From contig NC_086117.1 of assembly GCF_963921235.1 (NCBI RefSeq), positions 24,428,001 to 24,492,000 on the forward strand: DNA of 64,000 nucleotides, read 5' to 3'. Below are positions 1-64,000 of the stretch, piece after piece; within the stretch, counting starts at the first letter, position 1; each line of letters opens with the position of its first letter. The notes beneath the pieces are model-generated. The model saw nothing but the letters and a program-made list of their open reading frames with translations, made no database searches and was not told the origin of the DNA. The stretch is from Mobula hypostoma (taxonomy: Eukaryota). Position numbers and translations under genes: made by a program.

Positions 1-300
1 CTCCCCAGACATTGAGCACATCTACATGGAGTGCAGTTTCAGAAAAGCAGCACCCATGATTCGGGATCCCCACCACCCAAGTCACAGCTGCCATTGGGAA
101 GAAGCTACAGGAGCCTCAGGACTCACATCACCAGGATTAGGAACAGTGATTACTCCTGGACCAAATGGGATTACTTCACCCAACTTCACTTGCCCCCATC
201 ACTGAACTCTTCCCACAACCCATGAACTTACTTTCAAGCAACACACATCAAAGTTGCTGGTGAATGCAGCGGGCCAAGCAGCATCTATAGGAAGAGGCGC

Positions 301-336
301 AGTCGACGTTTCAGGCCGAGACGCTTCGTCAGGACT
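301..336 (-). ncRNA. Minimal hammerhead motif, inverted copy with weakened stem II
   Basis: Reverse complement reads AGTC-CTGACGA-AGCGTCTCGGCCT-GAAACGTC-GACT. Confidence 0.6.
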
Positions 337-378
337 AACTGAAGGAAGAGATAGTAAAGAAGAGATTTTCCTTCAGTT

Positions 379-414
379 AGTCCTGACGAAGGGTCTCGGC
401 CTGAAACGTCGACT
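379..414 (+). ncRNA. Minimal type-I hammerhead ribozyme motif (PLE type)
   Basis: AGTC-CTGACGA-AGG(gtctcgg)CCT-GAAA-CG-TC-GACT: both core boxes intact, stem I AGTC/GACT, stem II AGG/CCT, palindromic ACGT stem III, GUC cleavage triplet. Confidence 0.75.
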
Positions 415-2715
415 GCGCCTCTTCCTATAGATGCTGCTTGGCCTGCTGCGTTCACCAGCAACTTTGATGTGTGTTGCTTGAATTTCCAGCATCTGCAGAA
501 TTCCTGTTGTTTGAACTTACTTTCAAGGCCTCTTTATCTTATGCTTTTGATATTTATTGCTTATTTACTATTATTAGTTTTTTTTCTTCTGTAGTTGCAC
601 AATTTGTTGTCTTTTGCACACTGATTGTCTGTGGGTGAGTTCTTTCATTGATTCTATAATGGTTATTGGATTTATTGAGTACCCCCACAAGAAAACGATT
701 TTCAGGGTTGTACTGTACGGTATATGGCGATATATATGCACTTTGATAATAAATTTCCTTTGAACTTGGAGATGACCACACTTGGCCTGTTGAAGTTTGG
801 TTGTAATTGAAGCTGTTAGTCATGTCTTCATGAACTTGAACTTGAAGTATCAAAGTATGGTTATGTGAGACTGAAATTAAGCATTTCATGCGAGAGGTTC
901 TCAGGAGTGATTGGGATTGTTTATTGGCATTCTCCTCAATAAAAGTTATATATTGCTGGTTTAGGTAGCTGCCAATGGTGCACCAATTAAATACAAGGGT
1001 GAGCAAAAGTCCACAGTCCAAGAAGAACCATTGTCTAAGAGATTTATAGAGCAGGGGAACGTGACAGTGATAAGGAGAGGTTAGACTGTGGAGTGACATG
1101 AAAAGAAGCATAAAGGATATTTCAGAACTTGGCCAGTCTCAGAGCATTTTACAGTCATTGAAGTAACTAATGTAATGTAATGTAATCGTATAATGTAAGA
1201 AACATGGCTGCCTACTTGTACGCTTGGGTATTACAAACATTACTATGATAATGACTGAACGATCTGCTTTGTTAATGTATAGACAGGAAAAGTCCTTGCA
1301 TCTTCATGATACACTGGCCTTAAGATATTTTACCTTAGGGACAGGTTGGGTCTTAGATTCAGACTTCACCACACACTGGCACCGGAGTCCCAGCTTGGAT
1401 TATGTGCTGAAGTGTCTCGTGAAGTACTTAACACACAACCTCCATCAACTGAGGCAGAAGAACAGCAAACAATGAACTGCAGTGTCCTTCATCTGTGAGG
1501 GGAGGTTGGCCAAGGTTGCTCAGGTTTGGACATCTCCGCTTCCCACTCAGTAGGAAACTGGTTTGCCATTACTCCTGAAGAAGACCACACTGGCGTGGAA
1601 ATATGACGCACAGAACAGTCTGGGGGATGCAGTTCCTTTTCTCACAAACACGGAGGAAATGCCACATCTGCTTCTCTTTCGCAATCTATGTGAGCTTGTC
1701 ATAAAGTAATTGCAGCGGCAGTTTTGGGGAGGAGCGTGCAGGTCAGTCCTGACTGAGCATCCGCTCTGCAACGGTCTCCTTACAAGTTCCGGAAGGGAGC
1801 CAGTGCTGTGATCTTGAAGGAGAGGAGGGTCAAGAGGCAGAGGGGAATCTGACCTTAATTACTGCCCATCTCTCCTGTCTGAAGTGCATCTTTGAAAGTA
1901 ATCAGCATCTCATCTTGGACAAAGGGCTTTAATGTGGTGCCATAACTCGAGGCAATCTCAAGATAAATTCCCACACGTCTGCAGGAAGAATTATCCCAAA
2001 TCTCCCACTAATTGGCAAACTTCAATCTGAGAGGCAGAGGAAATGAGAAGGCTTATAGTGTGCTTTATAGGATGCTTTTCAGAAGCAGAATAGACTGCTT
2101 TATTAGAGATGAAAGGGCCAGGCAGGGGAAATCAACCCAACTTCTCTCTCACACACATACAAAATACGTGTGTATGTGTGTGTGTCTCCATGCACATGTA
2201 TAATTTAACTCATACAGTATCTATTTGGCAGTAATCTATCGAGAGAGCAGAGTTCATTCTTTGCATATCTATTTGCATATAAATTGTAACATCCAGGGAG
2301 AAGTATACATATTGTACTGTAGAGTACTTTATACTCTCGGAAATACATCCCGTTGGTATCAACTATAAGGAGTGGATGATGATGCCAACACTGAGGTCTC
2401 AAAATAGCAGCCATCTCAATCCCCAGCATTATTGGTTCCTCGTTACACAGTGCACTCTGCAAAAACAGTAAAAAGTTTCTCTCAAGTCCCAATAAACACC
2501 GCAGACAATGAAGTACTTTTACTGGAAACACAGCAACCAATTTCCTTGTGCGAACTCCCACAGACACCAAGGTAATAAACAGTCAGGAATACACTGCCGG
2601 GGCAGTGGTAGAGGCAGATGTATTAGGAAGATTTAATGCACTCTCAGATAGACAGATGGATGAGAGGAAAATGGAGGGCTATGTCAGAGGGAAAGGACAG
2701 GTTAGATTGATCTTG

Positions 2716-2910
2716 TTGTTGCCCCTTTCTGAGCCTCCTGGCACATCGGGCGGCAGCCTTGCCATTGTTTAGCATTTGCCTGTTTTTTTATGAGGCCGAG
2801 TTGCCAGCTCGATGCTAAAATGGATGGAAAGCGTTCAAGGAGCCGACCGGATTCGAACCCAGGACGACTCACCTCGTAGTCCGGTGCGGATGCCACTACA
2901 CCACTGGCCA
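2716..2910 (-). mobile_element. tRNA-derived SINE with (CAA)n tail and 12-bp TSD, inserted in a CR1 3' end
   Basis: A box TGGTGTAGTGG and B box GGTTCGAATCC on the minus strand. Tail gcaacaacaa. TSD agattgatcttg at 2704-2715 and 2911-2922. Confidence 0.85.
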
Positions 2911-2989
2911 AGATTGATCTTGGAGTATAAGATGTCTGCACAACATTGTGGGCCGAAGGCTGCATACAGTGCTATGCTCTATGATATAA

Positions 2990-3765
2990 ATGGGATAAAA
3001 TTCAAAAATCTGAGCTGCAAAGGGACTTGGGAGTACTCATGCAGAGTTCCCTAAAGGTTAACTTGCAGGCTGAATTGGTGGTGGAGAAGGCAAATGAAAC
3101 TTTAGCATTCGTTTCAAGAGGATTAGACTATAAAAGCAAGGATTTAGTGTTATAAAGCACTGGTGAGGCCTCACTTGGAGTGAGCAGTTTCAGGCTGCTT
3201 ATCTAAGAGATGATGTGCTGATATTGCAGAGGGTTCAAAGGAGGTTCACAAGAGAGATTCTGGGAATGAAAGGTTTATCATATGAGGAGCGTTTGATGGC
3301 TCTGGGCCTGTACTCAGTGGAATTTAGAAGAATGCAGGGGGGGTGGAATCTCATTGAAATCTATCAGATGTTGAAAGGCCTAGATAGAGGTGGAGAGGAT
3401 GTTTCCTATAGTGGGGGAGTCTAGGACCAGAGGGCACAGATAGAGTGGATGTGGAGAGGATGTTTCCTATAGTGGGGGAGTCTAGGACCAGAGGGCACAA
3501 CGTCCATTTAGAATGGAGATCCGGAAGATTTCCTTCAGCCAGAGGGAGGCAAATCTGTGGAATTTGTTGCCACAGACGGCTGTGGAGGCTAGATCATTGG
3601 GTATATTTAAGGCAGAAATTCTTGATAAATGAGGATATGAAAGGTTATGGGGAAAAGGTAGGGGAATGGGGTTGGGAGGGAAATGGATCAGCCATGATAG
3701 AATGACTGAGCAGACCTGACGGGCCAAATGGCCTAATTCTGCTTCTGTTCCTTATGGTCTTATTT
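2990..3765 (+). mobile_element. CR1 LINE 3' fragment, degenerate, with an internal ~60-bp tandem duplication
   Basis: RVQRRFTR...GLSYEERL..LGLYS.E.RR motif and CR1 3' UTR. The segment gtggagaggatgtttcc...agggcaca occurs twice (~3389 and ~3451). Confidence 0.85.
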
Positions 3766-4085
3766 CTTCTCTGTTGTGGAAGGATAAATTTTGGCCAGGA
3801 CATTGAGCAATGGCTTATAGCTCCTTTTAAAAGCACCATAATGAGATTGATTACAGCTACCTGGCAGTTTGATATCTCATCCAAAGATCTGCAAAGCCTG
3901 AATTACGGTACTGCTGCAGGACTGACATCAGATCATCACCAAGCCTAGGTTATATGGCTATGATCTCTGGAATGGGACACAAACCAAAAATCATCTGACT
4001 CAGGGCTACCCACCGACATTTAAGCTGGCAAGAGAATTATAATGAAGACATCCCTTGAGGCCAGGTGGGCCAAGGCTTTGATTAC

Positions 4086-4390
4086 CTGCAGCACAGGGCT
4101 GTTGTCAAAACTGTAAGCGCTGGGTCTCCCTTCCAAGGTGGAGAAGGCCACATTCCCTCCAGTCAGAGGGGAGATGTCGCTGAACTCCTCAGTGCAGAAT
4201 GGTACTCGCTCTTCATCCCCTGGATGGAGAAAGACCCCGGTAGAGGTGCCGTACGTTTGACGGCACGAAGCACTGTAAAACTGGTAGGGAGTCCAGGGGG
4301 CGTCCTCCCTCGTCCTCTTGTAAATGGCAAAACTCTCCGGCCTGCTGGTGTGAAACTTCAGTCGGATGTAGGTGATCTCAAACGACTTTC
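4086..4390 (-). CDS. LAMC3: Laminin gamma chain (probably gamma-3), coding exon 2: LN domain
   Basis: Acceptor ttgttgttactttAG|GA completes the Gly codon left open by exon 1. Translates GKSFEITYIRLKFHTSRPESFAIYKRTRED..W.PYQFYSASC...FCTEEFSDISPLTGGNVAFSTLEGRPSAYSFDNSPVLQ. Phase-0 donor CAG|GTAAT; exon is 305 bp. YQFYSASC and LHPG.EER are gamma-3-like. Confidence 0.93.
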
Positions 4391-5029
4391 CTAAAGTAAC
4401 AACAAATAAAACAAACTTGTAGCTTTGCTTAGAGACATTTGTAAACTGCTCAGAAATGTCGGTGACACAGCACCAACGTGTTGCCAATCCTTGCTTATGT
4501 CAGGCAATGCACCACCAAGACACTCCAACTGGTTTTGTGTTGATGTGTCATAGTTCAGGGACAGTTATTACCTTTCAACCATCAGGCTCCTGAATCAGCG
4601 TGGCTAACTTCACTCAGCTCACTACAACCCATGAACTCACCTTCAAGGACTCTATAACTCTTATTCTCAATATTATTTATTATTAATATTATTTGGGGGG
4701 TTTTTTGCACAATTTATCTTCTTTTGTACAATGATTGTGTGCCAATCCTTGTGTGTAGATTTTTATTGATTCTATTGTGATTCTTTGTATCTACTGTTAA
4801 TTCCCACAAGTAAATAGATATGGTGACATATATATACTTTCACAATAAATTTATTTTGAACTTTTAGCTTTGAAAGCAGACTCAGAAAGATTTAAAATGA
4901 TGAATATTTAAATACTTATCCTCATGTCAAATGCTTCCATGGCCTTCCTTGTTTCTACCTTCTGTACAGGTTATCAGTTCCTGCGAACTGTTCATTATCG
5001 TAAAAGTTTGTAAGTCAGGAGTGTTCATA

Positions 5030-5195
5030 TAATATATAACAATTACAGCACGGAAACAGGCCATCTCGGCCCTTCTAGTCCATGCCGAACTCTTACTCTC
5101 ACCTGGTCCCACCGACCTGCACTCAGCCCATAACCCTCCATTCCTTTTCTGTCCATATAGCTATCCAATTTAACTTTAAATGACAACATCGAAGC
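5030..5195 (-). mobile_element. CR1 3' terminus
   Basis: FK.KLDSYMD.KGMEGYG end of ORF2 plus 3' UTR. Confidence 0.7.
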
Positions 5196-5296
5196 CATGT
5201 GTAGACATGTAAGAATGGGAATGGGAAGTTGAATTGAAATGGTAGCCATCAGGAAACCCCGCCAAAGAGCTGCAGCCCTGTAGCCATTGACATTGG

Positions 5297-5862
5297 GCAC
5301 TGGTGAGACCTCATTTGGAATACTGTGTGCAGTTTTGGGCCCCCTATCTTAGAAGGGATGTTCAAATGTTGGAGAGAGCTCAGAGAAGATTTACAAGGAT
5401 GATTCCTGGAATGCAGGGGCTAACATATGAGGAGTGCTTGTTGGCTCTTGGACTGTATTCATTCGAGTGTAGAAGAATGAGAGGGGATCTCATAGAAACA
5501 TTTCGAATCTTGAAAGGGTTGGACAGAGTAGATGTGGAAAGGCTGTTTCCCTTGGTGGGTGAGTCCAGGACAAGAGGCCACAGTCTTGGAATTAGAGGGT
5601 ATCCATTTAAAACAGATGAGGAGAAATTTTTTTAGCCAGAGGATCGTGGAGTTATGGAATTTGTTGCCACATACAGCTGTGGAGGCCCGATCATTGAGGG
5701 TGTTTAAGGAGGAGATTGATAGGTATCTAATTAGTCAGGGTATCAGGGGATATGGGGAAAAAACCGGAAATTGGAACTAGATGGGAGAATAGTGCAGCTC
5801 ATGGTAGACTGGCGGAGCAGACTCGATGGGCCGAATGGCCTACTTCTGCTCCTTTGTCTTGT
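5297..5862 (+). mobile_element. CR1 LINE 3' fragment
   Basis: RPHLEYCVQFWAP...RRMRGDLIETF...RTRGH...FFSQR. Confidence 0.9.
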
Positions 5863-6177
5863 GTGACAAATCCGTACCACTGTTGCCTTAGATGCTCATT
5901 TGTATGTCTGGCATTCGTAACCTGGGGACGGCCTGTAACCAACTGCAGCCCAACAAATGACCCAGGTATTTGTGCACCTCAAGTTCAGCCACTTGGGCAT
6001 CATCAATTTTCAATGCTCATCTCTGACAGTCACGTCTTCAGAATGAAAGTGCCCTTAGCTTTACAGTTACTACAAAATCTTTGACAGAACTATGAACTCC
6101 TTATGTGGGCTGGAGTCATTTTTCACTTGAACAATTTTAGGTGAAGAGTCTGCTGTGTTAGGGAGGCTGTATAAATA

Positions 6178-6490
6178 CAAGCAACGTATGCAAAATGCTG
6201 GAGGAACTCAGCAGGCCAGGCAGCATCTATGGAAAAGAGTACAGTTGACATTTCAGGCCGAGACCCTTTAATGAGAGTCAGGGTTAGAAGGTGGGGGGAG
6301 GGGAGGAAGAAACACAAGGTGAGACTGAGGGGGGGTGTGGGTGAAGTAAAGAGCTGGGAAGTTGATTGGCTGGAGAAGGGGGAATCTGACAGGAGAGGAC
6401 AGAAGGCCATGGAAGAAAGAAAAGGGAGAGGAGCACCAGTGGGAGGTGATGGGCAGGTAAGGAGATAAGGTGAGAGAGGGAAAAGGGAAA
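6178..6490 (-). mobile_element. Penelope-like 3' UTR/pLTR fragment, hammerhead core decayed
   Basis: gatgctgcctggcctgctgagttcctccagc signature and a pyrimidine-rich UTR. The CTGATGA box is replaced by ctcatta. Confidence 0.75.
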
Positions 6491-8490
6491 ATAACACATC
6501 TTATTGCGGGGGAGAGAAGAGATTCAGGTGCTGGAGTCAGGAGCAAAAGACAAACTGCTGGAAGAAGTCAGGGATCAAACAGCATCTCTGTAGTCAAAAG
6601 GATGGTCAACATTTCAAGTCGAGTCTCTATATTGCGCTGAGAATGTAGAGGGAAAGAGCCAGGAGATAGAAGATGGGCAATGGGTGGAACCACTCGGACA
6701 CTGGTCATCTCCCCTCCCCACTCTCCGTCCTGATGCTGACTCCGAACCTGAAATAGAGAACATCCCTTGGCCTGCTGAGTTCACCCAGGAGCTTTCCACC
6801 ACATGTTGCTGCTGATTTACTTAAATCTGCTTCTCACAGAACTCTGTTCCAACTTGGGCCATCCTGATCCAAGCAGCAGGCTCTTTAGAAGGGAACTGGG
6901 AGATCAGGCCATCGTTTCTGCTCTACCCCCACTCAAAAACATTTGCTTGTCTCACGACAGAACTGCTGTTGGTGGGATTTTCCCATCCATAAATCAGTTC
7001 CTCACGAGAATTGCTTCATTGGTAACACCTCTGGGATACACAGCCAAAGTACAAGCCTGTCTCTTCCTGTGGTTTCCAGATAGACGCCCAGAGGGAGAGA
7101 GGACCCTCTCCACTTTACAGGCTTTCTAGGCCACTGGTCACCACTGACTCCGTCTTACATCAAGTCATAATGACATATAATACAGAATGAGAGCCTTGGC
7201 CCACTCAGAAGAAAAGAACACGACCACCGGGAGAACATGCGAACTCTGCACAAATTAGAACCAGAGGTCAGGAGTGGACGCAGGTCACTGGGATAGCAAG
7301 GCTCGACTGGCTGTGCCACCGTACACACGGCAGTGATTAATGTACAACGTATCCCTGGTACCCATCAAAAGCTTGGGTACAAACGACCCAACATAAGGCA
7401 GCAACATCATTTTATTTCATTCTTGGTAATGAGCTTTCCATCAACGTGCAATGCCTCATTCCACCAACTCAAAAGCATTAACCCACGAGCCTTGAGGCTT
7501 AAAGAAATAACTCAGTTGCCTCATCAATAATCTTTTTTTGCTGTTAATTGTAAATAAGTAATAAGCAATATTCCCCAAAAACATGCAGAGCAGCAATCAA
7601 CGAGAACAACACTCAACACTCAAGATGAACAGATTGTCAATAAACCACTGGCCAGACAGTCAGAGGGTCACCATCTGAATAGGAGACACTGCCAGACATC
7701 AACAGACATCTTTCAAAAGGCGTGAGTGCAAGTTTTATTTACTTTGTGCTGAAGATCTCAAAAGGCACAATCCCAGACAGAATTCTTTAAATGTTTCCGG
7801 CACACAGTCAGTGTTACCAAACCTCCGGCACAGTTTGTCTGTTTATTTGTAAATGCAAAATGTTACCAAGTGTTGGTGGGACTTGCTACTGTGTTCAGTC
7901 AAATGGAACATCGTGGAGTCACAAAATCATTTGCTGATTACAACATGTAAGGAGGCCATTTGGCCCATCAGATCAGTGTTGATTCCCTACTAGATTAGTC
8001 CCCTAGTTGCACCCACTGGTCTTTTCTCCATAGTCTTATAGTTCTTTCCAATTCCTTCTTGAATGGCACGGTCAAAGCTGCCACCACTACATCTGCAGAA
8101 GGTGTATTCCAGATCCAATTCACATCTTCTGTAAAATTGTTTCCCCTCATATCACTGTCCAACCCGTTCATCATTTCATAAAATTCCATCAAATCTACCC
8201 CAGTCTTCTCTACTCCAAAGAAAACAGTCACAGTCTCTAATTCAAGATTCAAGATTGTTTAATGTCTTTTCCAGTACACAAGTGTAAAGGAGAATGAAAT
8301 AATTGTTACTCCAGATCCAATGCAGCACAGAAAGGAACACAGTAAGATTCAGAACACAATAATATATTTTTTAAAAAACACAGTAAATTTCTATAAACGA
8401 GAGAAAATCTGCAGATGCTGGAAATCCAAGTAACGCACACAAAATGCTGGAGGAACTCAGCAGGCCAGGCAGCATCTATGAAAAAGGGTA

Positions 8491-8528
8491 CAGTCAATGT
8501 TTCGGGCCGAAACCCTTCATCAGGACTG
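8491..8528 (-). ncRNA. Minimal hammerhead motif, AUU triplet
   Basis: CAGTC-CTGATGA-AGGGTTTCGGCCC-GAAA-CA-TT-GACTG, 5-bp stem I. Confidence 0.55.
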
Positions 8529-9275
8529 GGAAAAGAAAATGAGGAGTCGGAGTAAGGTGGTGGGGGGAGGGGCGGAAGAGCGACAAGGTGATGGTGAAAT
8601 CGGGAGGGGGGTGGAGTAGAGAGCTGGGAAGTTGATTGGTGAAAGAGATACAGGGCTGGAGAAGGGGGAATCTGTTAGGAGAGGACGGAAGGCCATGGAA
8701 GAAAGAAAAGGGGGAGGAGCACCAAAGTGAAATAATGGGCAGGTAAGGAGATAATTTGAGAGAGGGAAGTGGGAATGGGGAATGGTGAAGGGGGGGCATT
8801 ACTGGAAGTTCAAGAAATCGATGTTCATGCCATCAGGTTGGAGGCTACCCAGACAGAATATAAGGTGTTGCTCCTCCAACTGAGTGTGGCCTCGTGGCCA
8901 CAGTGGAGGAGGCCATGGATGGACGTGTCAGAATGAGAGTGGGAAGTCAAAATAAAATAGGAAATAGGTGGCCACTGGGAGACCCCACTTCTTCTGGTGG
9001 ACAGAGCACAGATGCTCAGGGAAGCCGTCTCCCAATCTGCGTTGAGTATCCCTGATATACAGGAGGCCACACTGGGAGCACCGGATAGAGTAGATGACCC
9101 CAACAGACTCACAGGTGAAGTGTCACCTCACCTGGAAGGACTGTTTGGGTTCTGAATGGGAGCGAGACTCTTTACTTCACCCCCCCCAAACTCTCCCCCT
9201 CCCGGTTTCACCTATCACACTGAGTTCTTCCTCCCTTCCCCCCCACTTTTCACTCTGACTCCTCATCTCCTTCTC

Positions 9276-9313
9276 CAGTCCTGATGAAGGGCCTCGGCCT
9301 GAAACGTCGACTG
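9276..9313 (+). ncRNA. Minimal type-I hammerhead motif, best-preserved copy
   Basis: CAGTC-CTGATGA-AGGGCCTCGGCCT-GAAA-CG-TC-GACTG: canonical CUGAUGA and GAAA boxes, 5-bp stem I, GUC site. Confidence 0.78.
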
Positions 9314-10736
9314 TGCTCTTTTTCATGGATGCTGCCTAGCCTGCTGAGTTCCTCCAGCATTTTGTGTGTGTTGCATAAATATACATAAGATAGCTTATAT
9401 ACATAGATTGATTTATGTCCATAAAGTGACACTAGGCACAGGGGAGTCTATACTTAAGGTGACTGACAGGCAATGATAAAGTTGAGGGCGTGGAGGGGTG
9501 GGTTAGTGGGTGGAGGTGTTGATCAGCCTTACTGCTTAGGGAAAGTAACTGTTTTTGAGTCTGGTGGTCCTGGCGTGGATGCTACATAGCCTCCTCCCTG
9601 ATGGGAGTGGGACAGTCAGTCCACGAGCAGTGTAGGTGGGATCCTTCATGATGTTATTGGCCCTTTTTCCGCCATCTTATGATACTTAAAGTCACTTTAA
9701 GTACAGAGTCTCCTAACAAAAGATATCACTAGACATTTCTCTGTATCAGCCTCTATCCACCACGGATCTACCTGTTCAATCGACCAGGATATAGACTGCC
9801 ACAATCTATCATTACCCGTAACAGTTTATAATACTCATCTACAAACTGAGAAATTGAGTCTTACAACCGTAAGTCATGGTCATTAACAAAGATTAATAAA
9901 ATCTAGCAAATCCCCGGGGAATGCCACTGTTCATCTCCCTCCACTCCAAAATACAACCGTTCATCACAACCTTTTCTTGCCTGTTACTTAGCAAATTGTT
10001 CATTGCTTCCCCAAGTCTAGATTGATCAGCAAACATTACATACATTATATCAACATCCCATTTGTGCTTCGTGCTTCAGCTTTGCTCTAAGCCTGGAACA
10101 TGGCACCTTATCAACAACTGCATTACCCTCGTTAGTTCCGTCTGTTATCTCATCAAACAATTCCACCAAATTAATTAAATACCTTTTGTCCTTTACAAAT
10201 TCAAGCTATCTGGTCTTAATTAGAATCATTTTTCTACAAAATTGCTGACAGAAACTTCCATCCTTTCTCAGCCATCTCCTCCTTCACTATTACTTTTTCC
10301 CTGGTGAAGAATGATGCGAGGAATATATTTAGATCCCTCAGCATCTATGTCAAGTTCTCAATTTTATCCTTAATAAGCCCACTCCTCTATTTGCTACTAT
10401 TATTTATATGTCCATGGAAGACATTTGGATTCCCATTTACAGTAACAGGTAATCTTTTTGCACCCCCCCCCCCCAAGTCTCCAATGTTAAATGTAAACTC
10501 CACTGTTACTCACTTGTATTTACAACCTGACACTTGCTGTATACAACATTTCTTCTGCTTTTCTTTTATTATTCAGGGAGCTCGGGATTTGATTGTTCTT
10601 TCTTTGTTCCCCATGGGAATGGGTGTCAACCGTACCCAAGCCATCTCCTGTTTTACTGTTAAAGCCTGTCAACTTTTCATTGTTGAACTGTGACAGATCC
10701 ACCCTGCTGGCACTAACAGATGATGGGGGCCTAGAT

Positions 10737-12087
10737 AACATAGAAACATAGAAAATCTACAGCACAATACAGGCCCTTCGGCCCACAAAGCTGTTCCAAA
10801 CATGTCCCTACCTTAGAACTACCTAGGCTTTACCCATAGCCCTCTATTTTTCTAAGCTCCATGTAGCCATCCAGGAGTCTCTTAAAAGACCCTATCGTTT
10901 CCGCCTCCACCATCGTCGCCAGCAGTCATTCCACACACTTACCACTCTCTGTGTAAAAAACTTACCCCGACATCTCCTCTGTACCTACTTCCAAGCACCT
11001 GAAAACTGTGTCCTCTCGTGCTAGCCATTTCAGCCCTGGGGAAATGCCTCTGACTATCCACACAATCAATGCCTCTCATTATCTTATATACCTCTATCAG
11101 GTCACCTCTTATCCTCCATCGGAGAAAAGGCCAAGTTCACTCAACCTATTCTCATAAGGCATGCTCCCCAATCCAGGCAACATCCTTGTAAATCTCCTCT
11201 GCACCCTGTCTATGGTTTCCATGTCCTTCCTGTAGTGAGGCGACAAGAATTGAGCACAGTACTCCAAGTGGGGTCTGACCAGGGTCCTATATAGCTGCAA
11301 CATTACTTCTCTGCTCTTAAACTCAGTCCCACAATTGATAGCAACACACATAAAAATTGCTGGTGAACGCAGCAGGCCAGGCAGCATCTATTGGAAGAGG
11401 TACAGTCGATGTTTCGGGCTGAGACCCTTCGTCAGGTGTGTTGCTTGAAATTCCAGCATCTGCAGATTTCCTTGTGTACCACGATTGATGAAGGCCAATG
11501 CACCGTATGCCTTCTTAACCACAGAGTCAACCTGCGTAGCTGCTTTGAGTGTCCCATGGACTCGAACCCCAAGATCCCTCTAATATTCCACACTGCCAAG
11601 AGTCTTACCATTAATGCTATATTCTGCCATCATATTTGACCTACAAAAATGTACCACCTCATAATTATCTGGGTTGAATGCCATCTGCCACTTCTCAGCC
11701 CAGTTCTGCATCCTATCAATGTCCCATTGTAACCTCTGACAGCCCTCCACACTATCCACAACACCCCTAACCTTTGTGTCATCAGCAAATTTACTAACCC
11801 ATCCCTCCACTTCCTCATCCAGGTCATTTATAAAAATCACAAAGAGTAGGGGTCCCAGAACAGATCCCTGAGGCACACCACTGGTCACCAACCTCCATGC
11901 AGAATATGACCCATCTACAACCACCCTTTGCTTTCTGCGGGCAAGCCAGATCTGGATCCACAAAGCAATGTCCCCTTGGATCCCATGCCTCCTTACTTTC
12001 TCAATAAGCCTTGCATGGGGTACCTTATCAAATGCCTTGCTAAAATTCATATACACTACAATGCCTTCTTGCTAAAATCCATATACA
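10737..12087 (-). mobile_element. CR1 LINE, 5'-truncated (RT domain to 3' tail)
   Basis: [38 protein letters not shown] motifs; (ctatgttt)n tail at ~10737-10755. Confidence 0.92.
11340..11478. mobile_element. Short PLE inversion insertion inside CR1
   Basis: Inverted pLTR piece joined to the pLTR 3' end. TSD ccacaattgat (11329-11339) and ccacgattgat (11479-11489), one mismatch. Confidence 0.8.
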
Positions 12088-12223
12088 TGGGCAGATTGAT
12101 CATATATGGTGCAAATTAAATTTAACAGGGAGAGAGGTGAAGTGATACATTTGTGCAGAAAAGGTGTGAAAGACCACATAGACAAGATGGCATGCAGAAT
12201 AAAGCAAAAGTCTTAGGCATGTG

Positions 12224-13801
12224 CAGTGGTGCTAGAAAGTTTGTGAACCCTGTAGAATTTTGTCTATTCCAGCATAAATATGATCTAAAATGTGATCCAA
12301 TCTTCAAGTAAGTCCTAAAACTAGATTAAGTGAACCCAATTAAATAAATAACACAAAACATTATATTTGTTCATTTATTTATTGAGAAAATAATCCAATA
12401 TTACATGTTTTTGTTGGAAAAAGTATGTGAACCTCTGCGATAATGCCTTCTACAAAAGCTATTTGGAGTCAGGTATTCCAATCAATGAGATGAGATTGGA
12501 GGTGTGGGTTGTAGTGGTGCCCTGCCCAACAAAAAAAGACACACAAAGTCAGATACTGGCAGAGCCTGCTCTTCCCAAGAAGGATCTGTTTATGTGCGCC
12601 TTGTCCCAATCAAAATAAGTTTCAGAGAACCTTAGAAGAAGAATTGTAGAGATGCATGAAGCTGGAAAAGGCTACAAAAAACCATTTCTAAAGTTCTGAG
12701 TGTTCATCAGTGCACAGTAAGAGAAATTGTCTACAAATGGAGGAAACTCAGTACTGTTCCTACTCTCCCTAGAAGTGGGCGTCCTGCAAAGTTCACACCA
12801 AGAGCACAGTGTGCAGTGCTGAAGGAGGTGAAAAAGAACCCAAGAGTAACAGCAAAAGACCGGCTGAAATCTCTAGAACTTTCTAAAGTCTCTGTTTCTG
12901 TGTCCACTATAAGAAAACCACTGAACAAGAATGGTATTGGTGTTCATGGAAGGAACTGCTCTCCAAAAAAAAAATTGCTACACATCTCAAGTTTGCAAAA
13001 GACTACCTGGATGGTCCACAACACTTCTGGGATAATATTCTGTGGACAGATGAGACAAAAGTTGAACTCTTTGGCAGAAATGCACATTGCTATGTTTGGA
13101 GGTAAGAGGGCACTGGACACCAACACTGAAGTGTCATCCCAACTGTGAAACATGATGGAAGGAGCATCATGGTTTAGAACTGCTTTGCTGCCTCAGGGCA
13201 TGGACAACTGGCAATTGTTGAGGGAACAATGAATTCAAAATCGTATTGAGACATTTCACAGGAAAACGTCAGGCTACCGGTCCATCACCTGAAGCTTAAT
13301 AGAAGTTGGATAATGCAACAAGACAATGATCCAAAAGACAAGAGTAAATCATCAACAGAATGGATTGAAAAGAAGAAAATTTGTGTTTTGGAATGGCTGA
13401 GTCAAAGTCCTGACCTTAATCCTATAAAAATGTTGTGGAAGGACCTGAAGCAAGCAGTTCATGCAAGGAAGCCCACCAACATCTCAGAATTGAAGCAGTT
13501 TTGTCAGGAGGGATGGCCTAAAATTCCTCCAAGGCAATGTGCAGTACTGATCAACAGTTCCCGGAAATGTTTGGTTAAAGTTATCGCTGTACAGGTGGGT
13601 CACACCAGTTACTGAAAACAAAGGTTCACATACTTTTTCCAACAAATACATGTAATATTGGATAATTTTTCTCAATAAAAATGAATTAGTATAATATTTT
13701 TGTGTTATTTACCTAATTGGGTTCTCTTTATCTGATTTTAGGACCTACACATTTTAGAAATGAAGAAAATTCTACAGTTCACAAACTTTCTAGCACCTCT
13801 G
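12224..13801 (+). mobile_element. Tc1/mariner DNA transposon, near full length, long TIRs, defective transposase
   Basis: TIR cagtggtgctagaaagtttgtgaac / gttcacaaactttctagcacctctg|TA, inverted repeats ~200 bp. Transposase remnants SGRP.K, WTDETK, QQDNDPK, SPDLNPIKMLW (catalytic E changed to K), with frameshifts. Confidence 0.93.
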
Positions 13802-14263
13802 TATATACTGTAGCTAGGATGCTTAATACTTTAGCACAGTCGTGTAGTAATTTTATGTATTGCACTGTACTACTGCCGCAAAAAAAACAAATTTCATGAC
13901 AATCGTGAGTGAAAAACCTGATTCTGATATGGGTCTCCATTTGTGGACTGAAAGTGAGAAGGGGGCAGGAAGAGGGGAATCATGGTTGGAAAAAGAGGAA
14001 GGGAGAGGGGAGGGAGCAGGAAGCACTCTTACGTAGAGAGTCATTATGTAGTGAGCGGTAAACCAATCGTTTGGAATCAAATGACCTTTCAGGGCTGGGT
14101 ATGTCTGCACCCACATCATCTCCCCCCGGCCGATCTCCCCACCCCAGGAATTCCTCTACCCTCTGTCACACACTCCTCACGTGGCAGTCCACCCTTGCCA
14201 TTCCCAACATCATTTACTCCCACCAGATTTACAAACTTGCTCTCTTCTCCACCTTGAAAAATA

Positions 14264-14317
14264 CAGTACTGTGTAAAAGTCTTAGGCACCCTAGCTTTTG
14301 ACTTTTGCACAGTACCG
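14264..14317. mobile_element. 54-bp Tc1-type MITE flanked by TA
   Basis: TA|cagtactgtgtaaaagtc...gacttttgcacagtaccg|TA. Confidence 0.7.
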
Positions 14318-15630
14318 TAGATGTGAAGGAACAGGTCCTGGTGTGTAAAATGAAATGACAGATTGAGAGAAAGGTTAGTAAAGTATATGGAATCTTGAGC
14401 TTGGTGAACTGAGGCAGAGGGTACAAGAGCAAGGGGATTATGTTGAATCTACATAAACTCTTGGTAAAGTCACAAATGGAGTGTTGTATCTATTTCTAAA
14501 TGGTTCAAGGACCAATGAACATGTTTGCAGTGATAGGTAAAAGATATTGAGGTGGGAATGTAGAGAAAAGCATTTTTTCCTAAATGGAGGATGTTCAGAT
14601 TTGGAAATCACTAATGGTGGAAAAAGTCAATGAAGCCTTCAAAGAGGAATTTAATGGGCACTAAAAATTAATTTGCAGGTCTGTGGGGAATAGGATAGAT
14701 GGAGACACAAGTGATTGTCCTCATTCTTGGTGAAGACTAATTTAAATATTAATTATTCCCACATACCCTTCACCTCTATGCAGAGATGACATTGTTGATT
14801 TCTGATTACCTAAACTAGCTTACAAAGTTCAAAGTAAATTTATTATCAAAGTACATATATGTCACCATATTCAACTCTGAGGTTCATTTTCTTGCGGGCA
14901 TACTCAATAAATCCAATAATCATAATAGAATCAAATGACAGACTGCACAAACAGGGCAGGCAAACAGTGTGAAAAAAAAACAAAAAGTTACTTGCCTTTA
15001 ACAACATTTTGCATTCCTTTTCACATCAACTGCTCCACTGATATTCGCTCTTTCTCTTACTTAATCTTTTTCATTTTCCCATTCAGCTTTTTATATTCAG
15101 CCTGGTTCTCACATGAATTATTGATTTGACATGTGTTATATGCCTCAGGTTTTTTTGATTCATCATATTTCCAATCTTCCTTTTCATCTGTGGAGCACTG
15201 GCTTCGGCTTGTACCTTCCCCTTTTGGGAATATCCTAGCATGCATGTGATACATCTCCTCCTTAGAAATCACAAATTGTAGCTTTACAAATTTCTCTGAC
15301 AATTTCTGGTCCCAGATCTCTTTCCATCCCCTTGAAGTGAAATGGAAAGAGGTCTGGAATCAGAAATTGTCAGATTAAGTTCTACTGCAACAATTTGTGA
15401 TTTCTAAGAAATACTTAGTTAAAATTGTACTGGAACCAGAAATTGTCTCTGCCAATTAAGATATTTCATTTCAAATTTGTCCTCATCCTTACCCATTACT
15501 AATTTAAACCTTGAGCTATAATGAACTTCTATTCCCCAACTGCTCTTCCACTGATCTATGGTTGATTTTGTGCTCTCTATTTCCCAAACTAAACTCAACA
15601 ATACCTCCTTTCTTGATAGATCAAAACATA

Positions 15631-17198
15631 CTCTGCCTATAAAAAGTATTCACCCTCCCCCACCCCCGGAAGCTTTCATGTTTTATTGTTTTACAACATT
15701 GAATCACAGTGGATTTAATTTCGCTTTTTTGACATTGATCAACAGAAAAAAGACTATTTTGTGTCAAAGTGAAAACAGATCTCTACAAAGTGTTCTAAAT
15801 TAATTACAAATATAAAACACAAAGTAATTGATTGCATAAGTATTCACCCCCCTTTAATATGACACACCAAATCATCACTGGTGCAACCATTTGGTTTCAG
15901 AAGTCATGTAATTAGTTAAATGAAGACCTGTTTTAGGAGACCCGTATGCCGTCAAGGTGTTTCAATTGATTGTAGTAAAAGGACACCTGTATCTGGAAGG
16001 TCTAACTGCTGGTGAGCCAATATCCTGGCAAAAACTACTCCATGAAGACAAAAGAACACTCCAAGTAACTTCGCAAAAAGTTATTGAAAAGCATAAGTCA
16101 GAAGATGGATACAAGAAAATTTCCAAGTCAGTGAATATCCCTTGGAGTGCAGTTAAGTCAATCATTAAGAAATGGAAAGAATATGGCACAGGTGTAAATC
16201 TGCCTAGAGCAGGCTGCCTTCAAAAATTGAGTGGCAGTGGAAGAAGGGGACTAGTGAGGGAGGCCACCAAGAGACCTACGACATCTCTGGAGGTGTTACC
16301 AGCTTCAGTGGCTGAGGTGTGAGAGAATGCACCTACAACAACCTGGGTACTTCACCAGTCAGAGCTCAATGGGAGAGTGGCAAAGAGAAAGCCACTGTTG
16401 TGAAAAAAACACATGAAATCTTGGCTAGAGTTTGCCAGAAGGCATGTAGGAGACTCTGAGGTCAGCTGGAACCAAAACTGAGCTTTTTTGGCCATCAGAC
16501 CAAACACCGCACATCATCAAAAACGTAGCATCCCTACTGTGAAGCATGGTGGTGACTGGATCATGCTGTGGGGATGTTTCACTGCAGCAGGCCCTGAAAG
16601 AGGGTAAAATGAACGCAGCAAAATACAGGGAAATCCTGGAGGAAAACCTGATGCAGTCTGAAAGAGAACTGTGACTTGGGAGAAGACAATGACCCCAAAC
16701 ATAAAGCCAAAGCTACACAGGAATGGCTTAAAACCAACAAAGTTAATGTCCTGGAGTGGCCAAGTCAGAGTCCAGACCTCAATCCAATTGAGAATTTGTG
16801 GCTGGAATTGAAAAGGGCTGTTCACTTATAATCTCCAAGCAATCTGACAGAGCTTGAGCAGTTTTTGTAAAGAAGAACAAGGAAATATTGCAGTGTGCAG
16901 ACGTGCAAAGCTGATAGAGACCTATCCACACAGACTCAAGGCTGTAATTGCTGCCAAAGTTGCATCTACTAAATACTGATTTGAAGAAAGTGAATACTTA
17001 TGTAATCAATTATTTTGTGTTTTATATTTGTAATTAATTTAGGTCACTTGGTAGAGAGCTGTTTTCACTTTGACATGAAAGAGTCTTTTTCTGTCGATCA
17101 GTGTCAAAAACACCAAATTAAATCCACTGTGATTCAATGTTGTAAAACAATAAAGCATGAAAACTTCCAAGAGGGGTGAATACTTTTTATAGGCACTG
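15631..17198 (+). mobile_element. Second Tc1/mariner transposon (different family), IR/DR-type TIRs, defective
   Basis: TA|ctctgcctataaaaagtattcacc ... ggtgaatactttttataggcactg. ~220-bp TIRs with the direct repeat aagtattcac twice per end. [46 protein letters not shown]. Confidence 0.93.
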
Positions 17199-17689
17199 TT
17201 CTTCAGAAATTCCTTCCTCTCTTTGTGCTCTGCTCTATCTTTATCTCTACCATTATTGAAGTAACTGAAGTATTTGCCAGCTGCTCTCTCTGCAGAACCT
17301 GCCCTCTCTTTGGTATAACTGGGGCTACAAAGAGAAGGGGCCACCATGACCACCACAGAGGGTGCTAAGAGAGCCTCCAGATGGCTACGGACTAAAAGGT
17401 GTGATCCGTGGACCAACGCTATTTGGACATAAGCCAGGGCCTGATCAATCCTGGCTGGGTCGCCTGGGCGAGGGTGTCTGACCTAAAACACCTGATGACC
17501 CCAGGTTACATCACTGATGATGTGTTCCAGTGCACCCTAGGATGTATCTCAGCATCAAGTTCCCCTGTCCCTTTTTTCCCACAAAAGTAGATTCTTTTCC
17601 ACCATAGTCAAGAACCCTTAGTGAAATTAATTGCAATCCCACAACTCCCAAGTTATCATAGCCTGTGTTCTCCCTATGGTTCCTTAAGG

Positions 17690-18175
17690 TTGTTAGCTGG
17701 GGGTTGTAATGGGGAATAGCTCCCTCTACCTATTACTAAGCCCAGTGGAACCATTTCTACTGACAAGGGAAGGGGCCAAGGTGGGTTACTGGCGCCTTAA
17801 AATCAGTCACTTTGGTCAGATGGGGCTCGTCAGCCGTGGTTGGCAGCTTATCTCGAAGGAAGTTTCTTTTCCCAAATCTCAGATGCCTTGCAGCTATACC
17901 CACTCATGGGGAAGGCGTCAGGAGCAAACCCTGAGGTAAAAATCTGGAGCTGGAGTAGGCAGTCCTACATTGAGTTTAACGCTGACCAGCAACTCCTGCA
18001 ACACTGCTGGAGCCAAACTGCCGCTCCTTTGGGTTCAACAGCTGCATGGAGAGGGGGACCTTGCTACATGGACACCAGCTTGTTCTCCATATCGAACTGC
18101 ACCGGCTTGTGCATCACATAGACAGCTGGGATGCAAAATGTATGGTTGACCCCGAAGAACAGAGGGCCTCAATGC
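17690..18175 (+). repeat. Non-coding interspersed repeat (same family as 28090-28670, opposite strand)
   Basis: Shared blocks such as aaggtgggttactggcgccttaaaa and gcagtcctacattgag. The class is uncertain, possibly a non-autonomous RTE-related element. Confidence 0.55.
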
Positions 18176-18974
18176 CCTCCCCACGCTTCCAGTCACGACT
18201 CTCATCTCGCTCTTGGTTGTCGATCAGCACTACATCTGAAGCTACCTTTCACTCCCCAGCTTCCAATTCTTCCTTTCTTCCTTTTACCTCAACAGTAGTT
18301 TCCATGTCCTGAACCAAGGATGTTATCTCCTTCCCCTGTAATCTCACTTTCAGTACTCCAAAACCCTGTGTTTAAAAACACGAAAGGAGGAATACACACT
18401 CAGCCACAAATAATAATGACCCTCTTACATAGAGTATAGACATTCAATGTAGGGAGTTACACAGGGAGACAAAGAGATAGGCAATAGGTGCTAAATTCTG
18501 ATCAGAGGCAATAATGTCAGGTTGATTTACAACGATTGTACTGTGTTCCCTTGCTGAAAGCTCCCTCTCCCATACACAGCATCCCTAAATGAAACCCAAT
18601 TTCCCTCGGGATCAATAAAGTATATCTATCTATCTAAAACCCAACCCCAGGACTTCAGGCGTGAGGCTCCACATTACAGTGAGGCATTTTCAATAAAGGT
18701 TTCTCCGGTTCAAAAGTCAGACACATAAAAGAATGAGATTCATATTCACATGAGGGACAATTTTTTTCAATCCGCATTACACTTTGATTATTTTCAACTT
18801 TTGGGCGACAATTGTAACTTCTAAATGGCAAACTAGAGTGTGTGGTCTGTGTGGTAAGCGTTGGGAGTTTATTTATTTATCTAGTGATACTGCGTGTAGT
18901 GGGCCCTTCCGAACCGCACCCCAACTTAGTCCTAACCTAATCACGGGACACAGGGTCAAAGGAGCAAGGTGAGA

Positions 18975-19310
18975 GGGCACGATGGCCCTGCACATCGTGC
19001 TGCTGCCTCCCAGCTCCAGTGAAGCAGGTTCGATCCCCACCTCCAGTGCTGTCTATGTGGAGTCTGCAAGTTCTTGCTGCGATCACTTGGGTTCCCACCA
19101 GTGTTACAGATGCAGTTTCCAGGTTAATAGATTAGTACAAATAATCCCTCAGTGGTCATAGCTGGTAGGAGAAGCAAAGTGGGGCTGATGGGCATGTGAT
19201 GCAGAATAGATGACTTGGGAATAAATGGGAGAGAGGATGGATGGAATTGCTCTGAGATCCAACATAGATTCAAGGGGCTGAACATCCTCTCTCTATGATA
19301 TAGGATGACA
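18975..19310 (+). mobile_element. V-SINE (HE1-like), degenerate
   Basis: tRNA-like head with B box ggttcgatcc, followed by the V-domain-like tgtggagtctgcaagttc. Confidence 0.6.
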
Positions 19311-20164
19311 GCTTTTTTCCCCTTGTATGCAAGTTGCCAGATCTGGTTAGACATATTCCTGTAGGTTTTAACCACATAACACCCCCCCCAACCACTCCCA
19401 CCCCATTGTTCAGTTGCCATGTTCACTCTCCCAGTGCTCTCTACCTTTGCACAGCCAATTGGGTGAAAATGTCCATCAAAAGAAACTTGCTCCCATCTTT
19501 ACATTGCATAAACAAAGAATTTAAAAAAAATACATGCTGATTTTTTTTCCCAATGTCAAACCTGTCCTTCAGGAATGTTTGTCTGCAGCAGAATCCTGGA
19601 GTCAGGTTCTGGCTCCTGGAAAATCCAGGATAATCCTTAGAGACTGGCAATTCTGTTGGGATCAAAATATGGCTGGCCTTCCATAATGCTGACTTGTTGC
19701 CTCTGAGTGCTTTTAAGGGCATGAGAGAGAACGGGGACATGTGGGAACTACACAAACCTCAGAGGGATACAGGAAAGCCAAGAGGGTAAAGGGTAACTGC
19801 GTGTGTGCGAAAGAGCAGGAAAATGAGACAGAGACAAATATACAAGTTGAAAGGTCATCGCATTCATGAAAAAGAACAAGGACATGAGAAAAGTTCAAAT
19901 TTAATGGGAGAACTCACAAAATGAACAATCACAATAATCACACACTGGCAGAAATGAACAAGGCTTTCGAAGGATCAGAGCTAAAGTCACAATTGTTTTT
20001 CTTTATGTAGAGCCACAGGAAGAACAAGATTATGTTGAGCAGGAAAATCAGAGGCTCGGGAAAATAAAACTTCTACACCTTTTTTCACTTCCTCAGAGCT
20101 TCCCAAAATACTTTACAGCCACAGAATTACTTTCCAAATGCAGACATTGTAGTGATGCAAAGGT

Positions 20165-20558
20165 CCTCTCCTTCACCATTCCCCATTCTTGTTTCCCTCT
20201 CACACCTTTTATCCTTTCCCGCCCATGACCTCCCCCTTCCCTTTCTTCCATGGCCTTCTGACCTCTCCTATCAGATTCCCCCTTCTCCAGTCCTTATCTC
20301 TTTCACCAATCAACTTCCCAGCTTTTTACTTCACCCCTCCCCCTCTCCTGGGTTCACCAATCACCTGCCACCTTGTACTTATTCCTCCCCTCCCCCCACC
20401 TTCTCACTCCGATTCCTTCCCCTTTCTTTTAAATCCCGACAAAGGGTCTCGGCCTGAAACACTTTTCCATAGCTGCTGCCTGGCCTGCTGAGTTCCTTCA
20501 GCGCTGTGCGTGTGTTGCTCTGAATTCCCAGCATCTGCAGAGTTTCTCTTGTTTGTGA
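20165..20558 (+). mobile_element. Penelope-like 3' UTR/pLTR fragment, hammerhead decayed
   Basis: Same UTR and terminal signature as the other PLE copies. Confidence 0.75.
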
Positions 20559-21557
20559 TCTACAAATTTTCTCGAGTTAATGTTAATTCAATGATAAATA
20601 TTGTCCCAGATATGGCAACAAACCTCCTGCTCAGGCCTGAAATAGTCTCCATGGAATCTTTTTACATTCAGCTGAGAGAACTTCTCATGCAAGGAACAGC
20701 ACACCCAACAGTATGTAACTTCGTCAGTATTGCACTGAGTGTTTGTCAACATTTTCAAATATGAGCCGTGCTTGGCCAGAGCTAATTGAATTGCCTTCGG
20801 CCTGCAGAAAGGTGCAATGGCGCCAATGGAATTAAAAAGCTCCTCAGTTCTGATCCATTGTCTCCCGCAAACTAAACCAACTGAATGTAATTCCAGTGAG
20901 GCTCCCTGCAGCACAGTACTGAAATGATTTTTTTTCCCAAATATATTTTCTTTTCAAACAGAGTCCAGCACAAACACAACCTCCCCACTGACAAGCGCTA
21001 CAAAGGAAAGAAAAACACAAGGTCCCAGCAGTGACTACATCAATTTGTCACAAAGCCTTTGACTCAAGTCTCATGGTAGGAGAACTCGGCTGGCTCCAGA
21101 TCAGAAAAAATCATCCATTTGTAGAGGATGTGACTGAGCTGTGCAAAACCAGGACGGGTTTTGATACACTGATGGACACAGAGGTTTCAGATCATTGTCA
21201 AAAGAATCAGACTGAGAGTCGAGTTGAAGACCTTCTTTCCCCCCTATGTATCTGTGTAGGATGACGAAAACAGATTCAACAAACACCTTCAAAAGACTGG
21301 TAAATGCTTGAAAAAATAGCAAGAAAACTTGCAGGTCTGGGGATAATCGGGGGACTGGGACCCACTGGATATATTTTACAAAGAGTCAATGAAAACATGT
21401 TTTATGTTTGGCTGAATGATCTTCAACTTTATTGTATTTCTCAGAAGCAATAAAGTGCTATTCACACAGGATAGTTTACTCTGAAGAGTCGTTACAGAAA
21501 AACTCTTGGGGAACTTATGCATAATAAATTTCCACAGTGGAATGACTCACTTAATGA

Positions 21558-21945
21558 CCATTACACCACTAGCGTTTAGGACAAGAATGAAGGTCCCCCA
21601 TCTCTGGCAGTGTTCAGGGCTTCCTTCATCATGTCAGTAGCTTCCCAGTTTTCACTATTGTCAGTCATGCAAGACCCAGGTGGACACTCAGGAACACCAT
21701 CACATTCAGATGTAGGATTCTTCATTGCCGTTTCCTTAACAATTTTGTTTTTACCAGGGAGGGTTGTTAGCCCTCAGCTGAACCCTTGAACCTGGAGGAC
21801 TGGTGGACCACTCTTAGTCTGTCCTCTACCCTTTGACCTTTTTGGCATGGGTGCCCCACCAAGAGCCAAAGCATAAAGCCCTGACTCCAGCAATCTGAGC
21901 GCTCTGGGTCAATGAGACATAGAAGTCTCCAAACCAAACAACAAG
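21558..21945 (-). repeat. Interspersed repeat (same family as 59695-60100)
   Basis: Long shared blocks: aatgaaggtc, gtgttcagggcttccttcatcatgtcagtagc, gttgttagccct.agctgaacc. Confidence 0.6.
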
Positions 21946-23661
21946 TTTATGACCCTCCTGGAGGGTACTGGAATGCACACAAGGGAGTTTTACTTTTCTC
22001 GTCATTGAGGAGGTTGTTTGAAAGTCAAACATCAAGCAGGACATTAGGAGATTTCCTACTGTCCTTCATATATCCTAAGCCACCACAGCAGACAGCTATA
22101 TGTCCCCTCTCCAGCTTCACCCATACAACTACAACCGATGAAATGGTATATCCAAAATGATTACTGGGTCTGGTCGGAAATGATATAATGATACATGATA
22201 CAATGTTTGAATATCATGAATATTCAAGGTTAGGTAACAAACAGTGTATGGCAAAAAGAGTATAAACATGTATTTTGCATCAGTGTTTGCTTTTGAAGAT
22301 ACTTGGTTGTTAAGCGTTCAATGATTTTAAACAAAATTGGTAACATTAAATTGGTTGTTGCAGTTCACTTCATTCATGCCTCTGTTATCTCTACATCTGA
22401 TTATCCAAAAATCTCCTGGCTGATCCCCAAGTCTCCTAATTACATTAACGTATCATCAGCCTAAAACCTGCTGCCCATTAGTGAACAAATACCAAACCCC
22501 CTTCATCACTGCGCCTCTGCTCATAGACTGACACTGACCCCTGACACAGCAACTCTGCAACCTTGTCAAATTCACATTCCTCTTCCCAAATTCCTACATG
22601 GTCTCACCCATCCTTACCTCGGATCTCCAACCATGTTTAAGTACTCCAGAAGACCATAAGACATAGGAGCAGAATTGGGCCATTTCGAGTCCGCTCCACC
22701 ATTCAATCATGGCCGATCCTTTTTCTCCCCCCTCTAGCCCATCAATCATTCTTGAATTTTAATCGCTCTTTCCTCGACACCTATGCCTTCAGTTCTCAAA
22801 GCCCTGAGACTGGAATTTTTTAAACCATAAATCTCTTTGCCTCACTTCTCTTTCCACTGTTAGAACAGTGCAAATTTGATGAATACCACCATCTCCTGTG
22901 TAGCCATACTGGAATTTCCTAGACTCAGTATCAATTTCTCCATTGTTAGGTAACTCACTTTTCCTGTCCGTGTCAGAATTGGCCATTTTAATCCATCATT
23001 ATTTTGGCTTGATTGTTATTATGCTATTTGTATGGTCTAGCCTGCTTATCCTCTCATTATGCAGAAGCGTAACTGCCTTCATTAACTATCATTATTACCC
23101 TCGACCATTAGGTTCTAAGATGAGTCAACCTACAGCGGGAGAAGTGATGACCCTCTCCTGTTAGACTGTTTAAGGTAACTGATTTTTTTATTCTTTCTTA
23201 CTTCTCTTCTAATATTCATATATTTGTATATCTGGGCACTTGTAATTTGTGACACTGTAACTTCCTTTGGGATCAATAAAGTATCTATCGATTTGAACTT
23301 GCATTATCAGAGGTTACATCCTTTGTTCTACTTGTTCACCTCGCTGACAGAAAACTAATTTCTCTTTTCCCCCGTCGCAGTTCTGTCGAAGGATTCTCTA
23401 CCTAATACATTGATTATTTCATTTCCTCAAATATTCCCTGGACGTACGGAAACTTTCCAGCAGTGCTGTTTTCACATTTCTAGACTCTGCTGTTAATCAA
23501 TCTCCTGCCGCCAGTAACGCACCAAGACTTTGCCCAGTTCATGTTTAAGGCATGCAGTGGGACTTGAATAATGAGAAGCAAAAATGCTGTTGTCTAATCC
23601 AAATTTCAACCCCGAGGCCACCAGTCATTCTCACCTGCTCATCACAGTCAGGTGGATTCGA

Positions 23662-23818
23662 TAAAAAATGCTGGTGAACGCAGCAGGCCAGGCAGCATCT
23701 ATAGGATGAGATACAGTCGACTGTACCTCTTCCTATAGATGCTGCCTGGCCTGCTGCATTCACCAGCATTTCTGTGTGTGTTGCTTCAATTTCCAGCATC
23801 TACAGGTTTCCTCATGTT
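23662..23818. mobile_element. PLE fold-back insertion, loop-less palindrome, 11-bp TSD
   Basis: Arms 23666-23718 and 23719-23771 (3 mismatches), centred on CAGTC|GACTG. TSD ggtggattcga at 23651-23661 and 23819-23829. Confidence 0.88.
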
Positions 23819-24849
23819 GGTGGATTCGACAGCCTGCTAACTTGATCTCCTTGGTGAGAGGGATGGAATAGGGTGACCATGAATAACTTCAACACCTTAC
23901 GTAGACAAAGGATTTTGTAAGCAGTTGGTGCGAGGAATACAGGAAGTAACCCAATCAGGCCAGTAAACGTTTTGCAGCATTCGATGAAGGCTGAGACACA
24001 CTTTAACTCCATTACACCACTCCCCCCCCCCCGATTCCGTAACTGATCAAATCTTTCTATAACAATAAGTAATCCATTTCTGACTGACCGCCAGCCTTGT
24101 GTGTCTTGAGGGAGGAGGTGGCAGATTTTCAGATTCCCACTTCTTTTTGTGCTGCCTGATTGCCATTATGTTATTAAGGTAAGGTTCATGTGTGGTGCTG
24201 GAATTAGGGTGGAGACAGTGTCACCACACCATTGCCTCATCTACCCCCATGCCCCAGAAAGCCTTACAATTAAGGGCCACTTGCAACTGCTTGAATTAGA
24301 GTAAATTACAAAATCGTTGTGTAATTAAGTCCCAAGAATAAAATCTGCTCTCCCCTCCACCTCTTACTCTGGACTGCCACAGAAAAATTCCTTTCCATCT
24401 ATCTAAGCTCTTCAATTAGATCACCCCTTAAGTTCCAAGAGTTTTTGAAAAGAGAAGTTATTCATTTCACGGGATATGGGGATCATTCACAGGGGCAATG
24501 TATATCGACAATCGCACATTTCCCTTGAGAAGGTAGTGAGAAGCCACCCTGCCCAACATCATCATCATGGAAAAACCGACAGGAGAGATGGAGGGCAGGA
24601 TGTGTCAGGAGTTAAAGGACCAGAGACGTATTTCTGAGTCAGGAGGGTGTGCAGCTTGAAGGACAGACAACCTGCAGATGGTGAGAGTGCCCCGTCCTCC
24701 TTGCAGGAAGTGGAAACATTTTTTGGAGGTGCTGTTGGAGCAGACCAGCAAGTAACTGAAGTACACTTTGAGGATGGAACACTTTGAAGCTTGGAGAAGC
24801 ATTATCTGTCTGTGACAATGAATGAGGGCATGACTGTGTCCTGGTTCAG

Positions 24850-25677
24850 GCTTCCGGTTTAAGATGCCGTGTCACAGCTTACTGGTGGTTCAAAAACCAA
24901 GAAATTCGATTAAAAACATTATTAATCACATTTTCTTTGAAGTAAATTGTGGTAAACTATCACTGCAAACAATGAAGAGGCGAGCGAAGGCAAAGAAAAT
25001 TTGAGAGACGTGCCATGCTGGTGTGCTGCCAAACCGACACACTTGGAGTTGGAGCTGTGCTGGTTGGAGTGAACAATTTGGAGAGAAGTCAAGACAGTGG
25101 ACTTCTGATGGCTGTCCCAATAACCTGTGTGTGAAGGTGGATCACTCTAAGCACTGAGCCGATTTGGAGAGGGCGAGAACGGCTCCTTCGGCAGTGAAAT
25201 CTAGGCCCGAAGCAAATTGCTGGGTGGTGTGTTCTAGGCCTTGAGTGATTCGCTGTGGTGAAGCCTGGGTCTTAATACGAGGTACGATCTGCTGTCCAAA
25301 CAATTTAAACGCCGGCCCAGATAGACTGTGGGCTCCTCCCTCCACGATGCTGAGGCTGTGAGACTGCCCCTGGCTGCTGTGCTTCGCATCTGTGAACTTT
25401 ACGGTGACTTGACCCACTATGATGAACCGAATACCGAGACTTTGAGTCCACTCCGGGGATTCAGATCTAGGGACTCAATTTAGTTTGGAATACTGCTGTT
25501 GCTGCTCACTTCTACTGATTGCATGATCTGTGTTTTTTTTCTCTTTCTCTGTGCTTTGGGGGTTGGTCTTTATTTTTTTTAATTGGGTTTCTTGCTTTGC
25601 AGCTGCCTGCAAGCAGAGAAATACCAAGGTTGGAACATTTATACATTATTTGATAATAAATGTACTTTAAATCTTTG
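24850..25677 (+). repeat. Putative non-autonomous retroelement
   Basis: Starts with ttccggtttaagatg, has a CpG-rich body, and ends with the same T-rich aataaatgtacttt tail as the Rex-type fragments. No coding motif. Confidence 0.4.
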
Positions 25678-25774
25678 GATGGAGTCAAGCTTCTGTGGTG
25701 CTGTTATAACGACATTCATAATAGAGAGTATCTAATCACACTCCTGGCTTGTACCTTTTAGCAGTCAGCTGGTG

Positions 25775-26472
25775 AGGCATGTCATGCAAGGTACAGCAGG
25801 TGGTGAAAAAGGCGAATGGTATGCTGGCATTTATAGCGAGAGGATTCAGGTACAGGAGCAGGGAGGTACTACTGCAGTTGTACAAGGCCTTGGTGAGACC
25901 ACACCTGGAGTATTGTGTGCAGTTTTGGTCCCCTAATCTGAGGAAAGACATCCTTGCCATAGAGGGAGTACAAAGAAGGTTCACCAGATTGATTCCTGGG
26001 ATGGCAGGACTTTCATATGAAGAAAGACTGGATGAACTAGGCTTATACTCGTTGGAATTTAGAAGATTGAGGGGGGATCTGATTGAAACGTATAAAATCC
26101 CAAAGGGATTGGACAGGCTAGATGCAGGAAGATTGTTCCCAATGTTGGGGAAGTCCAGAACGAGGGGTCACAGTTTGAGGATAAAGGGGAAGCCTTTTAG
26201 GATGGAGATTAGGAAAAACCTCTTCACACAGAGAGTGGTGAATCTGTGGAATTCTCTGCCACAGGAAACAGTTGAGGCCAGTTCATTGGCTATATTTAAG
26301 AGGGAGTTAGATATGGCCCTTGTGGCTACAGGGGTCAGGGGGTATGGAGGGAAGGCTGGTGCAGGGTTCTGAGTTGGATGATCAGCCATGATCATACTGA
26401 ATGGCGGTGCAGGCTCGAAGGGCCGAATGGCCTACTCCTGCACCTATTTTCTATGTTTCTATGTTTCTATGT
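25775..26472 (+). mobile_element. Young CR1 LINE 3' fragment with open ORF2 C-terminus
   Basis: Uninterrupted 197-aa ORF2 end (KKANGMLAFI...RPHLEYCVQFWSP...); (tttctatg)n tail. Confidence 0.95.
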
Positions 26473-28089
26473 ACCTAGTTTCTAATTTGCCTGTTCAGCT
26501 ATCTTTTATGTGGTTGGTCCAGATGAGACTCAGTTTAATGATAATACCATTTGATACAAAAGGAAGGTAGTTAGACTCTCTTGTAGGAGATGATTACTAC
26601 CTGACACAAATATTACTTGATTATCTGTTAAGATTTTGTTCACCAAAACATGGACAGTTTCACTTATTGAGGAGTTGCAAATGGAGTAATCGGCTAACAT
26701 CCCAATTCCTGACTTTATACAGAAGGAAGGTCAGTGAAGAAGCTGTTTGAAGCTATGCCACTGATCTCTCTCTCTGAGAGCTAGACAACCATATCCCATA
26801 ACGATTCTCTTTGTGCAAGGATTGATTTCCATCATGGGAGTGTTTAGCCCTTCAATACTTTTGACTTCAGTTTTACCAAGGCTCCTTGATGCCACACTCA
26901 AATCCTACCTTGATATCAAGGCTAGTTACTCTCATTTCACCTCTGGAGTTCAGCCGTTGTTTGACCAAGGTTCTGGTGAGGTCTGGAGCCGAGTCATTCC
27001 GACACTACGCAATCTGGGCATCAGCAAGGTCAATGTCAATTGAGTGGTAATTAACCATTGAGTGGTAATTAGTCCTGCCTTGGTGAACAAGATGTACCTG
27101 GGCAATCCCATCTTCTTCAATTTCCTTGATATCCCAGAATCCACTGATCACTGTTTTGAATGAACTTTGTAACCCCACAAACCACCTTGGTAGAGAATTG
27201 AGAAGGTTCCATATGAAGAAATTTTTCCTCATCCCAGCCCAAAATCACCCATCCATTATTCAAGGACTGAACCCTATTCCAGAAATTCCAGCCAGTAAAA
27301 ACATTCCCTGCATCTAGCCTGTCGAGCCCTTGAAAGAACCTTGTGGAACTCTGTTTTCATCAGGACTGTGGGCTGCTCACTTCTGCGTCTGTTGTTGCAG
27401 GCAGATTAACGAGGCTGAAGCCAGGCAGGGTTTTCCTTTACGTAAGGCCATTCACTACCTGCCCAATATCCCCATGGCTCTCCCACCAGCCAGATACATC
27501 GAGCGGAACTTACAGCAGTCCGACCGTTCTGTGGGAAGAGATACCAATCTCAGATGTTTGGTTTAGAGAATTTTGCAAAGTCGGCCGGTTTGGGAGTGGG
27601 CTTTTCCATATTCAGGCTCTCTGCTGAGGGAGATGCCAGGTAATCCAGACAGTTCTGCCTTTACTCTCTCTCAACATGGTGATGAGGGTACAACCAAATA
27701 GCATTTAAGCATCAAATATATTGGTGGGTCTGGGGTGACACAAGGAACAGACCAGGCAAGGATGGTGCAGTCCCTCCCCTGAAGAATACTAGGGCACAAG
27801 CCCCTGGGGACAGCTACTCTTCTGCGGTTTTTGTACCATAACACCAGAGGACCCAGCCTGGATTCACTACCACATTGCCTGTGCTTATCACCATGACAGC
27901 ACCCCCATCCCGGGAGCCAGCTCTCCCTGCCCTGGCACAGAACCTTGTGGGGGCTAGAGGAAAGTACAAGAGAGGCAAGCTTACACACAACTAAGGCAAG
28001 GGAGAGAATTGGCCATTCTGTCTGTCGATTCTCCCCTCCCGTGCTCCAGCTCCTGAGTTGTAAACCACTGTAAAGCACTGTCTGGGTCT

Positions 28090-28670
28090 GAGGCCTCCAT
28101 TGGTCAGAGCTGACCATGGTTATTGCTTCCTAGCTGTGTAGATGTGGAAGCCCGGGCAGTATGATATGGAGAGCAATCTGTAGCCCATGTAGCAGGCTCC
28201 CCCTCTCCATGCATCCGATGAACCTAAAGGAACGGCAGAGACTGATACAGTTCAGTACCAGCAGTTGCCAGTCAGCATTGAGCTCAATGTAGGACTGCCT
28301 TAGGGACTCCAGCACTTTTTCCTCAGGGTTTACTCCCAAAGCCTTCCTAAGTGGGAAGGCTTCCAGAGAGGGTACAGCCACAAGGCAGTGGAGGTTTGAG
28401 ATCAGAGTTTTCCTTCTCCTAGATGAGCTGCCAACCACAGCTGATGAGCCCCATCTGCCCGAAGTGGTTTTAAGGCGCCAGTAACCCACCTTTGCCCCTT
28501 CTCCTGTCCGTAGAAATGGTTCCGCCGGGCTTAGTAGCCAAGCCACACATGGAGGCCAGGAGCTGGACTTGGTTGTCAGAGGCAATTTGAGGTGCACGTC
28601 ATTGGGAACATTTAATAGGTAGTGGGAGTGGCTATTACCACCCCCGACTATAATAGCCTTCAGGAACCAG
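28090..28670 (-). repeat. Interspersed repeat, inverted relative of 17690-18175
   Basis: Reverse-complement similarity seen by eye. Confidence 0.55.
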
Positions 28671-30389
28671 CCCTGTATCTCTAATATATCTGAGCAATTT
28701 TTCCAAGACATTTGCCACCTTCTGATTAAAGGCTATCTGTTACAAGATATGATTCTAATTTACATTTCATTTATTTAGTTCAACTCATCCCGGGTTACAG
28801 CCTTCAGTAACAGTGAATAACTTTTCATGCATTTATAGTTTATATTAATGAACTGCTCTGCATATCCAGTGATTCTCATTTCCTCCAACCAGTACCCAAC
28901 ACCGTCCCTGCCTCTACCGTACACCAGCCGGCAACCTGCTTTACTTCTCGTACCTGCAACACCACAAATGGATTTCTTCTCAGCAGCACCCACAATGAAA
29001 CGAGATGTCTGCACCCAGATAAAAATTGTCTGGACACGCACTGTTTTGGGAACTGTCTCAGGGGGCTAGACAAGACCATTTAATATTCCAGACAAAACCA
29101 AGTGACCCCATGTCTATTTCAGGCATTTTGTGCTATTTGCCCTTCTCAGGGTTTGCCACTTTATTATTTCCTTCTGGCCTCTGCTTCAGCGAGACAACAC
29201 TGACTGTAGGCCCTGTATTTTCCATCTGAATTCAATTTGTGTTGTTTTGACAGGATGCTGACAAGACTAAAGTAGACGTGTGTGACGTACACAACAAGAC
29301 TAAACAGTAAGCTGTGCCCAACAGACGGGGCCTCCTTCCTCCATAAACTCCACCCTCACCAGAACTCAACTCCACCTACCCTAGCCGGAAACTCACGACC
29401 TCCTCAAAGCTCAAAGCCCATCGCTTCCCATGACAGATGCTCAGTAACCATATCGTCTCCGCGTGCACAGACGACCAATGCTCTTCCTTACGTGAACCAT
29501 AAGAAAACATTAAAGTGATTACCAAGCTCTTCTTGAATTCATTTTTCAAAATGTGGATGCGGTTAGCAAAGTCTGTATTTAATATTCACATTTAACTGTC
29601 CTCCAGTAGACGGTGAGAGGCAATTCTTGACCAGGTCCAAATGAACACTGACACCTTTCAATCTCTCATGATTTAAAACAAAATCTAATTTTCTTTTTCT
29701 GCCAATGTGGATGACCTTACATCTTCCCATATCATATTCCATCTGCCGTGTTTGTATGCCGTCTGTCTCCTCCTGCAGCCTCTCTGCATCCTTCTCTCAG
29801 TCCCACTAGATTTGTGTCAACAGCAAATTTGGACGTAATACATTGAATCCAAATTACTGATGTAAAATGGGTGTAGTGGGCCCCCAGTGCCAATCCCTGT
29901 AGCATCTAATCCATTTCACAACTTGAAAATGATCTGTTGATTCCTCCTCTTTGTTTTCTGCCTGTAGCCAATCACAAGTCCATGCCATCATTTCACCCCC
30001 AGTACTATATGCCCTACTTTTGTTCACTAACTCCTGACATGGCAGTTTTCCAAAAGCCTGCACGCACCCAATAAGTGAAGAGCATTCCATCCTCTTCCTG
30101 GCTTGCGTCTTGAAAAGGTGGTAAGATCCTAGGATGTCGGGAGGTGAGTTACCAAGCCTCTGATCAGCACCTGCGGCCACAGCATTCATATAATTGTCCT
30201 TTTGAGTCAGGGGCAACCTACAGGCTGTTGATGATGGGAATTTGGTGACGGTGATGTGACTGAATGTCGAAGTAGGGGACTAGATCTGGAGGTAGGTCAT
30301 TTATAACTGGAACAGTCCAGCACCACTGCCCTTCCTGTAGGCTTCTTGATTTCATACCAGAGAGAGGTGGACTGGCTGAAGACTGGCCA

Positions 30390-31700
30390 TGCGACTTGCC
30401 CTATTGATGCAGCTACAAAAAAAGGTACGGCTGTGGCTATATTTCATTAGGAGTTTAAGGAGATTTGGTATGTCACCTAAAACACTCTTGAATTTCTACA
30501 GATGTACCATGGAGAGCATTCCAACAGGCTACATCACTGTCTGGTATGGGGATGGGGGGTTGGCATGGAGGGCTACTGCACAGGATTGAAGGAAGCCGCC
30601 GAAAGTTGTAAACTTAGTCAGTTCTATCATGGGCACTGTCCTCCGTAGTATCCAGGACATCTCCAAGGGGAGATGACTCAAAAAGGCGGTGTCCATCATT
30701 AAGGACCCCCACCACCCAGGTCATGCCTTGTTCTCATTGCTACCATCAGGAAGGAGGTACAGGAGCCTGAAAGCACACACTCAGTGATTCAGGAACAGCT
30801 TCTTCCCCTCTGCCATCCAGTTTCTGAATGGACACTGAGCCCATGAACATGACCTCTCTGCTTTTCTACTTCCATTTTTGCACTACCACATTTTTGCGCA
30901 GCCACCTCGGTGATGATGTCTGTAATCTGTCAAGTAGGAGACCGTGCACAATCCTGATTTGATGGAGACAGACATGAGAGCATAGCGGAACATCTGGAAA
31001 ACTTCTGAAATGCCCGCTTCGCTGCCACTGCTACTGTGTGGTAACCGGAATCTCCGGAGTAGAAGGCCCCGAAATCCTCGGCTTTGCGTGTTTCAGCGGC
31101 CGGGGAGAGGTCGAAGGCGCTCGGCAGAGGATGGCACTCGGGAGGCTGTATTGGAGAGGCTGCTCGGAAGCTCAGAGTTTTCGGACGGATGGACTCAATG
31201 TCGGCTGGGGTCGGCTACTTCCAAGGTATCGGCAAATTGACGGTGCCTGGAGGTTTATGGCAGGGAGTTTCCCCCTTTTGCCGCCTGCTGTTGGGGACTC
31301 GGGAGTCGATCGACTCGGGACTTTGAGACTTTTTTTTACTGTGCCTATGGTCTGTTCTTTATCAAATTATGGTATTGCTTTGCACTGCTGTAAACTATAT
31401 GTTATAATTATGTGGTTCTGTCAGTGTTAGTCTTTGGTCTGTCCTGTTTTCTGTGATATCACTCCAGAGAAACATTGTATTATTTCTTAATGCATGTATG
31501 CATTTCTAAATGACAATAAAAGATGACTGAGTGTTCTCATAATCTAAATCTAAAAATCTAAATCTAAATCTTATTTAATCTAACCATTACACTTACTGAA
31601 GTTCACAGGCTTTTCCCCATTATTATGTATTGCATTGTGCTGCTGTCACAAAGTTAACAAGTTTCCCCACACATGCCGATGATATTAAACCTGAATCTGA
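30390..31700 (+). mobile_element. Rex1-like LINE 3' fragment with a nested ~680-bp insertion (30887-31570)
   Basis: RL.LYF.RSLRRFGMSPKTL.NFYRCT.ESI.TG.ITVWYG. The host tail ...gcactac|ttatttaat is split by a CpG-rich insert ending in aataaa and (aatcta)n. Confidence 0.75.
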
Positions 31701-32404
31701 TAGTGGAAGTCAAAGAGGCAGATTTTAAGGAAAACCCTGCCAAGAGCTTTGGAAGGAAATTCCGGAGTTTAGGAACTGGGTAACTGATCGTTCACTTATC
31801 CCAGTGGAGTAGAGGGGTTCGCAATGTGAATCTGAACCGGATGAAATTAAAGAAAGGGAGAGGACATGTGGCATTAAATGAGGATTCTTGACTCTTTCAT
31901 TATTTGTATTTCAAAAAAATCAGAGTCAAACTTCCAAGTCTTCTCTGCTTTTATGGTATAATTAGAATCCTAGCTGAACATGACATAATGGTTAGATCAT
32001 AACTGTTTTTAATTAAATCTGCAAAAGCAATACACTCCTCTAGATAAATCTGAAGCCGGTTACATTGGAATGCTCTCATTTTCAAATGCAAATCGTTATA
32101 ACAGTGATGGGCGCGAGAGCGATGAAATGCTTACAACCTGGAAATAGTATCATTAAAGTGAAGTCTAACTTAAAAGGACATGTTGTCACGTGGGTAGAGC
32201 TTCCCGACTGGGGAAGAAGTCTTTCATCTCCCATGGGAGGATATCCAGTCTCAACTTCCTCTGTATCAGAAACATTTGTAGAAACCTGCAGTGGATTTGC
32301 ACTGGTGGAATCTGTCCTTCTCAAATCCCCAGTCCAAAGAGAGGGAGAGGGTTAGAGATGCAGGACGAGAGGAAGAGACAGAGTTATGGATGGAAGTAGA
32401 GCAT

Positions 32405-32790
32405 TCAAAGTTCAAAGTAAATTTAGTGTCAAACAAAGTACACGTATGTTACCATATGCGAGCATTTACAGGAAAAACTTCAACAGAATTTACAAAAAAC
32501 TATACATAAACAGACAAAGATTGACAGACAACCAACGTGTCAAAGAAGTCAAACTGTGCAAATGAAAAATACTAGTAGCGGCAAATGAAATTATCCACAT
32601 GGTTCAGGGGCCGGATGATTGCAAGGTAATAAATGTTTCTGAATCTGGTGGTGTGGGACCGAAGGCATTCTGTACCTCCTGTCTGTCTGTAGCAAGAAGA
32701 CGGCGTAGCCTGGATGGTGAAGTCTTTGATGATGGATGCTGCTTTCTTGTGGCAGCGCTCCATGTAAATATATTCAACGGTGGGGAGGCT
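32405..32790 (-). mobile_element. Rex-type LINE 3' fragment
   Basis: IYMERCHKKAASIIKD...RSHTTRFRN; (tttgaac) tail. Confidence 0.65.
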
Positions 32791-33040
32791 TTGCTGTGAT
32801 GGATTGGACATTGCCTTGTTATTTTGTCTGTCTGCAATTTCAGCTTCTACCACAGCACCGGAACAGAGCAAAGGACTGCTGACTTTGATGAAGAAAAAAT
32901 ATCTCTTTTCAAACGATGGCATGGATGAGAAACGTCAGAGAAATGCTTTTCGTAATCATAGAACATCCCAAACACTCATCAGCCAAATGACCTACTTGTT
33001 TTCATTATTATCACACAGAACAAACATCACCATTGAAAGT

Positions 33041-33332
33041 TAAGACCTTAAGATATAGGAGCAGGATTAGGCCATTTGGCCCATTGAGTCTGCACCCCCA
33101 TTTCATCAAGGCCAATCCAAGTTTCCTCTCAACCCCAATCTCCTGACTTCTCCCTTTATCCTTTCATGCCCTAACCAATCAAGAATCTATCAACTTCTGC
33201 CTTAAATATGCATAAAGACTTGGCCTCCACAGCTGCCTGTGGCAAAGAATTCCACTGATTCACCACCCTCTGGCTAAAGAAATTCCTCCTCATCTCCGTT
33301 CTAAATGGATGCCTCTCTATTCTGAGGCTATG
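33041..33332 (-). mobile_element. CR1 3' terminus
   Basis: Reverse complement of the CR1 ORF2 end and 3' UTR; same family as 46307-48110. Confidence 0.8.
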
Positions 33333-33804
33333 TCACACAGAAGAAAAGTCAGAGTGGTAGCACTGGTTGCAAGTTAAATACTGCCATGGAGCAGATTGAA
33401 TCTCTCCATTCTTCAGAATAGTTATTAGCATCTTTCCCATCTACCCAAGAGGAATAGCAATTGATGATTTGTTTGATAGATAGTCCCCGAGATAATGAAG
33501 CCCTCAGTTCTGCACTGCAGTGTGAACCAAGATTACATGTGGACTGAGTTTAACATTCAGCTGGTAAAGGGATTTAACCAGCTCCTTTCAATAAGTGAAT
33601 CAGGTTCAAGAAGAGTAGTGAGGTTTCATTATTATTTTAACTTGAAGCAGTGGGGTAAACATAATGCAATTTGCCTCCTCCCTGGGCTGAAGCAAGTCGT
33701 TTCTGTACAGATCATACCTTCCCCAGAAGAGATCCCAATGACAAAGAAATCTGAAACCCTACCCCCTGCACCAATCCCTTAGCCACATATTTATCTGTGG
33801 GCAG

Positions 33805-35262
33805 CCGCAAGGCTGCGGGACTGGATGGCATCCCAGGGCGGGAAATCAGGGTGTGCGAGGCACAACTGGCAGGTGTGTTTACCGACATTTTTAACTCCTC
33901 TCTCTCCCAGTGCAGAGTGCCCTCTGTTTCAAAACATCCCGTTGTTCCCGAGTAACATGTCTGAACGACTGGTGTCCTGTCGCACTCACATCAATAATAA
34001 GCAAATGCTTTGAGAGGCTGGTCAAGGACCACATCTGCAGCTTGCTGCCACCCCAAACTGGACCCCCTACAATTCATCTACCAACACAACTGATCGACAG
34101 ATGATGCAGTAGCCACAGCTCTACACACCGTCTTTACACATCTGCAGAGGAGGGATGCTTATGTGAGAATGCTGTTCTTGGACTACAGTTCAGCATTCAA
34201 CACCATAATTCCCTCCAGGCTCGACAAGAAGCTCAGAGACCTCCGCCTTCACCCTGCCTTGTGTAGCTGGATCCTGGATGTCCTGTCAGATCGCCGGCAG
34301 GTGGTAAGAGTGGGCTCCCTCTGACCCTCAACACAGGAGCCCCTCAGGGCTGTGTCCTAAGCCCCCTCCTTTACTCTCTGTACATCCATGACTGTGTCGT
34401 CACCCACAGCTCCAATCTGCTAATTAAATTTGCCTACAATACTACATTGACTGGTCTTATCTCAAACAATAACGAGGCAGCCTACAGAGAAGAAGTCATC
34501 AACCTGACACAGTGGTGTCAAGAAAACAACCTCTCCCTCAACGTTGCAAAAACAAAGGAGCTGATTGTGGACTGCATGAGGGATGGAGATAGGCTAAGCC
34601 TATTAACGTTAATGGATCTGGGGTTGAGAGGGTAAATGACTTGGCATGCACATCACCGAGGATTTCACATGGTCTGTACATACTGGCTGTGTGGTGATAA
34701 AAGCACAACAGCGCCTCTTTCACCTCAGATATTTGAAGAAGTTTGGTATTGGCCACCATATCCTAAGAACTTTCTACAGGGGCACAATTGAGAGCATCCT
34801 GACTGGCTGCATCACTGCCTGGTATGGGAACTGCACTTCCCTCAATCGCAGGGCTCTGCAGAGTGGTGTGGACAGCCCAGCGCATCTGCAGATGTGAACT
34901 TCCCACTATTCAAGACATTTACAGAGATAGGTGTGTTAAAAGGGCCTGAAGGATCATTGGGGACCCGAGTCACTCCAACCACAAACTGTTCCAGCTGCTA
35001 CCATCCAGGAAACGGTACCGCAGCATAAAAGCCAGGACCAATAAGCTCCGGGACAGCTTCTTCCACCAGGTCATCAGACTGATTAACTCACGCTGATACA
35101 ATTGTATTTCTGTGCTATATTGACTGTCCGGTTGTACATACTATTTATTACAAATTACTATAAATTATACATTGCGCATTCAGGCGGAGATGTAATGTAA
35201 AGAATTTTACGCTTCATGTATGTGAAGGATGTAAGAAATAAGGTTAAGTCAATTCAATTCAA
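33805..35262 (+). mobile_element. Rex1/Babar-type LINE RT region to 3' end, frameshifted
   Basis: [59 protein letters not shown]; (ttcaa)n tail. Confidence 0.9.
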
Positions 35263-35284
35263 ATTATCCTACTCATATCCTCAA

Positions 35285-36010
35285 TGGAATGTGGCACAGG
35301 CAAAAAATCCAGAGATCGCTACCCTTCAGATCCTGCTTTTCAGTTTTCTACCTAACTCCCTCTGTTGTCTCTTCAGGACCTCAGCCCTTTTCCTACGTAT
35401 GTCGTTGGTACCATACCAATATGCACCACCGCTTCTGAATGTTCACCCTCCCCCTTCAGAATGCTGTGGACTCGATCCGAGACATCCCTGACCCTCGCAC
35501 CTGGGAGGCAACGTACCATCTAGGTGCCTCTTTCATGTCTACCAAATCCTGTCTGCCCCTCTGATTATAGAATCTCCTAGCACTATTCTTCTCCCCCAAC
35601 CACCACCCCTTCTGAGCCACAGTGCTAGAGATCTAGTCACTGAAGCTTCTCCCAGTAGATTGTCTCTTCCCACCAACAGCATCCAGAGCAGTAGGTTTAT
35701 TATGGAGGTGAATGGCCACAGACATACGCTATACTGGCTATCTATTCCTCTCCAGACAGACACCCAGGTACCTGCTGCCTGCAACTTAGGGGGCGACTAC
35801 CTCCCTGTAGCTCTTGTCTATCACCTTCTCATTCTCCTATACAAGGCGATTGTCATCCAGATGCAGATCCAATTCTTTAACACAGTCTCTAGGGAGCTGC
35901 AGCTCGATGCACTCCGTGCAGATGCAGTTTCCAGGGAACCTGGAGGTCTCCCAGAGTTCCATCTCACACAAAGAACATACAGCAAACCCTGGGTCCATTC
36001 TCACTGCATT
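35285..36010 (-). mobile_element. CR1 ORF1 remnant (SGNH/GDSL esterase and Cys-rich region)
   Basis: IVLGDSIIRGADR motif, with an upstream C..C plus coiled-coil-like segment. Confidence 0.7.
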
Positions 36011-36744
36011 AATGATGTCCTAATAGACAAAGAAAGAGAGAAAAAAAAACATACTATGTACCTACTTAGAGCCTCTGCCAGTTCTTGCCTAAGCCTATTG
36101 AGCCAAAGCCTGACCACTCTAACCCTGGTCCATATCCACAATAACGTCTCCTAGAATCTAAACTTCACTTCTTTTTATTTTCTCAAATAAGACTCACTCC
36201 CAATGAAATACGTTTTTAAATGGATCCCGCTCTCTCCCTCGCTGCTTCAAATTATGATGAAGTAGGACGCGGTATATTCTCAAGAACTGGGCAGAGAGAC
36301 AGAAGAGGCCCATAGTTTAGTCTTCTTCCATGTCTAAGAGCCACTTCCCGTACCCACAGTTATACAGGAATGTAGCTAAACTCACAGCAAGTTCGAAGTC
36401 AGCTGTTCGGTTTACATGTCTGAAGTGGCCCAAGCACAGCAGGGCGATCTTGTATATTGCTTGTCTTTACAGCTGCTTTAATAATTTATATTACTTTCAG
36501 GGTGAGACAAACATGTTAGAGTTCGCTGTTATAAGCCCAAATATAAGAAGATAGGGTCAATTTAAACAAACAACATTTGTTTTCTCTGCAGCTTGGGTCT
36601 TGGCCTCCTGGAGTCCAGGAAGGGCTTTGATAAGATTCTTGTTTCCTTTTGCATATTAAACATTAGTATGGAGTATGGAGCTGTGCAAGGCAGCAGGTAG
36701 GTGACGTACTTCAGAAGTGTGGCATTGGGTGATAAATACTCCAG

Positions 36745-37135
36745 TTCTTATGAGGGGGATCTTGCTGAAACCTATTGAATATTGAAAGGCCTAAAAGGAG
36801 TAGATGTGGAGAGGATATTTCCTATAGTGGGCGAATCTAAGGCCAGAGAGCACAGCCTCAGATTAGAAGGACGTCCCTTTACAACAGAGATGAGGAGGAA
36901 TATTTTTATATAAAGGGAGGTGAATCTGTGGAATTCATTGTCACAGGCAGCTACGGAGGCCAAGTCGTTGAGTATATTTAAAACAGAAGTTGAGAGGTTC
37001 ATGATTAGTCAGGGCATCAAAGTTTACAGGGAAAAGGCAGGAGAATGGGTTGAAAGGGTTAATAAATTAGGCATGATGGACTGGTGAGCAGACTTGATGG
37101 GCCGAATGACATAATTGTGCCCAGTGTCTTATTCC
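36745..37135 (+). mobile_element. CR1 3' fragment
   Basis: atgagggggatctt...gtgaatctgtggaattc...gatgggccgaat. Confidence 0.85.
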
Positions 37136-37349
37136 TTTATGATGCTCCTTAACACCCACCTCCACAACCAAGGTTTCTTTTAGCATGTTTCCTAATAATT
37201 CTCGTGTGCCACAGTTCCCGAGACTGGATTGCATAGAGGGAGAGAGAGTTTAAAAGACGTGAGCACATTGTGTGCACCACAGTTCCTGAGGAGACATTGG
37301 ATTGTGCATAAACAAGTACTTGGCAAGATTCAAAAAGAAGAATTTGGAA

Positions 37350-38190
37350 TTAGGAGGAATGACCATTTTGGGAGTGGGCCTGTGTTAGAGTGGGGAGTTG
37401 AGGCTTTGGCTCATCAAGGCTACGGCAATGAGAGGTGTGAGCCAAAGGTAGATTTCCTTTTCATTATTTATTCTTTCTTCGTGCACATTTAAAGCAGTGG
37501 GGATGCCAGGCGGGATAGTGGAACACTCCTCTTGCAGGACGTAGGAAGGCAGGGAGACCTCCAGTGTCCCTGACATCCATATGCACAAGAAGTGCATCTA
37601 ACAGACCGTGTTAAGGAGTTGGAGCTAGAGCCTGGATGAACTCCAGATCATTTGGGAGGCTGCAGGGTTGATAAGCAGGACATAGAAGGAGGTTGTTACA
37701 CCCAAGGTGCAGGACACTGGTAAGTGGGTGACTGCCAGGAGGGGGAAAGGGAATAGGCAGACAGGGCAGGGTCTGGTCCCCTCATTGGCAGGCTTGGATA
37801 CTGCTGGGAGCGGGGTATGACCTAGCAGAGGTCAGGTCTCTGGCCTCTGTGGCTCAGAAGAGAAGGGAAGAGAAGAGGTGAGTTGTAGTGACAGGGGATC
37901 AGAAAGGAGGTTCTGTGGATGATAACAAAATTCCCAGATGATTTGTTGCCTCCTGGCTGCCAGGGTCAGGGACATTTCAGATCGAGTCCATAGGATTCTT
38001 AAGTGGGAGGTGATCAGCCAGCGGTCGTGGTCCACGTTGGTAGCAATGACATGGATAGAAGGGATGACATGGTCCTTCCATGAGTTCATGGAGTCAGGTG
38101 CAAGGTAAAGAACAGGATCTTGAGGGTTATGGCCTCAAGATTGCTACTCACACCACATGCCACTGAGCCCAGAAACAGGAAGATCATACA
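37350..38190 (+). mobile_element. CR1 5' UTR/ORF1 remnant
   Basis: Degenerate ORF1 start (VE.SSC...RET.SVPD...KKC) and the esterase-region nucleotide block tgttgcctcctggctgccagggtcagggac. Confidence 0.6.
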
Positions 38191-38199
38191 TTTTAACGT

Positions 38200-38668
38200 G
38201 TGGCCATATTGCTGCCTGGTATGCAAACTGTACTTCCCTCGATCGCAGGACTCTGCAGAGAGTGGTGCGGACAGCCCAGTGCATCTGTAGATGTGGACTT
38301 CCCACTATTCAGGACATTTACAGAGACAGGTGTGTTAAAAGGGCCCAAAGGATCATTGAAGACCCGAGTCACCCCAACCACAAACTGTTCCAGCTGCTAC
38401 CATCCAGGAAACGGTACCGCAGCATAAAGGCCTGGACCAACAGGCTCCAGGACAGCTTCTTCCACCAGGCCATCAGACTGATTAATTCATGCTGATACAA
38501 TTGTATTTCTAAGCTTTATTGACTGTTCTGTTGTATATCTTACTGAACATACAATTTATTACAAATTACTATGATTGCACATTGCACATTCAGACGAAGA
38601 CATTACATAAAGATTTTTACTCCTCATAAATGTGAAGGATGTAAGAAATAAAGTCAATTTAATTCAAT
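38200..38668 (+). mobile_element. Rex1-type LINE 3' end, close relative of 34800-35262
   Basis: HPNHKLFQLLPSRKRYRSIKA.TNRLQDSFFHQAIRLIN; same tail. Confidence 0.88.
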
Positions 38669-38826
38669 TAAGAGAAATTCAGATAGGTACAGGGAGGAAA
38701 ATAAAGGGCTATGGTCCAGGTGCAGGTCGATGGAACTAAGCAGATTAATGGTTCTGCACTGACTGGATGGGCCGAAGGGCCTGTTTCATTGCTATGACAC
38801 TGAGCAGTGCTATGATCCACATATAT

Positions 38827-40016
38827 AGTAGTCATAGTCATAGTCATAGTCATAGTCATACTTTATTGATCCCGGGGGAAATTAGTTTTCGTTACAGTTG
38901 CACCATAAATAATAAATAGTAATAGAACCATAAATAGTTAAATAGTAGTATGTAAATTATGCCAGTAAATTATGAAATAAGTCCAGGACCAGCCTATTGG
39001 CTCAGGGTGTCTGACCCTCCAAGGGAGGAGTTGTAAAAGTTTGATGGCCACAGGCAGGAATGACTTCCTATGACGTTCAGTGCTGCATTTCGGTGGAATC
39101 AGTCTCTGGCTGAATGTACTCCTGTGCCCACCCAGTACATTATGTAGTGGATGGGAGACATTGACCAAGATGGCATGCAACTTAGACAGCATCCTCCTTT
39201 CAGACACCACCGTGAGAGAGTCCAGTTCCATCCCCACAACATCACTGGCCTTACGGATGAGTTTGTTGATTCTGTTGCTGTCTGCTACCCTCAGCCTGCT
39301 GCCCCAGCACACAACAGCAAACATGATAGTACTGGCCACCACAGACTCGTAGAACATCCTCAGCATCATCCGGCAGATATTAAAGGACATCAGTTTCCTC
39401 AGGAAGTAGAGACAGCTCTGACCCTTCTTGTAGACAGCCTCAGTGTTCTTTGACCAGTCCAGTCTATTGTCAATTCGTATCCCCAGGTATTTGTAATCCT
39501 CCACCATGTCCATACTGACCCCCTGGATGGAAACAGGGGTCACCGGTACCTTAGCACTCCTCAGGTCTACCACCAGCTCCTTAGTCTTTTTCACATTAAG
39601 CTGCAGATAATTCTGCTCACACCATGTGACAAAGTTTCCTACCGTAGCCCTGTACTCAGCCTCATCTCCCTTGCTGATGCATCCAACTATGGCAGAGTCA
39701 TCCCAAAACTTCTGAAGATGACAAGACTCTGTGCAGTAGTTGAAGTCCGCGGTGTAAATGGTGAAGAGAAAGGGAGACAAGACAGTTCCCTGTGGAGCCC
39801 CAGTGCTGCTGATCACTGTGTCGGACACATAGTGTTGTAAGCACACGTACTGTGGTCTGCCAGTCAGGTAATCAAGAATCCATGACACCAGGAGAGCATC
39901 CACCTGCATCACTGTCAGCTTCTCCCCCAGCAGAGCAGGGCGGATGGTGTTGAACGCACTGGAGAATTCAAAAAACATGACCCTCACAGTGCTTGCTGGC
40001 TTGTCCAGGTGGGCGT
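38827..40016 (-). mobile_element. Rex1/Babar-type LINE, second family, long open RT frame
   Basis: 349-aa ORF with FSSAFNTI, GAPQGTVLSPFLF, KFWDDSAIVG, LNVKKTKELVVD, YKYLG; (ctatga)n tail at 38827-38860. Confidence 0.92.
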
Positions 40017-41289
40017 ATATTTTAATCTATTCATTCTCAGCGTAGGAATAGTGATGACAGGCCACCATTCATTGCACCCCTCTGGCCATCTTTGAGAAAG
40101 TGGCTTACTTTCAAATTTTCTTTTGTGATATTCCTGTGAAGCACCTTGGGGGTCTATGTTCATTTTAAGGGTGCCGTTTAAATAAAGGGTAATTGTGGGA
40201 GTAGTTAGAGTACCCCTTTCTGTTGGATGTAGACAATTAAACTTCCTCCAGTGAATCTTCCATACATCCAATGGACCAAAGGCCTCTCTTCCCTTTAAGC
40301 TACAGTGTAATTCCACAAAGATCAAGGCATCAACCATAAATAATTCCAGTTTCTAGACACATGGAGTACATGAACAGGAGGGAATTTGAACGTCTCTGGG
40401 GTAATGAAGTTTGGATCCACAATATTCACTGACCCAGCCTCCATCCCACACAAACAGACTTCCCTGTTCTCAACTCCACAAAACTGGACAGATGTCAAGA
40501 GGAAGTTGCGGGAGGAGTTGATCAGATGATGAAGAAGCTCATTGAGAAGAAATGTTAGGAAGCGAGAAGGAGTAGATAAAAGATGTTTCGATTTGCACAT
40601 TGTTTTCAGTGCCAGAACAACACAAAGATTTCCTCATTCTTTCAGCAATAATACCATTTATTTTTTCATATCCCTCTGAAAGCATAGGAAGTCTTAATGG
40701 GACTTAACGGGCCCTTCTCCAATTGGTGACTGTAACTGGTAGATAGCACAAGGATTAGTGCTTGGGTCGCAGTTTATAAACTACATCGAGAAGTTGGCTG
40801 AGAGGACCAAATGTAATATTTCCCAGTTTGCTGATGACAGAAAACAAATCAGGAATCCAAGTAGAAAGAAAAATGAATAGGGGCTTTAAGGGGATATTGA
40901 CAATTGTGAAACTTATATCAAGAAAACACTGCAGATGCTGGAAATCTGAAATAAAATCAGTAAATGCCGGAAATACTCGGTACACCAAACAGCGTCTTTG
41001 GAAAGAGATCAATATTTCAGATTGAAGACCTTTTATCATAACTAGGGAAAATAAAAAAGAAACAACTTAGTTTTAAAACTAACTGAATGGACAAAAATAT
41101 GGCCGATGGATTAGAATTTGGAAAAATGCAGCTTTATCCACTTTAGGTAAAACTAACAGAAATGCTGAATATTTATTGAAATGGTAAGGGATTGAGAAAT
41201 GTTGGCATTTATAGGGACCTTTCTGCCTCAATGCAGCAGTAGAAGAAACCATGGACAGACGTATCAATATGACAATGGGAAGTCAAGGT

Positions 41290-41820
41290 GACCCTGGCTG
41301 TTGCGGTGGACAGAACCTCCATCAGTGAGGCCAAACCCAGGCTGGAGGAGTAACACCCCACTCCACCTGTGTAGTCGTCAATGTGATGGCATGAACATTG
41401 ATTTTTTTAATCTTCCAGTAATTTCTCTGTTTTTATTTTACCCCCACCCTCCATCCTTCTTTCTTTTTTTCCATTCCGGTTACCCTCTCACCCTTCTGCG
41501 GAACCACCATCATGACCTGACCATCATCTCCCTCTGGTTTCCCACTCTCCTTCCCCTTATCCTATGGCTCTCCTATTAGATTCCTTCTTCAGCACTTTTA
41601 CCTCTTCCACCTATCACTTCCCAGCTTCTTACTTAATTCTCACCTCCCCCCACCCACCCACCTTCTCCCCTCACCTGATTTCACCCATTACCTGCCAGTT
41701 TATACTACTCCCCCTCCCCCACATTCTTATTCTGGCTCCTGCCCCCTCCCTTTCATGTCCTGATGAAGGGTCTTGGCCCAAAACATCATTGCTTATTTCT
41801 CTACATAAATGCTGCCTAGT
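41290..41820 (+). mobile_element. Old PLE 3' fragment with decayed hammerhead
   Basis: gtc-ctgatga-agggtcttggccc-aaaa at ~41757-41785, with the GAAA box mutated. Confidence 0.65.
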
Positions 41821-43329
41821 GTGTAAAGAACAAAAGGTATGTTGGCCTTTCTTTCAAGGTGATTTGAGTACAAGGATATAGATTCCTTGCTATATTTACA
41901 TGAGGACTTGGCGAGCCCACTCAGGGTGCACTATGAACAAATTCATTCTCCTTACTTAAAGGAGCAGAAGTTTATTATTGAGGGCAGTAAAGATTCATCA
42001 GAATGGTTCTCAGGCTGATATGGGAAAAATTGAGTAGACTAGGCCCATACACTCCAGAGTTTGAGAGGTGATACATTTGAGATGTAGGTAGGCACCGGAT
42101 TAGATAATGTAGATGAAGGGATGACCCCCCCCCTCCCCCGCAGTTAAGGAACCTAGAACCATGGATCACAATCTGAAGACGTGGGCCACTTTGAGAGAAA
42201 CTTCTTCATTTAGGGGAAGGTTAATTTTTAGAATTCTGTCCCTCATAAGAGTTATAGAAGCTCAGTCACTGTATTCAAAACATTGATGGATTTCTGGATA
42301 TTAAATCAATCAAGGGACTTGTGGAAAAGACAGAAAAATCGATTTGATCATCGTCTTGTTGAAAGGCAGAGCAGCACTGAGCGTCTGAATGATCTTCTCT
42401 TACCCCTGTGTCCTACCCTTTATGTTCGAATGCATCCTCTGACAATCATGCACACACTCAGTGGTGCACTGGGAGGGGTGATCCAGCTGAAATGGGGGCT
42501 GAACGCACAACCCTGAAGTAGAAATCAAACCCATGATTCTAAAGATAGATGTTACTAAACTGACACAAGGATGCTGCAGGTATCCCCTCCCCACACCCCC
42601 TCCCCCACCCAACTGACATAACTTCTGGCCAATGAGTTGAAGAATGATGCAGTGGAACAAGGAAGCAGGTCCATGTCTAATTTGAGCCGGTGATAATCAC
42701 AGCCCAGAAATAAACATGATCAGACATTGAGGACATCCTGTGCCAATCCACAGAGGGAGACTAAACAAACCATTATCTCGGAAATGTCTGTTGCTCACTG
42801 GGCACTATGCCATGAGACTACTTATGTTTCCAGTATTTATTGGAGTGTGGGGAACATCAATGGCAAACAAAATGTTGCATCTTTATACAAACTAAACAAG
42901 TATACAAACTGTAAGTCAGACATTCCTCTTTCCAAGGGCGCAGCAGGTCATTCCCAAGGCTGATTTGTAGGAGAGCCTGTCAGTGATTCATTCCTTACAG
43001 ACTCAAGATGTTGTTAAGTAGGGCAGCTCATTTTTGCAAAGCAGGTCTACACAGGCAGACTAGTCTCCCAGAGCCCAGTCACCAAGGAGTCAGGGGCACA
43101 GAAAGAAGGATCATTGAAGAAAGTTTTGCATTTCTAAAGTCCCTTTATAAGTTTAGGATATCCCCAAGTTATTTCCAGTCAAGGGAAATCTTAGAATATC
43201 TTGAGGTGTCCCAGGTTGTGGTAGGGCCCAAGGCAAATGCTTTCAAAAGCAAAAGTTGTTTCATATTTCAAGTTCCTGTGTGTCAACATCTCTAAGGACC
43301 CAACCTGGAGGTAACATTTTGAAGCAGCT

Positions 43330-43972
43330 ATAAAGAAGGCAAGACAGTGACTATATTTCATTTGAAGTTTGAGATTTGGTTTGTCAACTGGAACAGTTGA
43401 AAACTTCGGGCTGCATCACCGTCTGGTATGGGAGGGCGACTGCACAAGATCAAAATAAGTTGCAGAAACTTGTACAATTAGTCACTCCATCATGGGTACT
43501 AGCCTCTGTAGTGTCCCAGACATCTTCAAGGAGTGGTGCCTCAGGAAGGCATCATTAAGGATCCCCATCATCCAGGACGTGCCCTCTATACACTGTTAAT
43601 GTCAGGAAAGGGGTACTGTAAAGCAGTATGAAGGCACATACTCTACGATTCAGGAAGAGCTTCTTCCCCTCTGCCATCCAATTCCTAAATGGACATTGAA
43701 CCCATGAACACGACCTCACTACCTTTTAAGTTGTTTTCCACTACTTATTTTAACTTAACTATTTAATAGAACTATATACACTATATATATGTGCGTGTGT
43801 GTGTGTGTGTGTGTGTGTGCGTGCATGTGTATATATATATACCTATGTACACTAAATGTAACTCAGTACTTTTCTCTATATTTATCTATCGTATATTTCA
43901 TTGCACTGCTGCCAATAAGTTAACAAATTTTGCAACAGCTGCCGGTGATATTAAATCTGATTCTGATTCTGA
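43330..43972 (+). mobile_element. Rex-type LINE 3' fragment containing a (GT)n/(AT)n microsatellite
   Basis: GCITVWYG motif; (ttctga)n tail. Confidence 0.7.
43771..43842. repeat. Compound (TA)n-(GT)n-(AT)n microsatellite
   Basis: Seen directly in the sequence. Confidence 0.9.
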
Positions 43973-44239
43973 AATACAAGTTTAGATGGGGATCCAAAAA
44001 TGGAAATTTAAAAATTTGTCAATTTTTGATATGAGACAATATTTTAATTCGGTAAATGAATCCCCACCCGGCGCTGCGAATCCCATTATACAAGGCTATA
44101 TTTCTGCAACATTCAGTGCCGTATGACTAGCACAGCATTGTCAGAGCCCGAGGAGGTGGGAGAGAAAGATAATGCAATTGCCATAACCTGGGGTAAACCT
44201 GTAGTTTGCCTCTTTACCTCCTCCAGAGGACTGCGGTCA

Positions 44240-45115
44240 TTACGGATTTTTATTAATGACTTGGGTGAGGAAGTGGAGGAGTGCAAATGTCGCCGAATTT
44301 GGTGGCGTTGTGGATGGTGTAGAAGGTTGTCATAGGTCACAACAGGACATTGACAGGATGCAGAGTTGGGCTGAGAAGTGGTAGATGGATTTCAACCCAG
44401 AAAAGTGTGAAGTGATTCACCTTGGAAGATCAAATTTGAAAGCAGAATACTGGGTTAATGGCATGATTCTCAGCAGTGTGGAGGAACAGAGGGATCTTGG
44501 AGTCCTCAAAGTTGGCAAACAAGTTGATAGGGTGCTTAAGAAGGTGTATGGCGTATTGGTCTTCATTAGTCATGGGACTGAGTTTAAGAAAATTCTGGTT
44601 AGACCGCACTTAAAATATCGAGTTCAGTTCTGGTCGCCTCGTTATAAGAAGAATGTGGAAGCTTCAGAGAGGGTCCAGAGCAGATCTACCAGGATGCTGC
44701 CAGGACTAGAGAGCGTGTCTTATGAGGGTAGCTTGAGCAAGCTAGGGTTTTTCTCTTTGGATCAAAGGAGGATAAAAGGTGACTTGATAAAGGAGTACAA
44801 GATGATAAGAGGCATAGATAGAGCCGATAGCCAGACACTTTTTTACAGGGTGAAAATGGCCAATAACAGGAGACATAATTTAAAAGAGATTAGAGGAAAG
44901 TATGGCGGGGGGGGGTTGGAATGTCAGAGGTAAGTTTTTTTTAGACAGTGTGGTATGTGGACCACCCTGCCAGGGGTTCTGGTAGAGACAGATACATTAG
45001 GAGCATTAAAAAACTCTTAGATAGGCACATGGATGATAGAAAAATGGCGAGCTACGTAGGAGGGAAGTTAAAAAGTCATTGCAGACCAAACGCCCTGTGC
45101 TGTACTGTAGTGTTC
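44240..45115 (+). mobile_element. CR1 3' fragment
   Basis: FINDL.EEVE, MDFNPEKCEVIHLG, RPHLKY.VQFWSP. Confidence 0.88.
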
Positions 45116-45647
45116 ATGCTCCACCACATATGCCAGATACACTTCCCATTAACTGGAATCCCACACCTTAATATACATATTGGAAGGCTATCTGTTCAAG
45201 GCTGATGAATTGTTGATTTATCTACACCTCTCTTAATAGACAGGGTATATTTTAAATATTGACCCATCACTGTACAAAGAATCGAGGGATTGCGTACAAG
45301 TCCTGGTGGCTGCCTGCTGACAAACAGTCTATTGAAAATGATCAATTGCTGAATCTGGTGTTGGAGAATTATATCAACTAAACTCTTGATCTATTTAGTT
45401 GACGGCTAAACAATTTAACAAATGAACAATAATCATCTCAGCACCAGTGATGAGATACGGTGGCTCAGTTATTAAGTTAATGACCATGAGCATCGATTCA
45501 GAGACAAATTCAAATCCTATTACAGCAATTTCAAATGAATAAATAAATTTAAAATGAAAAGCTCGGATCTATATTGGTGACCATGAAATAATCTGATGGT
45601 CATATAAAGCAATCTGCTCCGGTGCTGCCAATATTTGGGAGACGCTG

Positions 45648-45790
45648 TGGCACGGTGGTTAGTGCTGCTGTCTCTCAGCTACAGGGTCCTGGGTTCAATC
45701 CTGACCCAGGGGTGCTCCCTGTGTGGAGTTTGCATGCTCTCCCTGTGACAGTATCGGTCTCCTCCAGATGCTCAACTTCCTTCTCACACC
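45648..45790 (+). mobile_element. V-SINE 5' part
   Basis: B box gggttcaatcc plus V domain gtgtggagtttgcatgctctccc. Confidence 0.7.
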
Positions 45791-45796
45791 CCAATA

Positions 45797-46293
45797 TACC
45801 CTTCATCGGGTACCTCCTATGTTCGCGAGCTTCAGCTGCTGTAGCCCACCCACTTCAAGGACCGATGTGTTCGGAGATGCTCTTCTGCGCACTACTGTAA
45901 CGTGTGATTATTGGAGTTACTCTCACCTTCCTGTCAGCTTGAGCCAGTCTGACCATTTTCCTCCGACCTCTCATTAACTAGCTGATGTCACTCACTAGAT
46001 TCTTTTTTTGTTCTCTTGCGCCATTCTCTGTAAACCCTGGAGACTACTGTGTGTGAAAATCCCAAGCGATCAGCGGGTTCCGAGACACACAAACCACCCC
46101 AACTGGCATCAACAATCATTCCACGGTCAAAGTAACTTAGGTCACTTTTCTCCCCCGTTCTGACACTTGGTCTGATCAACAGCTGAACTTCTTGACCATG
46201 TCTGCATGATTTTATGCATTCAATTGCTGCCACAAGATTGGCTGATATTTTCTTAACAGGGTACACAGGTGTCCCTTAGTGGTCTCTGAGTGT
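45797..46293 (-). mobile_element. Tc1/mariner deletion derivative keeping the transposase N-terminal HTH
   Basis: DLSYFDRGMIV....G..VSE.A..LGFSHT.VSRVYREW; the right end finishes ctgagtg|TA. Confidence 0.7.
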
Positions 46294-46305
46294 ATGTATT
46301 ATAAG

Positions 46306-48110
46306 GCCATAAGACCATAAGATATAGGAGCAGAATTAGGGCATTTGGCCCAACGAGTCTACTCTACCATTTCACCATTGCTGATCCAATTTTTCTCTCA
46401 GCCCCAATCTCCTTCCTTCTCCCCGTATCTCTTCATGCCCTGACCAATCAAGAATCTATCAACCTCTGTCTCAAATTTACATAAAGGCTTGGCCCCCACA
46501 AATGCCTGTGGCAAAAATTCCACAGATTCACCCCTCTCTGGCTAAAGAAATTCCTCCTCATCTCCATTCTAAAAAAATCAGCCCTCTATTCTGAGGCTAT
46601 GCCTCTGGTCTTAGACTCTCCCACCATGGGAAACATCCTCTCCACATCCATTCTATCAAGGCCTTTCGCTATTTGATAGGTTTCAATGAGGTCACCCCCA
46701 TTCTCCTGAATTCCAGTGAATACAGGCCCAGAACCATCAAACACTCTTCATATGACAAGCCATTCAGTCCTGGATTCATTTTTGTGATCCTCCTTTGAAC
46801 CCTCTCCAGTTTCAGCACATCCCCTCCAAGAAAAGTGGCCCAGACCTGCTCACAATTCTCCAAATGATGCATACCAGTGCTTCATAAAGCTTCAACATTA
46901 CATCCTTGCTTTTATATTCTAGTCCTCTTGAAATTAATGCTAACATTGCATTTGCCTTCCTCCCCACAGACTCAACCTGCAAATTAACCTTTAGGGAATC
47001 CCAAGTCTCTTTTTACCTCAGTTTTTTGTATTTTCTCTCCATTTACAAATAGTCAACCCTTTCATTTCTTCTACCAAAGTACATGACCATACAATTCCCA
47101 ACACTGTATTCTATCTGCCATTTCTTTGCCCATTCTCCTAATCTGTCTAAGTCCTTCTGTAGCCTCTCATCTCTCTCAAAACTACCTGCCCCTCCACCTA
47201 TCTTGATATAATCTGCGAACTTTGCAACAAAGCCATCAATTCCATCATCCAAATCATTGGCATATAACGTAAAAAGAATCGGTCCCAACACAGACCCCTG
47301 TGGAACACCACTAATCACCGGCAGCCAGCCAGAAAAGGCTCCCTTTATTCCCACCCTTTGCCTCCTGCCAATCAGCCACTGCTTTATCCATTCTAGAATC
47401 TTTCCTGTAATACCATAGCTTGTTAAGCAGCCTCATGTGTGGCATCTTGCCAAAGGCTTGCTGAAAATCTAAGTATACAACATCAACTGATTCTCCTTTG
47501 TCTGCTTGTTACTTCTTCAAAGAATTCCAACAGATTTGTCAGGCAAGATTTTCCCTTGACGAAACCATGCTCACTAAGGCCTATTTTATCATGTGCCTCC
47601 AAGTACCCTGAGACCTCACCTTAATAATCGACTCCAACATTTTCCCTGCCACTGGGGTCAGACTTTTTGGCTGGTAGCTTCCTTTCTTCTGCCTCTCTCC
47701 CTTCTTGAAGAGTGGAGTGACTTTTGTAATTTTCCAGTCTTCCAGAACCATTCCAGAATCTAGTGATTTCTTGAAAGATCATTACTAATGCCTCCATGAT
47801 CCCTTCAGCCACTCTTTCAGTACCCTGTGGTTTACATTATCTGGTCCAGGTGACTTATCTACCTTCAGACCTTTCAGTTTCCCAAGAACCTTCTCTCTAG
47901 TCATGGTAGCTTCACACACTTCCTGCCCCCTAACGGCAGGACTTCCACCATACTGCAAGTGAATTTCCACAGTGAACACTGATGCAAAATACTCATTCAG
48001 TTCATCTGCTGTTTCATTGTCCCCCATTACTACCTCTCCAGCATCGTTTTCCAGTGGTCTGATATCCACTCCTACCTCCTCTTTTACACTTTGTGTACCT
48101 GAAGAAACTT
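46306..48110 (-). mobile_element. CR1 LINE, ~1.8 kb, degenerate
   Basis: LNEYFASVFT, KSPGPD, GVPQGSVLGP, KFAD; (tcttatgg)n tail. Confidence 0.92.
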
Positions 48111-48659
48111 ATCCTTTACAAGTTAATGGCAAAAGGTGTTAAAGGGCAGATGATGGCATGTGTAAGAGACAATACGTAGCAGCTCTGAAATAGCCCTGGG
48201 GCACTCGGGGGTGAACAATCCTTTTCTGTCATTTGAACAAAGAAATGAAACATACAGATTTTTATTTGCTCTTAAAGCACAAGTTTACTTGAGTGGGTTC
48301 CGTTGAAGACCTTCCCCCCAAACAACTGGCAGAGATTTGAAAAATTAACATAACATCCATGTTTCCTACCCCCTCAATGACCAAATGACTGCTTTCCATT
48401 TAACACCAACTAATTCAGCAGAAAGTCAACACCAGTATAATAGGCAAACTATTTTTCAAGGAATGCATGCCCTCAGCTTTAACTGAGAAAAATGGATGGA
48501 GGGGAAGGAGAGGGGAGGGGCTACTGCACAGGAAAGAAGTGAGCTGTAGAGTGTTGGAAAATTAGTCAGGTCCATCGTGGACATTGTCTTCCATAGTATC
48601 TGCAACATCTTCATGCAGCGGTGTCTCAAAAAGCAAATTTGCTTAATGGTCCACCATTA

Positions 48660-50917
48660 AGCAAAAGAAAATCTGCAGATGTTGTAAATCCAAGCAACAC
48701 ACACAAAATACTGGAGGAACTCAGCAGGCCAGGCAACATCTATAGAAAAGAGTACAGTCCACGTTTCGAACAAAAACCCTTCATCAGGACTAGAGAAAAA
48801 AAGATGAGGTGTCAAAATTAAAAGGTGGGTGAGGGGAGGACAGGAGGTGATGGTGAAACGGGGGGGGGATGGGTGAAGTAAGGAGCTGGAAAGTTGATTG
48901 GTGAAAGAGATACGGGGCTGGAGAAGGCGGGGATCTGATAGGAGAGGACAGAAGGACATGGAAGAAAGAAAAGAGGGAGGAGCACCAGAGGGGGGGGGGG
49001 TGATGGGCAGTAAGGAGATTAGGTGAGAGAGGGAAATGGGAATGGAGAAGGTGGGGAGGGCATTACCAGAAGTTTGAACAATCTATGTTCATGCCATCAA
49101 GTCGGAGGCTACTTGGATGGTATATGATATGTTGCTCCTTCAAACTGAGTGTGGCTTCACCGAGACAGTAGTGGATACTATAGACTGGCATGTCAGAATG
49201 GGAATGGAAAGCAAGGAATTAAAATAGGTGGCCACTGGGAGATCCCACTTTTTCTGGCGAATGGTCTCCCAGTCTACGTCGGGTCTACAGCAGGCCACAC
49301 TGGGAGCGCTGAACACAGTGTATGACCCCAACAGACTCACAGGTGAGGTGTCGCCTCACCTGTTTAGGGCCCCGAATGGTAGTGAGGGAGGAAGGGAGGA
49401 GGTGTAGGGGCAGGTGTAACAGTTGTTCCACTTACAAGGATAAGTGCCAGGAGGGAGATCAGTGGGGGAGGGGCAAATGGACAAGAGAGTCTCGGGAGGG
49501 AGCGATCCCTGCGGAAAGCAGAAAGTGGGGAGGGGTAGGATCCCGCTGGAGATGGCGGAAATTACGGAGAATTATATGCTGGACGCGGAGGCTGGTGGGA
49601 TGATAGGTGAGGACAAGGGGAACCCTATCCTTGGTGTGGCGGTGGGAGGATGGGTTGAGGGCAGATGTGCGCGAAATGGAAGCGATGCGGTTGAGGGCAG
49701 CGTTGATGGTGGAGGAAGGGAAGCCCCTTTCTTTGAAAAAAGAGGGGAATCTCCTTCGTTCTGAAATGAAAAGCCTCATCCTGAGTAGATGCGGCGAAGA
49801 CGGAGGAATTGAGAGAAGGGGATGGCGTTTTTACAAGTAGAAGTGTGGGACGAAGTAGCTGTGAGAGTCAGTGGGTCTATAATAGACATCGGTAGATAAG
49901 CTGTCTCCAGAGATACAGACAGTGAGATGGAGAAAGGGAAGGGAGGTGTCGGAAACGGACCAGGTGAATTTGAGGGCAGGTTGGAAGTCGGAGGCAAAGT
50001 TGATGAAGTCGACAAGCTCAGCATGGGTGCAGGAAGCGGCCCCAATGTAGTCGTCGATGTAGCGGATGAAAAGTTGGGCAGTGACGCCAGTGTAGGCTTG
50101 GAATATAGACTGTTCCACGTAGCCGACATAAAGGCAGGCATCGCTGGGACCCATGCTAGTACCCATGGCAACATCTGCCCCTACACCTCTTCCCTCACTA
50201 CCATTTAGGGCCCTAAACAGTCCTTCGAGGTGAGACGACACTTCGCCTGTGAGTCTGCTGTGGTCATCTACTGTACCCGGTGCTCCCAGTGTAGCCTTCT
50301 GGATGTTGGTGAGACCCGACGTACATTGGGAGACCGCTTCGCCAAGCACCTACATTCCGTCCGCCAGAAGAAGCGGTATGTCCCGGTGGCGACTCATTTT
50401 AATTCCAAATCCCATTCACATTCCGACATGTCAGTCCATAGCCTCCTCCGCTGTCGCGATGAGGCCACACTCAGGTTGGAAGAGCAACACATTATATTCC
50501 GTCTGGGTAGCCTCCAACCCCACGGCATGAACATCAATTTCTCGAACTCCCGGTAATACTCCACCACCCCCCACCCCTTCACTATTGCCCGATCCCGTTT
50601 CCCTCTCTCTCCTTGTCTCCTTGCCTTCCCATCACCTCCCTCTGGTGCTCCTCCCCCTTCCCTTTCTTCCATGGCCTTCTACCCTCCCCCTACTTCTCCA
50701 GCCCTGTATCTCTTTCACCAATCAACTTCCCAGCTCTTTACTTCGCCTCCCCTTCCCAGCTTCGCCCATCACCTTGTGTTTCTCCCCCCCCCCACCACCC
50801 ACACCTTTTAATTCTACTCCTCTTCTTTTTTCTCCAGTCCAGCCCGAAACTTGCACTGTACTCGTTTCCATAGACGCTGCCTGGCCTGCTGAGTTCCTCC
50901 AGCATTTTGTGTGTGTT
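48660..50917. mobile_element. Penelope-like retroelement: minus-strand RT to GIY-YIG to pLTR (50170-48660) with an inverted plus-strand GIY-YIG/pLTR copy (50171-50917)
   Basis: PLE RT motifs VAMGTSMGP..A.L.VG, FIRYIDD, LPFL, VYYRPTDSHSY. GIY-YIG region VIYC.RC..C....VGET.R.L..RF..H...EQ..I..L....P.GMN. TSD gtccaccatta at 48649-48659 and 50918-50928, inside a Rex-type LINE tail. Confidence 0.9.
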
Positions 50918-51509
50918 GTCCACCATTACGAACCCCCATCACCAGGACACCTCCTTTTCTCACTGTTACCATCAGGAAGGAGGTATAGGACCCTGAAGGC
51001 ACGCCCTCAGCGATTCAGGAACAGCTTCTTCCCCTCTGCCATCCGATTTCTGAATGGACATTGACTCATGAACTACTTTTTTGGCACTACTTATTTAATT
51101 TAACTATGTAATATAGATTCATACTGTAATTCACGCTTTTTCTCTATTATTATGTATTGCATTGTACTGCTGCCGCAAAGATAACGAATTAAATCTGATT
51201 CTGATTCCATGTGCGGTGTCCCGGGGCAACTGTTCCAAATGATTCAGCTGCCCAGGCTGCATAGGACGAATTCTCGTTTTAACTCCCACAGAATTTTAAC
51301 CTAGTGTACGGACAGTCCGTGCATTCCTTTTGGTTTCACTTGGAACTGTGTAGTTACAAAAGATTTCAAATTAAACTTCTGATTGTAGCAGGTGACCCTG
51401 CAATTGCAACAAATGAGCGACTAGTTGCAAGGAATTTTGAATTCCCCTAGTATTTGAAAGTTTAAGAGTAACGTTGTGGTTAGAAAAAGGATTGAAACTT
51501 AACCCAGTT

Positions 51510-52000
51510 ATCTGCAAGTTAAACACATGACGGAGTTATAGCGACAGGTTTACAGTTGCCCGGCAGCAACGCCGCCCAGCGGAGTTGTCACTCACCCAGG
51601 TGTAGGGTCAGATTAACGGAGTTGGGGAACTGCACGCCGCGCAACATGGACGGGCTCTGCCACCAGGTGGGCTCCAGCTCATTGTGGAAGTCGTTCAGGT
51701 AAGTGGCGTTGTGGCTCTGCTGCGGGTCTGGGGCGTCACACACATGGCACGATTTGGTGACTCCAGTCACGCCGGTCTGCAGGCAGTATTCCTCCGGGGC
51801 GGGAAAGCCGCAGACGTCGCTGGCCAGCACGGTCCGACCGAAGGCAGCGTTGCAGAATTCCGGCATGCATCTTTGGGCTTTCCCGGACTCCTGCTCATAA
51901 CACGAGTCCATCCCGGCCAGGACAGCGCAGAGGTGCATAGAAAAGGCAGTCAGAAAAGTCAGCAGCTCCATAACAGCCACGGCGCGTCTAGCCTACTCAC
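51510..52000. promoter_or_regulatory. CpG-rich first-exon region; the promoter is expected just upstream on the minus strand (above 51971)
   Basis: Visibly high GC and CpG density over exon 1 and the intron 5' end compared with the CpG-poor background. The transcription start cannot be located from sequence. Confidence 0.55.
51596..51971 (-). CDS. LAMC3: Laminin gamma chain (probably gamma-3), coding exon 1: signal peptide and N-terminal half of the LN domain
   Basis: ATG at 51971 in good Kozak context (gttATGG). Hydrophobic leader MELLTFLTAFSMHLCAVLA, then the laminin-gamma LN motifs QRCMPEF.NAAF, EEYC.QTGVTGVTKSCH.CD and TWWQSPSM..GVQFPNSVNLTLHLG. Ends at a phase-1 donor G|GTGAGT. AGM..CY, HNA.YL.DFH and WWQSPSM favour gamma-3 over gamma-1. 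Confidence 0.9.
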
Positions 52001-52444
52001 TTTGAAAGCACTTGGTAAACTCTCAATCTCACATAAGTGACATCCCACCAAGGCAGGAAACTTATTTGCAATAACAATTTGAAATATCCCTGCCCCCTGC
52101 CGGTGGGGGAATCCTGTGTGCAGTTTTCAGGAATAAAATGAAATAATCTCCTGCGCTTTACACGATCCCAGAACTACCTGTGTTCGGGGCTGACTGAGGC
52201 CAATGCAATTAACCCAGATGCATTAAGTTGCAAATGTGACCATACCGGTATAGAAATTTAAGTTACTTTCATTCCTGCAGTCAATGAAGCTCATCTAACG
52301 CGTTGCGATGTAGTATATTGTACAGTACAAAATATAACTTCCGCGGCAATATGACAATGATCAGACCACGGATTAAAGGGGATTGTTTGAAAGATAAATA
52401 TCGACAGGAAAAGAGACAGCATCCCAGACGTCCCAAATAAACTA

Positions 52445-52735
52445 GAGTCGTAGAGTCACGGAAAAGTAGAGCTCAGAAACAGGCCCTTCGGCCCATTTAA
52501 AATGCCTACTCCCGTCGATCTGCACCTGGATCATAACCCTCGTATCACTACTATCCATACACCCATCCAAACTTCCCTTAAACATTGAAATCGAGCTCGC
52601 ATGGCAGACAATTCTACACTCTCACGACACTCCGAGTAAAGAATCTGCCCATCATGTTCCCCTTAAAATTTTCACCTTTCACCATTAACCTACGACCTTT
52701 AGTTGTAGTTCCACACAACGTCAGTGGAAAAAAAT
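52445..52735 (-). mobile_element. CR1 3' terminus immediately upstream of exon 1
   Basis: agaaacaggcccttcggccc UTR and ORF2-end similarity. Confidence 0.7.
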
Positions 52736-53670
52736 AGGGATAAGGTAACCGAAAAATATTCAGTAAATGATCAAGATGGCACCAACAAATAAATAATCTT
52801 TATACCCCAATAATTGACCCTATAAATGTAAAGGAAATGAGAACAGCGCAAATGGTACATCTACAATCGTCTAAGATTCTCTTGAATCAGGAATCCTTAA
52901 AGTGAAAAATTGGGACGTGCATCCCATCTAGGAAAACTGACAGCACGTGACTTTTGGCGTTCCACAAAATGCCGAGATGAAACAATAATTAATTGCCTCA
53001 GATAACAGGATGGAAAGCTTCATATACAGGTTTGCCAATGAGATTGGATAGACGAAATTGCAGAAAATGTAGATTGAAAGTATTAACCAGACTTGTAAGT
53101 ATAGGAATTATAAGTATTAATTTATTGATAATGTAGGCAAAACTTTAGCAAGTAGATTACGGTGAATGCAAATACTAGATGTACAAAAGAAATGAACAGA
53201 GGAGAAATAGAAAATGCTGGAATGCTTACCAGTCCAGGCACAGTTAACCTTTCAGGTTGCTGGAAGAGAAACATAGTTAACCTTTCAGTGAAAAGTTATT
53301 GATTTCAAATGTCAGCTTTGTTTTTGTTTCCTAATATAATGTCTGTCCTGCTGAGTATTCCCAGCAATTTATGTTCTCATTTTAAATTTTCAGCAGAAAT
53401 AGAACAAAGAACTTTCAAAAGGCTGGAAAACTAGACACCGTAGAAATCCAAAGATATGTATGTGTTTATCTACATGGATCATTAAAATGCCATGGACAGG
53501 TATTGAAAATGGTAAAAAAAAAGTTCTTGAAAAGCCAACAATTCTCTGATTAGACCACCTAGAATGCCAAGCAGTTCTGAATGCTACACCTCGTGAAGAA
53601 TAATTTTGAAGACGGTGTGGTATAAATATTTTTAGAATGATACCTGGACTCCAAGGGTTAAGTTCCTTGG

Positions 53671-54140
53671 AACATAGAAACATAGAAACATAGAAAATAG
53701 GTGCTTTGAGTCTCCACCGCCATTTATTATGATCATGGCTGATCATCCAACTCAGAACCCCGCCCCAGCCTTCCCTCCATACCCCCTGATCCCTTTAGCC
53801 ACAAGGGCCATATCTAACTCCCTCTTAAATATAGCCAATGAACTGGCCTCAACTGTTTCCTGTGGCAGAGAATTCCACAGATTCACCACTCTCTGTGTGA
53901 AGAAGTTTTTCCTAATCTCAGTCCTAAAAGGCTTCCCCTTTATCCTCAAACTGTGACCCTTTGTTCTGGACTTCCCCAACATCGGGAACAATCTTCCTGC
54001 ATCTAGCCTGTCCAATCCCTTTAGGATTTTATATGTTTCAATCAGATCCCCCCTCAATCTTCTAAATTCCAACGAGTACAAGCCCAGTTCATCCAGTCTT
54101 TCTTCATATGAAAGTCCTGCCATCCCAGGAATCAATCTGT
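53671..54140 (-). mobile_element. Young CR1 3' fragment, near-identical to ~25985-26472
   Basis: 127-aa translation almost identical to the 25779 ORF; (ctatgttt)n tail. Confidence 0.95.
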
Positions 54141-54999
54141 GATGTTGTCCATTTTCTTGTCAATAGGATTGCATTCCTCAGAATTAAATCAGAAAATACA
54201 TTGCTTGTCAGGTAATAACTGCAGAGAAAGAATCAAATTTAATATCTCTGTTCTATAACTTTCCATCACAATTCAGACAATCTGAACAACACCCACATAT
54301 TGAGCAGTGTTTGAAGCGTTATAGTTCCTTGTATGATTAACAATTAAACCTAAGGTAGTTGCTGCTTTAAAAAAAATAAACAAATGTGTTGGTGATATGG
54401 GCAAACTTGGTATATTTGGGTTTGGGTCACAAATAGAAACATTACAGGCCTTTCGGCCCACAATGTTGTGCCGACCATGTAACCTACTCTACAAACTGCC
54501 CAGAATTATCCTACCACACCGCCCTCTATTTTTCTAAGCTCCATGTACCTATCTAAGAATCTCTTAAAAGACCCTATTGTATCCACCTCTACTACTTTCG
54601 CTGGCAGTGCATCTCACGCACCCACCGCTCTCTGTGTGAAAAACTTATCCCTGACATCCCCCTAGTACCTACTTCCAAGCACCTTAAAACTGTGCCCTCT
54701 CGTGTTAGCCATTTCAGCCCTGGGAAAAAGCCTCTGGCTATCCACATGATCAATTCCTCTCATCATCTTATACACCTCTATTAGGTCATCTCTCATCCTC
54801 CATCACTCCAAGGAGAAAAGGTCAAGTACACTCAACCTATTCTCATAAGGTATGCCCTCCAATCCAGGCAACATCCTTGTAAATCTGCTCTGCACTCTTT
54901 CTATAGTATCCACATCCTTCTTGTAATGAGGTGACCAGAACTGAACACAGTAATCCAAGTGGGGTCTGACCAAGGTCTTATATAGCTGTAACATTACTT

Positions 55000-56010
55000 A
55001 GAAACCATAGAAACCTAGAAACTACAGCACAGAAACAGGCCTTTTGGCCCTTCTTGGCTGTGCCGAACCATTTTCTGTCTAGTCCCACTGACCTGCATAC
55101 GGACCATATCCCTCCATACACCTCCCATCCATGTATCTGTCTAATTTATTCTTAAATGTTAAAAAAGAACCCGCATTTACCACCTCGTCTGACAGCTCAT
55201 TCCATACTCCCACCGCTCTCTGTGTGAAGAAGCCCCCCCTAATGTTCCCTTTAATCTTTTCCCCCCTCACCTTAACCCATGTCCTCTGGTTTTTTTCTCT
55301 CCTTGCCTCAGTGGAAAAAGCCTGCTTGCATTCACTCTATCTATACCCATCATAATTTTATATACCTCTATCAAATCTCCCCTCATTCTTCTACGCTCCA
55401 GGGAATAAAGTCCTAACCTATTCAACCTTTCTCTGTAACTGAGTTTCTCAAGTCCCGGCAACATCCTTGTAAACCTTCTCTGCACTCTTTCAACCTTATT
55501 TATATCCTTCCTGTAATTTGGTGACCAAAACTGAACACAATACTCCAGATTCGGCCTCACCAATGCCTTACACAACCTCATCATAACATTCCAGCTCTTA
55601 TACTCAATACTTTGATTAATAAAGGCCAATGTACCAAAAGCTCTCTTTATGACCCTATCTACCTGTGACGCCACTTTTAGGGAATTTTGTATCTGTATTC
55701 CCAGATCCCTCTGTTCCACTGCACTCCTCAGTGCCCTACCATTAACCCTGTATGTTCTACCTTGGTTTGTCCTTCCAACATGCAATACCTCACACTTGTC
55801 TGTATTAAACTCCATCTGCCATTTTTCAGCCCATTTTTCCAGCTGGTCCAAGTCCCTCTGCAGGCTCTGAAAACCTTCCTCACTGTCTACTACACCTCCA
55901 ATCTTTGTATCATCAGCAAATTTGCTGATCCAATTTACCACATTATCATCCAGATCATTGATATAGATGACAAATAACAATGGACCCAGCACTGATCCCT
56001 GTGGCACTCC
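55000..56010 (-). mobile_element. Nested younger CR1 with a 246-aa open RT C-terminal frame
   Basis: [28 protein letters not shown]... with its own (tttcta..g)n tail at ~55000-55020. actt is repeated at both junctions. Confidence 0.92.
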
Positions 56011-56370
56011 ACTTCACGGCTCTTGAACCCAATCCCACAGCTGATGAATGCCAACACACCACATGCCTTCTTAACACTGCCAGCCTGCACAGCAGCTTTG
56101 AGTGTCCTATGGACCTGGACCCCAAGATCTCTCTGATCCTCCACACTGCCAAGAGTCTTACCATTAATATAATATTCCATCTTCAAATTTGACCTACCAA
56201 AATGAACCACTTCACACCTGTCTGGGTTAAACTCCATCTGCCACTTCTCAGCCCAGTTCTATATCCTACTGATGTCCCGGTGTAACCTCTGACAACCCTC
56301 CAGACTATCCACAACACCCCCCACTTTTTTGTCATCAGCAAACTTACTAACCCACCCTTCTACTTCCTCA

Positions 56371-56595
56371 ACACACATCAAAGTTGCTGGTGAACGCAGC
56401 AGGCCAGGCAGCATCTCTAGGAAGAGGTGCAGTCGACGTTTCAGGCCGAGACCCTCCTGACGAAGGGTCTCGGCCTGAAACGTCGACTGCACCTCTTCCT
56501 AGAGATGCTGCCTGGCCTGCTGCGTTCACCAGCAACTTTGATGTGTGTTGCTTGAATTTCCAGCATCTACAGAATTCCTGTTGTTTGCGTTTAAA
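56371..56595. mobile_element. PLE fold-back insertion, perfect 87-bp arms, 14-bp TSD
   Basis: Arms 56369-56455 and 56464-56550, loop cctgacga. TSD cttctacttcctca at 56357-56370 and 56596-56609. Hammerhead core at 56457-56488 lacks the 5' strand of stem I. Confidence 0.9.
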
Positions 56596-57205
56596 CTTCT
56601 ACTTCCTCATCCAGGTCATTTATAAAAATCACAAAGAGGAGGGGTCCCAGAACAGATCCCTGTGCAACACCACTGGTCACTGTCCTCCTTGCAGATCATT
56701 CATGATTGCATTGAATGGTGGGACAGATTGAGTTGCCAAATGGCCTCTTCTAGCTCTGCCTCCCTGTGTTCCTGGACTCATGGTAGAAAAAGAAACATGG
56801 CAGGAAATGGGATGGACTAGAGTCAAATCAGGTACAATCAGAGAATTAAAAAAGAGGAGTAAATACTAGTCAGAGAGAAGGGAAGAGCACAGAGAAACGT
56901 AAGTACTAACATTATGTAAAGATGTAATATCTAAGATTTTTATCATCTCATTATCTAAAGGAATGGGATTCAACAGTTTGTAAAGGTTGATTGCTACTGC
57001 ACGAACAATTGTTGGATTCTTAATAGTGTATTTTCGCCATATGTGTGGAGAGCTCATGGGAAATTCAATTTGTTCTCCGAAACACAGTTGAGAGAAAGAA
57101 GTCTTTTGTATGTGTTTGTGTGTGTTGCACGTATACTTACGTGCACATTTTGAGTGAGAACACAGGTAACATGTTACAGTATTGTGTGAATTGGTCTTTT
57201 AGGCA

Positions 57206-59598
57206 TGTGGCGCTCCGGGGGCGTGGTCGATAGCCCGCCCCAGCGGTCCTGATAATCAGCGCTATTTATTGTTCTTGTGTTAAAATGCTTTCGTGGGATT
57301 ATGGTGGGATGTTCAAGTTCATTTATTGTCACACTTTAGTTTGGGTTACACAGCTATTCACCCATGTGGCACCCTGACTGTAACCGGGATGTGCAATAAA
57401 CACCTTTCCCCGGATGTATGTGACTGAGTGGGTTCTCTCCCCGGATCATAGCGCCCGGTTTTTTTTTTGTGTTTATCACGATAAAAACGGTTGTTAAGTT
57501 TAACGAGCTTACTCGTCCGTCGTCGTGGACCGAATGCTCGCCACATGGGTGTCAGGAGGGGGATTAGAAATTGACGACGAGATTGAGGAGCTACGATGTT
57601 GGTTGGAGCACCTTAAAACCCAGGGACTAAGTCGAGGGACCGACCCTCCCGTGGTCCAGGAAGAGCTTGCCCTTTTGTAAAGGCGCTGATGGCGGAGCGC
57701 CTTCGGCAGCATGTTCGCCTGGCATCGCCATCATCACCGAACGAGGCGGAGAGGGCAGATGCAATTGTAGCCCAAGGTGTTCCAGCATCGCCCACAGCCC
57801 TGTGTCACCGAGGAGGAGCCCGTGGGACGGGTCCGACCAGCGCTGATCTGCCCCGCGAGCCATGGAGTGATCTCTGCTACCGGTGTGGCGAGGCAGACCA
57901 TTTGCCCCGGGGCTGCCCCGCACCAGCACCACGCGCCGCGCAACCACCTGGAATCACCGAGCGGGCGGCGGCGCCCGAGACCTCCAGCAGAACCACTCCG
58001 TGTCATCTCTCCGGGTGGGCCGTTCGGGCTTATACGTGGACTGCATGGTGGAGAGCATCAGATGCCGTGCGTTCGTGGACCATCACCATCATCCGGCCGG
58101 GTGTCCTCCCCAACACGGACCAGCCACCCCTGTCTGAATGGACAACGACGGCGGTCCAGCTGGCTGCTGTCACCGGCGACTGTGCGGCGACGAGAGGGAA
58201 GAGATGGCTGCGCATCGCAGTGGGGAGAAACACAGTGGATAACGAGGTGTGGCGAGCCAACGTCCTGGAGTCCTGCATCATTGGGTTGGATCTTTTGCCC
58301 TGCTGGGGGACCCGTGTGGATGTGTCAGGGGCCACATTCTACTTCGGCGCTGAACCGTGGCTCTCCGGCGGGGCAGCTCCATGAAGTGGATCAGGCGGGC
58401 GCAGCAACAACCACCACCGGTCTCACAGCGCACCCTGCAGCGGAACGGTGGCGGCGCTTCGGGTGGCAGCCGGTGGCGAGGTAGACCAGCAGCGAGCAGG
58501 AGAGCGATCCCGTGCTGGCGCGGATGAGGGGATGGCTGGGCGTGGACGTCAACTGGAGTGGGCAGAGTTCCCCGCTCCGGACCCAGGGACCAAAGTCCTG
58601 TACTCAGTGGAGAAGGCTGGAGGGGCGCGACAGGTTGCTGTTCCGGTGGTGGCAGCTTAACGTTGGCGACAGACGTCTCCTGCCTGTGGTGGTTCCTCCT
58701 GAGCTCTGCGCCACGGCGCTGCGGTCGGTACCCGGGCTGGTGGGGGCCGGCCACTTTGGGGTTACATAGACGTTGGCAAGCTGCACTAACGCTTCTGCTG
58801 GCCTGAGTACAGGCAGGACGTGGAGCCGTTGGTGCACTGCTGCAACGCTTGCACATCCCGGAAGGGGCCAGTCCAGGGCAAGATGCCCCCGGTATGGGTC
58901 TACTGCCCCTCCTGGAAGAAGGGACCATTCCCCAAGCTGGGAAGGGGCCGAGAGAGGTGCTCAACCGCATCTCCCATATGGTATATCGTGTGGTTGCCTG
59001 AGCGGCGGAAGGCAGTCGTGCTGCTCCGGGACCAGCTGAACTGAATTGGCCCTTGGCCACCACCAACCCAGCAAGGCTTACGGAAGGAAGCGACACTCTA
59101 GGTGTCCTGCCTCTTGCCTCCCAGGGTGCGGGGTGGGGGGGGGGGTCCAGAAACTCCCAGCGTCTCAAGCAACAGCGCCTATCACCACAGGGACTTTTGG
59201 ACTTTGTTGTGGACTCTGGCATTTCCGAGGATGGCTGACCCCTCAAGTGGGGGCATTGTGGTGCTCCAGGGACATGGTCGACAGCCCGCCCCAGCCCGCG
59301 ACCGGCGCTATTTGTTGCTCTTGTGTTAAACATGGTTTCTTGGGATTGTGGTGGGACGCTCAAGTTCATTTCTTGTTTCATCTTAGCTTAGTTATACAGT
59401 GATTCGCATGCATGTTTGTGGATCAACCTTACCGTAACCGGGTTGTGTCATAATCACCTCCCCTGTCTGTATGTGACTGGGTGGGTTCTCTCCCCGGGTC
59501 ATAGCGCCTGGAATGTTTTTGTGTTTAATTACAATAAAAGTGGTTTTTGAGTTTAACAAGCTTACTCATCTGTCATCATAGACCGAATTCTTGCCACA
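57206..59598 (+). mobile_element. Gypsy/Ty3-type LTR retrotransposon, both LTRs present, no RT/RNase H
   Basis: LTRs 57206-57545 and 59257-59598 (TG...CA). TSD ggca at 57202-57205 and 59599-59602. tRNA-Leu-like PBS tgggtgtcaggagggggatt at 57546; PPT aagtggggg at ~59245. Gag knuckle CYRCGEADHLPRGC (57875-57916), protease remnant (CIIGLDLL), integrase zinc-finger remnant (GHFGV...C..C). Confidence 0.9.
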
Positions 59599-59694
59599 GG
59601 CATGTAATTTGTTTGACTATTAACAGCTTTAATATAAATAACAGTGCTCAAAGCCCTCTGTAACTTGTGTGATCTTCATTCTTACATATTGCCC

Positions 59695-60100
59695 GTTACA
59701 CCTCTGGAGTTTAGGACAGCAATGAAGGTCGCTCATCACTGGCAGTGTTCAGGGCTTCCTTCATCATGTCAGTAGCTTTCTGTCTGTTTTCCTTACTGCC
59801 AATTATGCAAGTCCTGGTTGTGGACTCAGGCATACCATCGCACTCAGATGTAGAAGGGTTCTTCATTGCTCTTCCCTTAACAATTTTGTTTTACCAGTCA
59901 GAGTTGTTAGCCCTGAGCTGAACCCCCAAAGTGGGAGGACCGGTGGACCACACTTCGTCTGGTTTCCACCCTTTGACCAGTTAGGCATGGGTAACCCTTA
60001 CCAAGAGCCAAAGCACAAACCTCTGACTCCAGCCAACGTAGCTCTCCGAGTCATTGAGGTACACAAGCCTCCAAACCACAACAAGGTTGTGGTCCTCTTG
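59695..60100 (-). repeat. Interspersed repeat (same family as 21558-21945)
   Basis: Shared sequence blocks. Confidence 0.6.
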
Positions 60101-61129
60101 GAATTTGAGGCTTATTCCTGGAACTTAAAATTAAAAGGTGTTTTTATTTTTCCCACGTTACAGTCCCAAACATAAATGAGCACATAAAAATCTTATAAGT
60201 ATTCTAAACCCTCAGAGAGCTTGACATAGAATCATAGGTTGTCACGGCACAGAAGAGCATTCAGACTTTTGGTGTTTGTACTACCTTTAAACAGCATTAT
60301 CAAATTATTCCCATTCTCTTCTGTTTTTCCCTTTTTTGCCTTCAAGTGTTTATCCATTTTCCCCTTTGAAAGTTACTATTGAACCAGCGTTCCAGATCTG
60401 ACCAACTTGCTGCTTTCTTGCCTTTGGCTGTCTACCTTTATGACAGTAGAAGTACCTTCTTTCCTCTGTCAAAACCATCAGAAAGATTTTTTTTGAGATT
60501 TAGAAAAGCAGTTTTAAATTATTTTAGAAAAGACTTATTGAACTTGGTTCAAGAGTATATCAGTTTATTGTGAAATTCTCACTTCATTCCACAACACAGT
60601 TGATGATTTAAGTACAGTTAGAAAAGAAAACACAGCACAGCTAAGGTGCATTTCATTTTAGCCGACATGTTGAGGGGACTTTTCTGCATATTAACAGCAA
60701 TATATGCTCGGGTATTGTCCTCGGAGAGAAGCCAGTCTAACATCTACAACTTTTATTTCTACATTTCTGTTACAGTACATGTCCCAAAATACATTGCAAG
60801 AGAATTAGCAAACAAATTTTAACATGAACTTACAAAAGATCGAAATCATACCTAAGAGGTAGATTTTAAGGAGTGGCTAAAGGTGGAGAGTTCAAAGCTT
60901 CAAAGATTCAATTTAATGTCCGAGAAATATATACAATATACATCCTGAAATGCTATTTCTTCCGAAACATCCACAAAAACAGAGAAGTGCCCCAAAGAAT
61001 GAATGACAGTTAAACGTGAGAACCCCAAAGTGAAGATGCTGTGCTTGGGCCTTGCGAACAAGAGTGTTGATTCCCCGACGAACTGGCACTCCCACTTGGC
61101 TTGGGGCAAAATGGTGCTTCTTGCCTCTC

Positions 61130-62090
61130 TTTCAGGTTCGTCAAACTTGACGGGACAAGGCATCTAGTTTATGTTTCTTTTACCTCAGTTGATAGGTCAG
61201 CAGGAAATCAAAATGTTTAAAGAACGAAGACCACCTGGCCTGCCTGAAGATCAGTGTCTTGGCCTCCTGAATGTAAACCAGGTTCTTGTGGTCTCTCTAA
61301 ACAATAAAAGGATTCTTGGACCCCTCAAGCCAGTGATGCCATTCTTCCAAAACTAACTTAACTGCAAGAAGCTCCCAATTCCTGATGTCATAGTTTCTGC
61401 CAGGGAAGACCGCCTGAAGAAGAATGCGTATTGGTGCAGTTTACTGGCTGAAGGTGACCATTGAGACAACACTGCACCATTCTGATATCTGAGGCGTCCA
61501 CCTCCACAATGAAAGGAAGGTCTGGGTTTGGTGAAACCAAGATGGAAGCCGATGTGAACCACTGTTTAAGCTCTGCAAAAGCAGCTTTCACTTTGGTAGT
61601 ACAGACAACGGAGCCTGTGAATTTCTTAGTAAGCACCATTAGTGCAACTGTCATTGAACTGAAATCCCTGATGAACTTTAGGATAAGGTTAACAAACTCC
61701 AGGAATCGTTGGACTTGTTTGACACTAGATGGTTGTGACCAATCTCTGACTGCCTGGGTCATCTTGAAATTGCCATTGGAGATGGTGAAACCCAAAAATG
61801 AAATGGTTGTCATGTGAAATTCAGACCTCCAGCTTGACATAAAGTCCATGGTCTAGAAGCCCCTTTAAAATGTCCCTGACATGAGCAATGTGCTCCTCTG
61901 TGGACTTCGAGAAGATTAGGATAGCATCCAAGTTGACGAAGGCGTACTTATGGAGAGTCTCCTGTCGTTTATATAGCCTTGAAAATCTGATGGAGCATTC
62001 TCAAGACCAAAGGGCATAACCAGGTACTCATAGTGCTCAGTCGGTGTATTGAGCACGGTGTATGAATCTCCAGGATCTGTCTGGAAACCC
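61130..62090 (-). mobile_element. Gypsy (sushi/Tf2-like) pol remnant: RT and RNase H
   Basis: [46 protein letters not shown]; frameshifted. Confidence 0.85.
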
Positions 62091-62204
62091 TCTTGCTCTG
62101 GCTGGCCACAGTGGACAAAAGACTCTGATACCTTGCTGGGTCTGTGTTGGCTCAATCATAATGAGACAAGAGACCTTGACAAGCAAAACTCACATGTATC
62201 AGTA

Positions 62205-64000
62205 TCACAATGGAATAAAAGGAATTACAGAGGCATGGGAGGAGTTTGCCCAGTTGGATTGGAGGAGAACATTGGCAGGGATGATGGCACAACAGAGGTG
62301 GCTGAAGTTTCTGGAAATTGTTCACAAGGCGCAGGATAGATATGTCCCACAGAGGAAGAAGTTCTCAAACAGCAGGGGCAGGCAACTGTGGCTAACAAAG
62401 GAAGTTAAGGACTGCATAAAAGCCAAGGAAAGGGCATATAAAGTAGCAAATGTGAGTGGGAAGTTGGATGATTGGGAAGCTTTTAAAATGCAACAAAAGG
62501 CAACTAAAAAAGCTATAAGAAGGGAAAAGATGAAATATGAGGGCAGACTAGTCTACAATATAAAGCAGGATACCAAAAGTTTACTTCAGTTATATAAAGA
62601 GTAAAAGGGAGGTGAGAGCTGATATTGGACCGCTGGAAAATGATGCTGATGAGGTAGTAATGGGGGACAAAGAAATGGCAGATGTACTTTGCATCTGTCT
62701 TCACTGTGGAAGACACTAGCACTGTGCCAGAGGTCTGTGAGTGTCAGGGAGCAGGAGTGAGTGCCATTGCTATTACAAAGGAAAAAGTACTAGGCAAACT
62801 GGAAGGTCTTAAGGTGGATAAGTCACCTTGACCAGATGGATGACATCCCAGAGTACTGAGAGAAGTTGCTGAAGTGATAACGGAGGCATTGGTCATGATC
62901 TTTCAAGAATCACTTGATTCTGGCATGATCCCGGAGGACTGGAAGATTGCAAATGTGACTCCACTCCTTAGGAAGGGAGGAAGTCAAAACAAAAAGGAAA
63001 TTATAGGCAAGTTAGCCTAACCTCAGTGGTTAGAAAAGTGTTGGAGTCCATTATTAAGGATGAGGTTTCAGGGTACTTGGAGAAAAATGATAAAATAAGT
63101 CAAAGTTAGCATGGTTTCTGTCAAGGGAAATCTTGCCTGACAAATCAGTTGGAGTTCTTCAAGGAAGTAACAAGCAGAGTGGACAAGGGAGAGGCAGTGG
63201 ATGTCTTTTACTTGGATTTTCAGAAGGCGTTTGATAAGGTGCCACACATGAGGCTGCATAACAAGATGAAGTCCTATGACGTCACGGGAAAGATACTGAT
63301 GTGGGTAGCAGAATGGCTGACAGGCAGGAGGCAGCAACTGGGAATAAAAGGGGCTTTTTCTGGTTGGCTGCCAGTGACTAGTGGTGTTCCTCAGGGGTCA
63401 GTATTGGGACCGCTACTTTTTACATTGTTTGTCAATCAGTTGGATAATGGAATTGATGGCTTTGTGGCAAAGTTTGCGGATGATACAAAGATAGGTGGAG
63501 GGGTAGGTAGTGCTGAGGAAGCAATGTGTTTGTAGCAGGACTTCAGACAAATTGGAAGAATGGGCAAAAAAGTGGCAGTTGGAATATAGTGTTGGGAAAT
63601 GTATGATAATGCATCTTGGTAAAAGGAACAATAGTGCAGACTATTATCTAAATGGGGAGAAGGTTCAAACACCAGAGGTGCAGAGGGTCTTAGGAGTCCT
63701 CATACAAGACTCCCAGAAGGTTAACTTACAGGTTGAATCTGTGGTAAAGAAGGTAAATGGAATATTGGCATTTATTTCAAGGGGGATAGAATATAAAAGC
63801 AAGGAGATAATGCTGAGGCTTTATAAGACACCAGTCAGGCCGCACTTAGAGTATTGGCAACAGTTTTGGGTCCCATATCTCAGAAAGGATGTGTGTTGTC
63901 ATTGGAGAGAGTCCAGAGGAGGTTCACGAGGATTAACATCATGAGGCTAAAGGGCTAACATATAAGGAGCATTTGATAGCTCTGGGACTGTATGGGATTT
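62205..64000 (+). mobile_element. CR1 LINE ORF2 (linker and RT), degenerate, runs off the window end
   Basis: [42 protein letters not shown]; contains stops and frameshifts. Confidence 0.93.

What the first reader, a model, noticed from the sequence alone, without database searches (positions are those of the whole stretch)
301..56488. A family of minimal hammerhead ribozyme motifs scattered through the locus in Penelope-like repeats
Seen in sequence: the motif (C)AGTC-CTGAYGA-[AGG...CCT or GGG...CCC]-GAAA-CG-TC-GACT(G) occurs at 379-414(+), 301-336(-) and 9276-9313(+). Variants occur at 8491-8528(-, AUU), 48756-48791(-, GUG), ~11403-11435(-) and 56457-56488(+), the last two lacking the 5' strand of stem I. 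Decayed traces are at ~6245, ~20435 and ~41757. Established: CUGANGA and GAAA with an NUH triplet define the hammerhead core, and Penelope-like elements are known to carry minimal type-I hammerheads with a palindromic stem III that are proposed to act as dimers. Inference: this genome carries a very high-copy self-cleaving RNA family that ORF and repeat annotation would miss. I cannot tell whether this particular family is already catalogued.
Basis: partly seen in the sequence, partly recalled or inferred. Interest (0 to 1): 0.8.

Follow-up and report, generated by a model that had tools for sequence, protein, structure and literature searches.

The report
Penelope retrotransposon hammerhead ribozyme motifs
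The scattered self-cutting-RNA (hammerhead) motifs are real, but they are the known minimal hammerhead carried in the end repeats of Penelope-like jumping genes, here as a very abundant and mostly dead family in a cartilaginous fish.

Summary
Observation confirmed. Every cited site exists. The motif AGTC-CTGAYGA-A-GGGT(loop)GCCY-GAA-ACGT-C|GACT is not chance: 4 exact matches against 0 in 100 shuffles. I count 14 copies of the host repeat in the 64 kb. Only three keep a complete motif (379-414+, 9277-9312+, and 301-336- with one stem II mismatch).

Interpretation supported.
- The repeat is the 3' end of a Penelope-like element (PLE). Copies 8394-9166(-), 48658-50349(-) and 50171-50918(+) carry reverse transcriptase and GIY-YIG endonuclease remnants about 290 nt upstream of the hammerhead.
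- These remnants align in the same order with full-length 813-883 aa RT+GIY-YIG ORFs. The flanking repeats of those ORFs hold the same minimal hammerhead.
- Stems I and II, the C3-G8 pair and the palindromic helix III covary across relatives (0 of 500 shuffles reach the observed values).
- Insertions show PLE hallmarks: 5' truncation, head-to-head inverted pairs, a 36-nt "tail" on one side only, and 10-14 bp target-site duplications.

Rfam finds none of the motifs. Self-cleavage could not be tested, because only contigs, not raw RNA reads, were available.

This kind has been published since 2014 (PMC4209133). The scan's first readers have noted the same family repeatedly elsewhere in this genome. 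One fold-back (23662-23818) turns exactly at the predicted cut site. That is suggestive but ambiguous, because the site lies inside a 6-nt palindrome.

The parts
379..414 (+). Intact minimal type-I hammerhead, subfamily A: stem I AGUC/GACU, core CUGACGA, unpaired A, stem II GGGU/GCCU, GAA, palindrome ACGU, C17, predicted cut after C410
   Evidence: 46 bits
301..336 (-). Hammerhead on the inverted arm of the same unit; one stem II mismatch (G10.2 to C)
225..527 (.). Fold-back insertion unit 1 (element 239-513) with a 14-bp target-site duplication AACTTACTTTCAAG at 225-238 and 514-527. The + arm ends with the 36-nt tail; the - arm ends at the short 3' end
6172..6489 (-). Solo subfamily B copy with a decayed hammerhead (about 6243-6279) and the short 3' end
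8394..9166 (-). Subfamily B copy with a GIY-YIG remnant (8931-9122), hammerhead 8492-8527 (AUU triplet, G10.1-C11.1) and tail; long arm of a head-to-head pair
9168..9385 (+). Short inverted arm of the same pair, with intact hammerhead 9277-9312 and the short 3' end
11333..11476 (-). 144-bp subfamily A unit inserted in a LINE (TSD about CCACRATTGAT). Hammerhead 11404-11435 starts at CCUGACGA with no 5' strand of stem I. The inverted 37-nt tail (11436-11472) is joined to its 5' end
20170..20557 (+). Solo subfamily B copy; decayed hammerhead 20432-20466 with a deletion; tail present
23662..23818 (.). Fold-back unit whose two arms both begin with GACTG. The inversion point 23718|23719 is the predicted cut site, inside the palindrome GTCGAC. 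TSD GGTGGATTCGA at 23651-23661 and 23819-23829
41756..41791 (+). Decayed hammerhead (G12 to A) in an old copy spanning about 41300-41800
41007..41043 (-). Very decayed hammerhead-repeat trace
48658..50349 (-). Longest PLE 3' fragment: RT remnant 49834-50349 (RYIDD motif), linker 49462-49830, GIY-YIG remnants 49066-49431, about 290-nt UTR, hammerhead 48756-48791 (G17), tail
50171..50918 (+). Head-to-head partner copy: uninterrupted 115-aa GIY-YIG piece 50209-50553, hammerhead remnant about 50840-50862 (core deleted), short 3' end. TSD TCCACCATTA flanks the whole pair
56369..56587 (.). Fold-back unit 3 inserted in a LINE. The + arm starts at CCUGACGA (hammerhead 56453-56488, no 5' strand of stem I). 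The - arm starts inside stem II. Tail on the + arm only. TSD CTTCTACTTCCTCA

Best explanation
These are copies of the 3' terminal region (pseudo-LTR) of a Penelope-like retrotransposon family of a cartilaginous fish. Each carries, or once carried, the minimal type-I hammerhead typical of metazoan PLEs.

Shown:
- The motif sits about 290 nt downstream of an RT plus GIY-YIG ORF, and 67 nt (short form) or 103 nt (with tail) upstream of the insertion's 3' end.
- Copies are 5'-truncated, often paired head-to-head, and flanked by 10-14 bp target-site duplications.
- Related full-length PLEs carry the same motif in both flanking repeats.
- The stems covary.

Inferred from published work on PLEs:
- In a transcript of tandem units, two hammerheads pair through the self-complementary ACGU to form helix III. 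With help from the element's protein, the RNA is cut after GUC.
- Reverse transcription starts at two internal sites about 36 nt apart downstream of the ribozyme, which gives the tail.
- Priming on both cleaved DNA strands gives the inverted pairs.

The genomic copies in this window are dead-on-arrival fragments. Only three keep a full motif.
For: - Motif and chance.
- Coding remnants upstream. The endonuclease piece has 2,883 relatives at E up to 1e-3, matching the C-termini of 590-883 aa proteins. Those proteins carry RVT_1 plus GIY-YIG.
- Collinear matches to P0133: RT 50% identity, E 3e-37; endonuclease 39% identity, E 9e-26.
- P0133's locus L003 has identical minimal hammerheads at 20-56 and 3155-3191, flanking the ORF. 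L001, L005 and L007 have one 230-560 nt after the stop codon.
- Covariation: 90% of cells paired against 73% shuffled. Eight of 11 pairs change on both sides, including U3-A8 in L001 and helix III palindromes ACGU, AUAU and AAUU. None of 500 shuffles reach this, and slid controls give 16-42%.
- Unpaired A after A9 and G10.1 in every copy, as in PMC4209133.
- Two 3' ends, at 476-478 and 512-513, recur in many contigs of several species and are followed by unrelated AT-rich DNA. This matches the PLE tail and AT-rich targets (PMC11167929, PMC8557442).
- TSDs.
Against: - No Rfam hammerhead model matches, even at E up to 10.
- Pfam does not recognise the window's own RT and endonuclease fragments directly. 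The PLE assignment therefore rests on homology to full-length relatives.
- Most window copies have G10.1-U11.1 rather than the canonical G-C. C at that position accounts for 22-32% of contig depth.
- No full-length element and no tandem pair lies in the window, so no local transcript could form the dimer.
- Cleavage is untested here. Published PLE minimal hammerheads cleave poorly in vitro (PMC4209133), cleavage was dispensable for insertion in vitro, and no reads ending at the cut site were seen in Anolis (PMC11167929).
Confidence: 0.9

Rival explanations
1. The motif is kept in PLE RNA for a job other than self-cleavage, such as a protein-binding or RNA-dimerisation site or part of the internal promoter. 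Under this reading the hammerhead likeness does not translate into meaningful cutting in vivo.
For: - Low in vitro activity of metazoan PLE minimal hammerheads (PMC4209133).
- Catalytic mutants do not affect in vitro insertion, and no RNA-seq ends were seen at the cut site in Anolis (PMC11167929).
- Hammerhead-free Naiad PLEs proliferate well (PMC8557442).
- G-U at 10.1-11.1 in most local copies.
Against: - All catalytic-core positions, H17 and the C3-G8 to U3-A8 covariation are kept across distant relatives. A mere binding site would not be expected to do this.
- The Anolis PLE hammerhead does cleave when its protein is present, with a C3G/G8C rescue (PMC11167929).
- One fold-back here turns exactly at the cut site.
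Confidence: 0.25
2. The short subfamily A fold-back units are MITE-like DNA transposons with terminal inverted repeats and TSDs. They would only happen to contain a hammerhead-like sequence.
For: Units at 239-513, 23662-23818 and 56369-56587 are near-perfect hairpins flanked by 11-14 bp duplications. Rfam scores them as miRNA-like hairpins.
Against: - The arms are unequal. One always reaches the canonical tail end and the other stops near the short end.
- The inversion point differs from unit to unit.
- The same 3' module ends non-inverted, ORF-bearing PLE copies.
- Adjacent inverted 5'-truncated copies, and a tail at one end only, are described PLE features (PMC8557442).
Confidence: 0.03
3. 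The repeat belongs to the CR1/L2-type LINEs that adjoin several copies, for example as a LINE 5' or 3' module, rather than to a PLE.
For: LINE RT sequence lies directly next to the copies at 11333 and 56369.
Against: Both units are bracketed by their own TSDs inside the LINE (CCACRATTGAT; CTTCTACTTCCTCA), so they inserted into it. Other copies lie next to unrelated DNA or to GIY-YIG ORFs.
Confidence: 0.02

Closest known systems
Minimal hammerheads (min-HHRs) of metazoan Penelope-like elements (Cervera & de la Pena 2014, PMC4209133)
   Same: - Type-I topology.
- Short stem I (4-5 bp).
- Unpaired nucleotide between A9 and 10.1.
- G at 10.1.
- No helix III hairpin but a palindromic 15.1-16.1 tract (ACGU), which implies a dimer.
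- Location in the pLTR.
- Mostly solitary, truncated copies, some as close pairs on opposite strands.
   Different: - Stem II is only about 4 bp here, against the 6-8 bp stressed for Schistosoma and Drosophila.
- The 10.1-11.1 pair is G-U in the majority of local copies.
- The host is an elasmobranch, a group not named among the examples in that paper.
Poseidon PLE of Anolis carolinensis, PAc (Frangieh et al. 2024, PMC11167929)
   Same: - Hammerhead a short distance upstream of two internal reverse-transcription start sites that define a 30-40 bp tail.
- AT-rich flanks.
- Cleavage and extension of both DNA strands, which would explain head-to-head pairs.
   Different: - In PAc the ORF starts inside stem II. 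Here the reading frame from the core ATG stops after 14 codons (subfamily B), and subfamily A has no ATG.
- The 3' ends therefore appear to lie in untranslated sequence.
- No biochemistry exists for this family.
Animal non-LTR retrozymes (Cervera & de la Pena 2020, PMC7229834; Li et al. 2026 preprint, 10.64898/2026.07.22.740005)
   Same: Short non-coding hammerhead-bearing derivatives of PLE pLTRs, reported in vertebrates including one chondrichthyan. Dispersed 'monomers' are described.
   Different: Retrozymes are defined by tandem arrays that yield circular RNAs. No tandem copy exists in this window. The units here are TSD-flanked single or fold-back insertions.
Rfam Hammerhead_1 (RF00163) and other Rfam hammerhead models
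   Same: Same catalytic core and type-I connectivity.
   Different: No match at the gathering score or at E up to 10. These models expect a closed helix III and longer stems with loop-loop contacts.

Membership tests
Hammerhead ribozyme (catalytic core) | C3 U4 G5 A6 N7 G8 A9 ... G12 A13 A14 A15.1 ... U16.1 H17, with three helices around the core | tested here: met
   Present in 379-414(+), 301-336(-) and 9277-9312(+). Other copies carry disabling changes: G17, G12A, or a deleted core.
Hammerhead ribozyme (catalytic core) | Site-specific self-cleavage after position 17 | not testable with these tools
   Only assembled contigs were available, with no raw RNA reads.
PLE minimal hammerhead (PMC4209133) | [quoted passage not shown] | tested here: met
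   An A is invariant in all 10 aligned copies, including four foreign PLEs.
PLE minimal hammerhead (PMC4209133) | Conserved G10.1-C11.1 pair | tested here: inconclusive
   G10.1 is invariant. Its partner is C in 7 of 10 aligned copies and U in the 3 complete-motif window copies. C accounts for 22-32% of contig depth at position 402.
PLE minimal hammerhead (PMC4209133) | Palindromic 15.1-16.1 tract in place of a helix III hairpin (dimer design) | tested here: met
   ACGU here and in L001 and L003, AUAU in L005, AAUU in L007. All are self-complementary.
PLE minimal hammerhead (PMC4209133) | Covariation in stems I and II within and between families | tested here: met
   Eight of 11 pairs change on both sides, and none of 500 shuffles reach the observed score. 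Caveat: only 10 sequences, and they were chosen by motif.
Penelope-like element | Single ORF with RT followed by a C-terminal GIY-YIG endonuclease | tested here: met
   Remnants at 49834-50349(-), 49066-49431(-) and 50209-50553(+) align collinearly with P0133 (883 aa). Relatives carry RVT_1 plus GIY-YIG. Pfam does not hit the window fragments themselves.
Penelope-like element | Hammerhead located in the pseudo-LTRs flanking the ORF | tested here: met
   In the window it lies about 290 nt after the ORF stop. In L003 it lies in both flanking repeats, 3,135 nt apart. No full-length unit lies in the window itself.
Penelope-like element | Insertion anatomy: 5' truncation, adjacent inverted 5'-truncated copy, 30-40 bp tail at one end, TSDs | tested here: met
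   Five head-to-head pairs. A 36-nt tail on one arm only. 3' ends at 476-478 and 512-513 in many contigs. TSDs of 10-14 bp. Compared with PMC8557442.
Non-LTR retrozyme | Head-to-tail tandem repeats of hammerhead units that give circular RNA | tested here: not met
   Tandem Repeats Finder reports no such array, and all copies are dispersed or inverted. Circular RNA could not be tested.
Rfam hammerhead families | Score at or above the model's gathering threshold | tested here: not met
   No hammerhead family was listed at the gathering score or at E up to 10.

The most novel reading that the evidence does not exclude
The short subfamily A units may be genomic footprints of ribozyme action.

- Their inner ends cluster at the hammerhead. 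Both arms of 23662-23818 begin at GACTG, the predicted 3' cleavage product. Two independent units (11436 and 56455) begin at the same C just before CUGACGA.
- If a genome-wide tally showed that 5' ends and inversion points pile up at the cut site, these insertions would be the first in vivo evidence that PLE hammerheads cut the template RNA before reverse transcription. The excess would have to exceed what the GTCGAC palindrome can explain by microhomology joining.
- It would also suggest that the RNA dimer held by helix III is copied from both DNA ends.
Probability: 0.2. Interest if true: 0.55.

Novelty: new member of a known kind. Interest (0 to 1): 0.28.

Why it matters
The finding confirms that standard RNA-family annotation (Rfam) misses a ribozyme motif present at high density in this genome. 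It also gives a clean, TSD-delimited set of PLE insertions whose ends can be read. The biological role of PLE hammerheads is still open: activity in vitro is poor, cleavage is not needed for insertion in vitro, and no cleavage ends have been seen in Anolis RNA-seq. A genome with a young, abundant family of very short units could be used to ask whether the templates were cut at the ribozyme. As a discovery it is ordinary, because the kind has been described since 2014.

Tried and rejected
- **Rfam.** At the gathering score and at E up to 10 there was no hammerhead hit. The only hits on these loci are miRNA-precursor models scoring the fold-back hairpins below threshold. These are treated as artefacts of the inverted pairs.
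- **Pfam on the window's own ORF fragments.** No RVT_1 or GIY-YIG hit. This was resolved through full-length relatives.
- **Protein Atlas.** It gave only a lead: RVT_1 and HTH_animal clusters.
- **ViennaRNA monomer and dimer folds**. The hammerhead-compatible fold is -7.0 and -12.4 kcal/mol, against minimum free energies of -11.0 and -14.6 for an alternative pairing. The dimer minimum is a plain extended duplex. The double-hammerhead with intermolecular helix III cannot be written as a nested structure, so this was not decisive.
- **Sequencing runs.** All runs offered were Logan contigs whose RNA status is only a guess. RNA ends, strand and expression could not be read, and no pile-up of ends at the cut site was reported among the listed rows.
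- **Subfamily A against B identity.** Hammerhead 84%, next 62 nt 77%, tail 66%. This is only weak evidence of preferential conservation, because the B copies are decayed.
- **LINE-module and MITE readings.** Considered and rejected on TSDs and arm asymmetry.
- **L002, L006 and L004.** The L002 and L006 contigs end too soon after the ORF to show a hammerhead. L004 breaks off inside one.

Full report
**1. Observation**

The sequence at 379-414(+) reads AGTC CTGACGA A GGGT CTCG GCCT GAA ACGT C GACT.
- Its reverse-complement twin lies at 301-336(-).
- A near-identical copy with T at the free core position 7 lies at 9277-9312(+).
- An exact pattern CTGANGA-N6-30-GAAACGTCGAC occurs four times, against none in 100 shuffles.
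- A 19-nt box about 20 nt downstream occurs 13 times against 0.03 expected. The motif is therefore part of a longer repeat.
- I count 14 copies in 64 kb. Three have a complete motif. The rest show CpG-type decay, deletions or 5' truncation.

**2. What the repeat is**

*Extent and subfamilies.* A window-against-window BLAST and an alignment show two subfamilies.
- Subfamily A is young: 88-97% identity between copies.
- Subfamily B is old: about 70-76% identity.
- Both share a fixed 3' end and have variable 5' ends.

*Coding remnants.* Subfamily B copies run up to 0.75-1.7 kb upstream.
- Their translations show a GIY-YIG-type endonuclease: VIY..C..C..(Y)(I)GET ... HF ... LN, at 50209-50553(+), 8931-9122(-) and 49066-49431(-).
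- In the longest copy there is also a reverse-transcriptase segment with RYIDD, at 49834-50349(-).
- Pfam does not score these fragments.

*Link to full-length elements.*
- A HMMER search of 1.84 billion representatives with the 115-aa endonuclease piece found 2,883 relatives. Many of these match at the C-terminus of 590-883 aa proteins.
- Those proteins carry RVT_1 plus GIY-YIG.
- The window's RT and endonuclease pieces align collinearly with one of them, P0133: residues 500-607 at 50% identity (E 3e-37) and residues 774-881 at 39% identity (E 9e-26).
- The nearest named protein is a Hypanus sabinus (stingray) model, mis-named mucin-2. Earlier notes of the scan call the genome a fish.

**3. 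The hammerhead in relatives, and covariation**

*Relatives.*
- The contig encoding P0133 (L003) has the motif CC CTGAAGA A GGCC..GGCC GAA ACGT C GG twice. It sits at 20-56 and 3155-3191, in both repeats flanking the ORF.
- L001, L005 and L007 have one copy 230-560 nt after the stop codon.
- In the window the motif lies about 290 nt after the ORF stop, the same layout as L003.

*Covariation.* On a 10-sequence alignment the named structure is paired in 90% of cells, against 73% after shuffling.
- Eight of 11 pairs change on both sides.
- None of 500 shuffles reach the observed values. Sliding the partners gives 16-42% paired.
- Notable changes are U3-A8 replacing C3-G8 in L001, the variant described for Schistosoma in PMC4209133.
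- The helix III tracts are ACGU, AUAU and AAUU, each self-complementary.
- The unpaired A after A9 and G10.1 are invariant.

*Caveats.* The set is small and was picked by motif. The most complete local copies have G-U at 10.1-11.1.

*Variation across contigs.* Position 402 (U11.1) is the only site inside 379-415 that varies at 10% or more in all four contig sets. It changes to C, which keeps the pair. One further change, at 414, is listed at 10% or more in a single small run. Seven changes at six sites are listed in the next 51 nt.

**4. Insertion anatomy**

The features described for PLEs in PMC8557442 and PMC11167929 are all present.
- **5' truncation.** Summed contig depth rises about fourfold from the hammerhead to the 3' module.
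- **Head-to-head inverted pairs.** These are 239-513, 8394-9166/9168-9385, 23662-23818, 48658-50349/50171-50918 and 56369-56587.
- **Two alternative 3' ends 36 nt apart.** They lie at 476-478 and 512-513 and recur in many contigs from several species, followed by unrelated AT-rich DNA.
- **Tail on one side only** of each unit.
- **TSDs of 10-14 bp**.

The copies next to LINE sequence are bracketed by their own TSDs, so they inserted into the LINE.

**5. Mechanism**

*Shown:* anatomy, homology and covariation.

*Inferred from the literature:*
- Transcripts of tandem units bring two hammerheads together through the palindromic tract.
- The cut after GUC is probably protein-assisted.
- Reverse transcription starts internally at two sites downstream.
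- Both DNA strands can prime, which gives the inverted pairs.

*Not testable here:* whether this family cleaves. All runs offered were contigs of uncertain RNA status.

**6. A detail worth following**

- The fold-back at 23662-23818 turns exactly between GTC and GAC. Both arms therefore start with the predicted 3' cleavage product.
- Two independent A units start at the same C before CUGACGA. Contigs from two species also show unit starts at 380-382.
- First-reader notes from other windows of this genome report many such fold-backs turning at the hammerhead. These notes are leads, not evidence.
- GTCGAC is a palindrome. Joining of two cDNAs by microhomology would give the same sequence without any RNA cleavage, so this stays ambiguous.

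**7. Comparison and novelty**

- The motif meets the descriptive features of PLE minimal hammerheads (PMC4209133). The host repeat meets those of PLEs.
- It is not a retrozyme in the strict sense, because there are no tandem arrays. It is invisible to Rfam.
- PLEs are known in cartilaginous fishes (PMC8455134). Hammerhead-bearing PLE derivatives were reported in one chondrichthyan (10.64898/2026.07.22.740005).

This is a new member, at most, of a known kind.

Noticed in passing
window 427-436 with 489-498 (same columns in 56485-56587, 8394-8495, 48658-48759, 23719-23821): The roughly 100-nt module after the cut site has a conserved long-range stem (UAGAUGCUG with CAGCAUCUR). It encloses the short 3' end and stops about 17 nt before the tail end. 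Copy 48658-48759 shows a compensatory C-G to U-A change. It is possibly the element recognised by the reverse transcriptase.
   Followed up: partly
window 365-382 and 9258-9280: A polypyrimidine tract plus AG, resembling a splice acceptor, ends at or just inside the first bases of stem I's 5' strand. Several mini-units begin 1-2 nt after this AG (11436, 56455, and contig joints at 381/382). In Drosophila virilis Penelope an intron ends at the 5' edge of helix I (PMC4209133).
   Followed up: no
window 304-411, 23671-23766, 56426-56493: The fold-back units score as miRNA precursors in Rfam below threshold (MIR1888, mir-641, mir-3926; 46-52 bits). If transcribed they would form near-perfect 60-130 bp hairpins, which are potential small-RNA sources.
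   Followed up: no
window 38938-39987(-) and 55267-56007(-), also 11100-11330 and 11480-11900: CR1/L2-type LINE fragments (RVT_1, plus ALKBH8_N in the first) are abundant in the window. Two of them were hit by hammerhead mini-units.
   Followed up: partly
protein P0001 (Hypanus sabinus XP_059828265.1): A RefSeq model named 'mucin-2 isoform X2' ends in a PLE GIY-YIG endonuclease domain that is 68% identical to the window's piece. It is probably a repeat-derived misannotation.
   Followed up: no
window 11436-11472(-): In this 144-bp unit the 37-nt tail is not at the 3' end. It is inverted and joined to the 5' end of the hammerhead arm, an unusual placement of the PLE tail.
   Followed up: partly
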